From: a virus
Lineage: Duplodnaviria; Caudoviricetes
Virus record (IMG/VR): IMGVR_UViG_3300033067_000634
Span: 1-43,774 of that record
Length of the DNA: 43,774 nucleotides
Direction: 5' to 3' (one strand)
Made by a program: the position numbers and the translations under genes. This document shows positions 1 through 43,774 of this stretch, in pieces. Every line of letters starts with the position of its first letter. Position 1 is the first letter of the stretch. Below the pieces are notes generated by a model, which had not been told where the DNA came from, ran no database searches, and saw nothing but the letters and a program-made list of their open reading frames with translations.

Positions 1-93
1 CCGATGAAACTTCTGTATGTATATCAACTTTCTGCATCTATTTAACTTTTGTGCTATTAATCCCCGCCTTCGGCAATACCAGAACCGTTATAA
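1..93 (+). repeat. attC-like site E1 (partial: loop, right arm and GTT box)
   Basis: CCCCGCCTTCGGCAATACC-AGAACC-GTTATAA resembles the right arm of E6 (CCCAGCCTTCGGCAAGCCG-TAGCC-GTT). The left arm lies outside the window. Confidence 0.75.
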
Positions 94-99
94 GCCATA

Positions 100-303
100 T
101 TAAAAGACGAACCACCCAAAGAACTTTTCTAAATATGGAAGTATTCCTAACCACATTATTAGCTTAAACAAACCTATTCCAATCCATTTACCAGCATTAG
201 CGGATACTACTAAAATTAATAAACCGAAGAAAATACGGCTTATAACAGCACCTAAACAAGATGGCTGTTTTTCGTTTTCAATTGAAGTTTTATCTGTATT
301 CAT
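100..303 (-). CDS. Small membrane protein, cassette cargo; starts inside the E2 loop
   Basis: Hydrophobic C-terminal part; the segment QPSCLGAVIS is encoded by the E2 left arm and AAC box. Confidence 0.65.
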   Translation of the reverse strand: MNTDKTSIENEKQPSCLGAVISRIFFGLLILVVSANAGKWIGIGLFKLIMWLGILPYLEKFFGWFVF

Positions 304-371
304 AAATTCGTTTTTTAATTTAAGTTTCGAGGTATTAATCAGCCACCTCGTTTAGCTGCAAACCGTTGTGT
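240..371 (+). repeat. attC-like hairpin site E2
   Basis: TTATAAC-AGCACCTAAACAAGATGGCTG ... CAGCCACCTCGTTTAGCTGC-AAACC-GTTGTGT, an imperfect inverted repeat. Confidence 0.85.
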
Positions 372-385
372 GCAAGGCTACCAGA

Positions 386-667
386 CTACACAATTTTAAC
401 CATCTTGTATGTAATGGATTGGTAGTTATCATCAAACCTTGTCAGTCTCCACCCTTTTTCATTTGCCTGTTTTTCTGCAAACTCAAACTCACTATCATTA
501 AGGGTTGGTATTTTATCAATACCGTTGTTTAAGTGGAAACTTCCATCTCCACTTTCTGCACCCATACTAATAATGCCATTAAATTGTGTTATAAAATCAT
601 CAACCGTTTCGTAATTGACTTTTTCTTTCTTTAGTTTGATATTTTTTGCATCAATAAATTCTTTCAT
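386..667 (-). CDS. Hypothetical protein, cassette cargo
   Basis: 93-aa ORF filling the space between GTT 365 and AAC 696. Confidence 0.75.
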   Translation of the reverse strand: MKEFIDAKNIKLKKEKVNYETVDDFITQFNGIISMGAESGDGSFHLNNGIDKIPTLNDSEFEFAEKQANEKGWRLTRFDDNYQSITYKMVKIV

Positions 668-691
668 TTTCGTTTAATTTACCCGCCCTGC

Positions 692-779
692 ACACAACAA
701 TCGGTTTTATGCTATGCCGGACAGTTTGTTTATAATTTAAAGTACCTAAGTGGCACAGCATAAAGCCGTACCGTTATAA
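692..779 (+). repeat. attC-like hairpin site E3
   Basis: CAAC-AAT-CGGTTTTATGCTATGCC ... GGCACAGCATAAAGCCG-TACC-GTTATAA. Confidence 0.85.
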
Positions 780-818
780 GCAAGCTGGCTAACGCACGGG
801 CTTCACACGTCAGCCAGC

Positions 819-1389
819 TTATAACACGGGCTTTGTAAAATAAAGTAGCCCCGCCCGCCTATGGTATAAGAACGCACTCAACTCCAATTTGAGTAGCAAG
901 TTCGTATTCTTCTTTCACACCTTCTTTCACTTCACCAACAAATAGGGCAATGCCATTCAGTCGCTTAATGTTTTGTAGCATCAATAGTCTGCTCATTCCT
1001 AAAGTATCGGATGCTCCAAACCATCTAATTTGATTTTCGCCTGAAATTTCATCCAACGCATCTACCACTTCTGTACCAAAGCCTTTTGCAACTACGGTTT
1101 CTCTTGGTAAAAAGCAGTGATGTAAAACGGCTGATGGTTCTCCTTCTGCTTTTTCAGAGAAATCAATTAGGCTTTGGTTCTCTAACCAGTTGTCAATCTT
1201 CTTGTCAATTTCTGCCATCGTTTGCCCTTTGATGGTGAAGTGAATTGAGGCATCATACTTCTTACTACGTTCTGTTTTTTGTGATTCTTTTTCCATTTTG
1301 TGATTTTTTATTTAGTTTAACATTAATAATTTATCTTCCAAGTTGCTACACTTCGCTACTTTACTTCACAAAGCCCGAAACCGTTATAA
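819..1389 (+). repeat. attC-like site E4 with a whole gene in its loop
   Basis: Left arm TTATAAC-A-CGGGCTTTGTAAAATAAAGTAGC (819-849) pairs with GCTACTTTACTTCACAAAGCCCG-AAACC-GTTATAA (1355-1389). Confidence 0.85.
859..1296 (-). CDS. Hypothetical protein located in the E4 loop
   Basis: 145-aa ORF with a globular alpha/beta-like composition; no family recognised. Confidence 0.75.
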   Translation of the reverse strand: MEKESQKTERSKKYDASIHFTIKGQTMAEIDKKIDNWLENQSLIDFSEKAEGEPSAVLHHCFLPRETVVAKGFGTEVVDALDEISGENQIRWFGASDTLGMSRLLMLQNIKRLNGIALFVGEVKEGVKEEYELATQIGVECVLIP

Positions 1390-1415
1390 GCAAGGCGGTG
1401 AAAAACCGCCCAGAC

Positions 1416-1931
1416 TTATAACACGGGCTAAGAAGAAATAAAAACAACCCAGCCATCCTGTGTACTAATAAGCCTTTTCGTGTTTATAAGGTCTTGTCTT
1501 ATTGTATTCCAATTTCAATCTAATATGAGTTTCCAAGTCAATTCCAAATCCTTCGCAAAGGTCAAACAAACGAATTACGGTGTCGGCAATTTCATCTTCA
1601 AATGTATCCTTAACATTGTCTTTAAACGCTTGTATTGTAGCTGAATTTTCGTGAAACGGTGTGCTTTGTCTGTCTTGATTAAATTGCACCACATTTGCGA
1701 ATTTATTTTTTCGGTGTGCCTCCAACGCCTCCGATAATTCACTTACGCAAAGCATTAAAACTTCACCCACATTTTTCGTTTGTTTGTCCTCCCAAAAACC
1801 TTTTTTTACATTGTCTTGGTGGATTTCTGTCATCATTTTTTTGATTTCCATTGTAATTGTTTTTTTAGTTTATAAATTCAGAAGCCTTCCCTTCTGTTGT
1901 TTTTACTTCTCTTAGCCCGAAAACGTTACAG
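1416..1931 (+). repeat. attC-like site E5 with a whole gene in its loop
   Basis: TTATAAC-A-CGGGCTAAGAAGAAATAAAAACAAC (1416-1448) pairs with GTTGTTTTTACTTCTCTTAGCCCG-AAAAC-GTTACAG (1896-1931). Confidence 0.85.
1465..1851 (-). CDS. MazG-like nucleoside triphosphate pyrophosphohydrolase, in the E5 loop
   Basis: SELSEALEA and EDEIADTVIRLFD acidic motifs; C-terminal KLEYNKTRPYKH. Confidence 0.8.
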   Translation of the reverse strand: MEIKKMMTEIHQDNVKKGFWEDKQTKNVGEVLMLCVSELSEALEAHRKNKFANVVQFNQDRQSTPFHENSATIQAFKDNVKDTFEDEIADTVIRLFDLCEGFGIDLETHIRLKLEYNKTRPYKHEKAY

Positions 1932-1938
1932 GCAAGTG

Positions 1939-2655
1939 TTACCGACCTGCTACGATTTGAAAGTATCTATCTTTTAATGCTCTCAAATAAATATCATTTG
2001 GAATACCGTAATTCCCTATTGCCCACATATCGTTAAATTCTACAACGACATTCTCATTATTTTCTAAAACAGCAATATCAACTGTATAAGCACAAGGGAA
2101 TTTGCCTTTATTATTAGCAATAACCGTCATAGCATATTCATAATTTGGAGAAACTATAAATTCACCAGAGTAATTTCTTGCATCAATAAGTTTGTCATTA
2201 TGCACATATAAACGCCATTCACTAATAATTTTACTATTGAATACTTCGTAAGCCATTACCTTAGTTTCATTTGGCAAATTGGATAAGCAATAGTATCTCA
2301 TACCATCAAGAATTAACCCTGTAAAAAGTTTTATCTCAATTGGTTTAATAAATAACTTACTACCATTTGCAACTCTTTTATGAGCATCTTCAAGTGTAAT
2401 TACCTCACAATCTCTATTTGAGTTAATTGGCAATCTGACATCATTTAAACCTATCCTTTTGAAAACTTCTCTCATAAATTCAGTTGAACCTACAAATAAG
2501 TTTTTCTTAATGAGCATATCAAACTTACCACTTGCAACTTCTTCAAAAGATGTTAAGCGATAATCCATAGCGTTATCAATTGCACCATATAATGCACAAG
2601 AGCAATCAAAATGATGCGCTAATGCTCGTTCTGTATTTGACTGTATGTAAATCAT
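1939..2655 (-). CDS. ATP-grasp domain protein (DUF4343-like), cassette cargo
   Basis: LFIKP..KLFTG, SEWRLYV, YTVDIA and VVEFNDMWAIGNYG motifs. The start is re-assigned to MIYIQ (2655) because the longer start crosses site E6. Confidence 0.75.
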   Translation of the reverse strand: MIYIQSNTERALAHHFDCSCALYGAIDNAMDYRLTSFEEVASGKFDMLIKKNLFVGSTEFMREVFKRIGLNDVRLPINSNRDCEVITLEDAHKRVANGSKLFIKPIEIKLFTGLILDGMRYYCLSNLPNETKVMAYEVFNSKIISEWRLYVHNDKLIDARNYSGEFIVSPNYEYAMTVIANNKGKFPCAYTVDIAVLENNENVVVEFNDMWAIGNYGIPNDIYLRALKDRYFQIVAGR

Positions 2656-2680
2656 AATTTGTTTATTAATCCACACCTGC

Positions 2681-2811
2681 CTGTAACATCGGTTTGCCAA
2701 AAGCTGGGCAGACATGGTAAACTCAGCTTTTGTACCTTTAATCGGCTTTTGTACAAGGGTTCAGCTTTAGTGCTTCTAATCCCAGCCTTCGGCAAGCCGT
2801 AGCCGTTAGCG
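2681..2811 (+). repeat. attC-like hairpin site E6
   Basis: CTGTAAC-AT-CGGTTTGCCAAAAGCTGGG ... CCCAGCCTTCGGCAAGCCG-TAGCC-GTTAGCG. Confidence 0.85.
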
Positions 2812-2817
2812 GTAATG

Positions 2818-3108
2818 CTATTTAGCCACCGTTTCATTTTGCACCCTTACTTCGTGAGATGATTTACCGTTTGATTGTTGGTATGCTGTTTCTACTTTAC
2901 CCCTGCAATCAGTCCAATAAACAGCGTGTCCTCCATCGGTAAAGCGGTAAATCTTGCACCCATCTTTCTCAAACAGCAATTCCACATTGAAATTTCCGTT
3001 ACTTGTTTGTTCTTGCTGTTGCCCATCTTTCAAGCATCCTGTAAGCACTACCGCTAACATCGCACTTAACGCAATGGCGGCTTTTGTTCTTAATTTGAAG
3101 TTTCTCAT
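2818..3108 (-). CDS. Small lipoprotein (DUF4884-like), cassette cargo; starts in the E7 loop
   Basis: Signal peptide with lipobox LTGC; VELLFEKDGCKIYRF.DGG motif. Confidence 0.75.
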   Translation of the reverse strand: MRNFKLRTKAAIALSAMLAVVLTGCLKDGQQQEQTSNGNFNVELLFEKDGCKIYRFTDGGHAVYWTDCRGKVETAYQQSNGKSSHEVRVQNETVAK

Positions 3109-3182
3109 TTCTATTTATGTTTATTTGTTAATTAAAATTCTCGTTTCTAAACCGCCACTGCGTAAGTGCGTAGCCGTTATAA
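3052..3182 (+). repeat. attC-like hairpin site E7
   Basis: CGCTAAC-AT-CGCACTTAACGCAATGGCGG ... CCGCCACTGCGTAAGTGCG-TAGCC-GTTATAA. Confidence 0.85.
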
Positions 3183-3187
3183 AACAT

Positions 3188-3334
3188 TTATTTTTTGCTT
3201 TTTGCCAGAGCGCGTTTGACGTATTTAGTAATCGGCTCAATTAGTGACAAAGGCAATCTAAATGATACTGTTTTTGTAGGTTCGCCATATTTATTTTTAC
3301 GACCTGCATTTAATCTTTTTCCTCCGTGTTTCAT
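3188..3334 (-). CDS. Small putative DNA-binding protein
   Basis: GGKRLNAGRK motif followed by TKTVSFRLP (RHH-like). Start re-assigned to MKHGG because an upstream ORF occupies 3343-3504. Confidence 0.6.
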   Translation of the reverse strand: MKHGGKRLNAGRKNKYGEPTKTVSFRLPLSLIEPITKYVKRALAKSKK

Positions 3335-3342
3335 ATATAATT

Positions 3343-3504
3343 TTATTTTTTTTCTTGCTTTATATTTGATGCATTTTGTATCTGTAACCAAATATTTTTT
3401 TCATAAAACCTTAGAACGCCCAAAACCTCAAATACAGAAAACACATTTATTGTAATTGAATTTTCTCCATCATTTTTTTGTTTTATTATAATTGTTTTTT
3501 CCAT
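3343..3504 (-). CDS. Hypothetical 53-aa protein
   Basis: Hand-translated MEKTIIIKQKNDGENSITINV...QEKK*; fills the gap in a tight operon. Confidence 0.5.
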   Translation of the reverse strand: MEKTIIIKQKNDGENSITINVFSVFEVLGVLRFYEKNIWLQIQNASNIKQEKK

Positions 3505-3509
3505 TTTTA

Positions 3510-3701
3510 TTAGTATATTTGTTCGTTGCCAACCCCGCTTCCTGATTGAACAGCGCGCTCAGGGTTGGCGTTTTCTTTTAATAACTTTATATGTTTTTTA
3601 GTTTTAAGGAACATTTCTTTCTCAAACCTTCCCTTCACACTTCTAAAAAAATCACAGCACAATTCAAGGTGCATAATTAAATCTTCATTATTATGCTTCA
3701 T
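3510..3701 (-). CDS. Hypothetical protein
   Basis: 63-aa ORF packed tightly with its neighbours. Confidence 0.55.
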   Translation of the reverse strand: MKHNNEDLIMHLELCCDFFRSVKGRFEKEMFLKTKKHIKLLKENANPERAVQSGSGVGNEQIY

Positions 3702-3861
3702 TGTTTTCTATAATAAAAGAAGTTATTTTTTCCCTTAATTCAATTTCACTCATATTAGACGCAACATCAAAACCTCCTAAATAATTACAAAGCTCTTCGT
3801 TAAAAATAAAGGCTATTTCCATTTGGCTTTTTGTTGCTGTTGTTATGTTTAAGTCTTCCAT
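3691..3861 (-). CDS. Hypothetical 56-aa protein
   Basis: Hand-translated MEDLNITTATKSQMEIAF...NNEA*, directly after a promoter with an A-rich leader. Confidence 0.55.
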   Translation of the reverse strand: MEDLNITTATKSQMEIAFIFNEELCNYLGGFDVASNMSEIELREKITSFIIENNEA

Positions 3862-3886
3862 TTAGTTTTTGTTTTAATTGTATGAT

Positions 3887-3918
3887 GTAAAGATACAGCT
3901 ATATTTTGAATCTGCAAA
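3887..3918 (-). promoter_or_regulatory. Bacteroidota-type promoter carried inside a cassette
   Basis: Minus strand TTTG (-33) ... TATCTTTA (-7 variant) upstream of ORF 3861. Confidence 0.6.
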
Positions 3919-4017
3919 CTTTTTCAAGATTATTTTAGTGTTTTGTTGTAACTAACTGATAATCAAAAAGAATAATTTAGTTAAAAACCAACTAAAAAAA
4001 GCAAAAAATAAACGATT

Positions 4018-4095
4018 TTATAACACGTAATTGGCGCAAGCCTTTCACGTAGGGTTCCTGTTAACGGCCTGTCGCCAATCACGAAACCGTTACGC
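4018..4095 (+). repeat. attC-like hairpin site E8 (terminal site of the array)
   Basis: TTATAAC-A-CGTAATTGGCGCAAGCC ... GGCCTGTCGCCAATCACG-AAACC-GTTACGC; the GTTA overlaps the stop codon of ORF 4090..4314. Confidence 0.8.
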
Positions 4096-4314
4096 CACCC
4101 TCTTTACTATCAGATACCCCTCCCCATCATTACCTACCGAGAATTTTTTATCCCTATTGTTTCTGTAAAAAGCCTGTACTAGCATCCTCATTTTAGCGGC
4201 TTTCTTTGTTTCGTACACTCCATCATAAAAACACTCGCCAATCTCTAACGCTGCGAATGGATAAAATGTTCTTGCTGGTCTTCCAACTTTAGGGTATGTT
4301 TGTTTTCTTTCCAT
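4090..4314 (-). CDS. Small putative DNA-binding protein
   Basis: YPFAALEIGECF...KKFSV...LIVKRVA pattern of small phage DNA-binding proteins; first gene after the leftward promoter. Confidence 0.6.
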   Translation of the reverse strand: MERKQTYPKVGRPARTFYPFAALEIGECFYDGVYETKKAAKMRMLVQAFYRNNRDKKFSVGNDGEGYLIVKRVA

Positions 4315-4337
4315 ATATGTATGTTATTTTATATACA

Positions 4338-4367
4338 CAAATATAAGCAAAAATAACCACATAGCAA
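4338..4367 (-). promoter_or_regulatory. Leftward Bacteroidota sigma-A promoter reading into the cassette array
   Basis: TATATTTG (-7) at 4345-4338 and TTG (-33) at about 4367-4365. Confidence 0.7.
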
Positions 4368-4424
4368 GTTTATTATAATAAAGATATTAACAACCGAATG
4401 TTTACAATTTAATATACTAAACTA

Positions 4425-4454
4425 TTGCTAATATCAAACAAAGTTGTATATTTG
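4425..4454 (+). promoter_or_regulatory. Rightward Bacteroidota sigma-A promoter (early operon)
   Basis: TTG at 4425 and TATATTTG at 4447-4454. Confidence 0.7.
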
Positions 4455-4489
4455 TGTATGATTATTAACAAACATAAAACCCAAACAGC

Positions 4490-4729
4490 ATGAAAAACAC
4501 AGTAGAAATAATAAACATATCCGACATAACGGTATCGTTTAAGGATAGGTTATTTGACCTTAAGACTACCCCACAGGTTGAATTAACCAAACAAGCCCTA
4601 AAACATATTACATATAAAACAAATATGTGGGTTTACTCTAATATATGTAAATATGACGGTGTTTTAATTGAGTATAAAACCCAAACAACTGACGAAATAA
4701 ACAATTTTACTATTCACTTTTTAAACTAA
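4490..4729 (+). CDS. Hypothetical early protein
   Basis: First ORF after the promoter, with an A-rich leader. Confidence 0.65.
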   Translation: MKNTVEIINISDITVSFKDRLFDLKTTPQVELTKQALKHITYKTNMWVYSNICKYDGVLIEYKTQTTDEINNFTIHFLN

Positions 4730-4734
4730 CTAAC

Positions 4735-5295
4735 ATGAAAAAAGAAGACGAATTACACGAGTATAACGAAAGGCTTACCACAATTAAATCTAATATATAT
4801 ACTAAGCTTTTGGCTTTTCAAAGGCTAAATATATCAGTAAAAAAAGACGGTAAGAATCCGCATTTTAAAAGCAACTACTCAACACTTAATGAGGTTTTAG
4901 ATAAGGTTAAGAAGCCATTGAATGACTTAGGGGTGGTTATTATATTTGAGCCTCAGATAGACTGCTTAGTTACAATACTATATGATACAGAAAGCGGTAC
5001 TCAAGTGTCAGGTCAAATGAAGTATGTTGGAACTGAAAACGCACAAAAACTTTTAGCTTGCAATACCTATTTTAGGAGAGGTTCTTTGGTTTCGCTTCTT
5101 GGATTAGAAGATGAGGATGACGATGGAAATAAAGCAAGCGAACCAGCAAAGCCAGTAAAACAAAAGCTATCAGACGCAGGTTTTAACACCGCCTTAAAAA
5201 GGATTAAAGAAGGTGAGGATATTGTAGATCAAATTAAAAGCAAGTTTGAGCTAACAAAAGAACAGTTAAATGAGTTAAACAAAACACTAGCATAG
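4735..5295 (+). CDS. erf: ERF-family ssDNA annealing protein
   Basis: KDGKNPHFKSNYSTL, TYFRRGSL and EDEDDDGN motifs. Confidence 0.85.
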   Translation: MKKEDELHEYNERLTTIKSNIYTKLLAFQRLNISVKKDGKNPHFKSNYSTLNEVLDKVKKPLNDLGVVIIFEPQIDCLVTILYDTESGTQVSGQMKYVGTENAQKLLACNTYFRRGSLVSLLGLEDEDDDGNKASEPAKPVKQKLSDAGFNTALKRIKEGEDIVDQIKSKFELTKEQLNELNKTLA

Positions 5296-5297
5296 AT

Positions 5298-5501
5298 ATG
5301 GAAGCTAAAACACATAAAATACAGGTTAAAAACTATTGTGTAGGTGCTGTAAAGATTGACCAGCAGATAGGCAAAAAGTATTCTGATATTAGAACTAACT
5401 TTGGCTCTATTGACTTTACTGGCACTGACGAAGAATTAAGCGAGTTTCTTAAAGATTGCAGAAAAGATGAGAAGTATTTTAAAGTAATAGGTGTAATATG
5501 A
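5298..5501 (+). CDS. Hypothetical protein
   Basis: Tightly coupled ORF. Confidence 0.6.
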   Translation: MEAKTHKIQVKNYCVGAVKIDQQIGKKYSDIRTNFGSIDFTGTDEELSEFLKDCRKDEKYFKVIGVI

Positions 5502-5848
5502 AACTAATTATTCAGGCTACAATAGAAAATATAAGCACCCGAAACGACAATACCATTAAGGTCGTTTTAGGCACTCAGGAGGTGGACTCCTCAATAGCTG
5601 GCAGTTTATTTCAGATGAGGAATAAACTAGCCAAGGTGCTGATTTCTGACACTAACATAACAGACATTGAGTCGGCATTAGTTGATGAGCAAAAGATAAG
5701 CGCAAGTAAGAAGCGTTCTAGTTCATCTAGGCTTAGAAATGTTCTATATGTTTATCACGAGCAACAGGGGTTAGATATGGATTTCGAGACATTCTACACC
5801 TCTGAGATTGAAAAAATAATAACTCACTACAAAACTAAACTAACATGA
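5498..5848 (+). CDS. Hypothetical phage protein
   Basis: ATGA overlap; SSRLRNVLYV...FETFY...EKIITHYK. Confidence 0.7.
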   Translation: MKLIIQATIENISTRNDNTIKVVLGTQEVDSSIAGSLFQMRNKLAKVLISDTNITDIESALVDEQKISASKKRSSSSRLRNVLYVYHEQQGLDMDFETFYTSEIEKIITHYKTKLT

Positions 5849-6069
5849 AAAAACTAAGCGAATACTTTGGACTTATATGCTTTATGTGCTGTCTTATTAT
5901 CGGATGGTTATACTACAAAACATCTGTTAAAAACAGCGAACAGATTGAGAAAATAAACCTATACTACGATGTTGAATTACACAAACGAGACAGCGTAAAC
6001 GAGGCTAACAGGGATTATTATATTCAAGACAGCATTTGGCACGAAGCTGATAGAAAACTAAAAAGATAA
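5845..6069 (+). CDS. Hypothetical protein with an N-terminal TM helix
   Basis: Hydrophobic residues 8-23; ATGA overlap. Confidence 0.6.
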   Translation: MKKLSEYFGLICFMCCLIIGWLYYKTSVKNSEQIEKINLYYDVELHKRDSVNEANRDYYIQDSIWHEADRKLKR

Positions 6070-6080
6070 TTACATTCTAA

Positions 6081-6296
6081 ATGATAGGTAAAAGGGTTTA
6101 TTTTGAAGAAAATAATAAATGCACTTTTGGTGTCTTATCCCAAGTATGGGATAATGGCTATGTAAAAATAGCATACATAAAAGTTCCAAAATATACCGTT
6201 ATTTCTGATGCAGGAATATCTAAAGGCCGAGAAATACAATTAGATTTTATATGTGCAACATTTGAAGAAATAAATATCTGTGAAAAAAAATGGTAA
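6081..6296 (+). CDS. Hypothetical protein
   Basis: Operon-packed ORF. Confidence 0.5.
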   Translation: MIGKRVYFEENNKCTFGVLSQVWDNGYVKIAYIKVPKYTVISDAGISKGREIQLDFICATFEEINICEKKW

Positions 6297-6810
6297 AATA
6301 GCATTAAAGCAAAAGACGTGTAAAAATTGCAAGGCATTGTTTACCCCTGCAAGGTCTTTTCAAAAGGCTTGTTCTTACAAGTGTGCTATTGAGTTATCTA
6401 ATGCCTTATCTTGGAAGCTAGAGAGAATAGCAATGAAGGAAAAGTTAAAAACACTTGGGCAATATAAAAATGATGCCCGTGTTTACTTTCAAAAGTGGAT
6501 AAGAAAAAGAGACGATAAGCTGCCTTGCATAAGCTGTGGTAAGTTTGCAAACAGGTACGATGCAGGGCATTATTTTAAGGCAGAACTTTACTCTGGTTTA
6601 ATATTTGACGAAGATAATTGCCATAAGCAATGCGTGAGATGCAATAAAGAATTACACGGAAACGAATCTAACTACCGGATAGGGCTTGTAAAGAAGATAG
6701 GGTTAATCCGCGTTGAATGGCTCGAAAATAATAAGGACAGACTAAGAATCTACAAGTACACAAAAGAGGAGTTAATTAATATTAAAAACGAATACAAAAA
6801 TAGATTATGA
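6280..6810 (+). CDS. ninG: NinG/Rap-family recombination endonuclease
   Basis: CKNC..CSYKC zinc finger, FQKWIRKRD..PCISCG, DAGHY and NCHKQCVRCN motifs. Confidence 0.85.
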   Translation: MKKNGKIALKQKTCKNCKALFTPARSFQKACSYKCAIELSNALSWKLERIAMKEKLKTLGQYKNDARVYFQKWIRKRDDKLPCISCGKFANRYDAGHYFKAELYSGLIFDEDNCHKQCVRCNKELHGNESNYRIGLVKKIGLIRVEWLENNKDRLRIYKYTKEELINIKNEYKNRL

Positions 6811-7028
6811 AAAAGAAACAACCAACCCAAAAAGATGCTATATTAGCACACTTAAAAAAGCACAAAACAATTAAACCATTACAGGCTCTAAGCCTTTACG
6901 GGTGCTACCGACTAAGCTCTATAATTAATAGGCTTCGAGAAGATGGCTTTAATATAGCAACCGAGATAAAAGAAGCTAAAGGTAAGTTTGGTAAAACGTC
7001 ATACGCTGTTTATAAAATAAAGAAATAA
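6807..7028 (+). CDS. Small winged-HTH protein
   Basis: TQKDAILAHL..IKPLQAL..YGCYRLSSII..LREDGFNI pattern. Confidence 0.75.
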   Translation: MKKKQPTQKDAILAHLKKHKTIKPLQALSLYGCYRLSSIINRLREDGFNIATEIKEAKGKFGKTSYAVYKIKK

Positions 7029-7029
7029 C

Positions 7030-7473
7030 ATGAGCGCAGAGATAATAACTAACGATGAAATAAGAAGTAGAGGAACTAAATTTGCATCTTTAAACGGCAA
7101 GGTTAAGGTTAATGACATTAAATACTACGCATACTGTAAAGGGGCGTTTGATACTAAAGATGATTATAACCAACAAACAGCTTCTTTACAGAAAGAGTTT
7201 GAGCAACAAGGTATAAATCTTGGAAAGGAAATTATTGAAAACGAGAGATTACAGAAAGATTATGATGAACTGTTAGGAATTTCCGAACAGTTGGTGATGG
7301 CTTTGAAGGCATATAAGCATCACTATGAAGGAGAAAACATTTCATTAAGAGCCTGTACCAACATGGGTGGAGAAGCCCTTGAAGCCTACGAAGTATTAAC
7401 AACTAAAAACAAAGAAGATATGAAAGAAAACATAATCAATACAATCAAAGACCTTTGTGCTAAATTTCTTTAA
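7030..7473 (+). CDS. Hypothetical protein
   Basis: 147-aa ORF; its end may be the start of a separate interrupted gene (see findings). Confidence 0.55.
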   Translation: MSAEIITNDEIRSRGTKFASLNGKVKVNDIKYYAYCKGAFDTKDDYNQQTASLQKEFEQQGINLGKEIIENERLQKDYDELLGISEQLVMALKAYKHHYEGENISLRACTNMGGEALEAYEVLTTKNKEDMKENIINTIKDLCAKFL

Positions 7474-7783
7474 TATGACCGCAAAGAAGATGAAACGCTA
7501 TCTATTGAACAACTAAACGATGCTGTCAAGTCGGGCGAAATTACAATAGATGAAATGGTTGATGAGTTCAGGAACAACCTTGCAAATACTTTCAATAAAT
7601 AATAGATTAAGTTCTTTTTGATATTTGCTTGTTATCTGACAATGCCAGTTGGACTTAAAATCTACGAGGCTGGATAGAATTACAAGCAATGAAGCCACAA
7701 GCAAAGGGGAGGTGAGTAGGGTGATATAAAAGCCTATTTGAAAGCCTCCCTTTAGCTGTGGTGATTAATAGTAAACTAAAACA

Positions 7784-7975
7784 ATGAATATGAAACTCAG
7801 AAGATTGTTTGGAATAATTTTATTAAGCCTTATAAGTCCTATACTTTATGGAATTATATTATGCAACACTAATGGATTTTGGTTTGGCTTTTTAGTTGGA
7901 TTATGTACTGAAATTTCACTTATCACTCTTTGTTTATTTGTGTATATGGTGTTTGAATATTTAATTTACGATTGA
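7784..7975 (+). CDS. Small two-TM membrane protein
   Basis: Two hydrophobic segments; A-rich leader. Confidence 0.55.
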   Translation: MNMKLRRLFGIILLSLISPILYGIILCNTNGFWFGFLVGLCTEISLITLCLFVYMVFEYLIYD

Positions 7976-7999
7976 TGCAAATATACTACCACTACACTT

Positions 8000-8242
8000 T
8001 TACTGCGAAGTCTTACGATAGTTGTTATCCCACAGAACATCACGTATAATTTTTGCGCTTTTCTTTACACGAGTTTCGGACAATTCAGGGAAGGCTATAT
8101 GCAACGCCTCATGTATTAGGGTGTCTAGGTATGATTTAGGTCTTTGGCGTGGGTCTACCTCAATTAAACCGCTAGGGTGAGCCAATCCAACAGCCCCGTG
8201 TTTACCTAGTTTTCGCTCTCTAACCTTGGATTTCTTTGCCAT
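8000..8242 (-). CDS. Small HExxH zinc-metallopeptidase-like protein
   Basis: GLIEVDPRQ..LDTLIHEALH. Confidence 0.65.
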   Translation of the reverse strand: MAKKSKVRERKLGKHGAVGLAHPSGLIEVDPRQRPKSYLDTLIHEALHIAFPELSETRVKKSAKIIRDVLWDNNYRKTSQ

Positions 8243-8477
8243 TTTGTTTGAATCCTATTTCTGTTATTCTATTTTGAAACTCCTGCACGTTTGGTTGTGA
8301 TACCTGAAACTCAAATTTATCTCTTATGCTAATCATTATAGAATCGTAAATAGACTGAATTAGCTTACTTTTGCTCGGCTTTTTACTGTGCCGATTAGCC
8401 TCATCTATCCCTGCCTCTGTACCAGTTAAAATACACTCGGATAAAATCTCGTATGTTTTAGGTACTAGCATATACAA
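8220..8477 (-). CDS. Hypothetical protein
   Basis: Operon-packed ORF. Confidence 0.55.
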   Translation of the reverse strand: MYMLVPKTYEILSECILTGTEAGIDEANRHSKKPSKSKLIQSIYDSIMISIRDKFEFQVSQPNVQEFQNRITEIGFKQNGKEIQG

Positions 8478-8512
8478 AAGTGCCTTAGATTACACTATTT
8501 TGCCTTTAATTA

Positions 8513-9310
8513 TTATTTGTTGGTGTATAAAGTTCCGTTATACATACAAGTTCCGTTAATTATAATATACGGTGTTGCAAAAAACATGATACCGTTCTTA
8601 GTCATAACAAACTCAACATCTATAAACCCGCTTTGCCAGTCAGTCATCTTTGCTGTTGGGATATACTCCACGCTCTCCTTTATTCTAGTGCAACCCATCT
8701 CTAGCCAACAGTATGGATTACGCTTGTTTGTTATGTATTTAATGCCAAGCCTATGGCTATGTCCCGATGCGCCACTACCCATATACTCCATAATATTCTT
8801 CTCTTGTGCTGATTTTGCCAATGACAAACCATGTACAATATCAAACATATTAAAATATGAGCGTATTGGTGACGGGTCATATTCCATCTTTAGCTTCTTA
8901 AGTCCCAACATCTCATCAAAAGATTGAGTGTTGAACTTTTTATACATAACCTGTAGTGTAGCTAATTGAGATTTACTAAGAAGAAAAGGCTTGGTTATTC
9001 TCTCATCGTGGTTTCCGATTCTTATAACTATATTGGCTTTTGTGCTTAGTCTAAGGGGTCGCAGTATTTGGTCTCTAGTGTATTCTATTTCTCCTATTTC
9101 TGAGTAACCTGATAATATCCCATCTTCATGTAATCTTCTTGCGTGTGCTGAGATATATGGCATATCTACTATATCGCCATTTATACCAACCTCATCAAAT
9201 TTATTGTCCTTTAGAATGTTGTTTATACACCCTAGTGCTTTCATATCTGCCAACCATCCATGACAGTCGCTAAACCAAAGAGCTTTAAACCTACCTTTAT
9301 TTAATTTCAT
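8513..9310 (-). CDS. Calcineurin-like metallophosphoesterase
   Basis: SDCH, GDIVD, GNHD, HG and GHSH motifs. Confidence 0.85.
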   Translation of the reverse strand: MKLNKGRFKALWFSDCHGWLADMKALGCINNILKDNKFDEVGINGDIVDMPYISAHARRLHEDGILSGYSEIGEIEYTRDQILRPLRLSTKANIVIRIGNHDERITKPFLLSKSQLATLQVMYKKFNTQSFDEMLGLKKLKMEYDPSPIRSYFNMFDIVHGLSLAKSAQEKNIMEYMGSGASGHSHRLGIKYITNKRNPYCWLEMGCTRIKESVEYIPTAKMTDWQSGFIDVEFVMTKNGIMFFATPYIIINGTCMYNGTLYTNK

Positions 9311-9313
9311 TGG

Positions 9314-9823
9314 TTATCTTTTAAAAATACTAGAAACCCATGCTGATAAATAATTATATCCAAGCCAAAGAATCAAAAAAACTAATGATCCTATAAACCA
9401 ATACAGGCATGGTTTAGCCCACCAATATTCAATAAACTCCTTTACTGGTCTTACCTCAGTATTACCCTTGTAGGTACTTATTATTCTATCCTTTGTTTCA
9501 ATTATGGCGCGTAAAGAATCCTCTTTGCACGTAACAGTTAACTTGCCTTTATGAATACTAACGCTTGCCGTTAGGTTCTTTTTTTTCTCTGTGTGTTTAA
9601 ATGTTATATTGTCCGGTATAACTCCAATAGTATCAAATCCAAATTCAAAAGCCGGAACATAAACCGTATCGCGCTTGTAGATCGTAGTGTCCTTATAAAC
9701 AATACTGTCGTGTGTTTGTGGTGGGAATTTTCTTTCACATTTACTTTGCGTTACGCACCCTTGAAATACGCTCGCAAACAATAGAATCAGCCCAAATACA
9801 AGCCCGTTGTTTTTCATACTCAT
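9314..9823 (-). CDS. Lipoprotein with a C-terminal TM; unimolecular-spanin candidate
   Basis: Lipobox FQGC, beta-rich middle and C-terminal TM, in the lysis cluster. Confidence 0.6.
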   Translation of the reverse strand: MSMKNNGLVFGLILLFASVFQGCVTQSKCERKFPPQTHDSIVYKDTTIYKRDTVYVPAFEFGFDTIGVIPDNITFKHTEKKKNLTASVSIHKGKLTVTCKEDSLRAIIETKDRIISTYKGNTEVRPVKEFIEYWWAKPCLYWFIGSLVFLILWLGYNYLSAWVSSIFKR

Positions 9824-9912
9824 TGTTTAGTTTTATGATTTGATACTCGTAATTATTAGTACAGTAGTTTGTTGTAACGCAGCCCGAAAATAGAAAGGCT
9901 ATAAATACGATA

Positions 9913-10170
9913 CTACGCATCTGTCTTAACAGGCTCTTTTATCCCGAAAAACTTAGTTATGAACTTAACAACAGAACCTCCAAACATCAACCACACGTTA
10001 GCCTTTGCAAATATCACCGGAACGGGCATACCGTTTTGTTCAAGTATCGGTATCATAACCTCTAATAATCCACTTAAGAAAGCTATGAAAAGGGAAATAT
10101 CCCCGATTATTTGTATTGCCTTTGGCGTATTGTTTTTAAACCAATGAGATACTCCAATTACTGTTTTCAT
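9913..10170 (-). CDS. Putative holin
   Basis: Small protein with 2 TM helices after a TPK motif, adjacent to the lysin candidate. Confidence 0.55.
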   Translation of the reverse strand: MKTVIGVSHWFKNNTPKAIQIIGDISLFIAFLSGLLEVMIPILEQNGMPVPVIFAKANVWLMFGGSVVKFITKFFGIKEPVKTDA

Positions 10171-10171
10171 G

Positions 10172-10603
10172 TTAGTAGGTTTTATAGTTTATTTTTCCGT
10201 TTTTATTCTTCAGTAGGCTCATTAAATTTGTAAATGCCGATTTACTTCCAGTCAACGAAGGTGTTTTTTTATCAAATCCAGTTCCAACAGAAGTGCATCC
10301 CTTTAATTGATAAGCCCAATTTGCAACGTGAATTAAAATATATCTCGCCTTTCCAACGCCCAAAGCATCGTTGTAAATGTGTGGGCAAATTGCTTTGTTG
10401 CTTGGTGAATTATGGAATGTAAAGTCATAAGCCCCGTCAGGGATTAAAGTATCTTTCCTCTCCATAGTATAGCAAATGAACTTCCCGGTATCAGCATCTC
10501 TCATCTCTCCAAATACAGATCCGTACGGCTTTCCGTCAAACATGATAAGAGCCTCCGTATAATTCGGGTGTCCCTTCTTATATCTCTGTACAGATAAGTT
10601 CAT
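10172..10603 (-). CDS. DUF5675-like protein, putative endolysin (L,D-transpeptidase-like)
   Basis: CYTME..IPDGAY..ILIHVAN..LKGCTSVG..S..AF motifs. Confidence 0.7.
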   Translation of the reverse strand: MNLSVQRYKKGHPNYTEALIMFDGKPYGSVFGEMRDADTGKFICYTMERKDTLIPDGAYDFTFHNSPSNKAICPHIYNDALGVGKARYILIHVANWAYQLKGCTSVGTGFDKKTPSLTGSKSAFTNLMSLLKNKNGKINYKTY

Positions 10604-11115
10604 TAGAAATCAGTATTTATCATGTCTAAAGCCGACAATGTGAATATTAACACAGCTATAACCATTAGCGCGATACGCACAACTGGAGTCATTATAGTAG
10701 TTAATATTGCGGTGCTTGTTCTGCTTTGGTCTAGCCAGTGTCCATATTTACCGTCTACCTTCTTGCGCCAGTAGTAGTACATACCGTTATGCAAAAAAGG
10801 CTGTGATAACATCATTGCAAATACAGCCATGCCGTCATTTAGCCATGCGCCCAAAGGAATAACTACGCAAGCCCTCATGGCCATAAATAAAGGGTGTTCG
10901 TTAAAGTTTTCTTTTAGTGAACTTGCCGACTCGTGAGCGTAATAATATGCGTGTAAAACACCCTCTGCCAAACAGTAGCCAACCCAAACAACAGCCGAAA
11001 GAACATAAGGAGTGTGTAATATCCAGTTGAGTAGAAACTCGTTTGTAAGCACGTAGCATATAATGCCGAATACAGCAATTATACTAACCATTGTAAATAT
11101 TGTTTTCTCTTTCAT
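10603..11115 (-). CDS. Multi-TM membrane protein
   Basis: About 4 hydrophobic segments. Confidence 0.65.
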   Translation of the reverse strand: MKEKTIFTMVSIIAVFGIICYVLTNEFLLNWILHTPYVLSAVVWVGYCLAEGVLHAYYYAHESASSLKENFNEHPLFMAMRACVVIPLGAWLNDGMAVFAMMLSQPFLHNGMYYYWRKKVDGKYGHWLDQSRTSTAILTTIMTPVVRIALMVIAVLIFTLSALDMINTDF

Positions 11116-11372
11116 TTGTTTGAGTGTTCAAATAGTTTACTTATAAAGTGTCCAATCTCTGCTATTCCAACTAAAGACAAAAACCACAATACGCCCTTTT
11201 GTTTATTATGTGATGCTTCGTGCTTGTCAACTAGGATAAGTTTTTTTTGTGTGTATTCATGGTGAGTCTCAATCCTAGCTATACTCTGAACCATATCTTT
11301 TCTAAACTCTTCGCTCTTTTCGATATGGTCTCGGAGCATTTCGCGCAATGTTATTTCTTCTTTACCTGCCAT
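11112..11372 (-). CDS. Coiled-coil plus C-terminal TM protein (XhlA/holin-like)
   Basis: Architecture and position upstream of the lysis genes. Confidence 0.5.
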   Translation of the reverse strand: MAGKEEITLREMLRDHIEKSEEFRKDMVQSIARIETHHEYTQKKLILVDKHEASHNKQKGVLWFLSLVGIAEIGHFISKLFEHSNK

Positions 11373-11374
11373 TA

Positions 11375-11689
11375 TTACTCAATCTTTTGAATTGGCTTAG
11401 TGTTTATTTCGTCTTCGGCTTGTTTACGCGCTTTCTCTGCTGCCCTGCCTCCTGCACACTCACGGCTTATTCTTTTTAGGTAGCCTAGAATAAGATCATT
11501 TACAAAATCTTTTTTCTCTTTTGCGTTTTTTGCTACAATAGGAAGCCCCGTGCGATTGTCAAAGGCATAGCAAGAATAAATTTGGTTGATAACCGCTGTA
11601 TCAAGTTCTTGCTTTACAACAGTTGTTGTTTGTGCTTTAGCTGTAATACTTAGTGCTACAATTGAAATAAGTGTTAATAGTTTTTTCAT
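11375..11689 (-). CDS. Hypothetical protein with a signal peptide
   Basis: MKKLLTLISIVALSITAKA|Q. Confidence 0.65.
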   Translation of the reverse strand: MKKLLTLISIVALSITAKAQTTTVVKQELDTAVINQIYSCYAFDNRTGLPIVAKNAKEKKDFVNDLILGYLKRISRECAGGRAAEKARKQAEDEINTKPIQKIE

Positions 11690-11702
11690 TGTTTATGGTT
11701 TT

Positions 11703-13904
11703 TTAATGTGATACCCAAGCTGATCCATTGTAAAATACAGGACATGTAACCGCACCGCCACCGGTTAGTGTACCTAAATAAGTGGGTGCTGTTGCGTCAG
11801 TAACATAAGCTACGTCTCCGGTTGTTCCTGCGGGGAGCGTTGCAACTGTATATGCCTTTAAATTTTGGGGTAAACTGTTGATTATTTTATCTGAAAATGT
11901 AAATGCCGAACCCGAACCTACTGCGTTAAATGTTACGCCACCGGTTGAGCCAACGGTTGTGCTATAATAATTAGAACCGTCATACCCAATTCTTAGCTGT
12001 TCGGTTGTTGATACAGCGTGTACACGCGCTGAAGCTGAAACAGACCCAAGCCCAAAATAAGTGTCTCCGGATGAGTTAATATTAGCCCTTAACGCAGCTG
12101 CATCGGTAGCCCCGTTAACGTAAAACCTAATTGATCCGCTTGAGTTTGTTGCCGCTAAGTTTACACCCCCAGCTCCAACTGATGCAACTTTTAATCCATC
12201 GGGTTTATTTACGTTAGATGAATTTGTAAATCCCGGAGAAAGATAAATTATTGATGAGTATGCAGTACCTGATTGATATAAATCAAACCCCGTAAAAGCC
12301 CCTGTATTAGATGTTGTATTACTTATCGTTACTAGTGTCCCTGAGTTTTGATTTTTAGCTACCTCTAAAGTAGAAGTACCCGAAGGTGATGAGGTTTGTG
12401 TTGCTGTTCCAATCAATAAAGCACCACTATTTAAAAGTCTCATTTGCTCTGTTGCTCCGTTGTTTCCGTTCTGCCAAATAAAATCAGAGCCTGTTGTTGC
12501 GTTTCCGCTAGTGGTTCTAAATGTTTTTGTACTTGTTGTTGTTGTTCCTCCAATTTCTAAAGGAGTAGTTAACGAGGTGTTAAGCGTAGCAGCTTGAAGC
12601 CATGCCGGTTTTGTTGATGTACCTTGTGAACCCAATAAATAACCTGTTGCAACGGCTGTAATTGCGGAGTAGGTATTTGTTCCGCTGAACGAACCAATAT
12701 CGCCAGTTGCGCCACTTAATCCAAGTGTTCCTGTTGTTGTAATTGTACCGCCTGTTATTCCGTTTCCCGTTGCAATGCTTGTAACTGTTCCGCTTGTTGC
12801 CGGGTTTTGCCAAGTGGCATTGCCACTGGCGTCTGAAGTAAGTACCTTGTTTGCGCCTGCAGAAGCAATATTAACCTGCAAAGCTGTATTGATTATTGAT
12901 TTTGTACCTGCATTTAATGTTATTGTGCCGGTATGGTTTATGTCTGTTCCGCTTGAATTTTGTATTATAGAAGCTACTCCTCCTGCGTTGTTATAATCAA
13001 ACCTTGCTTGTGATTGGGTTAAGTATAACCTTCCTTTGTTTGTACTTGGGTCAGATGCCACTGTAACCTCACCGGCATCAAAAGAGATAAAAGGCGTTGT
13101 TGCTCCTGTTGTAAGTGTGTTTGTTAGGTATGTTGAATTTGGTATGGCAATGTTTGTTCCGTTATCTTGTATTGAGCTGTTGCCTATTGCGGTTGAGCTT
13201 GTTGCTTTTGTAATGTAGTTTGTTGTTAAGCCGCTTATACCTCCGGATGAAGTTTGCCAAGTGGCGTAACCGTTTGCGTCAGAAGTAAGCACCTTTCCGC
13301 TGCCTTGGTTTCCGTCAGTATATCTCAATGAGTCTTGGCTAATAGTTAAACCTCTGTCTGTGCTGATAGTTGTTTTACCAGTCCCTGAAAGTATTACTGT
13401 GTTACTTGACGGGTTTGTTTGCTTGCTTACAGATATGTATGATACGTTAGAACCCTCACCGGCTTGTAATACCAAAGACGGGTTTGATGATGAATGTTGC
13501 CCGAAAATAGACACCCCATCATAGGTTTGTCCATCTGTGCTTATCCAAAAATAAGCTGTGTCTAATTCTATTTGTGATCTAGTTGTATCTGTGCTTGTTA
13601 TGTATCTTAACGCAGGTAGTACTATATTCCTACCTCTTTGATATAAAAACCCGTTACCGATAGAACCTGAACCAGTAAATATCGGCATGTAGTTGGTTGT
13701 TCCGCTGCCTGAAATGTACGAACCAAAAAAAGCTGTTTTAAAGTTCGCAATACTCATTCTTTTAGTACCGCCAGTTCCAAGCGTGTCTACAATCAAATTC
13801 CAACGATCAAACCCGGTAGTGATTACCGGTAGGTTCATTACTTTAATTTGGCTAAAAGAAAAAAGCGATAAAGTTACCGCTAATGTTAATAGTATTTTTT
13901 TCAT
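11703..13904 (-). CDS. Tail fibre-like G/S/T-rich protein with an N-terminal signal peptide
   Basis: Repeats KVLTSDAxGxATWQ (x2) and GxxTNYxx (x2); C-terminal YTVATLP..G..AYVTDA..YNGSAW fibre-type end. Confidence 0.7.
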   Translation of the reverse strand: MKKILLTLAVTLSLFSFSQIKVMNLPVITTGFDRWNLIVDTLGTGGTKRMSIANFKTAFFGSYISGSGTTNYMPIFTGSGSIGNGFLYQRGRNIVLPALRYITSTDTTRSQIELDTAYFWISTDGQTYDGVSIFGQHSSSNPSLVLQAGEGSNVSYISVSKQTNPSSNTVILSGTGKTTISTDRGLTISQDSLRYTDGNQGSGKVLTSDANGYATWQTSSGGISGLTTNYITKATSSTAIGNSSIQDNGTNIAIPNSTYLTNTLTTGATTPFISFDAGEVTVASDPSTNKGRLYLTQSQARFDYNNAGGVASIIQNSSGTDINHTGTITLNAGTKSIINTALQVNIASAGANKVLTSDASGNATWQNPATSGTVTSIATGNGITGGTITTTGTLGLSGATGDIGSFSGTNTYSAITAVATGYLLGSQGTSTKPAWLQAATLNTSLTTPLEIGGTTTTSTKTFRTTSGNATTGSDFIWQNGNNGATEQMRLLNSGALLIGTATQTSSPSGTSTLEVAKNQNSGTLVTISNTTSNTGAFTGFDLYQSGTAYSSIIYLSPGFTNSSNVNKPDGLKVASVGAGGVNLAATNSSGSIRFYVNGATDAAALRANINSSGDTYFGLGSVSASARVHAVSTTEQLRIGYDGSNYYSTTVGSTGGVTFNAVGSGSAFTFSDKIINSLPQNLKAYTVATLPAGTTGDVAYVTDATAPTYLGTLTGGGAVTCPVFYNGSAWVSH

Positions 13905-13908
13905 GCTT

Positions 13909-14022
13909 TTATACTTGAACTATTTTCAGAGCGTAATTAGAGCCGTCATAAGAAAGAATAAGCCTTAATATATCTTCTATACTAAGGCTTTCCTGACATG
14001 TTATTTTTGTAGTTGTAGCCAT
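13909..14022 (-). CDS. 37-aa protein with one copy of a small repeated module
   Basis: Hand-translated MATTTKITCQESLSIEDILRLILSYDGSNYALKIVQV*; TAATG-coupled and similar to the two upstream ORFs. Confidence 0.6.
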   Translation of the reverse strand: MATTTKITCQESLSIEDILRLILSYDGSNYALKIVQV

Positions 14023-14240
14023 TAGGTTACTGTTATTGTCTTCATAGCCTGATTAGTGGAATCATACACCATCATAACTATATCTTTCCACGTCAATCCG
14101 TCTGGACATGTTAATGGACTTGTAAATCCACCCGGAGAACCTTGGTCTTTTACGGCTATTGCATAACCTCCAGAGCCATCCGTGCGAATTATACTCCGAA
14201 AGAAATCTTCCGGAGTTATTTCAAGTTGACAGGTCGCCAT
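14022..14240 (-). CDS. Small putative virion protein with two module copies
   Basis: TAATG coupling; TC...DG..YA module. Confidence 0.7.
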   Translation of the reverse strand: MATCQLEITPEDFFRSIIRTDGSGGYAIAVKDQGSPGGFTSPLTCPDGLTWKDIVMMVYDSTNQAMKTITVT

Positions 14241-14488
14241 TATGCTTTCGCTATTCTGATAGCTAAATCACCGTTTGCGTCTAAGGCAAACAAGCTGTTG
14301 ATTAAAGCTGCTGTATTTTGTTCTGAGGCATCACTACCACAGATAACAGCCTTACTACCCGCTACGTTTGTAGGTTCGTAGTAGCGCAAATAGTTTTTAC
14401 CTGATGCGTCTACCCCTATTGCTCCTGCTAACAATTCAAAGAATGAAAAGTCTGCTCCGCAAGTTATTGCATTATCGTTTGCTGCCAT
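14240..14488 (-). CDS. Small putative virion protein with two module copies
   Basis: ITC...DASG and VIC...DANG. Confidence 0.7.
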   Translation of the reverse strand: MAANDNAITCGADFSFFELLAGAIGVDASGKNYLRYYEPTNVAGSKAVICGSDASEQNTAALINSLFALDANGDLAIRIAKA

Positions 14489-14493
14489 GTTTA

Positions 14494-15063
14494 TTAGAAT
14501 TGGTCGCCTGTTGTATCAGTTATAGGAGAGTCAATCATCTCAGGCTTGTATTGATCTTCCCATGTTATTGTTAATTGATAGTACATTATGTCTTGGTAGC
14601 CTTCCGGAACTACTATATCAGACTTAATGCTGATAGGTAAACCAGCGTTACCTCCAAATAGTTTATGGTCGCGTGTTTCAAACCAACCCAAAAAACTTCC
14701 GGTACTGCAATCAATAAGGCGCATTGCCTCGTTGATGTTTGTGTTTACTTCGTCAACCTTAAAGTTCAGTGTAAACTTTTTAACTCCGTAAATTTTACGA
14801 CCTAAAGAAACTTCTTTCTCTGTGGATTCAGCGGCTGGTAAATCACCGATACCAATTAGAGTACGGATGCTTGATGCTCCTGCCGCATCGTTATCAAGGC
14901 GAGATGCCCATTCAACTGCGCTCCCCCAATTCGCTAATGGATTTCCAGAAGTAGTAAAAAATACTTTAGAAATCTGTCCGTTCTCTATATCAGGATTACA
15001 TTTGGAAAAATCAAATGCTGGTAGTGTACCTGTGCAATCCGAATTACATAATGGCTGTGACAT
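14494..15063 (-). CDS. Putative major tail (tube) protein
   Basis: 189 aa, beta-rich, with its own promoter in the tail region; assignment is by size and context. Confidence 0.5.
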   Translation of the reverse strand: MSQPLCNSDCTGTLPAFDFSKCNPDIENGQISKVFFTTSGNPLANWGSAVEWASRLDNDAAGASSIRTLIGIGDLPAAESTEKEVSLGRKIYGVKKFTLNFKVDEVNTNINEAMRLIDCSTGSFLGWFETRDHKLFGGNAGLPISIKSDIVVPEGYQDIMYYQLTITWEDQYKPEMIDSPITDTTGDQF

Positions 15064-15085
15064 GATTTTATCTTTTTAGTTAATA

Positions 15086-15093
15086 CAAATTTA
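15086..15093 (-). promoter_or_regulatory. -7 promoter box
   Basis: TAAATTTG about 23 nt upstream of the ORF 15063 start. Confidence 0.55.
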
Positions 15094-15146
15094 AATCGTT
15101 TATTTATTACTATTACAAAACTGTTTTAATTTATACAAAATGTAGT

Positions 15147-15566
15147 TTATGAGGTACAGCACGACCCTTTTGTTATTTGATCGTCCTGCTCAAATGACAC
15201 AGTACAAAGTGCCATACACTCATTTGTTATGTCCTCCCAATTTACGTCAACCTTTACGTTTCTTATGTTGGCGGTATAACCGGAATTTAAAATTGTTATG
15301 CTTACAGTATCGTGTAGGGGTATTGCCACTAAAGAATCTACTACGTACTCAGGAACTAAGACCTCGAATTTGTATATCTTATTCAGACTTTGAAATGTTG
15401 GCAAATTAACTCCATCAGAGTTCATGTCTTCCTCTACTTCATACTGATAGTCGGGCTTTCCTATTTCTGTATCAAAGTATAAGATATTACGAAAATCTCC
15501 GTCATAATAAATTCGTCCTAAGTCACATGAATTTGACCACTGTAATTTTATGTATTGCGTTGCCAT
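15147..15566 (-). CDS. Putative tail protein
   Basis: Position in the tail module. Confidence 0.6.
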   Translation of the reverse strand: MATQYIKLQWSNSCDLGRIYYDGDFRNILYFDTEIGKPDYQYEVEEDMNSDGVNLPTFQSLNKIYKFEVLVPEYVVDSLVAIPLHDTVSITILNSGYTANIRNVKVDVNWEDITNECMALCTVSFEQDDQITKGSCCTS

Positions 15567-15571
15567 ATTTT

Positions 15572-16780
15572 TTAGCTTATAGTTATACCTTCTCCGTCAT
15601 CGGTCATTAATATATCTCCGTCATCAGTTAATAAATAATCTACTTCTGAAACAGCTGACATATCAACCAAATTAATTAATTCACTGTACCAGCACTGTGT
15701 TTCATCACAAACTTGAACATAAAACTTACCACAAGGCAAGTCTGAAATATCATCTCCATTATAGAAAACATAATCATACCCTAAATAAGTAGCTTGTTGT
15801 AATAATATTATCGGCAAATCATTCTCACATCCATCATCAACACCTATCAATTTAAATGACTGAATATTTCCTATTGAAGATGCTCTAAACATAAAAGGAA
15901 GCAACCGAGACTTGTCTGCTATTAAATAAAAATTGCAAGCTGACTCACAATAGCTTTTGTATCTTGTTTGCTTATCAACATCATCATAAAATCTAAATGC
16001 TGAAAATAATGATGGGTCTAATGCAGGATATACCGTGTCTGCGTTTTCAATTAAAACAACCTCGAACACTTCAGAGTAAAATATTATACCGTTTTCATCC
16101 TCAATAGTAGAATACCACTTACCGCAATCAAACTGTTTTGGTATGCAATTACTTATAGAACCACCGTTGTATGTTAAATAAATATCTCCGTTCTCCTCTG
16201 TGTGTTTATTAATATAGGCAGCACAACTACTAATATCCAACTCAGTTCCTGTGCTTTCATCAACTCCACCAGAAAAGTTTTGAGGAGTATTTGTACAAGT
16301 AATGCTGCCAGATGTAGTAGCAGATATTGCAACTCCGTTCAATGAATCACCGCTTCCAACAGGAGCTGTAAATTCTATCGAATTGCCAACTCTTTCTGCC
16401 TCAAAACCATTTATATTTGCGTTTACCGCTGTACATGTTGCGTCTAATGTAGCAGACAAAGAGCCAGCCCAAACGCCTGTACCTATAAGCCCATAACCGC
16501 TAACAAATATCTGTATATTACCAGCCCCAGTTGACGTAAAGTTTAATGTTGCTGATGCTAGTGTTTCTGGTATTGTTATATTGCCATCTAAATAAATAAC
16601 CTTCCATGTAGTTGGTGTTCCAAAGGCAGATGTCTTTATTTGGAAAGGCAAAATATCGTTACATACACTAGGTAGTGCAAAATCACACATAGCCGCGCAC
16701 GCGTTCTTAAACCTATTCTGTCTTGACAGAGAGTTATACCAACGAAATGCCGTATTTAATTCATCATAGATCATGGGCAA
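15572..16780 (-). CDS. Putative tail protein with an internal domain duplication
   Basis: The pattern FRxY...CxxxCxF...LPF...CGKxY...YSE occurs twice. Confidence 0.65.
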   Translation of the reverse strand: MPMIYDELNTAFRWYNSLSRQNRFKNACAAMCDFALPSVCNDILPFQIKTSAFGTPTTWKVIYLDGNITIPETLASATLNFTSTGAGNIQIFVSGYGLIGTGVWAGSLSATLDATCTAVNANINGFEAERVGNSIEFTAPVGSGDSLNGVAISATTSGSITCTNTPQNFSGGVDESTGTELDISSCAAYINKHTEENGDIYLTYNGGSISNCIPKQFDCGKWYSTIEDENGIIFYSEVFEVVLIENADTVYPALDPSLFSAFRFYDDVDKQTRYKSYCESACNFYLIADKSRLLPFMFRASSIGNIQSFKLIGVDDGCENDLPIILLQQATYLGYDYVFYNGDDISDLPCGKFYVQVCDETQCWYSELINLVDMSAVSEVDYLLTDDGDILMTDDGEGITIS

Positions 16781-19373
16781 GATTGACTGTCATTGTATCA
16801 CTCTTTAAATCAAATTCGTATTTTATCACCTGACCATTGCCTACACTTGTTTTTACCAAGTCGGTTACAGGATTTAATGTATCTGAACAGCAAAATGGGA
16901 ACTTAACTGAGTCCTGTTTTTTAAATCTTATTGCAGATAAAAAAACCTGAGCTTGTAAATTCATTCTTCCTTCTAACAACACTCTTCCGTGTCTATGATA
17001 ATTATAATGTAAGTTAGCCCAACTTAAATGAGCGTTAGGTAATATTAAACCACTTATCAGTCCGGCCTCTTCTGATAGTGTATATTTAGCACCATCATAA
17101 TCATTTGCCATCAAAGTAAAACCACCGTCATTAACAGCATTGTCTCCTGATAATAAGAAAATAATATCTGTGGTTATGTCTGTCGCGCCTTTCTCGCTTA
17201 CGTTTGTTAATGGGTCAAGATTAACGCATGAGCCAGAATAGCTTATTTCAGCCCCAACAAAATCTGTATTAAGCGATTGATTCCACTTGAATCTTTCAAA
17301 TCGAGGGGCTTCTATTTTATCGTAATAATAAATGTTTTTCCCCTTAATATATTGCAGGTAATTGCCTCCCGTCAAATCAATATGAACAGTCCGCAAAAAC
17401 CAAGAATAATGCTCTATTCTAACATATCCATTTTCAATAAACCAAAAACAGTTAAATACTTCGAACAAAAGTTTTTCTATAAACTCCCATGATATTTTTG
17501 TTTTAGTATCAGCTACTTTTGTGCCGGCTAATATATCAGCTATATAAAGAATATCAAATGTTGGTACAATCGAAATGTATTTAATTTTATTAACGTCATT
17601 TGTTACATAATTTGTACCTGAAACATAACCCGGAGTATCTCCAACTGGATTCCATTGAAAAAAATCACTTCTAACATCATTTATGTCCGGACAAATTTCA
17701 TCCTTAATAGAATTAATTGCGTTTTGCAATAAGAAGTTAATACTAAATGTTTCTGAATTATCTTGGCAATAGTAAAAAGGTGGCTCTCCGTTATATCCGC
17801 AGTCTGCAATTTGAACCCAATCACATCCGCAATTAGAGGCGTTTCTAACAGCAACAATACCTTCGCCGGCACTTCCGTCCCACGTTACTAATATCTTATA
17901 TGTTCCTTGTCCACTAGTAATTGTTCCTCCTTCTACATACCAAGTAAAAACGCCTGAATCGCTATCAGAAATTTCATAGTAAGTAACGTCAGACTTGCAT
18001 ACGCTAGTTGCTCCGTATGGCGTTGGTGTTGTTTTTTTTGCTACTACGGTAACAGTAATTCCGGGAGTATTTAAACTATCCCTTGCTGCCCCACCATTCC
18101 ATATCACAGTAACAGTTCCAACGGTTAAACCAGTTAAAGAAAAATTACCGTGAGTGCCTTGACCTTGTGTCGCGCTTATTGTAGCCGTTCCTGTACCGCC
18201 TGATATTATCGCTATTCTCCCAGTCTCTCCGTTTAAGTAATAATCGGCTGTTTCGCCTACGCATATTTCAAGGTTTCCAACAATCTCTACATCATCGTTA
18301 TACTCAGAGCAACCAGAACCGGCACATGTAGTAAATGTTTGCGTTACCGTTGAACTCGCTCCGCAAGGAGTTGTTTCAGTTACTGTAACAGAGCCGTTAT
18401 TTTGAATAGACACCGTTACCGCTGAAGTAGAACCACCGCTTGAAATTGAGTTACCAGAACCAGTAATACCCCATGAATATGTTGCGTTTGTCTTAGGGTG
18501 TTTAACGTAATAATATTCTGTTGTAGTTGATGTAACTTGTACTATTTCTTTACCTAAAATTATAGGATCTGGAGTAGAATTAGACTTAGTCACGTATATT
18601 GGCTTTGCCGGTACTGGAGTTCCATTATCACAAAATCCGGGTATTACATCAGGGTTAGGATTATATGTAACAACTGTTTGCGGTATGCGAACCCACCTAC
18701 TTAAACCTTCAGTTGCACAACTTGGTGGATTTCCTGTATCTTGAACCCACCCTGCACCAACCGGAGCGACTGCTACACCGTCTTCGCAAGGTATGACAGC
18801 TACCTCCCTATAATAAATAGTTGTTGTTGTGCTTCCTGTTGTTTCAGTATGAAAAGGTAGCCATGTTGTTGTTGGACTCGGGCTTGGTCTTGACGCATTA
18901 CAATTACCTACCGTGTTTCTACAAACATAGTATTCATATATCGCATCCGGCACGTTTCCACTTGAACTTGTTTGTCCAGAAACCTCATTAAAACTTATTT
19001 CTGTCTTAAGTCCTTCAATAAAGCACCTATAATCATCGTCAGGTTGTACTTCAACTGTAAAAATACACCTGTCAATGTCAAATGTGCCATCTGTTGTACT
19101 AAAATATCCGTTATAAAAATCAGAATACGTAACGCCTTTATCGCATGACTGCGTTATCCTTATTGATATTTCATCACACCTTCCTGTATCATCATCGTCA
19201 ATAGCCTTAAAATAAGCGTAATCGTCATTTATAAATGTTAATTTACCTTCTAGTTTTTCACGTAAAAATATACGACCATCTTCTACCTCTGCGGTAGTTT
19301 TAAGTTTATCAACTCCTAGCGGATGAACCTCTGTTTCATCACCATTATATGTTACGTAAAACCTGTATTTCAT
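16764..19373 (-). CDS. Large tail/baseplate protein with Ig/PKD-like domains
   Basis: Follows the TMP; YSWGITG and FTWYVEGGTITSGQGT PKD-like segments; Cys-rich. Confidence 0.7.
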   Translation of the reverse strand: MKYRFYVTYNGDETEVHPLGVDKLKTTAEVEDGRIFLREKLEGKLTFINDDYAYFKAIDDDDTGRCDEISIRITQSCDKGVTYSDFYNGYFSTTDGTFDIDRCIFTVEVQPDDDYRCFIEGLKTEISFNEVSGQTSSSGNVPDAIYEYYVCRNTVGNCNASRPSPSPTTTWLPFHTETTGSTTTTIYYREVAVIPCEDGVAVAPVGAGWVQDTGNPPSCATEGLSRWVRIPQTVVTYNPNPDVIPGFCDNGTPVPAKPIYVTKSNSTPDPIILGKEIVQVTSTTTEYYYVKHPKTNATYSWGITGSGNSISSGGSTSAVTVSIQNNGSVTVTETTPCGASSTVTQTFTTCAGSGCSEYNDDVEIVGNLEICVGETADYYLNGETGRIAIISGGTGTATISATQGQGTHGNFSLTGLTVGTVTVIWNGGAARDSLNTPGITVTVVAKKTTPTPYGATSVCKSDVTYYEISDSDSGVFTWYVEGGTITSGQGTYKILVTWDGSAGEGIVAVRNASNCGCDWVQIADCGYNGEPPFYYCQDNSETFSINFLLQNAINSIKDEICPDINDVRSDFFQWNPVGDTPGYVSGTNYVTNDVNKIKYISIVPTFDILYIADILAGTKVADTKTKISWEFIEKLLFEVFNCFWFIENGYVRIEHYSWFLRTVHIDLTGGNYLQYIKGKNIYYYDKIEAPRFERFKWNQSLNTDFVGAEISYSGSCVNLDPLTNVSEKGATDITTDIIFLLSGDNAVNDGGFTLMANDYDGAKYTLSEEAGLISGLILPNAHLSWANLHYNYHRHGRVLLEGRMNLQAQVFLSAIRFKKQDSVKFPFCCSDTLNPVTDLVKTSVGNGQVIKYEFDLKSDTMTVNLAHDL

Positions 19374-21565
19374 TTTTTACGTCTTATTATGCGAGTTACA
19401 TTACCCTTCTTGATTATGCGTCCGTCTGGCGTTTCTGTAATATGTTCTTTGTTTGAAGATTCAGCTCTCCACGCCTTAAGTTCCTTCTCAATATTAGCCA
19501 ATCGCTTGTCTGATTCACTACGTATAGTAATTTGTTTTTGATCGTGCAGATCGTATGATTTCAAAATCTTTGCCGGCACATCTGGGTTTAAAGTAACACC
19601 AGTTCCTTTTAATAATGACGCTAAGTCAGCAAATCCAAGCTGCTGATCGTTATGTATGGCCTCAAATAAGCTGCGGTGCTTGGCTGTCTTTTCTTTAGTC
19701 ATAACGAACTCGCCCTTATGGACAATACCTGCTTCATCATATTTCCCTCCGTCTCCAGTATAACCACCCTCGGCAAATTCAACCCCGTTTATCTTAGCTA
19801 CATTTGCAAGACCAGCAGCAGTTGCAATAGCCGCAAAAATTCCACCTAATATCGGGCCGCCTAGGCTTGATCCAAATGCGAATGAATTTTGCGCAGATAA
19901 GTAAGTAGCGACTAACGCCTGTGCGCTAGCCCCAGCCTTTGTTTGCGCACCAAAAGCCGCCTCCAATTGAGCTATATTTTGGAATTGTTGAGACAAGCCC
20001 TGCAATTGTGAATTTAGTTGCGCTTGCTTAAGTGCTGATATTTTTGTTTCTGTGTCTTTTATTATAGCAAATCTTTCCTCTTCTGTAAATGCAACATTTT
20101 CAAGCAATACCTTTTGTTCGTCCTCTAACTGCTTTATTTTTATTTCAGTTTCTGTTTTCCCAAATGTTTCAAGAAATTGATTTCTAGCATCTTGATCTCT
20201 CTGTAAAATTAGGTTTTGCCTAAAAATTTTTGCCTCAAATTCTGTTAGTTGGTCATTATTAGACTTTTTTGTAATGTCCAATAATATATTAGCATCTTCG
20301 CTGGCGTTTTTTTGTATTAAATCTCTTAAATCTTCAGCCAATTTTTGCTCGTAAGCCTTTTGTTTTTTAGCTTCCTCGTTTGCTATTTTATCATTAGCTA
20401 ATTTTATTTCCTTTTGAGTTAATTCTTCTTGTTTTTTTATCGCATCATCAAATTGCTTAGCAACCTCATTTTCTTTTTTATTTAACTGCTCTAATTGTTT
20501 TATAGACTCCTCACCTTGCTTAGCCTGATTTTCTAACTCTTGGCTAGCTAATCCATCAAGCAACTTTGCCTTGTCCTTTTTTGATTGAACAGCATTTTTT
20601 AAAGCATCGTCAAGTGATTTTTTTTCTTGCGCGTTTTCAAAGCCCCTTAATTTAGCTAACTCATCAGCCTTTGCTTTTTCTATTTTCGACACCTCTAGGT
20701 TTCCCTTTAGTCTCAATCTCAATTCAGTTGCAGTTGCTGCACTAATTAGCCCGGCTTCTTCTTGTAGTGATATAGATATTTCAGCCAACTTCTGTATCAA
20801 ATCATCCCTAAGGGCATTTGCTACTCTTAAAGCCTCTGAATTATCAACGAATGCCGCAGTATCTTCTTTTGTTGCTGAGGCGGAATACAAAAAAGCAGCC
20901 CCAACAGCCCCAAGTGTTGTTGCTAATAACACGTATGGATTTGCCTGAGACACAAGATTAAATGCTTTTTGCGCTATTTCTGAATTTCGTATTTGTACTT
21001 GTAATACCTTAAACGTGTCCCCTAGTTCACCCAATGAACTAAGAAACTGACCAAATGCCATTGCGGCCTGTAACTTAACTAGAGTCTTTGTTGCATCTTC
21101 AGATGTAACTCCAAAAGCAGCTAATGCGCCTTGTCCCGCAGCAAATCCAGATATAATCGTTTGTGATAAATTTAAAAATGCTTTGGCCTTTGTATCCGGG
21201 TCTAATAATGCAATTGCTTGTTGTAGATCCTTTAGGTCAGCTTTTCTTTTGCCAGCCTCAGAAATAGCCTTAGCAAAGTCCTTTGTGCCTTCTCCAGCTT
21301 TTAAAGCAGCATTTTGAAAGTCCTTTATTTCCTTTTTTAACTTCTGTATTTCTGAAATCGGCTTAGCAACAGACGGAGCCATTTTCTCAAACGCGGCTTT
21401 TGTTTTTTCTGCAGCATCTGCACTAGCCTTAAACCCCCTCCCTTGCTCTGTACTAGCTTCCTTCGACTTCTTACTAAGATCGTCATAAGCCTTTCCAACA
21501 GAAGCAACGCCCTGATTGGCTTCGGTAACGCCTTCGTTTATTATCCGTAAAATTACATCAGCCAT
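19370..21565 (-). CDS. Tail tape measure protein
   Basis: Ala/Lys/Glu-rich coiled coil with C-terminal FAEGGYTGDGG..AGIVHKGEFV. Confidence 0.9.
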   Translation of the reverse strand: MADVILRIINEGVTEANQGVASVGKAYDDLSKKSKEASTEQGRGFKASADAAEKTKAAFEKMAPSVAKPISEIQKLKKEIKDFQNAALKAGEGTKDFAKAISEAGKRKADLKDLQQAIALLDPDTKAKAFLNLSQTIISGFAAGQGALAAFGVTSEDATKTLVKLQAAMAFGQFLSSLGELGDTFKVLQVQIRNSEIAQKAFNLVSQANPYVLLATTLGAVGAAFLYSASATKEDTAAFVDNSEALRVANALRDDLIQKLAEISISLQEEAGLISAATATELRLRLKGNLEVSKIEKAKADELAKLRGFENAQEKKSLDDALKNAVQSKKDKAKLLDGLASQELENQAKQGEESIKQLEQLNKKENEVAKQFDDAIKKQEELTQKEIKLANDKIANEEAKKQKAYEQKLAEDLRDLIQKNASEDANILLDITKKSNNDQLTEFEAKIFRQNLILQRDQDARNQFLETFGKTETEIKIKQLEDEQKVLLENVAFTEEERFAIIKDTETKISALKQAQLNSQLQGLSQQFQNIAQLEAAFGAQTKAGASAQALVATYLSAQNSFAFGSSLGGPILGGIFAAIATAAGLANVAKINGVEFAEGGYTGDGGKYDEAGIVHKGEFVMTKEKTAKHRSLFEAIHNDQQLGFADLASLLKGTGVTLNPDVPAKILKSYDLHDQKQITIRSESDKRLANIEKELKAWRAESSNKEHITETPDGRIIKKGNVTRIIRRKK

Positions 21566-21737
21566 TTATCAGTTTTTTATTTGCTTCGAGTACATAAAAG
21601 AACTCAAATGTGTCCATACGGTTTAACTCACGGTATTGTACTGCATCCCCTTTTGCTACCCTCCATAAAATATTTGTCCATTGAGATTCCATCAATTCCT
21701 TTTGTCTGCTTATTATCGTTTCTTTTGGTCTTTTTTT
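21553..21737 (-). CDS. -1 frameshift extension of the tail assembly chaperone (gpT-like)
   Basis: After GTA AAA AAA the -1 frame is open (RPKETIISRQKELMESQWTNILW...KWLM*) up to the TMP start. Confidence 0.7.
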
Positions 21738-22237
21738 ACTTCCGTTTGTGAATGAATTTGGGAAAGTACTTTGTAAGCGAGAGAAAAATCCGGTATAGAA
21801 TTGATGGCTAATTGAAAAAAAGGGAATATATCATACCCCTCTGCCTCCCAATCAGCGATTTTCTCGTCTATCATTTCCTCAGTAATTACTTTCTCATCTT
21901 CACCATCAGCATTAATAAATAAAGCACAAATTCTTAAAGCCGGTATTTGTCTACTTTCAATAGTTTTAATACCCGCTAAAATGTTATGCAATTTCACCGC
22001 TGTATTAGCAAACTCAGACTTATTAACCAAATCATAAGCCGCTTTTACATTGTCATAAATTTGCTTAAAGTTTGCACCATAACCAACTTCAATTTGTAAC
22101 TTTTCATACATACGGTATCTATCAAAAGACATAGACTTACGTATGTGGTAAGTCTTTCCGTTTGCTGTGAACTTCTTTTGTGTGAGGTCGAGTTCTTTTA
22201 ACGCTCCAGTATTCTTTTCAGGTTGCTTAGTAGCCAT
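21713..22237 (-). CDS. Tail assembly chaperone (gpG-like)
   Basis: Upstream of the TMP, with a slippery A7 run near its 3' end. Confidence 0.7.
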   Translation of the reverse strand: MATKQPEKNTGALKELDLTQKKFTANGKTYHIRKSMSFDRYRMYEKLQIEVGYGANFKQIYDNVKAAYDLVNKSEFANTAVKLHNILAGIKTIESRQIPALRICALFINADGEDEKVITEEMIDEKIADWEAEGYDIFPFFQLAINSIPDFSLAYKVLSQIHSQTEVKKDQKKR

Positions 22238-22500
22238 GTAATTAGTATTGATGAACAGATAAAAAATATGTGCATAACTAGATCATACTGACATGCGCGA
22301 AACTTATATACGTAAAACCATAAAGCCAATTGACCAGATACGCACTTTGAGCATCCTATTACAGGATAAAACAGCCATTCAGGTAAAGTTCTCTCTAAGA
22401 ATAAATACAGCTTATTGAATACCATTTTAGGTTCTGTAAGCAACTCTGCATATACAAAAGCAATAACAACACAAACTACTATGTAATAATGAAACATCAT
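22198..22500 (-). CDS. Small membrane protein with CxxC
   Basis: TM segments and GCSKCVSGQ. Confidence 0.6.
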   Translation of the reverse strand: MMFHYYIVVCVVIAFVYAELLTEPKMVFNKLYLFLERTLPEWLFYPVIGCSKCVSGQLALWFYVYKFRACQYDLVMHIFFICSSILITWLLSNLKRILER

Positions 22501-23108
22501 TTAGTATCGCATTCTGTTGGTGTACCTAAATCAAAATCATTTATACATGACTTAGAAATAGTGAACTCAACGGTTAAATCTAAAGCGTAATAATCAAACG
22601 GGAACATTAAGTATTGCGTTACCGCTTCATCGTAAGTATATTTTGAGAATATTGCAGAACTTTTAGGAGCTTCGGCAATACTTGTAATCTGTATGTTTTT
22701 ATACTCTCCTGAATTAAAACGACCAGACGGCAAAGCATTAATTAATTGCAATACTGCTTGCGCTGATACCGAGCAATCTGTTTTACCAAGTTTCTTTAGG
22801 TTAATCCATCCTACTAAACGCAACGAACTCCTGAATCTCCAATCTCTTTGAGTGGTGTTTACTGGTGCTACGCCTCCATCTTCGAAATAATGAATTGACT
22901 TGTAGCGTGAATTTGGTACAAGGTCTGTGTATTTCCCTGTTACGCAGTCTTTATGTGATACAGAGCAATCAATGGGATATACCTTTTTTATTGCATTTTG
23001 TTCCGATCCGGTAAAAAATGTCATTGGGCGCACAACGCTAGCTAACCTTTCAACAAAGTTTAGGTTATCAATGTAACTGCCTAATATTGTAGCTATTGCG
23101 TAGTTCAT
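22497..23108 (-). CDS. Putative tail completion/neck protein
   Basis: Position between the head-tail genes and the chaperone. Confidence 0.55.
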   Translation of the reverse strand: MNYAIATILGSYIDNLNFVERLASVVRPMTFFTGSEQNAIKKVYPIDCSVSHKDCVTGKYTDLVPNSRYKSIHYFEDGGVAPVNTTQRDWRFRSSLRLVGWINLKKLGKTDCSVSAQAVLQLINALPSGRFNSGEYKNIQITSIAEAPKSSAIFSKYTYDEAVTQYLMFPFDYYALDLTVEFTISKSCINDFDLGTPTECDTK

Positions 23109-23575
23109 CCTAAGCCTGATTCAGCAATTAATTTATCTAGTTCGGCATCGTAATCGGACGCGAGTTCTGCATCTTCCTGATCTGAAACTTTAAGGAAGTC
23201 CCCTATTTGTTCGGCATTCCAATCTATTTTATTCTTAGTAAACTCATCTCTGCCTCCTACAACAACCTCATACCCCCTAGATGTTATTCCGGTAGAAATA
23301 ATATCAGTTTGTCCCCACATCCCAGTTGTACCACCCTCTAATGTGAGATTCCTAAACGCAACTGTTCTCTCGCCTTTTTTATTAGCCTTGTATTTTTTAT
23401 ATGAAGGGGAGTACCCCGGAAACGAAACCAACTCATCGCTCAAACCTCTTTCCTGTATTCTATCTTGTATCTTCTGCTTTGCAGTCAGAGCAATAGTCTG
23501 AGTAATCTCAGGAATATTCTCAGCTATCAATTTAGCTAAGTTATCCAACGCTTCAGAGGCTTGTTCCGGTGTCAT
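23105..23575 (-). CDS. Putative neck/tail completion (virion morphogenesis) protein
   Basis: YSPSYKKYK..NLTL..G.M pattern; position. Confidence 0.55.
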   Translation of the reverse strand: MTPEQASEALDNLAKLIAENIPEITQTIALTAKQKIQDRIQERGLSDELVSFPGYSPSYKKYKANKKGERTVAFRNLTLEGGTTGMWGQTDIISTGITSRGYEVVVGGRDEFTKNKIDWNAEQIGDFLKVSDQEDAELASDYDAELDKLIAESGLG

Positions 23576-24699
23576 GCGAATATTCCTACTTTCAATAGGT
23601 CGTTAAAATCGTTACATTCTAAACAGTCGTTTGCGCCTAAATTTATATTCTGTGTAATGAAGTCAAGGCGTTTATTGTACTCGGTAATGTATGTATTCTT
23701 TTTACCCATCAAACGCTCGCGATCTGTCATTGTGTACCGGTTTATGTTACCACTAGCCAAAATAGAATCGATCAATGAAGCTGCTGCGCGGTATTGTATT
23801 GCCGCTGCCATTGTAGCCGCGTTTTCATTGGTGTCGAAGTCGATAGTTTCCTTACACAATAAGTCCTGAATCTTGCATTTGAAATCAACGTCCAAAACCA
23901 ATCCTTGCAGATATTGGGTATTACCCCAGTTTTCTCTATCCGATAAAGTGCTTCCGCTTGTACCGGTAAGCATAACAAACTCACTCCATCTGTACTTCTC
24001 ATAAGGAGGAAACGCTCTGAATGTTGGTGCATTGGCATTGAAATAATAAGCATAGTGTCCACCTCCGCAACCGCATGAACCCTTTACATCTTTAGGTTTA
24101 AAAGCCTGTTTAGCATAAAGCAACCAATAACGAGGGCTTTCATTGCCGTAGTTATTCATATCTAAGTTCAACGGAGAGGCTAGGTCATACCACGTTAAAC
24201 GGTTTACGTTAGCGTGTACATCGAACTGATCCACTACATCATCGCTAAGGTTATCGTAAACGTATATAGTAAAGTCTACTGTTGAATCGAAAACCAATCC
24301 AATTCGTTTAACAGACATAATACCACCAATGATATTTTGTGTATAAATCTGTATTCCTGCATAGTCACCATTGATATCTAATGTGTTCTTAAAATCAGTA
24401 CCTCCCATTAAACCACTCCAAGGCTTACGCTTATGTTTGTACTCCATAAGCAACTTAGCCATCATATCGGTCTTAAACGATAAGATAGCGTTGCTGCGTG
24501 CTTTATCGAGCATATCCCAAACATTTCCCTGCTCACAATCCGCAGCCATATCGACTACGTTTAAACTCAATCCTTCGGTCTCATCTAAATACCTTCCTGA
24601 GGTGCTTACATCAGACTGAAATGATTTAGGGTCGAAACAATCGCAAGCCGTCCGGCTCAATCCTATAATATTATCTAAGCAATGTGGGACTGTTGACAT
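23572..24699 (-). CDS. Putative head-tail connector/structural protein
   Basis: Directly downstream of the capsid gene; Cys-rich. Confidence 0.55.
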   Translation of the reverse strand: MSTVPHCLDNIIGLSRTACDCFDPKSFQSDVSTSGRYLDETEGLSLNVVDMAADCEQGNVWDMLDKARSNAILSFKTDMMAKLLMEYKHKRKPWSGLMGGTDFKNTLDINGDYAGIQIYTQNIIGGIMSVKRIGLVFDSTVDFTIYVYDNLSDDVVDQFDVHANVNRLTWYDLASPLNLDMNNYGNESPRYWLLYAKQAFKPKDVKGSCGCGGGHYAYYFNANAPTFRAFPPYEKYRWSEFVMLTGTSGSTLSDRENWGNTQYLQGLVLDVDFKCKIQDLLCKETIDFDTNENAATMAAAIQYRAAASLIDSILASGNINRYTMTDRERLMGKKNTYITEYNKRLDFITQNINLGANDCLECNDFNDLLKVGIFA

Positions 24700-24713
24700 G
24701 GATGGTTATTTAT

Positions 24714-24751
24714 AAAAAAGGGAGGAAAGTTTTTATTTTCCCTCCCCTTTT
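24714..24751 (-). terminator. Intrinsic terminator after the major capsid gene
   Basis: Minus strand GGGGAGGGAAA...TTTCCTCCC followed by a T run. Confidence 0.7.
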
Positions 24752-24772
24752 ATTGCACAATTAACTAACTAA

Positions 24773-25795
24773 TTAACAAACGAACTTCAAGATGTTTGTG
24801 TCGTTGATGTTACAACCAACTGGGTTACGGAATATACCTCCGTGGAATTGGATTTTCCAGTTGTGAGTGATAACATCAGAAGCACAAGAAATTTTGTGGA
24901 TTACGTCATAGAATACGCCAGGCAAGTTCTTAGACTCAATTTGGTAACGATACCCTGTTGAGCTTCCTGAACCACCCCATTTTTCAGCTTGTGGATCTCC
25001 TGCATTCCAGTTGTAATAAGTTTTGCTATGGAAAGCCAAAGCGTTCTTATTTACAAGGAATGTTACTTGATCTGCAAGTGTAGAATCAATGTTGAAAATG
25101 TCATTGTAGATTGGGAACATACCAAACAAAGTTGCTGCTCCTTTTCCATCTGAATTTCCTGCATTAGCCATTGCGTTCAATTTAGCTTCATACAAGTTTG
25201 CTCCTGAAATCAAATAAGGTGCGCTAAATTTATTATAGTCAGCAACTAATTTAAGATAAGGAAACAGAGAAGCATTCCAGTATGCAGGGTTAACAGTAGT
25301 AGTGAAACCACTAACAGTACCTTTTCCACCTGTATAAGCATTAACGCCTTTACCTGCTTCAAGTTTATTAACCGCTTGTACTGTGATGTACTCGTCAAGC
25401 ACTTTCATTTTGCGCAACAAACTTACTGCTACTGCTTCCTCGAAAGTAGGAGCGATTGTACGGTAAGTTTTTTCTGTTACTGCAAATTCAACCTCACGGC
25501 AAATGTCAAGGGTGTAATCCTGACAAGATGTTCCAGGAAGTGAGCCTGCTGTTGCACAGTCATTTGAACAAGCTGCTGTGGTTGTATCACATTCAGTTGG
25601 CCAATAAATTGTAACTGTTTTATCCTTCATAGGATTAGTCAGTTCTTCAATCATTACTGATTGGTTTTCGCGGATTGCGGTTAGCGTTTGTACGCTTCCG
25701 ATAAAATCCTTGTTTCTTGCAGCGTCAGCCCAAAGACCGTCAGCGGCTCTTTGAACGTAAGCAAGTGTTGCACATGTATTTACTCCTGCACTCAT
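24773..25795 (-). CDS. Major capsid protein
   Basis: 340 aa, after a scaffold-like gene and before a terminator. Confidence 0.75.
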   Translation of the reverse strand: MSAGVNTCATLAYVQRAADGLWADAARNKDFIGSVQTLTAIRENQSVMIEELTNPMKDKTVTIYWPTECDTTTAACSNDCATAGSLPGTSCQDYTLDICREVEFAVTEKTYRTIAPTFEEAVAVSLLRKMKVLDEYITVQAVNKLEAGKGVNAYTGGKGTVSGFTTTVNPAYWNASLFPYLKLVADYNKFSAPYLISGANLYEAKLNAMANAGNSDGKGAATLFGMFPIYNDIFNIDSTLADQVTFLVNKNALAFHSKTYYNWNAGDPQAEKWGGSGSSTGYRYQIESKNLPGVFYDVIHKISCASDVITHNWKIQFHGGIFRNPVGCNINDTNILKFVC

Positions 25796-25808
25796 GGTTT
25801 TTTAGTTT

Positions 25809-26714
25809 TTAAGATGTTTGTAAAAATTGCTTTTCGTACTTGGCTATGTATTCATTTCTTTCCGCAATTGGAATTGATGAATCCGCAACCGTTTTAAAAT
25901 ACTCCGCAGAGTTTTTTGGAGCTTCTAAAGCAGCAGTTTTTTTACCTGTTTTCTTATCTTCTGAACCGTTTGATGGAGTTGATTTTGGGTCTACCTTATG
26001 TAAGTCATAGTATCTTTCAGTCGTTTCCCTTACCACTTTTTCAAATGGTACGCGGTGTCCGTGACTATCTTCTAAAACTTTCCCGTCCTTCAATACGATT
26101 ATCTGATCTCCTTGCATATCGTAATCATAAGTTTTTAGCTTCTCTACGAAATCCGACATTTGATTTCTTTCTCTAACAGGGTCTGTTGAAAGAATCGGCT
26201 TTAAACTTGTGAATATATCCAACGCTTTGGATGAAACAGCGGAAAAAACTTTCTCCTTTTGAATCTCCGTTTGGAACTTAATTAGCTTCTCCGATTCTGC
26301 CTTGATAGCATCTTCTTTTTCTTTGCTCAAACGGTCAACAGTAGAAATGTAAAGAGGGTGTTTTTTTATAGCATCCTCGTTTAGTTCTGTTCCGTTAGCC
26401 TTTGCCTGAGCCGAAATGATCTCGCTTATAAGCTCTATTCCTTTTTTATCAGACTTAATTTTGAACGCTTCTTGAATGTTTTGCTCGTACTTTGTTAAAG
26501 TTTCGGATGTAGCTTTTTTATAGCCATCGTCAAAGAACTTTTTAGTGTCCGGTTTTAACTTTGTTACTCGCTCTGCATCGACCTTTTTAAGGGTTTCAAG
26601 TGCATCGTCTTTAAGTGATCCATCTTCATTATAAAGTGAAGCAACTCCAGTTTCATCCATTTGGTAAGCTGCGGATAACAGCCCAGTTAATACTTCTTTC
26701 TCGTTAAGAGCCAT
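25809..26714 (-). CDS. Capsid scaffolding protein
   Basis: Charged and helical with a low-complexity linker, directly upstream of the MCP. Confidence 0.7.
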   Translation of the reverse strand: MALNEKEVLTGLLSAAYQMDETGVASLYNEDGSLKDDALETLKKVDAERVTKLKPDTKKFFDDGYKKATSETLTKYEQNIQEAFKIKSDKKGIELISEIISAQAKANGTELNEDAIKKHPLYISTVDRLSKEKEDAIKAESEKLIKFQTEIQKEKVFSAVSSKALDIFTSLKPILSTDPVRERNQMSDFVEKLKTYDYDMQGDQIIVLKDGKVLEDSHGHRVPFEKVVRETTERYYDLHKVDPKSTPSNGSEDKKTGKKTAALEAPKNSAEYFKTVADSSIPIAERNEYIAKYEKQFLQTS

Positions 26715-26715
26715 G

Positions 26716-26913
26716 TTATTTTTTTGTTTTTGCTTTTACTGTAATTTCGGGTTGTGCCTCGGCTTTCTTTTGTCTGATAGATTTAACCTCAATCGGTAAA
26801 TCATCCTGTACAATTTCAAACTTGTAAGCGTTTCCCTTAGATTCAACACTATTCCAAAACTCCTCACGAGAAGTTTCGTAAATCTCACCTGATTTTAAGT
26901 GTTTAACCTTCAT
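26716..26913 (-). CDS. Small basic-tailed protein
   Basis: Resembles 26913..27128. Confidence 0.6.
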   Translation of the reverse strand: MKVKHLKSGEIYETSREEFWNSVESKGNAYKFEIVQDDLPIEVKSIRQKKAEAQPEITVKAKTKK

Positions 26914-27128
26914 TAAACTTTAGCTTTTTTAGCTTTTACCTTAACAGGTTCAGCTACCGGAGCTTCCGCAAGTTTCCTGCGAACCTCAATAGCTTCAGGC
27001 GGTGTGTCCTGTACTAAAATCCATCCGTCTTTGTTGTCGTTTTCTCCGATTGCTTTCCAAACTGTTTTCGGTAGCCAATCTTCTATGCCATTTTTAATGA
27101 CTTTTACGTGTGTGCTTGATCTATCCAT
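26913..27128 (-). CDS. Small basic-tailed protein, probably leaderless
   Basis: ATG lies 4 nt after the -7 box. Confidence 0.6.
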   Translation of the reverse strand: MDRSSTHVKVIKNGIEDWLPKTVWKAIGENDNKDGWILVQDTPPEAIEVRRKLAEAPVAEPVKVKAKKAKV

Positions 27129-27132
27129 GACA

Positions 27133-27199
27133 CAAAATTAATATGTTAATTACTTGTTTGTATATGTATATATACATTCTATTTATTTTATTATATTTG
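27133..27199. promoter_or_regulatory. Divergent promoters around the palindrome TGTATATATACA
   Basis: TAATTTTG (-) at 27133-27140, palindrome at 27165-27176, TATATTTG (+) at 27192-27199. Confidence 0.7.
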
Positions 27200-27217
27200 T
27201 CAAAACCTACGAAACAC

Positions 27218-27400
27218 ATGGCTGTGAATAATGAAAAATTAACCTTCATCGCAAAACTAGACGGTTGCGCTGCTGAATTAGTAAACAATTTGATCAAAGA
27301 GAAAAAGGAAAAATTAGAGTTAACAATGTTTGGTAAATCCCGCGCGGTGCAAATACTTCTCTGCGAACTTTATCATCTGAAAAAGAAAATAGCGAAATAG
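27218..27400 (+). CDS. 60-aa putative regulator (RHH-like)
   Basis: Start re-assigned to the ATG after the + promoter; strand LTFIAKLD followed by two helices (GKSRAVQILL). Confidence 0.5.
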   Translation: MAVNNEKLTFIAKLDGCAAELVNNLIKEKKEKLELTMFGKSRAVQILLCELYHLKKKIAK

Positions 27401-27463
27401 CTCAGTTGGTAGAGCGTTTGTTTCATACGCAAATGGTCACAGGTTCGATTCCTGTTTTCGCTA
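27391..27463 (+). tRNA. tRNA with CAT anticodon (elongator Met or Ile2)
   Basis: Acceptor AGCGAAA/TTTCGCT, D arm GCTC-AGTTGGTA-GAGC, anticodon arm TTTGT-TTCATAC-GCAAA, T arm ACAGG-TTCGATT-CCTGT; no encoded CCA. Confidence 0.9.
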
Positions 27464-28369
27464 CTACTCTAACACACCCGCCAACTCAGGTCGCCTGCGA
27501 ATCGCCTCACGGTTACTAATAAAATTAGGACTGTGCCGGCAATTGTGACCGCCCATATCTTCCATTGGATTGTATTCTCCTTCGGCTTCGCTCCACATAA
27601 CCCCGTCATCTTCTCCTATTGTGTCCGTCCATTCTTGCGCCTCATCGGTTGTATAAACCTTGCCGTTGTTATGTTCACAGAATAGGCGAGATGTTTTAAT
27701 TAACCCACCAGCGTATATAAACGCGCGTAAGCCTAGCTTTTGAGCGAATAGGTTTTGATTGGCTCGGTCGTATTGTGAATAGGTGTCGCGCGCGAAGGTG
27801 TTAAAGTGCTTCTTTAAACCTCCGTCAATCTTATCGGTTCCAACTATTGTAGTATTGATTCGTTTAAGATAATCGCGTAATGGCGTACCGCTTGTAACAG
27901 CTTTATAGGTGTCTTTCTTGATCTTACTTAATAGGGTATTGTCCTTTAGTAATTTGTCAAGATAGCCCTCTTTTATAATGCCACCGTCAGGCTTAATACC
28001 TAGCCGCTTGCTCATTATTGACCGGACATCTTTAGTTACTTTGGCTATCTTTTTATTGTCAGATTCTACTATACTGAAATACCTGTCATTGAGGTTTTGA
28101 AGTTCACCTAAATCCCCTGCAAATTGCCTGATAACTTTAACGTATTCTTCTTGCTGAAACTCAGTCCATACCTTATCAATACGGCTTACCAGTTCTACGT
28201 TCTTTACTGATGGGTTTATCTTACCTTCTGTCTTTTCAAACTCATCTACAATGCGGCTAATAACTACGTCTAACAGCTTACGTTCTGCTGCTGATACTCG
28301 TTTGCTTAGTAGTTCTGATCGCGTTCTTATGAAGTCCTCACGCAGTTGGGCTATTTGTAAAGCTGTCAT
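27464..28369 (-). CDS. Minor head/head morphogenesis protein (gp7/Mu F-like)
   Basis: After the portal; TSRLFC and GGHNCRH motifs. Confidence 0.75.
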   Translation of the reverse strand: MTALQIAQLREDFIRTRSELLSKRVSAAERKLLDVVISRIVDEFEKTEGKINPSVKNVELVSRIDKVWTEFQQEEYVKVIRQFAGDLGELQNLNDRYFSIVESDNKKIAKVTKDVRSIMSKRLGIKPDGGIIKEGYLDKLLKDNTLLSKIKKDTYKAVTSGTPLRDYLKRINTTIVGTDKIDGGLKKHFNTFARDTYSQYDRANQNLFAQKLGLRAFIYAGGLIKTSRLFCEHNNGKVYTTDEAQEWTDTIGEDDGVMWSEAEGEYNPMEDMGGHNCRHSPNFISNREAIRRRPELAGVLE

Positions 28370-30473
28370 TTGCCGGAGGTGTTTTTATTGGCTTTGGTTT
28401 GCCGAGTAATTTAGTTGAAACTGCATTATCAAATCCATAAATTTCATATAGCAATGTTTTTGCACTTTCTATTGATGTTGTTCCCCTTGCTACGCTGTCT
28501 TGTATTGCCAATATACCCTGTACGCCACCTACTGTTCCTTTTAGCTTCGCTTTGGCTTCGGCTTCAATATCTGTAACAGTAGCATCAGCCCCCCCCTCAA
28601 TAACAACTTCATCATTCACACTTGTATTGAATCCTTCCGCAACCGGTTGCTCACCTGATATACCGGTTATCATTGCATTAACAGCTTCATCCAAAAGTTT
28701 CTTTTGCAATTCAGGCGCGTAATCGTAGAAGTACTGTTTCTTTGATTCTGCTTCACGCTCTAACTGTAAAAATATATAGTCAAAGTTAGCATACAAAACC
28801 TTATTATACTTAGTAGTTAAGTCGTTTGCTATAATGAAACTAATCTCACTAAAGTTCTTATCGGGGAATGGGTAGAATTGTTGTTTAGCAATTATACGCT
28901 TTAACTCCTCCGGCTTATCTAAGTATTGTTGAACAGCTATATCAGTAGAAAGTTCTTGACGTACATAACCCGGAGCGTTTGAATCATTAGCAAGTTTCAA
29001 CTCATTAAGTAACTCGTCAACTGTTTTAAACTTAAAGTCTTTCGGGAATTTATAAACCACAACTACATCGTTAACATCTACAAACGCGCTCGATACCGTT
29101 ACGATCTGTTTATAAACATCGCTGTAATGGTTTGCGTATGGGAATAATGTATCGTAAACAGCCTCGTATGAGTAATCCATTTCGGTTGCTGTCTTACTCG
29201 CTGTTGCCTTAGTGAATATCTCTGAGTTAAATACAGCTTGTTTAGCCTCGTTCTTTAACTCATAAATAAAGTCATCTTGAAACTTCAACAAGTCAATAGG
29301 CGGGTATTCGTAATGAACCATCGACTCAAGGTTTAACATCTCATCTTTGTCATTAGGAATACGCATTACGACAGCATCCTGTGCGCTTGTGTGTATAGAT
29401 ATACCAGTTCCTTTACAAGATTGACATGTACCGCCTTCAGTCGTTTGTCCTTTGTTACATCCTAAATCTTTAACACCGTTACATTTATTAACGTATTGGA
29501 ATTTCTGAGGGAACGCGTGTAGTGCCATTGTCAAATCAAACTCCGATACGGTTTTGATTGACTTCATAAAGTAACACATTGCATCGTGCATAGGGCTTAC
29601 CATTGTTTTACCGTTGGTAACTTTATCGAGTTTATACCCAACTCTTACAGCCGGAACTTGACCTGCATTGTATTCAAATTCTTCTACCTCAAAAAATGTT
29701 TTATCATCGGTACGGAAATACTTTTTTATTCCGTATTCTGTGTCAATTTCAACTAACTCACCTTTGCGTATTCTAGTATTCTCTAATGATAATTGCGTGA
29801 ATTTAATCGCTACATCAGGAAAGTAAATAGTATATGAATATCCGGCATGACCCATGTCTTTATTGTCATAATAGGTAATATCGTTACGAACTACGAGCCA
29901 TTGAAGGATATTGTTTTTATAATGGTAGTTAATCGCTTCCTTACTTGAAACCTCATAAGGTCTAGGGCTTGGGAGTTCCAACATTTCACCAAGCGCGCCG
30001 CGTGGCACGTTATCAAATTCAGTTACTATAAAAGCGTTAGGGTCTGAGAAATTCAAATCTACTAATCGCGTATCTAAATACTCGTTAAGTGAATTAGTAC
30101 CGTTATACCCTTCAATAACATCATGCACGCGCTTTAACTTCTCCTCGCTCGGCTCGTTATCTTTAAAGTAAATTTTGTTGTTTATGTTGTTTGTCCTTCC
30201 TACTCTGTAAAAAGGGTTCATTATCATTGCTGAAACGGCCGGAGTAATTAGATTAGTTAATTCAACTCGTTGGTTAAACTGAACATCATCTTCTCTACGT
30301 GCAAACTTCTTTAAAAGCGACCGTATATCCTCTCCGGTTATTAACTGCGTATAAAGTTTGGCAAGTTCAGTAACTCGTGCATAATTACTATGCGTTAAAT
30401 TGCCTATAATAGTGTCGATAATTATAGGGTACGCCTGCTCTAATTGCTGTTCAGGCGTTAGTTGCTGTGCCAT
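28338..30473 (-). CDS. Portal protein
   Basis: 711 aa directly after TerL; contains a C..C..C..CxxC (CQSCKGTG) zinc-finger-like insert. Confidence 0.75.
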   Translation of the reverse strand: MAQQLTPEQQLEQAYPIIIDTIIGNLTHSNYARVTELAKLYTQLITGEDIRSLLKKFARREDDVQFNQRVELTNLITPAVSAMIMNPFYRVGRTNNINNKIYFKDNEPSEEKLKRVHDVIEGYNGTNSLNEYLDTRLVDLNFSDPNAFIVTEFDNVPRGALGEMLELPSPRPYEVSSKEAINYHYKNNILQWLVVRNDITYYDNKDMGHAGYSYTIYFPDVAIKFTQLSLENTRIRKGELVEIDTEYGIKKYFRTDDKTFFEVEEFEYNAGQVPAVRVGYKLDKVTNGKTMVSPMHDAMCYFMKSIKTVSEFDLTMALHAFPQKFQYVNKCNGVKDLGCNKGQTTEGGTCQSCKGTGISIHTSAQDAVVMRIPNDKDEMLNLESMVHYEYPPIDLLKFQDDFIYELKNEAKQAVFNSEIFTKATASKTATEMDYSYEAVYDTLFPYANHYSDVYKQIVTVSSAFVDVNDVVVVYKFPKDFKFKTVDELLNELKLANDSNAPGYVRQELSTDIAVQQYLDKPEELKRIIAKQQFYPFPDKNFSEISFIIANDLTTKYNKVLYANFDYIFLQLEREAESKKQYFYDYAPELQKKLLDEAVNAMITGISGEQPVAEGFNTSVNDEVVIEGGADATVTDIEAEAKAKLKGTVGGVQGILAIQDSVARGTTSIESAKTLLYEIYGFDNAVSTKLLGKPKPIKTPPANDSFTNSPTA

Positions 30474-30489
30474 TTCTTTTAGGTTTACA

Positions 30490-30533
30490 CAAAATTACTT
30501 TATAAATGTTAATAAACAGATTGTATATATACA
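30490..30533 (-). promoter_or_regulatory. Promoter with the TGTATATATACA palindrome
   Basis: TAATTTTG at 30490-30497; palindrome at 30522-30533. Confidence 0.7.
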
Positions 30534-30535
30534 GT

Positions 30536-31999
30536 TTATTCCGGCTTAAAATAATCCTTAAAAGCTGACAAAACAAAGTACCTCAAACTATCTGAGGTGT
30601 GACCCCATTTCTCGTAGGTTGCTCCAGTTACAGCATCCTTTGCTTTCTCGATCAACTTGCCCCCATCCGGAGCTTCCTTCATAAACTCTAAATCGGCTAT
30701 TAAGTGCTTACATTTACTATCAATAGTTATTTCAATCGGTAAACCATTGGCGAATATCTTATTAACGAAGTCGCGCGAACCTACAACAGACGGGTTTTTT
30801 TTCATTACCCGTTTACTATTATCATTCAGGTACTTTCTTAGCACCCTTTCAAGTATGTCGAAATTGTGTTCTTTGCTTACCGTTGACTGGTTAGAACCCG
30901 AAGCATCCCCATAATAGAATAGCGGCACTTTACGTGTGTATAGATACTTTTGCTCAAACTCTTTACATAAAGCCTCTGTGTTATTCTTTGGACTTGGCAG
31001 ACAAAACTCATCAAAGCAGTTAGCTTTAAACTTCTCACCGTCACGTATAATCTGCCAGCAGGTCATGGTTATATAAGGTGACACGTTAAAATCCAGCGAT
31101 ATGTGTATCGGTTGACCTTCAACAAATGGCACGTCCTTAACATGATCCATACGACTAAACTGGCTAAAAAACTCACCGCCCGACTTAGCAATAGGAGAGC
31201 CGTAGATAAGCATATCAATCAAATGCGGACTTCCCTTTAAGTCATTAACACGCTGTTCAATAAAGTTAGCCGGTAGGTTCTGCTCGTTATGGTAAGTCGA
31301 ATAAATAACCACCTTCTTATTGGCTGTATCGAGTGAATAGTAATCTTCTTTGCTAAATATACGTTTACTTATTTCATCATACTTATCGTCAAGTTCAAAC
31401 CACTCGTTAATCCACCTAACTTTTGCCGGTGAAGTAAGAACATACAGCGGATTCCATGATTCGCCCCCTTCAATCTCATGCCCATACACTTCACCGTCTT
31501 TTACCCATAAAGTGCGCTGTCTTAAACGACCGGTGATAACCTCTTTAACCGCTTCCTCTTTAGTGTCTTTGGTTTCATCGAGAATAGCCCAAGTAAACTG
31601 AGTACCGTCAATCGACTTATAGTTATCCAATGAAGCAGTAAAAATAACTGCACCATTATCAAAGCAAATAGTCTTATCATAACTTTCAAGTTTTTGCCCG
31701 TACTTAATCCATGACGGGTCGGGCATAATATTAACCACGTAATGCTTGTCGCGTTTCCATCCAAACATATCACCCCATACCTCAAAGATACGGTCTAGTG
31801 TAGATTTACTTAGCTGATTGTATGTGTTAGCCCCAATAAACCCCCGAGCCTGTGGAAAGTTAATTACAAGCTCAGCAGAAATAAGTCCGCCAGTATGTGA
31901 CTTACCTCCGGCTTGCCCAGCGAGAGCCAAAATACGTTGCTTAGTCGAGCGTAGTATTTCCTCCTGCGGTTTAGATAAAATGATGTGTTTCTCATTCAT
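30536..31999 (-). CDS. terL: Terminase large subunit
   Basis: Walker A GQAGGKS, Walker B WAILDE, nuclease-domain SLDFN, GDASG and HTSDSLRY. Confidence 0.92.
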   Translation of the reverse strand: MNEKHIILSKPQEEILRSTKQRILALAGQAGGKSHTGGLISAELVINFPQARGFIGANTYNQLSKSTLDRIFEVWGDMFGWKRDKHYVVNIMPDPSWIKYGQKLESYDKTICFDNGAVIFTASLDNYKSIDGTQFTWAILDETKDTKEEAVKEVITGRLRQRTLWVKDGEVYGHEIEGGESWNPLYVLTSPAKVRWINEWFELDDKYDEISKRIFSKEDYYSLDTANKKVVIYSTYHNEQNLPANFIEQRVNDLKGSPHLIDMLIYGSPIAKSGGEFFSQFSRMDHVKDVPFVEGQPIHISLDFNVSPYITMTCWQIIRDGEKFKANCFDEFCLPSPKNNTEALCKEFEQKYLYTRKVPLFYYGDASGSNQSTVSKEHNFDILERVLRKYLNDNSKRVMKKNPSVVGSRDFVNKIFANGLPIEITIDSKCKHLIADLEFMKEAPDGGKLIEKAKDAVTGATYEKWGHTSDSLRYFVLSAFKDYFKPE

Positions 32000-32094
32000 T
32001 TAATTCAAGTAAATCCAAAACGAAAGACCGTTTACTTTTGAACTATTACAGCTAATAAAACACACTGGGAAATCTGAACATTCGTATATTAAAG

Positions 32095-32847
32095 TCATAT
32101 CACATCAAAATTATAGTAAGGATGAAGTTTCATAAAGTCTGGCAACTCGGTCTTATCAAATGGTTTCGGAATCCATACGCCTGCACACGCTGGGTGAGTT
32201 GCGTCTCCGGTTGGAGGAAATGGTTTATACTTTGATTCAAACCAATCCTGTTTACTTTGTAGCCATTCTGAACTATGTCCGTGACAGCTGATTTTATACT
32301 GAACGTCTGCCAAAGTACGTGCATAACCAAAGTGAAACACTTGGTTTTCGGGTTGTGGTGCATAAATCAAATCACCTTTATCAGCTCCTAAATAATAAAT
32401 GCGTTCTTGTCTCATTTGGTCATCACAAATCCAGTTGAATGACCTCCATAAGTGGCGCATCCAAATCAAACACTTGCTTGCCTTTCGCTCGTATGTTAGT
32501 TTAAGTAGTTCAGGTAAATATCCCGGCCTCCATATCTCATCAAAGTCAGCGTTGAACAGCAAGTCAAAACCTCGCGAGCGAGCGTAATCGTGTGCAAAGT
32601 TACGCTGCTGGTTTTCTTGTTGCCAGTCGCCTTTATGCCAAATTATTTTATTGTCATGGTCGATATTGGCACAAATATCAATTAACTCCTGTTCAGAATC
32701 AGGACACGTCATGTTTGACGGATGTCCGTGACTTGGTTTAGGTGAATAGCAAATTAATATTTGATCTACGTCATCGTAGTAGGACATTATCGAGTATGCT
32801 AAGTAATCTTTACCATATAATAATGGAAGGTATGCGAGTGTTTTCAT
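32095..32847 (-). CDS. GT-A fold glycosyltransferase-like protein
   Basis: QRN..DLLFNADFDE (DxD) and HFGY motifs. Confidence 0.7.
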   Translation of the reverse strand: MKTLAYLPLLYGKDYLAYSIMSYYDDVDQILICYSPKPSHGHPSNMTCPDSEQELIDICANIDHDNKIIWHKGDWQQENQQRNFAHDYARSRGFDLLFNADFDEIWRPGYLPELLKLTYERKASKCLIWMRHLWRSFNWICDDQMRQERIYYLGADKGDLIYAPQPENQVFHFGYARTLADVQYKISCHGHSSEWLQSKQDWFESKYKPFPPTGDATHPACAGVWIPKPFDKTELPDFMKLHPYYNFDVI

Positions 32848-33707
32848 ATTATTTTTATAAATTGTTCAGCCCAGTTAGTCGTACTGTACTTATTTTTTAC
32901 TAAATTGTAGCCCGCTTTTGCAATCCTGTTTCGCACATCGGGGTTTAATTTAAGGTACGTAATAATATCCAATAGTTCGTATTTGTGTTTATAGTAAACA
33001 CAGTTAACCCAGTTAGTAAAGTGGTTTTCAATACCGGGAAACTCTTTCATAACACAGCAAGAAGCAGACATCCCCTGAAGGTTTCTAGGTGTAAAATAAC
33101 CTAAAATGTCTTGCCAGTTATTTTCAGCTATTACTATATAAGAGCTTTGATACAGGTCAGGAACTTGCTCAACTGGTATTTGCTCTCCGTTTCCTGAGCC
33201 GTGAATCTCGTATGAGTTAATATGGTTCTTAATGAACTCTGATAATTCGATTCTACTCTCTCCACCCGGTACGCAGTTGTAAACATTACCTACAAATGAC
33301 ACCTTACCATCATTCATTTCAATTGGTTCGCGCAATCTATAATCTGGGAAATACTCCCAAATATATCTACAAGGTTTGCCGAGTAATACGGAATAAGCAT
33401 CTAATAACTCACCGGCAAATGGCACTAAGAACACATCTGTAAACTCCTTTGCTTCTTGTAGGTGCTGAAGTGGAGCATAGCGAACATCTCCAGTCCAAGT
33501 TACCCATTTTGAATTTGTTGTTTCCTTAAGAGCCTTACAGTCTCTTGCGCTTAACCCTCCTTGATAAAATACAACTTCTGGTTGATAGTGGTGGGCCTGC
33601 CAAATATGCTCAAACAAAACCGCTTCATGATTAACATTAAACGCATTAACCAAATCAACATGCTCGTTGGGCTTATCCCAGCCTAGCGGTATTAAAAGGA
33701 CTCTCAT
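32844..33707 (-). CDS. GT-B glycosyltransferase (CgeB/Glyco_trans_1_2-like)
   Basis: WTGDVR, VSFVGN and RNRIAKAGYNLV motifs; paralogue of 35207..36103. Confidence 0.75.
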   Translation of the reverse strand: MRVLLIPLGWDKPNEHVDLVNAFNVNHEAVLFEHIWQAHHYQPEVVFYQGGLSARDCKALKETTNSKWVTWTGDVRYAPLQHLQEAKEFTDVFLVPFAGELLDAYSVLLGKPCRYIWEYFPDYRLREPIEMNDGKVSFVGNVYNCVPGGESRIELSEFIKNHINSYEIHGSGNGEQIPVEQVPDLYQSSYIVIAENNWQDILGYFTPRNLQGMSASCCVMKEFPGIENHFTNWVNCVYYKHKYELLDIITYLKLNPDVRNRIAKAGYNLVKNKYSTTNWAEQFIKII

Positions 33708-34432
33708 AACTCCTCTATTGATTTAGTTAGTATCTCTGTTACTTGTCCTTTTGGTAGCCATTTCTCCATTGCGTGGCATCCAATTGGGTTTGGATAATAC
33801 ATTGTTTCAACAGAAAACTTCAGAGCAATTGGCTTGTCTGCTTTATTACCGCTCATGTTTAAACTATAATAAACGTCTTCGTTACCGTGCGCAACTTGAT
33901 TGTAATGAAACCGCTGTATTGTTTCTAAGGTCTTCGCCTTATTTCTAATACTTAACCCTCCATTCCCGCCCAATCTTGGCATGGCTCTATTAGTCCAAGG
34001 CGCACCTATATAATCGTAATTCTCAAACATATCCAAACCTTTACGCAAAAGTAAGCTATCAGATTGAAATACTAAAACAGTTTCGTATGGTATTAAATTC
34101 CAAAAGTGATTAGATGTTAACAGTTGGTTGTACCGGTTCGCGTCAAGTTTATCAGAACCAACTACCATCCAATTAACTCCAATGACATCCTTTAGTTCGT
34201 TTTCTACAAAAGACTCGTTCTCGTATGAGTGGCAAACAGTTAAGCCCCATCCTTTGGGTAAAAAGTGCAGGTGATTTTTAACTATAAGACCGAAGTTTTC
34301 AATCTTTCTAGTCTCAACAATGACCGCGCCTTTCTTCGCGTTGGTCAGGACGGAATAAGGGCGGTCGATTGTCGGCTTGATCGCTTGTATGTATTCAGAT
34401 GTGGTCATAGTTTGATTACGCCAATTCCGCAC
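33704..34432 (-). CDS. DUF5672-like glycosyltransferase-associated protein
   Basis: LVFQSDS, YDYIGAPW, GNGGLSIR and NEDVYY motifs; true start probably MTTSEY. Confidence 0.8.
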   Translation of the reverse strand: MRNWRNQTMTTSEYIQAIKPTIDRPYSVLTNAKKGAVIVETRKIENFGLIVKNHLHFLPKGWGLTVCHSYENESFVENELKDVIGVNWMVVGSDKLDANRYNQLLTSNHFWNLIPYETVLVFQSDSLLLRKGLDMFENYDYIGAPWTNRAMPRLGGNGGLSIRNKAKTLETIQRFHYNQVAHGNEDVYYSLNMSGNKADKPIALKFSVETMYYPNPIGCHAMEKWLPKGQVTEILTKSIEEL

Positions 34433-35040
34433 GTTTTACTTGCGATAAACTCCCAGTTTGTTTTACCTTGCTTTACCTCTTGCCATAACTTCATAATCCC
34501 CGGACACGCTGCGCTGTTAATGTCGTGGAATATTATTAATCCTCCTTTGTTGATATGCTTCAATGCGTTTTCGTAGTCGCGTTTAGCTCCTTCGTATGAG
34601 TGGTCGGCATCAATAAATATACAGTCGAAATTATCTTGGCACATCTTAAAATAATCGTCTGTTTTGTTGTTTGAGAATCTTAACTCTGCACTTATATCAA
34701 TTGAATTTATGTAATCGACAATCTCCTTTTCATTCTGCCCGATACCTAAATTACGATACGCTAAGTTATCAACAGCTACCGCCGTTTCTAAAGACTCCTG
34801 CATAAAATAGCAAGCCGTAACAAACGAACCACCATTACCTATCCCCAACTCTAGGTATGTTTTAACATTGCTTTCTTTTAACAGCAAAAGAAGACTTGAG
34901 TATTCCTCTGGAACTTGCTGCAACTTCAAGCCTCCTGTTTTCTTAGCATGGAAGTAATCAGGGTTTGAGCTACCTGCCTCATGCCTTAGCCAGTCGGTCA
35001 ACTGTACTATGCTGTAATTATAAACTTCTTTTGGTATCAT
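34405..35040 (-). CDS. Class I SAM-dependent methyltransferase (Methyltransf_24-like)
   Basis: YLELGIGNGGS, FDCIFIDADHSY and GGLIIFHD motifs. Confidence 0.85.
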   Translation of the reverse strand: MIPKEVYNYSIVQLTDWLRHEAGSSNPDYFHAKKTGGLKLQQVPEEYSSLLLLLKESNVKTYLELGIGNGGSFVTACYFMQESLETAVAVDNLAYRNLGIGQNEKEIVDYINSIDISAELRFSNNKTDDYFKMCQDNFDCIFIDADHSYEGAKRDYENALKHINKGGLIIFHDINSAACPGIMKLWQEVKQGKTNWEFIASKTCGIGVIKL

Positions 35041-35210
35041 AACACTTGTTTTATTATTTCTCTTTTATGCTTGCCGTATTTTCTTTTAATGATCATTTTC
35101 CCATCAACAAACTTTATGTCTTTTTTGTCAATGTAATAGATTGTCTTTATGCCACCATTCCCATCGTTGGCACATTTAGGCATTTCGTAATCAGGACATT
35201 TTGATATCAT
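35037..35210 (-). CDS. Hypothetical 57-aa protein
   Basis: Hand-translated; ATGA-coupled on both sides. Confidence 0.45.
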   Translation of the reverse strand: MISKCPDYEMPKCANDGNGGIKTIYYIDKKDIKFVDGKMIIKRKYGKHKREIIKQVL

Positions 35211-36103
35211 ATCATTTCCATTAACTGTTTAACTCTATTTCTCCACAAATGGTTTGTGTGTACATGCTCAGCCCCTTGCCTTCCTATGTGTTTACGCTCA
35301 ATGTCGTACTGTAACCAATAATCAACCTTACTTAGTAATTCCGGTATATCATTCCATACGTCCAAATGCTTCCCTACTTCAAATTCGAGCGCAATATCTT
35401 TATAATTATGCGATAAACAAAATACTCCAGTACCCATTAATCTAAACAACCGGTCTGAACTGTAACGCGAATAGTTGAAGTGTGATAGGTTAATTGCAAT
35501 CTTAGCCCCCCTGTAAATCTTTGCCTCTTCCTCTTGGTTGTTTTCAGCGTGAAATCCTTTCCAGTTACCCCCAAACACCTTGAATCTTTTGCCGTATTTT
35601 CTTTGTAGCGAATCTACCATTTGATAGCGCAAACCAGACAACGGGAATCCCCCGTGATTGTTGCCCATAAACACTATTTCAGCTTCTTCTCTTACTTCAC
35701 CTTCTGGCTTAAATATCTTTTCAGGGAATCCTATCTGTAAGTAATCGGCTCTGATACCTCGCGCCGTAGCTGTTTCAACATCATTCATATTTGTGAACAA
35801 CGTCATGTGAATAACTTTGCCTATGTCGATGAACCACTGAGGTAATGGATGGCGAACGTCTCCAGTCCAGTTCACTACCTTGCATTTACTGGCTATGTAA
35901 CGAGCCGTATCAACCCCAATTATTCCGGGTGTTTGTATCTGTAAGAACACTAAATCCGGCTTGTGGTTTTCGACTAACACCCTTAAATCAGAATTGAATG
36001 TACGGTTGCGCCCAGACCAATCCCAATAAACAACGTCCGAAACCTCCGCGAAAGCATCGCGTATGTCAAACTGCTGACCGAGTGCTACCTGAAGTACTTT
36101 CAT
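35207..36103 (-). CDS. GT-B glycosyltransferase (CgeB/Glyco_trans_1_2-like)
   Basis: WTGDVR, IVFMGN, YRGAKIAIN, SDRLF and HLWRNRV motifs. Confidence 0.85.
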   Translation of the reverse strand: MKVLQVALGQQFDIRDAFAEVSDVVYWDWSGRNRTFNSDLRVLVENHKPDLVFLQIQTPGIIGVDTARYIASKCKVVNWTGDVRHPLPQWFIDIGKVIHMTLFTNMNDVETATARGIRADYLQIGFPEKIFKPEGEVREEAEIVFMGNNHGGFPLSGLRYQMVDSLQRKYGKRFKVFGGNWKGFHAENNQEEEAKIYRGAKIAINLSHFNYSRYSSDRLFRLMGTGVFCLSHNYKDIALEFEVGKHLDVWNDIPELLSKVDYWLQYDIERKHIGRQGAEHVHTNHLWRNRVKQLMEMI

Positions 36104-36294
36104 GCGTGTTTATTGTATAAATATAAATAAACTTTAATATAGCATTGCCTACAATTAATGCTTAACATTCCGTGTTCTGTTTCCCTGTTATCTTCATTAT
36201 ACTCTGCAAAAGCCCTTAGCCAAGTTGGCTCTTTTGATATAATTGGGAATAAAGATATAGAAGATTTCATATAATCTAACTCATCCATTGTCAT
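36100..36294 (-). CDS. Small CxxC protein
   Basis: LSINCRQC; ATGA-coupled. Confidence 0.55.
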   Translation of the reverse strand: MTMDELDYMKSSISLFPIISKEPTWLRAFAEYNEDNRETEHGMLSINCRQCYIKVYLYLYNKHA

Positions 36295-36908
36295 ATCGTA
36301 GGCGTTAAAAGTTTATACGGTTGCGGTGCACGGTAGTTCGGGTTATATGACCTTACTCCTGACTTATGTAAGTGGTACGTCTTAATTGTTTTAGATGGGT
36401 TGATAACATTATACCCAGCTCTGTAAAACCTTTCAGCTATTGCGTTATCGCACCCGGGTATGCCCATATTGAAATTGCCCTGAACATTCTTTGGTTTGCC
36501 TTTAAATATCCAACAGTCCTGAGAATCCCAGCGGTTCAGGAAGTGAATAGAATCCTTTTCGACCTCCCAGCGTGTCAGCGCAAAGCATAGCGGTCTAGTA
36601 TGCTGATAGTCGTGAATCTTTGCTATTGTTTCGTCAAAGTAAATATCTGAGTTAGCTATTATATTCCAGTCCTCATCACTACTGAATGATCGGATAGCCT
36701 CAAAGAATGTGTTATAGCTTGGTCGGGCTTTGTAAACTAACTCTGTTACCTTTTCGTTTTCAAGTAATGGTGATTCTATTGTCCCGTCCGTTAACGCGTA
36801 AACCTTATCAATCGCCTCACAGTTTATGTTCATGAGCAAAGCATCGTCCAACTCCTTCTGACGGATAGGTGACTTGTCGATGTAGTATGATATAAACAAG
36901 TTAATCAT
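36291..36908 (-). CDS. Glycosyltransferase-like protein
   Basis: IIANSDIYFD, ALTRW, SQDCWIF and GCDN motifs. Confidence 0.65.
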   Translation of the reverse strand: MINLFISYYIDKSPIRQKELDDALLMNINCEAIDKVYALTDGTIESPLLENEKVTELVYKARPSYNTFFEAIRSFSSDEDWNIIANSDIYFDETIAKIHDYQHTRPLCFALTRWEVEKDSIHFLNRWDSQDCWIFKGKPKNVQGNFNMGIPGCDNAIAERFYRAGYNVINPSKTIKTYHLHKSGVRSYNPNYRAPQPYKLLTPTI

Positions 36909-36987
36909 TTTTTCTTAAAATCTTTTAGCCATTCTATAAAGCACTCAATGACCTGCTTTGTGCTTGCCTTTGATTTTCTTCTTTTTC

Positions 36988-37614
36988 TCATACGTCTAAT
37001 TTCTGCGGCAAATGACACACGTAATACTCCGGTGTCCGTATCTTTACCTTATTGTTATATCGCAATAGTTGTTGTACCAAATTACCGTCATCAGTACCGT
37101 ATTGATTAGCTACTCCATTCCACTCAACAGCTAAACTCCTTTTGTGGCAAATGTTTGACGTACCGTTTTGAAATCGTTGGTTAATAAGTATGTGTCTTTC
37201 AATTAACCTGCCTGTCTTATCAAGTATCTTATCGTTAAACCAAACCCAATCCGGATGCCGGTGTTCAATAAGTTCATGGTTAATGATGCTTAAATGATTC
37301 TCGCCCCATTTATCGTCAGCGTCCAAGTAAACAATATACTCGCCCTTAGATCGCTTAATCCCTTCTTGCCTTGGTTTGCCTGACCATAACTTCTGCTTTT
37401 GTATAAGAACGCAATCAACTTTTAAATTGTCTTTGTAGAACCTTTCTATCAGTTCGTAGGTCTTTTCGCAACCGTCAGCTACTACCATTATTTCGTAGTC
37501 ATCAAACGTGCCAGCTATAACTGAATCAACAGCACGTATTAACTTCTTTTCCCTATCCTTTGCCGCGTATTGATATTCACCCAAAAATGAGGGGATAATT
37601 ACCGAAAACCTCAT
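36988..37614 (-). CDS. Glycosyltransferase family 2
   Basis: FSVIIP, VVADG and GEYIVYLDADD motifs. Confidence 0.85.
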   Translation of the reverse strand: MRFSVIIPSFLGEYQYAAKDREKKLIRAVDSVIAGTFDDYEIMVVADGCEKTYELIERFYKDNLKVDCVLIQKQKLWSGKPRQEGIKRSKGEYIVYLDADDKWGENHLSIINHELIEHRHPDWVWFNDKILDKTGRLIERHILINQRFQNGTSNICHKRSLAVEWNGVANQYGTDDGNLVQQLLRYNNKVKIRTPEYYVCHLPQKLDV

Positions 37615-37928
37615 TTCTTAAACATCAGATTTTTAACAACCCTACTCCACCATGATTTAGTAACCTCTAGTCCAAGTATTAATTGAACCTTATTAATCAT
37701 TTTCAAGTCCTTTGAAAGCATCTTTATAGTGTCCGGACTTGGTGGGCTTATCTTATGTTTTCTGTGCTTAAAGCAGTAATCCAACCAAACCTTATTCCAC
37801 TTCTTTAGCACCTCGGCTTTCTCTTTTTTGCTTTTACCGTCACACTCGTAGACGTATGAAAAGAATATACGGTTCGCCTCTTTTCCGTGGGTGTCCATTG
37901 ATCTTCGAATGTGTCTTTGTTTTATCAC
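37611..37928 (-). CDS. Hypothetical basic protein
   Basis: Overlap-coupled ORF. Confidence 0.55.
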   Translation of the reverse strand: MIKQRHIRRSMDTHGKEANRIFFSYVYECDGKSKKEKAEVLKKWNKVWLDYCFKHRKHKISPPSPDTIKMLSKDLKMINKVQLILGLEVTKSWWSRVVKNLMFKK

Positions 37929-38197
37929 GTCTTTGCCTTTATTGTGAACTTGGTGGTGTCTGTAATAGTTTTAACCGAAACCTCGCCCGTCATCTCGGTT
38001 CGCGCTAGTTTAGGTCTAACAAACTCCTGTAATGAGTTCCAAAGTTTAATGCGCTCTGTTTCCCCTATTGCTTTTATATCAGCTTCAAGTGTTTCCTCAA
38101 GCAACCCTAAAACAAATTCAATTCGCTCCTTGTGGTCTTTGGTTATTTTGTTAATAGTCCCCTTTTTCCTTCCGCCTGTTTTTATTCCTTTAGCCAT
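37925..38197 (-). CDS. Putative terminase small subunit
   Basis: KTGGRKKGTINK N-terminus and FVRPKL, at the start of the late operon. Confidence 0.6.
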   Translation of the reverse strand: MAKGIKTGGRKKGTINKITKDHKERIEFVLGLLEETLEADIKAIGETERIKLWNSLQEFVRPKLARTEMTGEVSVKTITDTTKFTIKAKT

Positions 38198-38223
38198 TAT
38201 CTATATTGCTCTACTTTAGATGG

Positions 38224-38460
38224 TTAGCTTTTCGCTTCTGTTCTCTCAACCTCTAAGTACTCCGCTGTCATTCTTTGGTACTCCTGAATAGCCGACTTCG
38301 CGTTAAATGTCTCAGGGGTTAATCTGTGGTGTTTCATAAAATTTACAGCACAATGGTCTAGTGTTGCGTTTGGTATGTTAAACCTTAGAGCGTTCATGTA
38401 GCCGAAGAAAACAAGTTTAATGTTTTCGCGTGTGTAAAATTTCTTAATATCCAAGTACAT
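38224..38460 (-). CDS. Hypothetical protein, probably leaderless
   Basis: ATG lies 4 nt after the -7 box. Confidence 0.6.
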   Translation of the reverse strand: MYLDIKKFYTRENIKLVFFGYMNALRFNIPNATLDHCAVNFMKHHRLTPETFNAKSAIQEYQRMTAEYLEVERTEAKS

Positions 38461-38464
38461 GACA

Positions 38465-38507
38465 CAAATTTACTACAATTTGTATTTACTGTATATGTAT
38501 ATATACA
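38465..38507 (-). promoter_or_regulatory. Late-operon promoter with the TGTATATATACA palindrome
   Basis: TAAATTTG at 38465-38472; palindrome at 38496-38507. Confidence 0.7.
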
Positions 38508-38513
38508 ATTGAT

Positions 38514-38975
38514 TTAATAAACCTTAAATACAAACTCGTTGTCTACTCCGTGTTCTGTTGTATTTGGTTTAATTGTGTCGGCTGAAAAGTGGATAGTTTG
38601 TCCACCCACTTCGACCTTCAGGCTTTCCCATATTATATTGCCGTCTTTCATATCTTTTGTTGAGTCTGAGCCGTTTTTAGACGCTGTTGTATAAATCCAC
38701 CATTCACCGGGATATGAGTTGAACTCATAAACAATCTCTGTTGAGTCTGATTTTCCGGCAAAGTTCATTCGCTTATGGATAGTGCTTCCCACCTGTATGC
38801 TAACGTATGGATATTTATAGTTAGAATTGATTGTAACCTTTACTTTGCCAGACTTATGCTGCCCTGAATAGTCGGTTATTGGTTCTGAAGATTGTTTTTT
38901 ACATGCTAATAAGCCAAGTAAGACTATTAACAAAAGTGCTGTTTTTTTCATGTTAGTTGTTTTGGTTAACTTCAA
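38514..38975 (-). CDS. Lipoprotein
   Basis: MKKTALLLIVLLGLLAC-KK signal and lipobox. Confidence 0.75.
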   Translation of the reverse strand: MKLTKTTNMKKTALLLIVLLGLLACKKQSSEPITDYSGQHKSGKVKVTINSNYKYPYVSIQVGSTIHKRMNFAGKSDSTEIVYEFNSYPGEWWIYTTASKNGSDSTKDMKDGNIIWESLKVEVGGQTIHFSADTIKPNTTEHGVDNEFVFKVY

Positions 38976-39183
38976 GGTTTTTTATTCGCTCCTCTTTAAG
39001 TTCGGGTAGTATTTCAAGAATATCAATACCGGCTTCAACCTTTTTAAATAGGGCTTGTATGTCTATTTCTATGGTTTGCAGTGCGTTACCAAGTATGGTA
39101 TTTGCTATGTCTCCTCGGTTCTTTTTTAATTCATCTTGAAACACCTGTTCAATTATTAGCTTGCATTTTTTTACGTCAGTCAT
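38953..39183 (-). CDS. Hypothetical protein
   Basis: Operon-packed ORF. Confidence 0.55.
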   Translation of the reverse strand: MTDVKKCKLIIEQVFQDELKKNRGDIANTILGNALQTIEIDIQALFKKVEAGIDILEILPELKEERIKNLEVNQNN

Positions 39184-39221
39184 TTGTTTTGGGTTATATT
39201 AATTTAATTTGTTAAATATGT

Positions 39222-39488
39222 TTAATCTTGAACGCAGCCAGCCCGACAAAGGTTGTCTATATCAACCTTGCCCTTTGCATTTCCTACTTTTACAAATTCA
39301 TACCCAACAGAAGATATACACCTCCATACACCTTCTTTTGTTATCTTATTCATCGCCCCGTGCTTTTTGCAGTGCGGGGTTGGGCTGCACTCGTTAGTAC
39401 TTTTAACTTCAACTAAGCTAAAGTCTGCTAAATCTAATGGTTTTATTTGCATATTATTTAATGTTATTAATTTGTTAAATATAATCAA
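39222..39488 (-). CDS. Cys/His-rich hypothetical protein
   Basis: PHCKKHGAMNK..WRC..CRAGC. Confidence 0.6.
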   Translation of the reverse strand: MIIFNKLITLNNMQIKPLDLADFSLVEVKSTNECSPTPHCKKHGAMNKITKEGVWRCISSVGYEFVKVGNAKGKVDIDNLCRAGCVQD

Positions 39489-39827
39489 CTAAAGCATATA
39501 GTTAATTCTTAAGGCATCTTTGCCGTAGCTGTCTCCTATCTGAATTAGCGACTCGATAAGTTTCTTTGAGTGTATTACGCTGCATCGGTGAAAACCTCCT
39601 GTTAAAGTCCCAATCTCTGCATCTGTTAACTCAGGGTTCTTTTTAGCTATCAAGTATTGCGCTGTCTGACGGCATTTTACGTACTTCATTTTACGAGTTC
39701 TGCTTTTAACCTTTTCGGGTTCTAAGTTAAAATATTTACACGAGGCTATAAATATCCTTTCGGGGTCTGTTGATTTGGCTATCTGATTAATGTTAATCAG
39801 TCCGGGTATTGCAAAGTAGTTCATCAT
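39489..39827 (-). CDS. DnaA C-terminal-like HTH protein
   Basis: KSRTRK...CRQTAQYL...IG...GGFHRCSVIHS. Confidence 0.75.
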   Translation of the reverse strand: MMNYFAIPGLININQIAKSTDPERIFIASCKYFNLEPEKVKSRTRKMKYVKCRQTAQYLIAKKNPELTDAEIGTLTGGFHRCSVIHSKKLIESLIQIGDSYGKDALRINYML

Positions 39828-39832
39828 GGTTT

Positions 39833-40573
39833 TTAGTTTTTATGTTTAATTGATACTCTTTTTAGTTGCTCGAATTTATATTCAACATATTCCATAACAT
39901 CCATTGTTTTATTGTATCGTTTTATAAATCTATTAGCCTGATTATCAATACCAAACTTTAGATATAGTTTATCAAATTGTCTATAAAATATTTGAAATTG
40001 TGTTGATACTGGTGTTTTTTCTATAATTTCTTCTACTTTTTGTTCTTTTTTTTCAGCTAAAACAGTCTTAATTCCATCTAAAACTACTGGACTAATATCA
40101 GGAACTTTAATTTTATGCTTACTAGCCTCATCTACTCTATGCTGTATTATCTCGTTTTGCCTTTCAATTTCATAAGAAGCAACCCACCCAAGTATAACAC
40201 TAGAATCTAATCTGTCAAAAATAGCCCCATATCTTTGCGCCCTTGCACGATTAAAGGCTAGTTGGATGTCGGCTACCTTTAAGTGACTAAAGTCCGTTAT
40301 AATCAACCTAGACGCGTCTAGTGCCTGTTCTGCTGTCATGGTCTTACCAACATTAAGCATCCTGACAGTATCTGCAACAAGCATTGTAATTAAACCTACC
40401 ACTACTGGATAGCTTTGTTTTGTTACAATTGAAGATAGTGTTGGCTTTTCTTTAGCTAAAGCTATCTGTGACGGGGTCATTGTCCGAGCCATTTCTAAAG
40501 ATTTGGCTAAGGCTTTTTGATAGGCTGTCGATTTCAGAAGTTCTTTGACTTCTCTCACTTGCATTATTTCCAT
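39833..40573 (-). CDS. Replication-associated protein (helicase-loader-like)
   Basis: Follows the initiator; LNVGKTMT...YGAIFDRLD..VILGW pattern. Confidence 0.55.
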   Translation of the reverse strand: MEIMQVREVKELLKSTAYQKALAKSLEMARTMTPSQIALAKEKPTLSSIVTKQSYPVVVGLITMLVADTVRMLNVGKTMTAEQALDASRLIITDFSHLKVADIQLAFNRARAQRYGAIFDRLDSSVILGWVASYEIERQNEIIQHRVDEASKHKIKVPDISPVVLDGIKTVLAEKKEQKVEEIIEKTPVSTQFQIFYRQFDKLYLKFGIDNQANRFIKRYNKTMDVMEYVEYKFEQLKRVSIKHKN

Positions 40574-41162
40574 TGTTTTTAGTTTTTAGTTCAAATATTC
40601 CCTGCCATCCGTTTGCTATTGATTGCTCTAAGATAGCTATTGCAGTTGATTCGCTCCCATTTGAAAGTAATAATAGCTTTTTTTTAAAAGATTCTTTAGA
40701 CGCTTCAATAATAGGTTTTTTTAATTGTTTCCTAAAATCGTAAAATTGACGCAGTTTTTTTTGAAATTCACTTTCTATTATATTTATATCTTTATTTTCA
40801 TTTTCATTTTCCATATGCTTAGCATATGCTTCTACTCTTTTTTTAGGTTGTTTTTTATTACTTTTTGTATGTAAAGCATTGATTCTCCGTGACTCAGAAA
40901 AAGCCTTTCTTTTAATAATCTCCTGCTCAAGTCGAGCGTTTTTATAAAAAATACCGTCTTTTGCAAACTTTGTGCTAACAACTTGCCAAACACTTGCTGA
41001 GCATATGCTTAGCACTTGCTTAGCTTGTGCTTCTGTAAAAGCACCGTTATTAAACTGAAATACTAATAATTCAAAATATGCACCCTTTTGCTCAAAGGTC
41101 ATACCCATTGTACCTCCTAACCAATCACCAGGATAAAATAAAAATGCAGGGTCTTTTGCCAT
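40452..41162 (-). CDS. YdaU/DUF1376-like replication initiator
   Basis: MAKDPAFLFYPGDWL..MTFEQKGAY..LL and C-terminal EQSIANGWQGIF; start set at MAKDP. Confidence 0.75.
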   Translation of the reverse strand: MAKDPAFLFYPGDWLGGTMGMTFEQKGAYFELLVFQFNNGAFTEAQAKQVLSICSASVWQVVSTKFAKDGIFYKNARLEQEIIKRKAFSESRRINALHTKSNKKQPKKRVEAYAKHMENENENKDINIIESEFQKKLRQFYDFRKQLKKPIIEASKESFKKKLLLLSNGSESTAIAILEQSIANGWQGIFELKTKNNGNNASERSQRTSEIDSLSKSLSQIFRNGSDNDPVTDSFS

Positions 41163-41286
41163 GTTACAAAGCACGTACTAAGGAAGTCCCGACCAAACAG
41201 CGATGAGAGGAAACGGGACTAACCTTGTACGATTATCTTAAAATGTTTATAGTTGATTTCATTTCGCTGTTTGGTATTTAATAGAA

Positions 41287-41294
41287 CAAATATA
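41287..41294 (-). promoter_or_regulatory. -7 promoter box of the replication operon
   Basis: TATATTTG. Confidence 0.6.
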
Positions 41295-41358
41295 TGAAAT
41301 TATTCTATACAAAAAATAATATTAGCTGTTTTTTATTAACAAAATATTGTTAGTAAGT

Positions 41359-42222
41359 TTATGCTGCTTTTAACCGTCTAAGGTAATTATCTTGTACTAA
41401 CACACACTGAAGCGGAGTTTTTATCTTACTTATGTGGTTGTGGCTGATATGAGAATATATTTGAGTCGTTTTAATATTGCCGTGTCCGAGTAGCTTTTGT
41501 ATTATTGACAGGTCGATACCACCCTCATGTAGATGTGTTGCGTAACAATGCCTAATGAGGTGTGGGTAAACCCTTTTGTTGATTCCGGCTAACTGCGAAT
41601 ACTTTTGAATGAACTGCGCTATACTTCGCTCTGAATATTGCGGGTCGTTTTGACCGTTAAATAAGAAAAGCTGTGGTCTGTATTGCCTGAAATATAAACG
41701 TAGCAACTGAAGTAAGGTTGGGTCTAGTGATACCTGTCTATCTTTCCCACCCTTTGCATCAATAATATTAATAACCATACGTGAACTATCAATATCTTGT
41801 ATACGCAAGTTTATAACCTCACCAACCCTAATTCCAGTTGAGTACATTAAACAAAGAATTGTTTTGTGTTTCAAGTTTGATGCGCAGTGGATAATACGCC
41901 CCATTTCTTCTACCGACAAAACAATGGGAAGTTTTTGCTTTTTCTTACAATATTGAATGTATCTAAATTTATTTGGCTGTTTTGCTACATAATAATAAAG
42001 CCTTTTGATTGCAGAATGGTAGCCTCTTTGAGTATTATGTTCTTCAAATGAATATAAAAATTCTTTAATATCATACTCAGATATGTGCTTTAAACTATCT
42101 CTTTCCTTAAATCTTGAAAGAAACAAAGTAGCACACGATACATAATTTTTAATTGAGTTATCTCTATACCTTCTACCTCTTAACTCAAACTCAAACTTTT
42201 CGATTAACTTTGATATTTCCAT
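41359..42222 (-). CDS. Tyrosine recombinase, IntI/XerD-related, lacking the integron I2 insertion
   Basis: SAM-like N-terminus, KLPIVLS, and catalytic R (GIRVGE), K (AKGGKDR), HxxR (HLIRH), LGH and Y (TTQIY). Confidence 0.92.
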   Translation of the reverse strand: MEISKLIEKFEFELRGRRYRDNSIKNYVSCATLFLSRFKERDSLKHISEYDIKEFLYSFEEHNTQRGYHSAIKRLYYYVAKQPNKFRYIQYCKKKQKLPIVLSVEEMGRIIHCASNLKHKTILCLMYSTGIRVGEVINLRIQDIDSSRMVINIIDAKGGKDRQVSLDPTLLQLLRLYFRQYRPQLFLFNGQNDPQYSERSIAQFIQKYSQLAGINKRVYPHLIRHCYATHLHEGGIDLSIIQKLLGHGNIKTTQIYSHISHNHISKIKTPLQCVLVQDNYLRRLKAA

Positions 42223-42259
42223 AGATTAAAGTATTAATAGTTAATTAATTAGACTAATT

Positions 42260-42282
42260 GCATTACATATTTTATGTTACCT
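42260..42282 (+). other. attI-like primary site
   Basis: GTTACCTGC at 42276 matches GCAGGTAAC at 43113 but has no hairpin arm before it (TTTTAT-GTT instead of arm-NNNNC-GTT); 54 bp upstream of the integrase ATG. Confidence 0.65.
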
Positions 42283-42289
42283 GCAAGTG

Positions 42290-43015
42290 CTACATTTCGT
42301 TTCCAAAGAGAGTTCCTGCTTGTAATTCTTTTTCTTTTCTTTTTTCTCCCACCTTTTCTAAAATGGTATTTTCTTTTTCTTTGTCAATTTCTGAAATAAT
42401 GCAATCAATATCATTCTGCTTACATACTTTCATAGTCGTTCCGCTTCCTCCAAATGGGTCATAAACTACATTCGGTTTATTGGGTATTGCATCAAGTATG
42501 TTTTGAACTATTCCATCAGGCATTACTGCAATGTGGTTTTGGTCTTTTCTTTGGTGTGTCGGAACTAATCTCCATACATCAGATAAGGAATTTTTATTAA
42601 GCAATTTTACTTTTGGCTTTTTAGTTAGCCAATAAATTCTTTCTGAAAATGGGAAGAAGCGTATTTTATCACAATTTGCACTTTTACCCATATCCCAAGT
42701 AATCTCTTGCTTAATTACAAAATCAGTTTTTAAAAGCCATTCCATCGGGTGTATTGCTTTACCATCTTTAATTCTTACTTTGTGGTTGTAAAACATACTA
42801 CCATTTTCAGAAAGCACTCTGTAACATTCGTTCAATACTTCAATTTGCCATTTTTGATAATCAGGTTCTTTCATATCATTATTTGCATAACTTCCAAATT
42901 GTAATCGGTTACTGTGCATTTTGCCTATATTATAAGGCGGTGAAGTAATAATCAAATCAATACTATTATCTTCAAATCGTTTAAGCGTTTCTTCGCAAGG
43001 TTCTATATAAATCAT
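42290..43015 (-). CDS. N6-A/N4-C DNA methyltransferase (beta class), cassette cargo
   Basis: TSPPY motif IV precedes DPFGGSGTT motif I. Confidence 0.9.
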   Translation of the reverse strand: MIYIEPCEETLKRFEDNSIDLIITSPPYNIGKMHSNRLQFGSYANNDMKEPDYQKWQIEVLNECYRVLSENGSMFYNHKVRIKDGKAIHPMEWLLKTDFVIKQEITWDMGKSANCDKIRFFPFSERIYWLTKKPKVKLLNKNSLSDVWRLVPTHQRKDQNHIAVMPDGIVQNILDAIPNKPNVVYDPFGGSGTTMKVCKQNDIDCIISEIDKEKENTILEKVGEKRKEKELQAGTLFGNEM

Positions 43016-43114
43016 ATTTTTAATTTTTCAAATTAATATTTGCCATCGCACAAAAAAGAAAAGAAAAAGTGTTTGCGTTCCAAATCAAGTTCTGTGGTAA
43101 TAATCCGCACCAGC

Positions 43115-43208
43115 AGGTAACAGCGTATATAAGAAATGGCACATCGGCATTAGTGCTAAATTTCAACATTATGAAAGTGCCACTTCTCATATACGCAAAA
43201 CGTTAGTG
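43115..43208 (+). repeat. attC-like hairpin site E9
   Basis: AGGTAAC-A-GCGTATATAAGAAATGGCAC ... GTGCCACTTCTCATATACGC-AAAAC-GTTAGTG. Confidence 0.85.
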
Positions 43209-43237
43209 GCAATTTAAAAACAAAGCCACCGCACAGT

Positions 43238-43438
43238 TTACTCTTTAATAACTACCTGTCCAACATTTCTAAACATTCCTACATATACATCATACTTATT
43301 CGGTTCATCTGTTTCCGATAGTTCAATGCTTTTACTCATCAAATGTTTAGAAAGTTCTCTCCACATTGCTTTTTCGTTCTTTACAACAATAGTTTTGTTA
43401 ATGTTGTTTCTGCCTAAGTTAATCAGTTGTAATTCCAT
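43238..43438 (-). CDS. Hypothetical protein, cassette cargo
   Basis: 66-aa ORF between GTT 43202 and AAC 43465. Confidence 0.65.
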   Translation of the reverse strand: MELQLINLGRNNINKTIVVKNEKAMWRELSKHLMSKSIELSETDEPNKYDVYVGMFRNVGQVVIKE

Positions 43439-43460
43439 CGCTTTTTGTTTTTAAACAGAC

Positions 43461-43590
43461 CACTAACAAATGCTTGTTGCAAGTGGCAGTCTGTGGTTTA
43501 TATTAAGTTAATTGTTTCAAATAATCTTAGTCGGTTAATGAACATTCGTGCTTTTAATGCCACCTGACAACAAGCATCGGCACGTTAGGT
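43461..43590 (+). repeat. attC-like hairpin site E10
   Basis: CACTAAC-AA-ATGCTTGTTGCAAGTGGCA ... TGCCACCTGACAACAAGCAT-CGGCAC-GTTAGGT. Confidence 0.85.
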
Positions 43591-43611
43591 GCAATGCCGT
43601 GAACATCTCCG

Positions 43612-43773
43612 TCAGAACATTCGCAGTTGACTATTCCAGTCATTAAAACGCTTTTCTTGTTTCTCATAATATTCTTTGTCAATTTCAAATCCTATAAATT
43701 GTTTACCCGCCTTTGCTGCTGCTATTCTTGAACTTCCGCTTCCTACATGGGTATCTAAAATCAAATTTGCCTC
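43612..43773 (-). CDS. C-terminus of a second DNA methyltransferase (truncated by the window end)
   Basis: Hand-translated EANLILDTHVGSGSSRIAA..FIGFEIDKEYY..QLRMF*. Confidence 0.75.
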   Translation of the reverse strand, partial: EANLILDTHVGSGSSRIAAAKAGKQFIGFEIDKEYYEKQEKRFNDWNSQLRMF

Positions 43774-43774
43774 C

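What the first reader, a model, noticed from the sequence alone, without database searches (positions are those of the whole stretch)
1..43774. Phage-encoded integron-like cassette system: non-canonical integrase, attI-like site and ten attC-like hairpins
Seen: ten sites with the form AACA-arm-loop-arm'-N3-5-C-GTT (E1-E8 in 1-4095; E9-E10 in 43115-43590). Their arm sequences differ but remain paired. In all nine complete units the bases after the opening GTT are complementary to those before the closing AAC, and the first GTT (42276) has no hairpin and sits just upstream of a tyrosine recombinase. Known: this start/end complementarity is the hallmark of integron cassettes recombined at G^TT (GTTRRRY/RYYYAAC). 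Inference: the phage carries its own gene-shuffling platform, with cargo of two DNA methyltransferases, MazG, ATP-grasp, a lipoprotein and unknowns. The two ends probably join across a gap. I do not know of this architecture described in a phage, but novelty needs a literature check.
Basis: partly seen in the sequence, partly recalled or inferred. Interest (0 to 1): 0.95.

Follow-up and report, generated by a model that had tools for sequence, protein, structure and literature searches.

The report
Phage-borne integron-like gene shuffler
This bacterial virus carries a row of small swappable genes, each bounded by DNA predicted to fold into a hairpin, beside a docking site and a recombinase that lacks the hallmark of known integron enzymes; related viruses differ exactly at these sites, so it is likely a virus-run variant of the integron that trades genes such as DNA methylases.

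Summary
Observation confirmed: nine whole hairpins, one cut hairpin, and start/end complementarity in all nine units (52 of 54 bases; 6 of 362,880 permutations reach this). The recombinase keeps all six catalytic residues but lacks the roughly 42-residue IntI insert, so it is not an integron integrase. It sits in a clade of viral and metagenomic contigs inside a Bacteroidota group. Relatives show real cassette traffic. In 20 of 24 contigs a GTT 42-67 bases upstream of the recombinase matches the end of the first cassette. Two phages with 98.8% identical platforms diverge at GTTA. The ATP-grasp cassette recurs elsewhere with exact GTT limits. Two genes sit inside hairpin loops. Hairpins are also swapped at AAC. 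Most site-bearing phages lack the recombinase (5 of 50 have it). Recombination itself, excised circles and the joining of the window's ends are not shown. Phage integrons are in print (Qi 2023); I found no paper on this variant in 10 searches. This scan noted the same system before on other DNA, including phages.

The parts
41359..42222 (-). Tyrosine recombinase, 287 aa, no IntI-specific insert
   Evidence: PF00589 and PF13495; TIGR02249 156 bits against cut-off 265, in two stretches; R132, K157, H221, R224, H247, Y256 invariant in 40 of 40 aligned relatives; 26 residues where nine IntI-type proteins have 67-68
42258..42286 (+). attI-like docking site; predicted crossover at G^TT 42276/42277
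   Evidence: Same position in 20 of 24 recombinase-bearing contigs, right half matching each contig's own first cassette; short imperfect inverted repeat
42290..43015 (-). Cassette 1 gene: N6/N4 DNA methyltransferase
   Evidence: PF01555; same unit at 91.6% in L226 with another left neighbour and another hairpin
43119..43204 (+). Hairpin E9 (86 bases)
   Evidence: z -7.2 on the - strand; near-identical ends beside other genes in L209 and L355
43238..43438 (-). Cassette 2 gene, 66 aa, unknown
   Evidence: no family
43465..43586 (+). Hairpin E10 (122 bases)
43584..43774 (-). Start of cassette 3, cut by the contig end; holds the C-terminus of a second DNA methyltransferase (43612-43773)
   Evidence: PF01555; 79% DNA match to a methylase cassette of L004
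1..89 (+). Hairpin E1, right part only (cut by contig start)
100..303 (-). 67-aa ORF whose only ATG start lies in the loop of E2
244..367 (+). Hairpin E2 (124 bases), a repeat family shared with many other genomes
   Evidence: loose ends at exactly 243 and 367 in public assemblies; 71-72% matches in 3 of 401 Bacteroidota-group genomes
386..667 (-). 93-aa cassette gene, unknown
   Evidence: unit seen as a separate contig piece 372-687 in run X4
696..775 (+). Hairpin E3 (80 bases)
773..825 (+). Empty unit (53 bases), itself a strong hairpin
   Evidence: z -4.7/-5.2
823..1385 (+). Hairpin E4 with a 145-aa gene (859-1296, - strand) in its loop
1383..1422 (+). Empty unit (40 bases), itself a strong hairpin
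   Evidence: z -7.3/-6.6
1420..1927 (+). Hairpin E5 with a MazG-like pyrophosphatase gene (1465-1851, - strand) in its loop
   Evidence: PHROG pyrophosphatase; same arms seen joined round content not matching the window in runs X1 and X4
1939..2655 (-). R2K-type ATP-grasp cassette gene
   Evidence: PF18299; whole cassette 1925-2808 recurs at 93.8% in L314 with exact GTT limits
2685..2807 (+). Hairpin E6 (123 bases)
   Evidence: kept in L314, replaced in L315
2818..3108 (-). Predicted lipoprotein (DUF4884-like); its first codons are read from the left arm and loop of E7
   Evidence: PF16225 29.9 bits against cut-off 30; sequence; lipobox read by eye
3056..3178 (+). Hairpin E7 (123 bases)
3176..4024 (-). 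Last unit, 849 bases, several short ORFs (3188-3391, 3343-3504, 3510-3701, 3691-3861)
   Evidence: ends complementary
4022..4091 (+). Hairpin E8 (70 bases), far end of the array
   Evidence: followed by a - strand ORF and then a divergent block with ERF and NinG

Best explanation
The phage carries a recombinase, a docking site and a row of hairpin-bounded gene units that differ between related phages exactly at the GTT of these sites, and it likely works like an integron run by a recombinase without the IntI insert. The enzyme is predicted to cut the folded - strand of a hairpin at AAC and join it to the double-stranded docking site or to another hairpin, so that units come out as circles and go back in next to the recombinase. 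Most stems lack an extra-helical base and instead carry a fixed G-T wobble on the - strand, which likely favours that strand. Cutting at the other AAC likely happens too and would swap hairpins between genes. Genes lie backwards relative to the sites, which fits transcription from the far end of the array or from within cassettes (inferred); in part of the cassettes the hairpin likely supplies the start codon. The likely benefit is quick gain and loss of DNA-modification genes that protect phage DNA from host restriction.
For: SHOWN: sites and complementarity. Arms covary: 15 of 17 pairs have compensatory changes in 45 sites. A - strand G-T pair sits at one position in 121 of 157 sites. The docking GTT lies at +42 to +67 with its right half matching the first cassette in 20 of 24 contigs. 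L381 and L347 are 98.8% identical through recombinase and site, then unrelated from GTTA on. The ATP-grasp cassette moves with its right-hand hairpin and exact limits. Breakpoint pairs among 327 sites: 7 share gene plus hairpin and end at GTT, 21 share the downstream unit only, 18 share the gene but not the hairpin and end at or just after AAC. 8 of 10 viral loci at 33% identity or more have sites upstream; the other 2 have under 300 bases there; none of 6 more distant ones has a site scoring 12.5 or more. Catalytic residues are intact. 23 of 78 cargo proteins are DNA methylases. FROM PAPERS: removing extra-helical bases from a classical attC shifts top-strand recombination to the R'' box (PMC2727003, passages). 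INFERRED: that this enzyme does the cutting, the circle intermediate, the strand choice, the promoter, the benefit.
Against: No joint in four public assemblies shows a clean excision or a circle (contigs drop rare forms). Only 5 of 50 site-bearing viral records, and 1 of 14 near-complete ones, encode the recombinase, so much of the traffic may be run by a host enzyme. No pair shares hairpin plus downstream unit with a different upstream unit (0 pairs), which simple R''-to-R'' deletion would leave. Pair counts are not independent events. Three of 24 contigs did not fit the docking-site rule and one had too little DNA. The I2 helix, which integrons use with attC to avoid the second cut (PMC4792948, passages), is missing, and what replaces it is unknown. 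Sites were picked for arm complementarity, so pairing itself is partly circular.
Confidence: 0.78

Rival explanations
1. The array is mobile but driven by the host's related recombinase; the phage enzyme is a passenger or has a minor role.
For: 45 of 50 site-bearing viral records lack the enzyme. 111 of 301 sampled Bacteroidota-group genomes hold a relative at E<=1e-40, and 10 of the best 25 have a site within 1.5 kb. L314 and L194 start arrays at another head sequence without a recombinase next to it.
Against: The phage enzyme is intact, forms its own clade and keeps a docking site at a fixed distance whose right half tracks the first cassette. The two routes can coexist.
Confidence: 0.12
2. 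The recombinase is an ordinary prophage integrase, GTT 42276 is its attP, and the array is host DNA picked up on faulty excision.
For: It is the only tyrosine recombinase found in this genome and in five relatives. The left half of the site recalls a Xer dif arm (recalled, not tested).
Against: Cargo is phage-type and inverted (143 vs 7), unlike host arrays (10 forward vs 1). Near-identical platforms carry unrelated arrays.
Confidence: 0.05
3. The hairpins are repeats (terminator-like or MITE-like) that guide homologous or template-switch recombination between phages, with no site-specific enzyme.
For: Hairpin families recur beside unrelated genes (138 pairs). These phages encode ERF or RecT annealing proteins.
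Against: Breakpoints fall within a few bases of GTT or AAC between hairpins only about 20-65% alike. Start/end complementarity of each unit and a docking site that tracks the first unit are not expected from homology alone.
Confidence: 0.05

Closest known systems
Classical integrons (IntI, attI, attC; class 1, Vibrio chromosomal integron)
   Same: [quoted passage not shown]
   Different: No IntI insert (26 vs 67-68 residues). Extra-helical bases mostly absent and, when present, mainly on the R' arm rather than the R''-L'' arm. Spacer about 1 and 5 bases. A fixed G-T wobble. Genes inverted in phages. Cargo can sit in the loop. Hairpins also exchanged at AAC.
Phage-borne integrons and CALINs (Qi et al. 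2023, PMC9892861)
   Same: attC-like clusters in phages with methylase cargo; Polaribacter phage P12002L carries sites of the same form as this window.
   Different: Their complete integrons use true IntI enzymes from hosts, and the CALINs had no recombinase assigned. The one site of this type they tested (P12002L_attC1) was not recombined by IntI1. Here a dedicated non-IntI enzyme and docking site are on the phage.
XerA/XerC/XerD recombinases and elements that use them (CTX phage)
   Same: Best structure-database match is archaeal XerA 4A8E (E 1e-36); same length class; CTX also recombines a folded single strand without an I2 domain or extra-helical bases (PMC4792948, passages).
   Different: Below all Xer family cut-offs. 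Sits beside a cassette array, and the folded sites vary in sequence instead of copying one dif site.
Bacteroidota chromosomal cassette arrays
   Same: Same site form, related recombinase (about 38-46% identity), shared hairpin families.
   Different: Host genes run forward and are mostly longer; many host enzymes are longer and face the array head to tail; the phage enzymes form their own clade.

Membership tests
Integron (IntI/attI/attC) | Active-site tyrosine recombinase | tested here: met
   R-K-H-R-H-Y invariant in 40 of 40; PF00589 126 bits
Integron (IntI/attI/attC) | IntI-specific insert with the I2 helix | tested here: not met
   Residues 172-198 face 175-244 of IntI4 2A3V; 26 vs 67-68 residues; no helix there in the AlphaFold model, mean pLDDT 84.8; TIGR02249 156 bits < 265
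Integron (IntI/attI/attC) | Enzyme falls in the IntI clade | tested here: not met
   Quick tree of 127 rows: the nine insert-bearing rows group apart (support 97); this enzyme lies in a 44-row Bacteroidota-and-phage group (94). Deep branching unresolved, careful search unfinished
Integron (IntI/attI/attC) | attI site beside the enzyme where cassettes enter at G^TT | tested here: met
   By comparison only: 20 of 24 contigs; L381/L347 diverge at GTTA
Integron (IntI/attI/attC) | Hairpin sites with complementary R''/R' boxes in the excised form | tested here: met
   9 of 9 units here; 211 of 293 adjacent-site units match at 5 or 6 of 6 bases
Integron (IntI/attI/attC) | Two or three extra-helical bases on the R''-L'' arm | tested here: not met
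   Among 143 sites the top lists show 37 extra bases on the R' arm and 13 on the R'' arm; 228 of 354 mismatches are A/G, a G-T wobble on the - strand; definition from PMC2727003
Integron (IntI/attI/attC) | Cassette genes mostly on the top strand, read from a promoter at the docking end | tested here: not met
   143 antisense vs 7 sense in viral arrays; promoter position not established (at chance level)
Integron (IntI/attI/attC) | Recombination of the folded bottom strand with replicative resolution | not testable with these tools
   Needs conjugative single-strand delivery assays
XerC/XerD/XerA | Reaches a curated Xer family score | tested here: not met
   XerA 195 < 220, XerD 179 < 330, XerC 156 < 335
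XerC/XerD/XerA | Acts at a chromosomal dif site | not tested
   Resemblance of the docking site to a dif arm is recalled only
CALIN (attC cluster without integron integrase) | No cognate recombinase nearby | tested here: not met
   Formally no IntI, but a recombinase with a tracking docking site adjoins the array; most other site-bearing phages do fit this description

The most novel reading that the evidence does not exclude
A second, two-ended kind of integron. A recombinase without the I2 helix cuts nearly symmetrical hairpins at either AAC, so gene units and hairpins are both exchangeable modules, either loop of the folded circle can be loaded with a gene, and hairpins donate start codons. 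Phages would use it to build their own cassettes from ordinary phage genes, and it may resemble the Xer-like stage from which integrons arose.
Probability: 0.35. Interest if true: 0.92.

Novelty: new variant of a known kind. Interest (0 to 1): 0.76.

Why it matters
The I2 helix and extra-helical bases are held to be what lets integrons recombine folded single strands in one direction. A natural system that seems to move cassettes without either makes that idea testable, and it bears on the proposal that integrons came from a Xer-like, possibly viral, ancestor (PMC4792948, passages). It would also give phages of Bacteroidota a programmed way to gain and drop methylases against host restriction, and a shared gene pool with hosts in a phylum where integron searches find very little (PMC9024848, passages).

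Tried and rejected
Rfam: no family matches the hairpins; only a tRNA and one chance hit. Hairpins E2 and E10 as DNA queries against 50,697 GenBank phage records: no match. Single-protein scan of viral contigs: nothing; the alignment was needed. A loose gap pattern in four host genomes gave no excess over control. Promoter scans were at chance level, so no promoter is claimed. Laying four assemblies showed no clean excision joint and nothing on what lies left of base 1. An ERF search in five related records found none; L398 has RecT instead. MazG relatives at 63-71% in other phages are not flanked by sites, and 3 of the 80 MazG loci had one long low-scoring candidate around or near the gene, so MazG is not a cassette gene in general. 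No structure comparison was obtained for the model, so fold likeness to IntI4 or XerA rests on sequence and predicted secondary structure. IntegronFinder was not available. The careful tree did not finish. Rejected: classical integron membership, a plain CALIN, an RNA family.
Full report
CONTEXT. The window is a whole virus record of 43,774 bases, classed linear and 88% complete. It has terminase, portal and tape-measure genes. A Bacteroidota host is inferred from the recombinase's nearest cellular relatives. Both ends of the record stop inside array elements: a half hairpin at the left and a cut methylase cassette at the right.

OBSERVATION. A scan for AACA/T, arm, loop, complementary arm and CGTT finds nine whole sites on the + strand at the stated places. 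It also gives two weak stray hits, against 6 weak hits in 326,799 shuffled bases. The - strand folds lower in 7 of 7 short hairpins. Start/end complementarity holds in all nine units: 52 of 54 bases, reached by 6 of 362,880 permutations.

THE ENZYME. It is a 287-aa tyrosine recombinase with R132, K157, H221, R224, H247 and Y256 invariant in 40 of 40 aligned relatives (the 40 were chosen from 120 listed hits). It stays under every curated Xer and IntI cut-off. Against solved structures the best match is XerA; IntI4 aligns in two pieces, residues 172-198 facing 175-244. In 127 aligned recombinases this stretch is 26 residues here and 67-68 in nine IntI-type proteins, and the model shows no helix in it. 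The quick tree puts it in a 14-row clade (support 100) within a 21-row group of viral and metagenomic contigs (91), inside a 44-row group with Bacteroidota enzymes (94), apart from the IntI rows (97). Deeper branching is open, long branches are flagged, and the careful search did not finish. In 301 sampled genomes of that phylum 111 hold a relative at E<=1e-40, at best 45% identical over full length.

LINK BETWEEN ENZYME AND SITES. Of 16 viral loci found with the alignment, the 10 at 33% identity or more have sites upstream in the same polarity in 8 cases (one with a single weak site). The other two have under 300 bases there. The six distant ones have no site scoring 12.5 or more. The reverse link is weak: of 50 viral records found by a junction motif (one of 51 left out), 5 encode the enzyme, and 1 of 14 near-complete ones.

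DOCKING SITE. In 20 of 24 distinct recombinase-bearing contigs a GTT lies 42-67 bases upstream of the enzyme, and the next 6 bases match the end of the first detected cassette at 5 or 6 positions. The best GTT was picked from 4-19 candidates, and two of the 20 are identical over their shared length. L008 and L145 did not fit, L011 fits further out, and L009 had too little DNA. L381 and L347 are 98.8% identical over 1,119 bases of enzyme and site, then diverge at GTTA into unrelated arrays. The closest relative L098 (83% protein identity) shares the backbone up to the site and has another first cassette.

CASSETTE TRAFFIC. The ATP-grasp cassette recurs in L314 at 93.8% from exactly base 1925 to 2808, hairpin included, and in L315 with another hairpin. 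In three other public assemblies it starts at 1922-1925. Cassette 1 recurs in L226 in second position with another hairpin. Among 327 sites with flanks, pairs sharing gene plus hairpin end 4-6 bases from the G of GTT (7 pairs). Pairs sharing only the downstream unit break at or near GTT (21). Pairs sharing the gene but not the hairpin break 4-14 bases from the start of AAC (18). The same hairpin lies between unrelated neighbours in 138 pairs, and no pair shares hairpin plus downstream unit alone. These are pairs, not independent events. So units travel with their right-hand hairpin, as in integrons, but hairpins are also replaced at AAC. No excision joint or circle was seen.

SITE DESIGN. Arms vary freely yet pair: 15 of 17 pairs show compensatory changes in 45 sites (sites were chosen for complementarity). 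Not imposed by the scan is the asymmetry: 228 of 354 mismatches are G-T on the - strand, at one position in 121 of 157 sites, while another position is G-T on the + strand in 66. Extra bases are uncommon and mostly on the R' arm. Bouvier 2009 (PMC2727003, passages) places them on the R''-L'' arm of classical sites and reports that deleting them moves top-strand recombination to R''. That offers a ready cause for the AAC breakpoints (inference).

PHAGE-SPECIFIC TRAITS. In 191 unique viral units the longest ORF is antisense in 143 and sense in 7; 27 have none and 14 are under 120 bases. In eight chromosomal or metagenomic loci the count is 10 sense to 1. Eleven long sites carry an ORF in the loop; 5 of 8 with a known left neighbour follow an empty unit, against 9 of 242 for short sites. 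The gene's frame stays open into its hairpin in 81 of 171 units, against 73 of 342 for the other frames, and in 27 an in-frame ATG lies in the hairpin with none in the first 90 bases of the unit (the test window includes 30 bases of the unit, which inflates the first figure). Two window genes are of this kind. Unit ends next to AAC share more 10-mers with hairpin loops than shuffles do (3.9 vs 0.9), a hint that units arose from hairpin-like precursors. Of 78 cargo proteins of 85 aa or more, 23 are DNA methylases, 2 Mom-like and 2 PAPS-reductase-like, and 48 have no family (loci were chosen by three junction motifs, which may bias this).

END JOIN. Not shown. It is supported by polarity, by both ends breaking in array elements, by run X1 breaking at hairpins too, and by L398, where enzyme, site, array and a divergent RecT block are contiguous. 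More cassettes may lie in the gap.

LITERATURE. Qi 2023 (PMC9892861; main text parts 1-4 of 7 and supplement rows read) reports 3 complete integrons, one lone integrase and 17 CALINs in 10,705 phage genomes. P12002L has eight sites of this form on its + strand. Its attC1 is of this form by inspection and was the one site IntI1 did not recombine. Its attC2 maps to a sequence present twice, each time just before a GTT that opens a run of cassettes, and may be a docking site (my inference). IntegronFinder 2.0 names one complete integron in Bacteroidetes (PMC9024848, passages). Escudero 2016 ties I2 to attC handling and speculates on a viral, Xer-like origin (PMC4792948, passages). Passages of 10.1101/030866, PMC8876359, PMC7204230, PMC8618304 and PMC8776804 added nothing on this system. 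Ten searches (listings only) showed no description of an I2-less cassette system. The library lacks most subscription papers and bioRxiv supplements were not seen, so this is not proof of absence. Earlier notes of this scan describe the same system in Bacteroidota chromosomes and phages (212 hits by words); two phage notes are marked as having partly fallen, without saying which part. I used them as leads only.

VERDICT. A real, intact-looking phage platform that works like an integron by every comparative test I could run, but fails membership on the enzyme insert, the clade, the extra-helical bases and the gene orientation. Mechanism confidence 0.78. New variant of a known kind. Interest 0.76.

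Noticed in passing
L230 (Polaribacter phage P12002L) about 29175-29240 and 37200-37266: The sequence tested as attC2 by Qi 2023 occurs twice, each time directly before a GTT that opens a run of cassettes with a different first cassette; it looks like a duplicated docking site in a phage with no annotated integrase.
   Followed up: partly
window 42258-42286: The docking site ends in TTATGTTA, which recalls the XerD arm of dif (recalled, not tested).
   Followed up: no
L314 about 300-330 and L194 about 5690-5720 (turned to array polarity): Arrays that start at another head sequence ending in GGTA before GTT, with no recombinase beside it.
   Followed up: partly
L011 and L145: The recombinase ORFs are about 400 aa with an N-terminal extension of about 110 aa; L011 repeats a 150-190 base unit four times almost identically between cassettes.
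   Followed up: no
L037 (Peregrinibacteria bin) 1236-9187: Several weak sites of similar form beside a 32% relative of the recombinase, outside Bacteroidota.
   Followed up: no
window 32844-37614: Block of three glycosyltransferase-like genes, an O-methyltransferase-like gene and DUF5672 between terminase and replication genes; shared with L098.
   Followed up: no
window 27391-27463: A tRNA gene on the + strand among - strand structural genes.
   Followed up: no
L449: A viral array in which many cassettes are DNA methylases, three of them closely related copies sharing one 118-base hairpin family.
   Followed up: partly
window 4338-4345 (-) and 4447-4454 (+): A divergent pair of TATATTTG boxes between the array side and the ERF block, fitting a recalled Bacteroidota promoter motif; the motif is at chance frequency genome-wide.
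   Followed up: partly

Follow-up and report, generated by a model that had tools for sequence, protein, structure and literature searches.

Phage cassettes with genes inside the predicted hairpin loops of their probable recombination sites, in an integron-like array beside an Xer-like recombinase

We propose that two neighbouring units of a phage cassette array are true mobile cassettes, in which the gene lies inside the predicted single-stranded DNA hairpin loop of the site and which an Xer-like recombinase joins at G|TT. We hold this reading to be probable, the hairpin loop likely representing a second cargo slot that is absent from known integrons. The array works like an integron cassette array and departs from it by a recombinase devoid of the IntI insertion, by the polarity of its genes and by the length of its sites; the feature is real and recurrent. 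In the proposed mechanism, the minus strand would fold with the help of G-T pairs, and the Xer-like recombinase would cut and join the folded site at G|TT. In the excised circle, the tiny body would close an uninterrupted hairpin (about -42 to -45 kcal/mol), which would allow the site to fold locally and to integrate with ease at the attI-like site. The excision from the array would require the pairing of arms that are 450-500 nt of single-stranded DNA apart and, for this reason, would be rarer than for short sites. A second process would reload the reusable frame with ORFs cut near their start and stop codons, and short-homology recombination by the phage ERF/NinG proteins is a candidate for this step.

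The window, i.e. the stretch of DNA analysed here, is a whole contig of 43,774 bp, and its kin were sampled solely through locus scans. It carries phage genes (terminase, ERF and NinG), and its host is likely a member of the Bacteroidota because, among cultured phages with an array of this kind, the best match is the Polaribacter phage Leef_1, whose recombinase shares 34% identity with that of the window. The array (Table 1) starts beside the recombinase gene, runs to the contig end and likely resumes at position 1 after a gap; a search for a terminal repeat joining the contig ends found none. The units are built in the order GTT core, body, AAC, left arm, loop, right arm, G. Every array gene in the window lies on the minus strand, and the sites read AAC...GTT with the unit's own core on the plus strand. 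The genes are thus inverted with respect to the classical polarity, which places the loop on the gene's own 5' side, and the classical arrangement, in which the gene precedes its attC on the top strand, is not encountered in the window. The 5' core of the window units pairs with their own AAC end at 10-14 of 14 positions, and this pairing averages 8.6 of 10 over 30 mini-bodies (bodies of at most 70 bp). In this core only GTTR is conserved, the full GTTRRRY not being kept.

Several observations concern the array as a whole. Its first cassette encodes a DNA methyltransferase (42290-43015, minus strand), a cargo also described in phage attC arrays (PMC9892861), and the cassette cut by the contig end (43612-43774, minus strand) looks like the tail of a second DNA methyltransferase. 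At the array terminus (4089-4490), a GTT without partner AAC adjoins a divergent intergenic region. Transcription of the cassette genes runs from the 4089 side to the recombinase, which would place the newest cassette farthest from any promoter located there; a promoter scan of positions 1-4500 gave chance-level counts (18 vs 16.8).

Table 1. Positions of the recombinase gene, the array and the parts of the two inside-out units in the window
Feature	Positions	Strand	Remark
Xer-like tyrosine recombinase, 287 aa, without IntI insertion	41359..42222	-	points away from array
attI-like region	42223..42278	+	first GTT at 42276
Array start	42276..43774	+	GTTs at 42276, 43202 and 43584; reaches contig end
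Array remainder at other contig end	87..4091	+	crossover GTTs at 87, 365, 773, 1383, 1925, 2805, 3176 and 4089
Inside-out unit 1, 610 bp	773..1382	+	GTT to base before next GTT
Unit 1 gene-less body, 53 bp	773..825	+	5' core vs own AAC end: 12 of 14 paired
Site 1 left arm, 23 nt	827..849	+	no bulge; two A/C mismatches (G-T pairs on minus strand)
145-aa gene in loop	859..1296	-	conserved
Site 1 right arm	1355..1377	+	then 5-nt spacer, GTT at 1383
Inside-out unit 2, 542 bp	1383..1924	+	next GTT at 1925
Unit 2 gene-less body, 40 bp	1383..1422	+	
Site 2 left arm	1424..1448	+	one-base bulge
Putative 128-aa MazG-like pyrophosphatase gene in loop	1465..1851	-	PHROG 9236 match
Site 2 right arm	1896..1919	+	then 5-nt spacer, GTT at 1925

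The earlier note on this DNA had read the two units as inside-out cassettes, with self-complementary bodies of 53 and 40 bp and with whole genes between the arms of the site, and these readings hold. The body lengths are exact from GTT to AAC end, the complementary words are GCTGGCT/AGCCAGC (784-790 and 812-818) in unit 1 and GGCGGT/ACCGCC (1394-1399 and 1405-1410) in unit 2, and both ORFs, of 145 and 128 aa, are complete and entirely enclosed by the arms. From AAC to GTT the distance is 557 nt in unit 1 and 502 nt in unit 2, of which about 500 and 450 nt separate the arms; with 7 nt of core included on each side, the sites reach 571 and 516 bp, which is indeed beyond the usual attC size, reported as 57-141 bp (PMC5371416). 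The other loops between 87 and 4091 comprise 64-118 nt. The word CTTATAACACGGGCT opens both long sites, as had been noticed, but it is not peculiar to them and also opens the short-loop sites L094 and L137. An arm finder, which pairs the sequence after an AAC with the sequence before a GTT, detected 9 sites in the 43.8-kb window, all of them within the array, and the two long sites obtained the top arm scores (20 and 19.5 of 22); among the controls, 30 shuffled windows yielded a single site (score 16) and 1.12 Mb of control loci none. The feature that stays constant is the A/C (G-T) mismatch, the extrahelical bases amounting to a one-base bulge in site 2 and to none in site 1.

On the integron-integrase model TIGR02249, the recombinase scores 156 bits for a cut-off of 265, in a match split in two stretches. 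Its match to the IntI4 structure 2a3v also falls in two stretches, that to XerC/XerA-like chains in one, and the latter are its closest solved relatives. From the split match and these best structures we infer that the enzyme has no IntI insertion; the IntI-specific insertion in the catalytic domain, which is described as essential to integron function (PMC8138268), is therefore absent. An attI-type first insertion point, which would function as a recombination site, adjoins the recombinase gene: the first GTT stands 53 bp from the start codon, with a similar spacing and a TACATAT-like word in close relatives. Sites are present in 12 of the 18 loci of close relatives, with one polarity throughout. 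A search with the single recombinase sequence returned 0 viral loci, and a search with a recombinase alignment led to 80.

The minus-strand folds of the two long sites have z values of -5.4 and -3.9, 0 of 100 shuffles being as good, and the minus strand is predicted to fold better at 9 of 9 window sites and to pair better at 34 of the 36 long sites and at 77 of the 93 short ones; the commonest plus-strand arm mismatch is A/C, with 202 cases. These sites are in this respect similar to classical attC sites, for which a bottom-strand G:T bias has been reported (PMC5027507), the bottom strand being favoured through G-T pairs in both. By equilibrium folding only, the long arms pair with a probability of 0.97-0.99. 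The dumbbell with a central stem that had been postulated for the excised units is also what is predicted for the circularised sequences, the circle junction being an unbroken hairpin (-44.8 and -41.9 kcal/mol at 25 C). For classical attC sites, long loops cost up to 4 logs under replicative conditions, and single-strand delivery abolishes this penalty (PMC8946536).

Since the folding bias and the G-T (G-U) pairs are on the mRNA-sense strand and each stem encloses one ORF with its leader, the long stems might be kept for an RNA role, in message processing or stability, with GTT/AAC cores left over from short sites. We give little credit to this explanation: it does not account for changes of neighbour exactly at G|TT, nor for the match of the core with the unit's own AAC and the fixed polarity relative to the recombinase, and the mini-bodies are not called as terminators. 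When both were tried as intrinsic terminators, neither was called, with 4 sites vs 2.6 by chance. An RNA role can nevertheless coexist with the DNA role.

Units of this kind form a class, which speaks for the mobile-cassette reading. The pattern scans covered 84 viral loci (mostly chance matches), 8 further viral loci of which seven had been met already, 21 metagenome loci and 3 genome records. They and the recombinase-picked loci contain 36 long-loop units with an ORF of at least 50 aa in the loop, distributed over 33 unrelated cargo clusters. Among the metagenome loci, 16 have a long loop, 3 are cut by the contig end, 1 is without a partner arm found and 1 (L263) has a short mismatched arm. 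The site set started from 172 calls, reduced to 145 by removal of identical loops and to 138 by removal of six isolated weak sites and one nested site. At the 107 sites that were not pattern-picked, the loops measure 45-130 nt in 93 cases, 170-240 nt in 6 and 240 nt or more in 8; among those with known bodies, mini-bodies accompany 5 of 6 long loops vs 1 of 90 short ones (p 6e-7). The 31 pattern-picked sites include 30 long ones, and a mini-body is present in 25 of the 28 with a known body. Of the 41 sites in the loci selected by the recombinase only, 5 are long, and all have the polarity of the window. Arm scores are higher for long-loop sites than for short ones (19.0 vs 17.4).

Between ordinary and inside-out units there is a continuum, with genes in the body, across the arm and in the loop, of which the inside-out units are the end point. 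The longest ORF has its start in the loop and extends across the left arm in 1 of 35 units with loops of 45-100 nt, in 28 of 48 with loops of 100-150 nt and in 6 of 6 with loops of 150-240 nt; in the inside-out units, the stop codon too is within the loop, at most 45 nt from the AAC in 33 of 36. In the window, two minus-strand ORFs (100-303 and 2818-3108) begin in ordinary loops of 117-118 nt and run through the left arm into the body, the second with a beginning that, read by eye, is signal-peptide-like.

The arms of long-loop sites co-vary. In 25 distinct arm pairs of the unit-2 family, where L134 represents the pair of the window, the arms score 21.9 of 28 with their own partner vs 17.3 +/- 0.5 when permuted, and 0 of 20,000 permutations reach the own-partner score, a result that is not a clean probability since the frames are related rather than independent samples. 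The own partner is best or tied in just 13 of the 25 pairs because sub-types share arms. The neighbours of these units change at the crossover point: in 30 of 30 pairs of long units with a common right flank (21 units, counted after removal of identical loops), identity falls to background after GTTR, and the core behind the long loop fits the AAC of the next unit better than that of the long unit itself in 17 of 21. L105 and L152, the sole two-contig identical-loop pair examined, have the same downstream neighbour. L260 and L270 have in common a 290-bp unit with 2 differences, with GTT at both ends and unrelated neighbours on both sides. In L270 this unit comes first at an attI-like site, 51 bp from a 30-codon ORF that resembles the start of a recombinase and looks like the first codons of a deleted one, no profile match being found in the 905 bp available. 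These breakpoint footprints fit the opening of a circle at G|TT, without proving excision. No circle or excision joint of a long-loop unit was seen in the sequences examined, joints of undefined content being left out of this count. The earlier note had proposed to look for the two window units with identical boundaries in other arrays: neither was found whole with other neighbours, and the frame of unit 1 was not met elsewhere, its right arm having 0 viral matches and none of the 21 metagenome loci carrying its arm.

Part of these data could be accommodated by long sites that work only as incoming circles, or hardly at all, with homologous recombination by ERF/NinG in the shared 40-90 nt flanks doing the rest. 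Consistent with such a scheme are the ERF and NinG genes of the window, the nearly unchanged reuse of frames, the slowing of classical attC sites by long loops, and the two L260/L270 differences, which are confined to the last 27 nt, in the right flank, where a crossover in that shared flank could also be expected to put them. We nevertheless judge it unlikely. Free swapping of flanks should mismatch the arms, yet 25 of 25 distinct pairs reach at least 19.5 of 28 with their own partner, a count biased against mismatched arms by an arm finder that needs pairing (one mismatched case, L263, was recognised by eye), and the breakpoints lie at GTT on both sides.

Four pairs of sites with near-identical short loops (L094/L275, L118/L279, L181/L268 and L189/L256) are unlike in the 4-5 core bases ahead of the AAC, which hints at a rewriting of the cores toward a match with the 5' core of the unit. 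The pairs stay partly alike farther upstream, and a clean second crossover exactly at the AAC is not established.

Both loop genes belong to real families. The 145-aa protein has no Pfam or PHROG family; its language-model features resemble DUF4406/DUF7768 clusters (0.83-0.86), which is a lead only. Its gene has 13 relatives with 35-94% identity. Two distant homologues have an extra C-terminal part and one has an extra N-terminal part. The MazG-like protein matches PHROG 9236 (E 1.7e-32) and, in all, three PHROG pyrophosphatase families at E 1e-22 or better each; it obtains 20.8 bits on the Pfam MazG-like model, under the cut-off of 27, and its gene has 137 viral matches. Homologues of the 145-aa gene are located in ordinary bodies at 50-51% identity (L001 and L282) and the window copy in a loop, from which it follows that cargo uses either compartment. 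Together with the 36 long-loop units, this supports the earlier idea that cargo can occupy either loop of the dumbbell. Most of the long-loop cargo proteins (31 of 36) are without PHROG family.

The close homologues of the MazG-like gene are ordinary phage genes without sites nearby (0 sites of score at least 15 in L004-L025), and mobile elements that insert into attC, such as the group IIC-attC introns, exist. It could thus be supposed that the loop genes are independent insertions into the loops of empty cassettes, which inactivated the sites. The earlier note had named this as the outcome opposed to its reading, and it is contradicted by arms that co-vary and neighbours that change at the crossover. 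We consider it very improbable and largely refuted by the mini-body, co-variation and L260/L270 data, the long-loop arms outscoring the short ones and the mini-bodies being nearly absent at short loops. No transposase or reverse transcriptase is recognised in the two loop genes (Pfam, PHROG), nor in the other 34 long-loop cargo proteins (PHROG).

Frames with different genes recur. Four loci (L266, L268, L271 and L276) share the 40-bp body of unit 2 without a difference, each with another gene and another upstream neighbour. In L134, the loop flanks of unit 2 surround an unrelated 77-aa gene whose stop is at the same offset (42) and whose ATG is at 74 vs 73 nt. Over the 36 units, examined without a null model, the flank shared between different-cargo units could be scored at the stop in 23 cases, of which 18 end -3 to +12 nt from it, and at the ATG in 22, of which 15 end at most 10 nt away. 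One contig of run X5 (depth 4.7, with 30 nt on one side) carries the 145-aa gene (96%) with a unit-2-type left arm attached at the stop codon. Parts of unit 2 were met in other studies, positions 1385-1630 in X7 with 6 differences and 1462-1891 in X2 with 14 differences, and parts uncovered in runs X2-X7 were not taken as absent. Among 185,579 genomes searched for the unit-2 arm, 3 records have it, all on short contigs (1.3-2.2 kb) whose taxa are discordant, for which reason the naming of a bacterial host from these records was dropped. The GenBank phages have no DNA match to the frames; three weak matches fall on the MazG gene, and there is one 23-nt match at E 0.6.

These exchanges lead us to a more specific and tentative proposal, whose chances we rate as rather low: a two-slot capture system, in which a Xer-like recombinase without the IntI insertion would shuffle single-stranded dumbbells with both loops as cargo slots, and in which reusable empty frames would receive ordinary phage ORFs, cut out from start to stop codon. 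If this were true, cassette genesis would be seen in the act, and dozens of same-frame, different-gene pairs would mark the capture points. The way in which a gene is first turned into a cassette has been called largely unknown (PMC5371416), and the recurring frames with different ORFs, whose shared sequence ends near start and stop codons, provide defined substrates for tests of cassette genesis.

The array shares with integron cassettes its tandem units bounded by GTT/AAC, the pairing of the 5' core with the unit's own 3' core, the arms with an unpaired spacer, and the recombinase gene that is beside the array and points away from it. It differs from integrons by its inverted genes, by the conservation of GTTR only and by its recombinase without IntI insertion. 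Its spacer is mostly 1 nt vs 5 nt (88 of 138 sites), unlike attC, and its long sites of 516-571 bp, and of about 1.09 kb in L186, hold whole genes in a loop that comprises 20-100 nt in attC sites (PMC4889954), a group to which Vibrio repeats with large terminal loops belong. Phage genomes, that of a Polaribacter phage among them, are known to carry integrons and integrase-less attC clusters (Qi et al. 2023, PMC9892861). These phage attC sites were located with IntegronFinder and HattCI models, and 5 of the 6 tested recombined with IntI1 at G|TT, the bottom strand being preferred; the sections of that report used here describe no loop genes, mini-bodies or Xer-like partner recombinase, in contrast with the present array. 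Gene-less integron cassettes have a body without ORF (bioRxiv 10.1101/2023.11.21.568050), whereas here the body is merely 29-70 bp and the gene has moved into the loop. Extra DNA at an attC site is known from group IIC-attC introns (PMC3001079). These introns and the IS1111-attC elements are self-mobile, in contrast to the varied small phage genes found here without mobility enzyme. In IS1111-attC elements, too, extra DNA is found at the attC site. The literature searched, with few subscription papers, contained no description of a gene-in-site-loop layout.

Integron models take the attC loop as a short structural spacer, of about 100 nt at most. If gene-bearing loops of 0.45-1 kb recombine, single-strand recombination is less limited by size than has been assumed, and surveys with short-site models would merge or miss such cassettes, i.e. 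approximately 1 site in 8 (5 of 41 in recombinase-picked loci). IntegronFinder and HattCI have an attC size limit of about 200 bp. Single-strand recombination would also gain a new route if a recombinase without IntI insertion acts on folded sites.

Some members of the class deserve separate mention. In L186 (9455-8378, minus strand), the body is a 70-bp hairpin, after which comes a loop of 1,077 nt whose arms pair well and which contains ORFs of 171 and 157 aa, the first of which is presumably a BRO-type antirepressor by its look. The cultured phage Leef_1 has this array type, with an annotated DUF551 gene inside a 273-nt loop (L280 8119-8393; MT732473 ~27254-27528) and an arm score of 17.5 of 22; this long-loop site may have decayed, its GTT reading ATT. 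In L263, near 959, the family mini-body and left arm are followed by a short loop and a right arm that does not match, probably as a deletion chimera. A C-rich word, defined after the data had been seen, is found at the inner ends of long loops (left in 25 of 36, right in 15 of 36); as a universal swap site it was rejected, with 2 and 8 of 83 body ends and 0 of 81 short loops, and it is a trait of the frame family only. Finally, a minimal body of 29 bp recurs in the window (3176-4024) and in L088, L134, L169, L179, L202 and L260, with a fixed 11-nt middle, cores that change jointly at both ends and different loops attached; the window copy is an 849-bp body with the halves of a 29-bp-type body at both ends, as if cargo had been put in mid-body.
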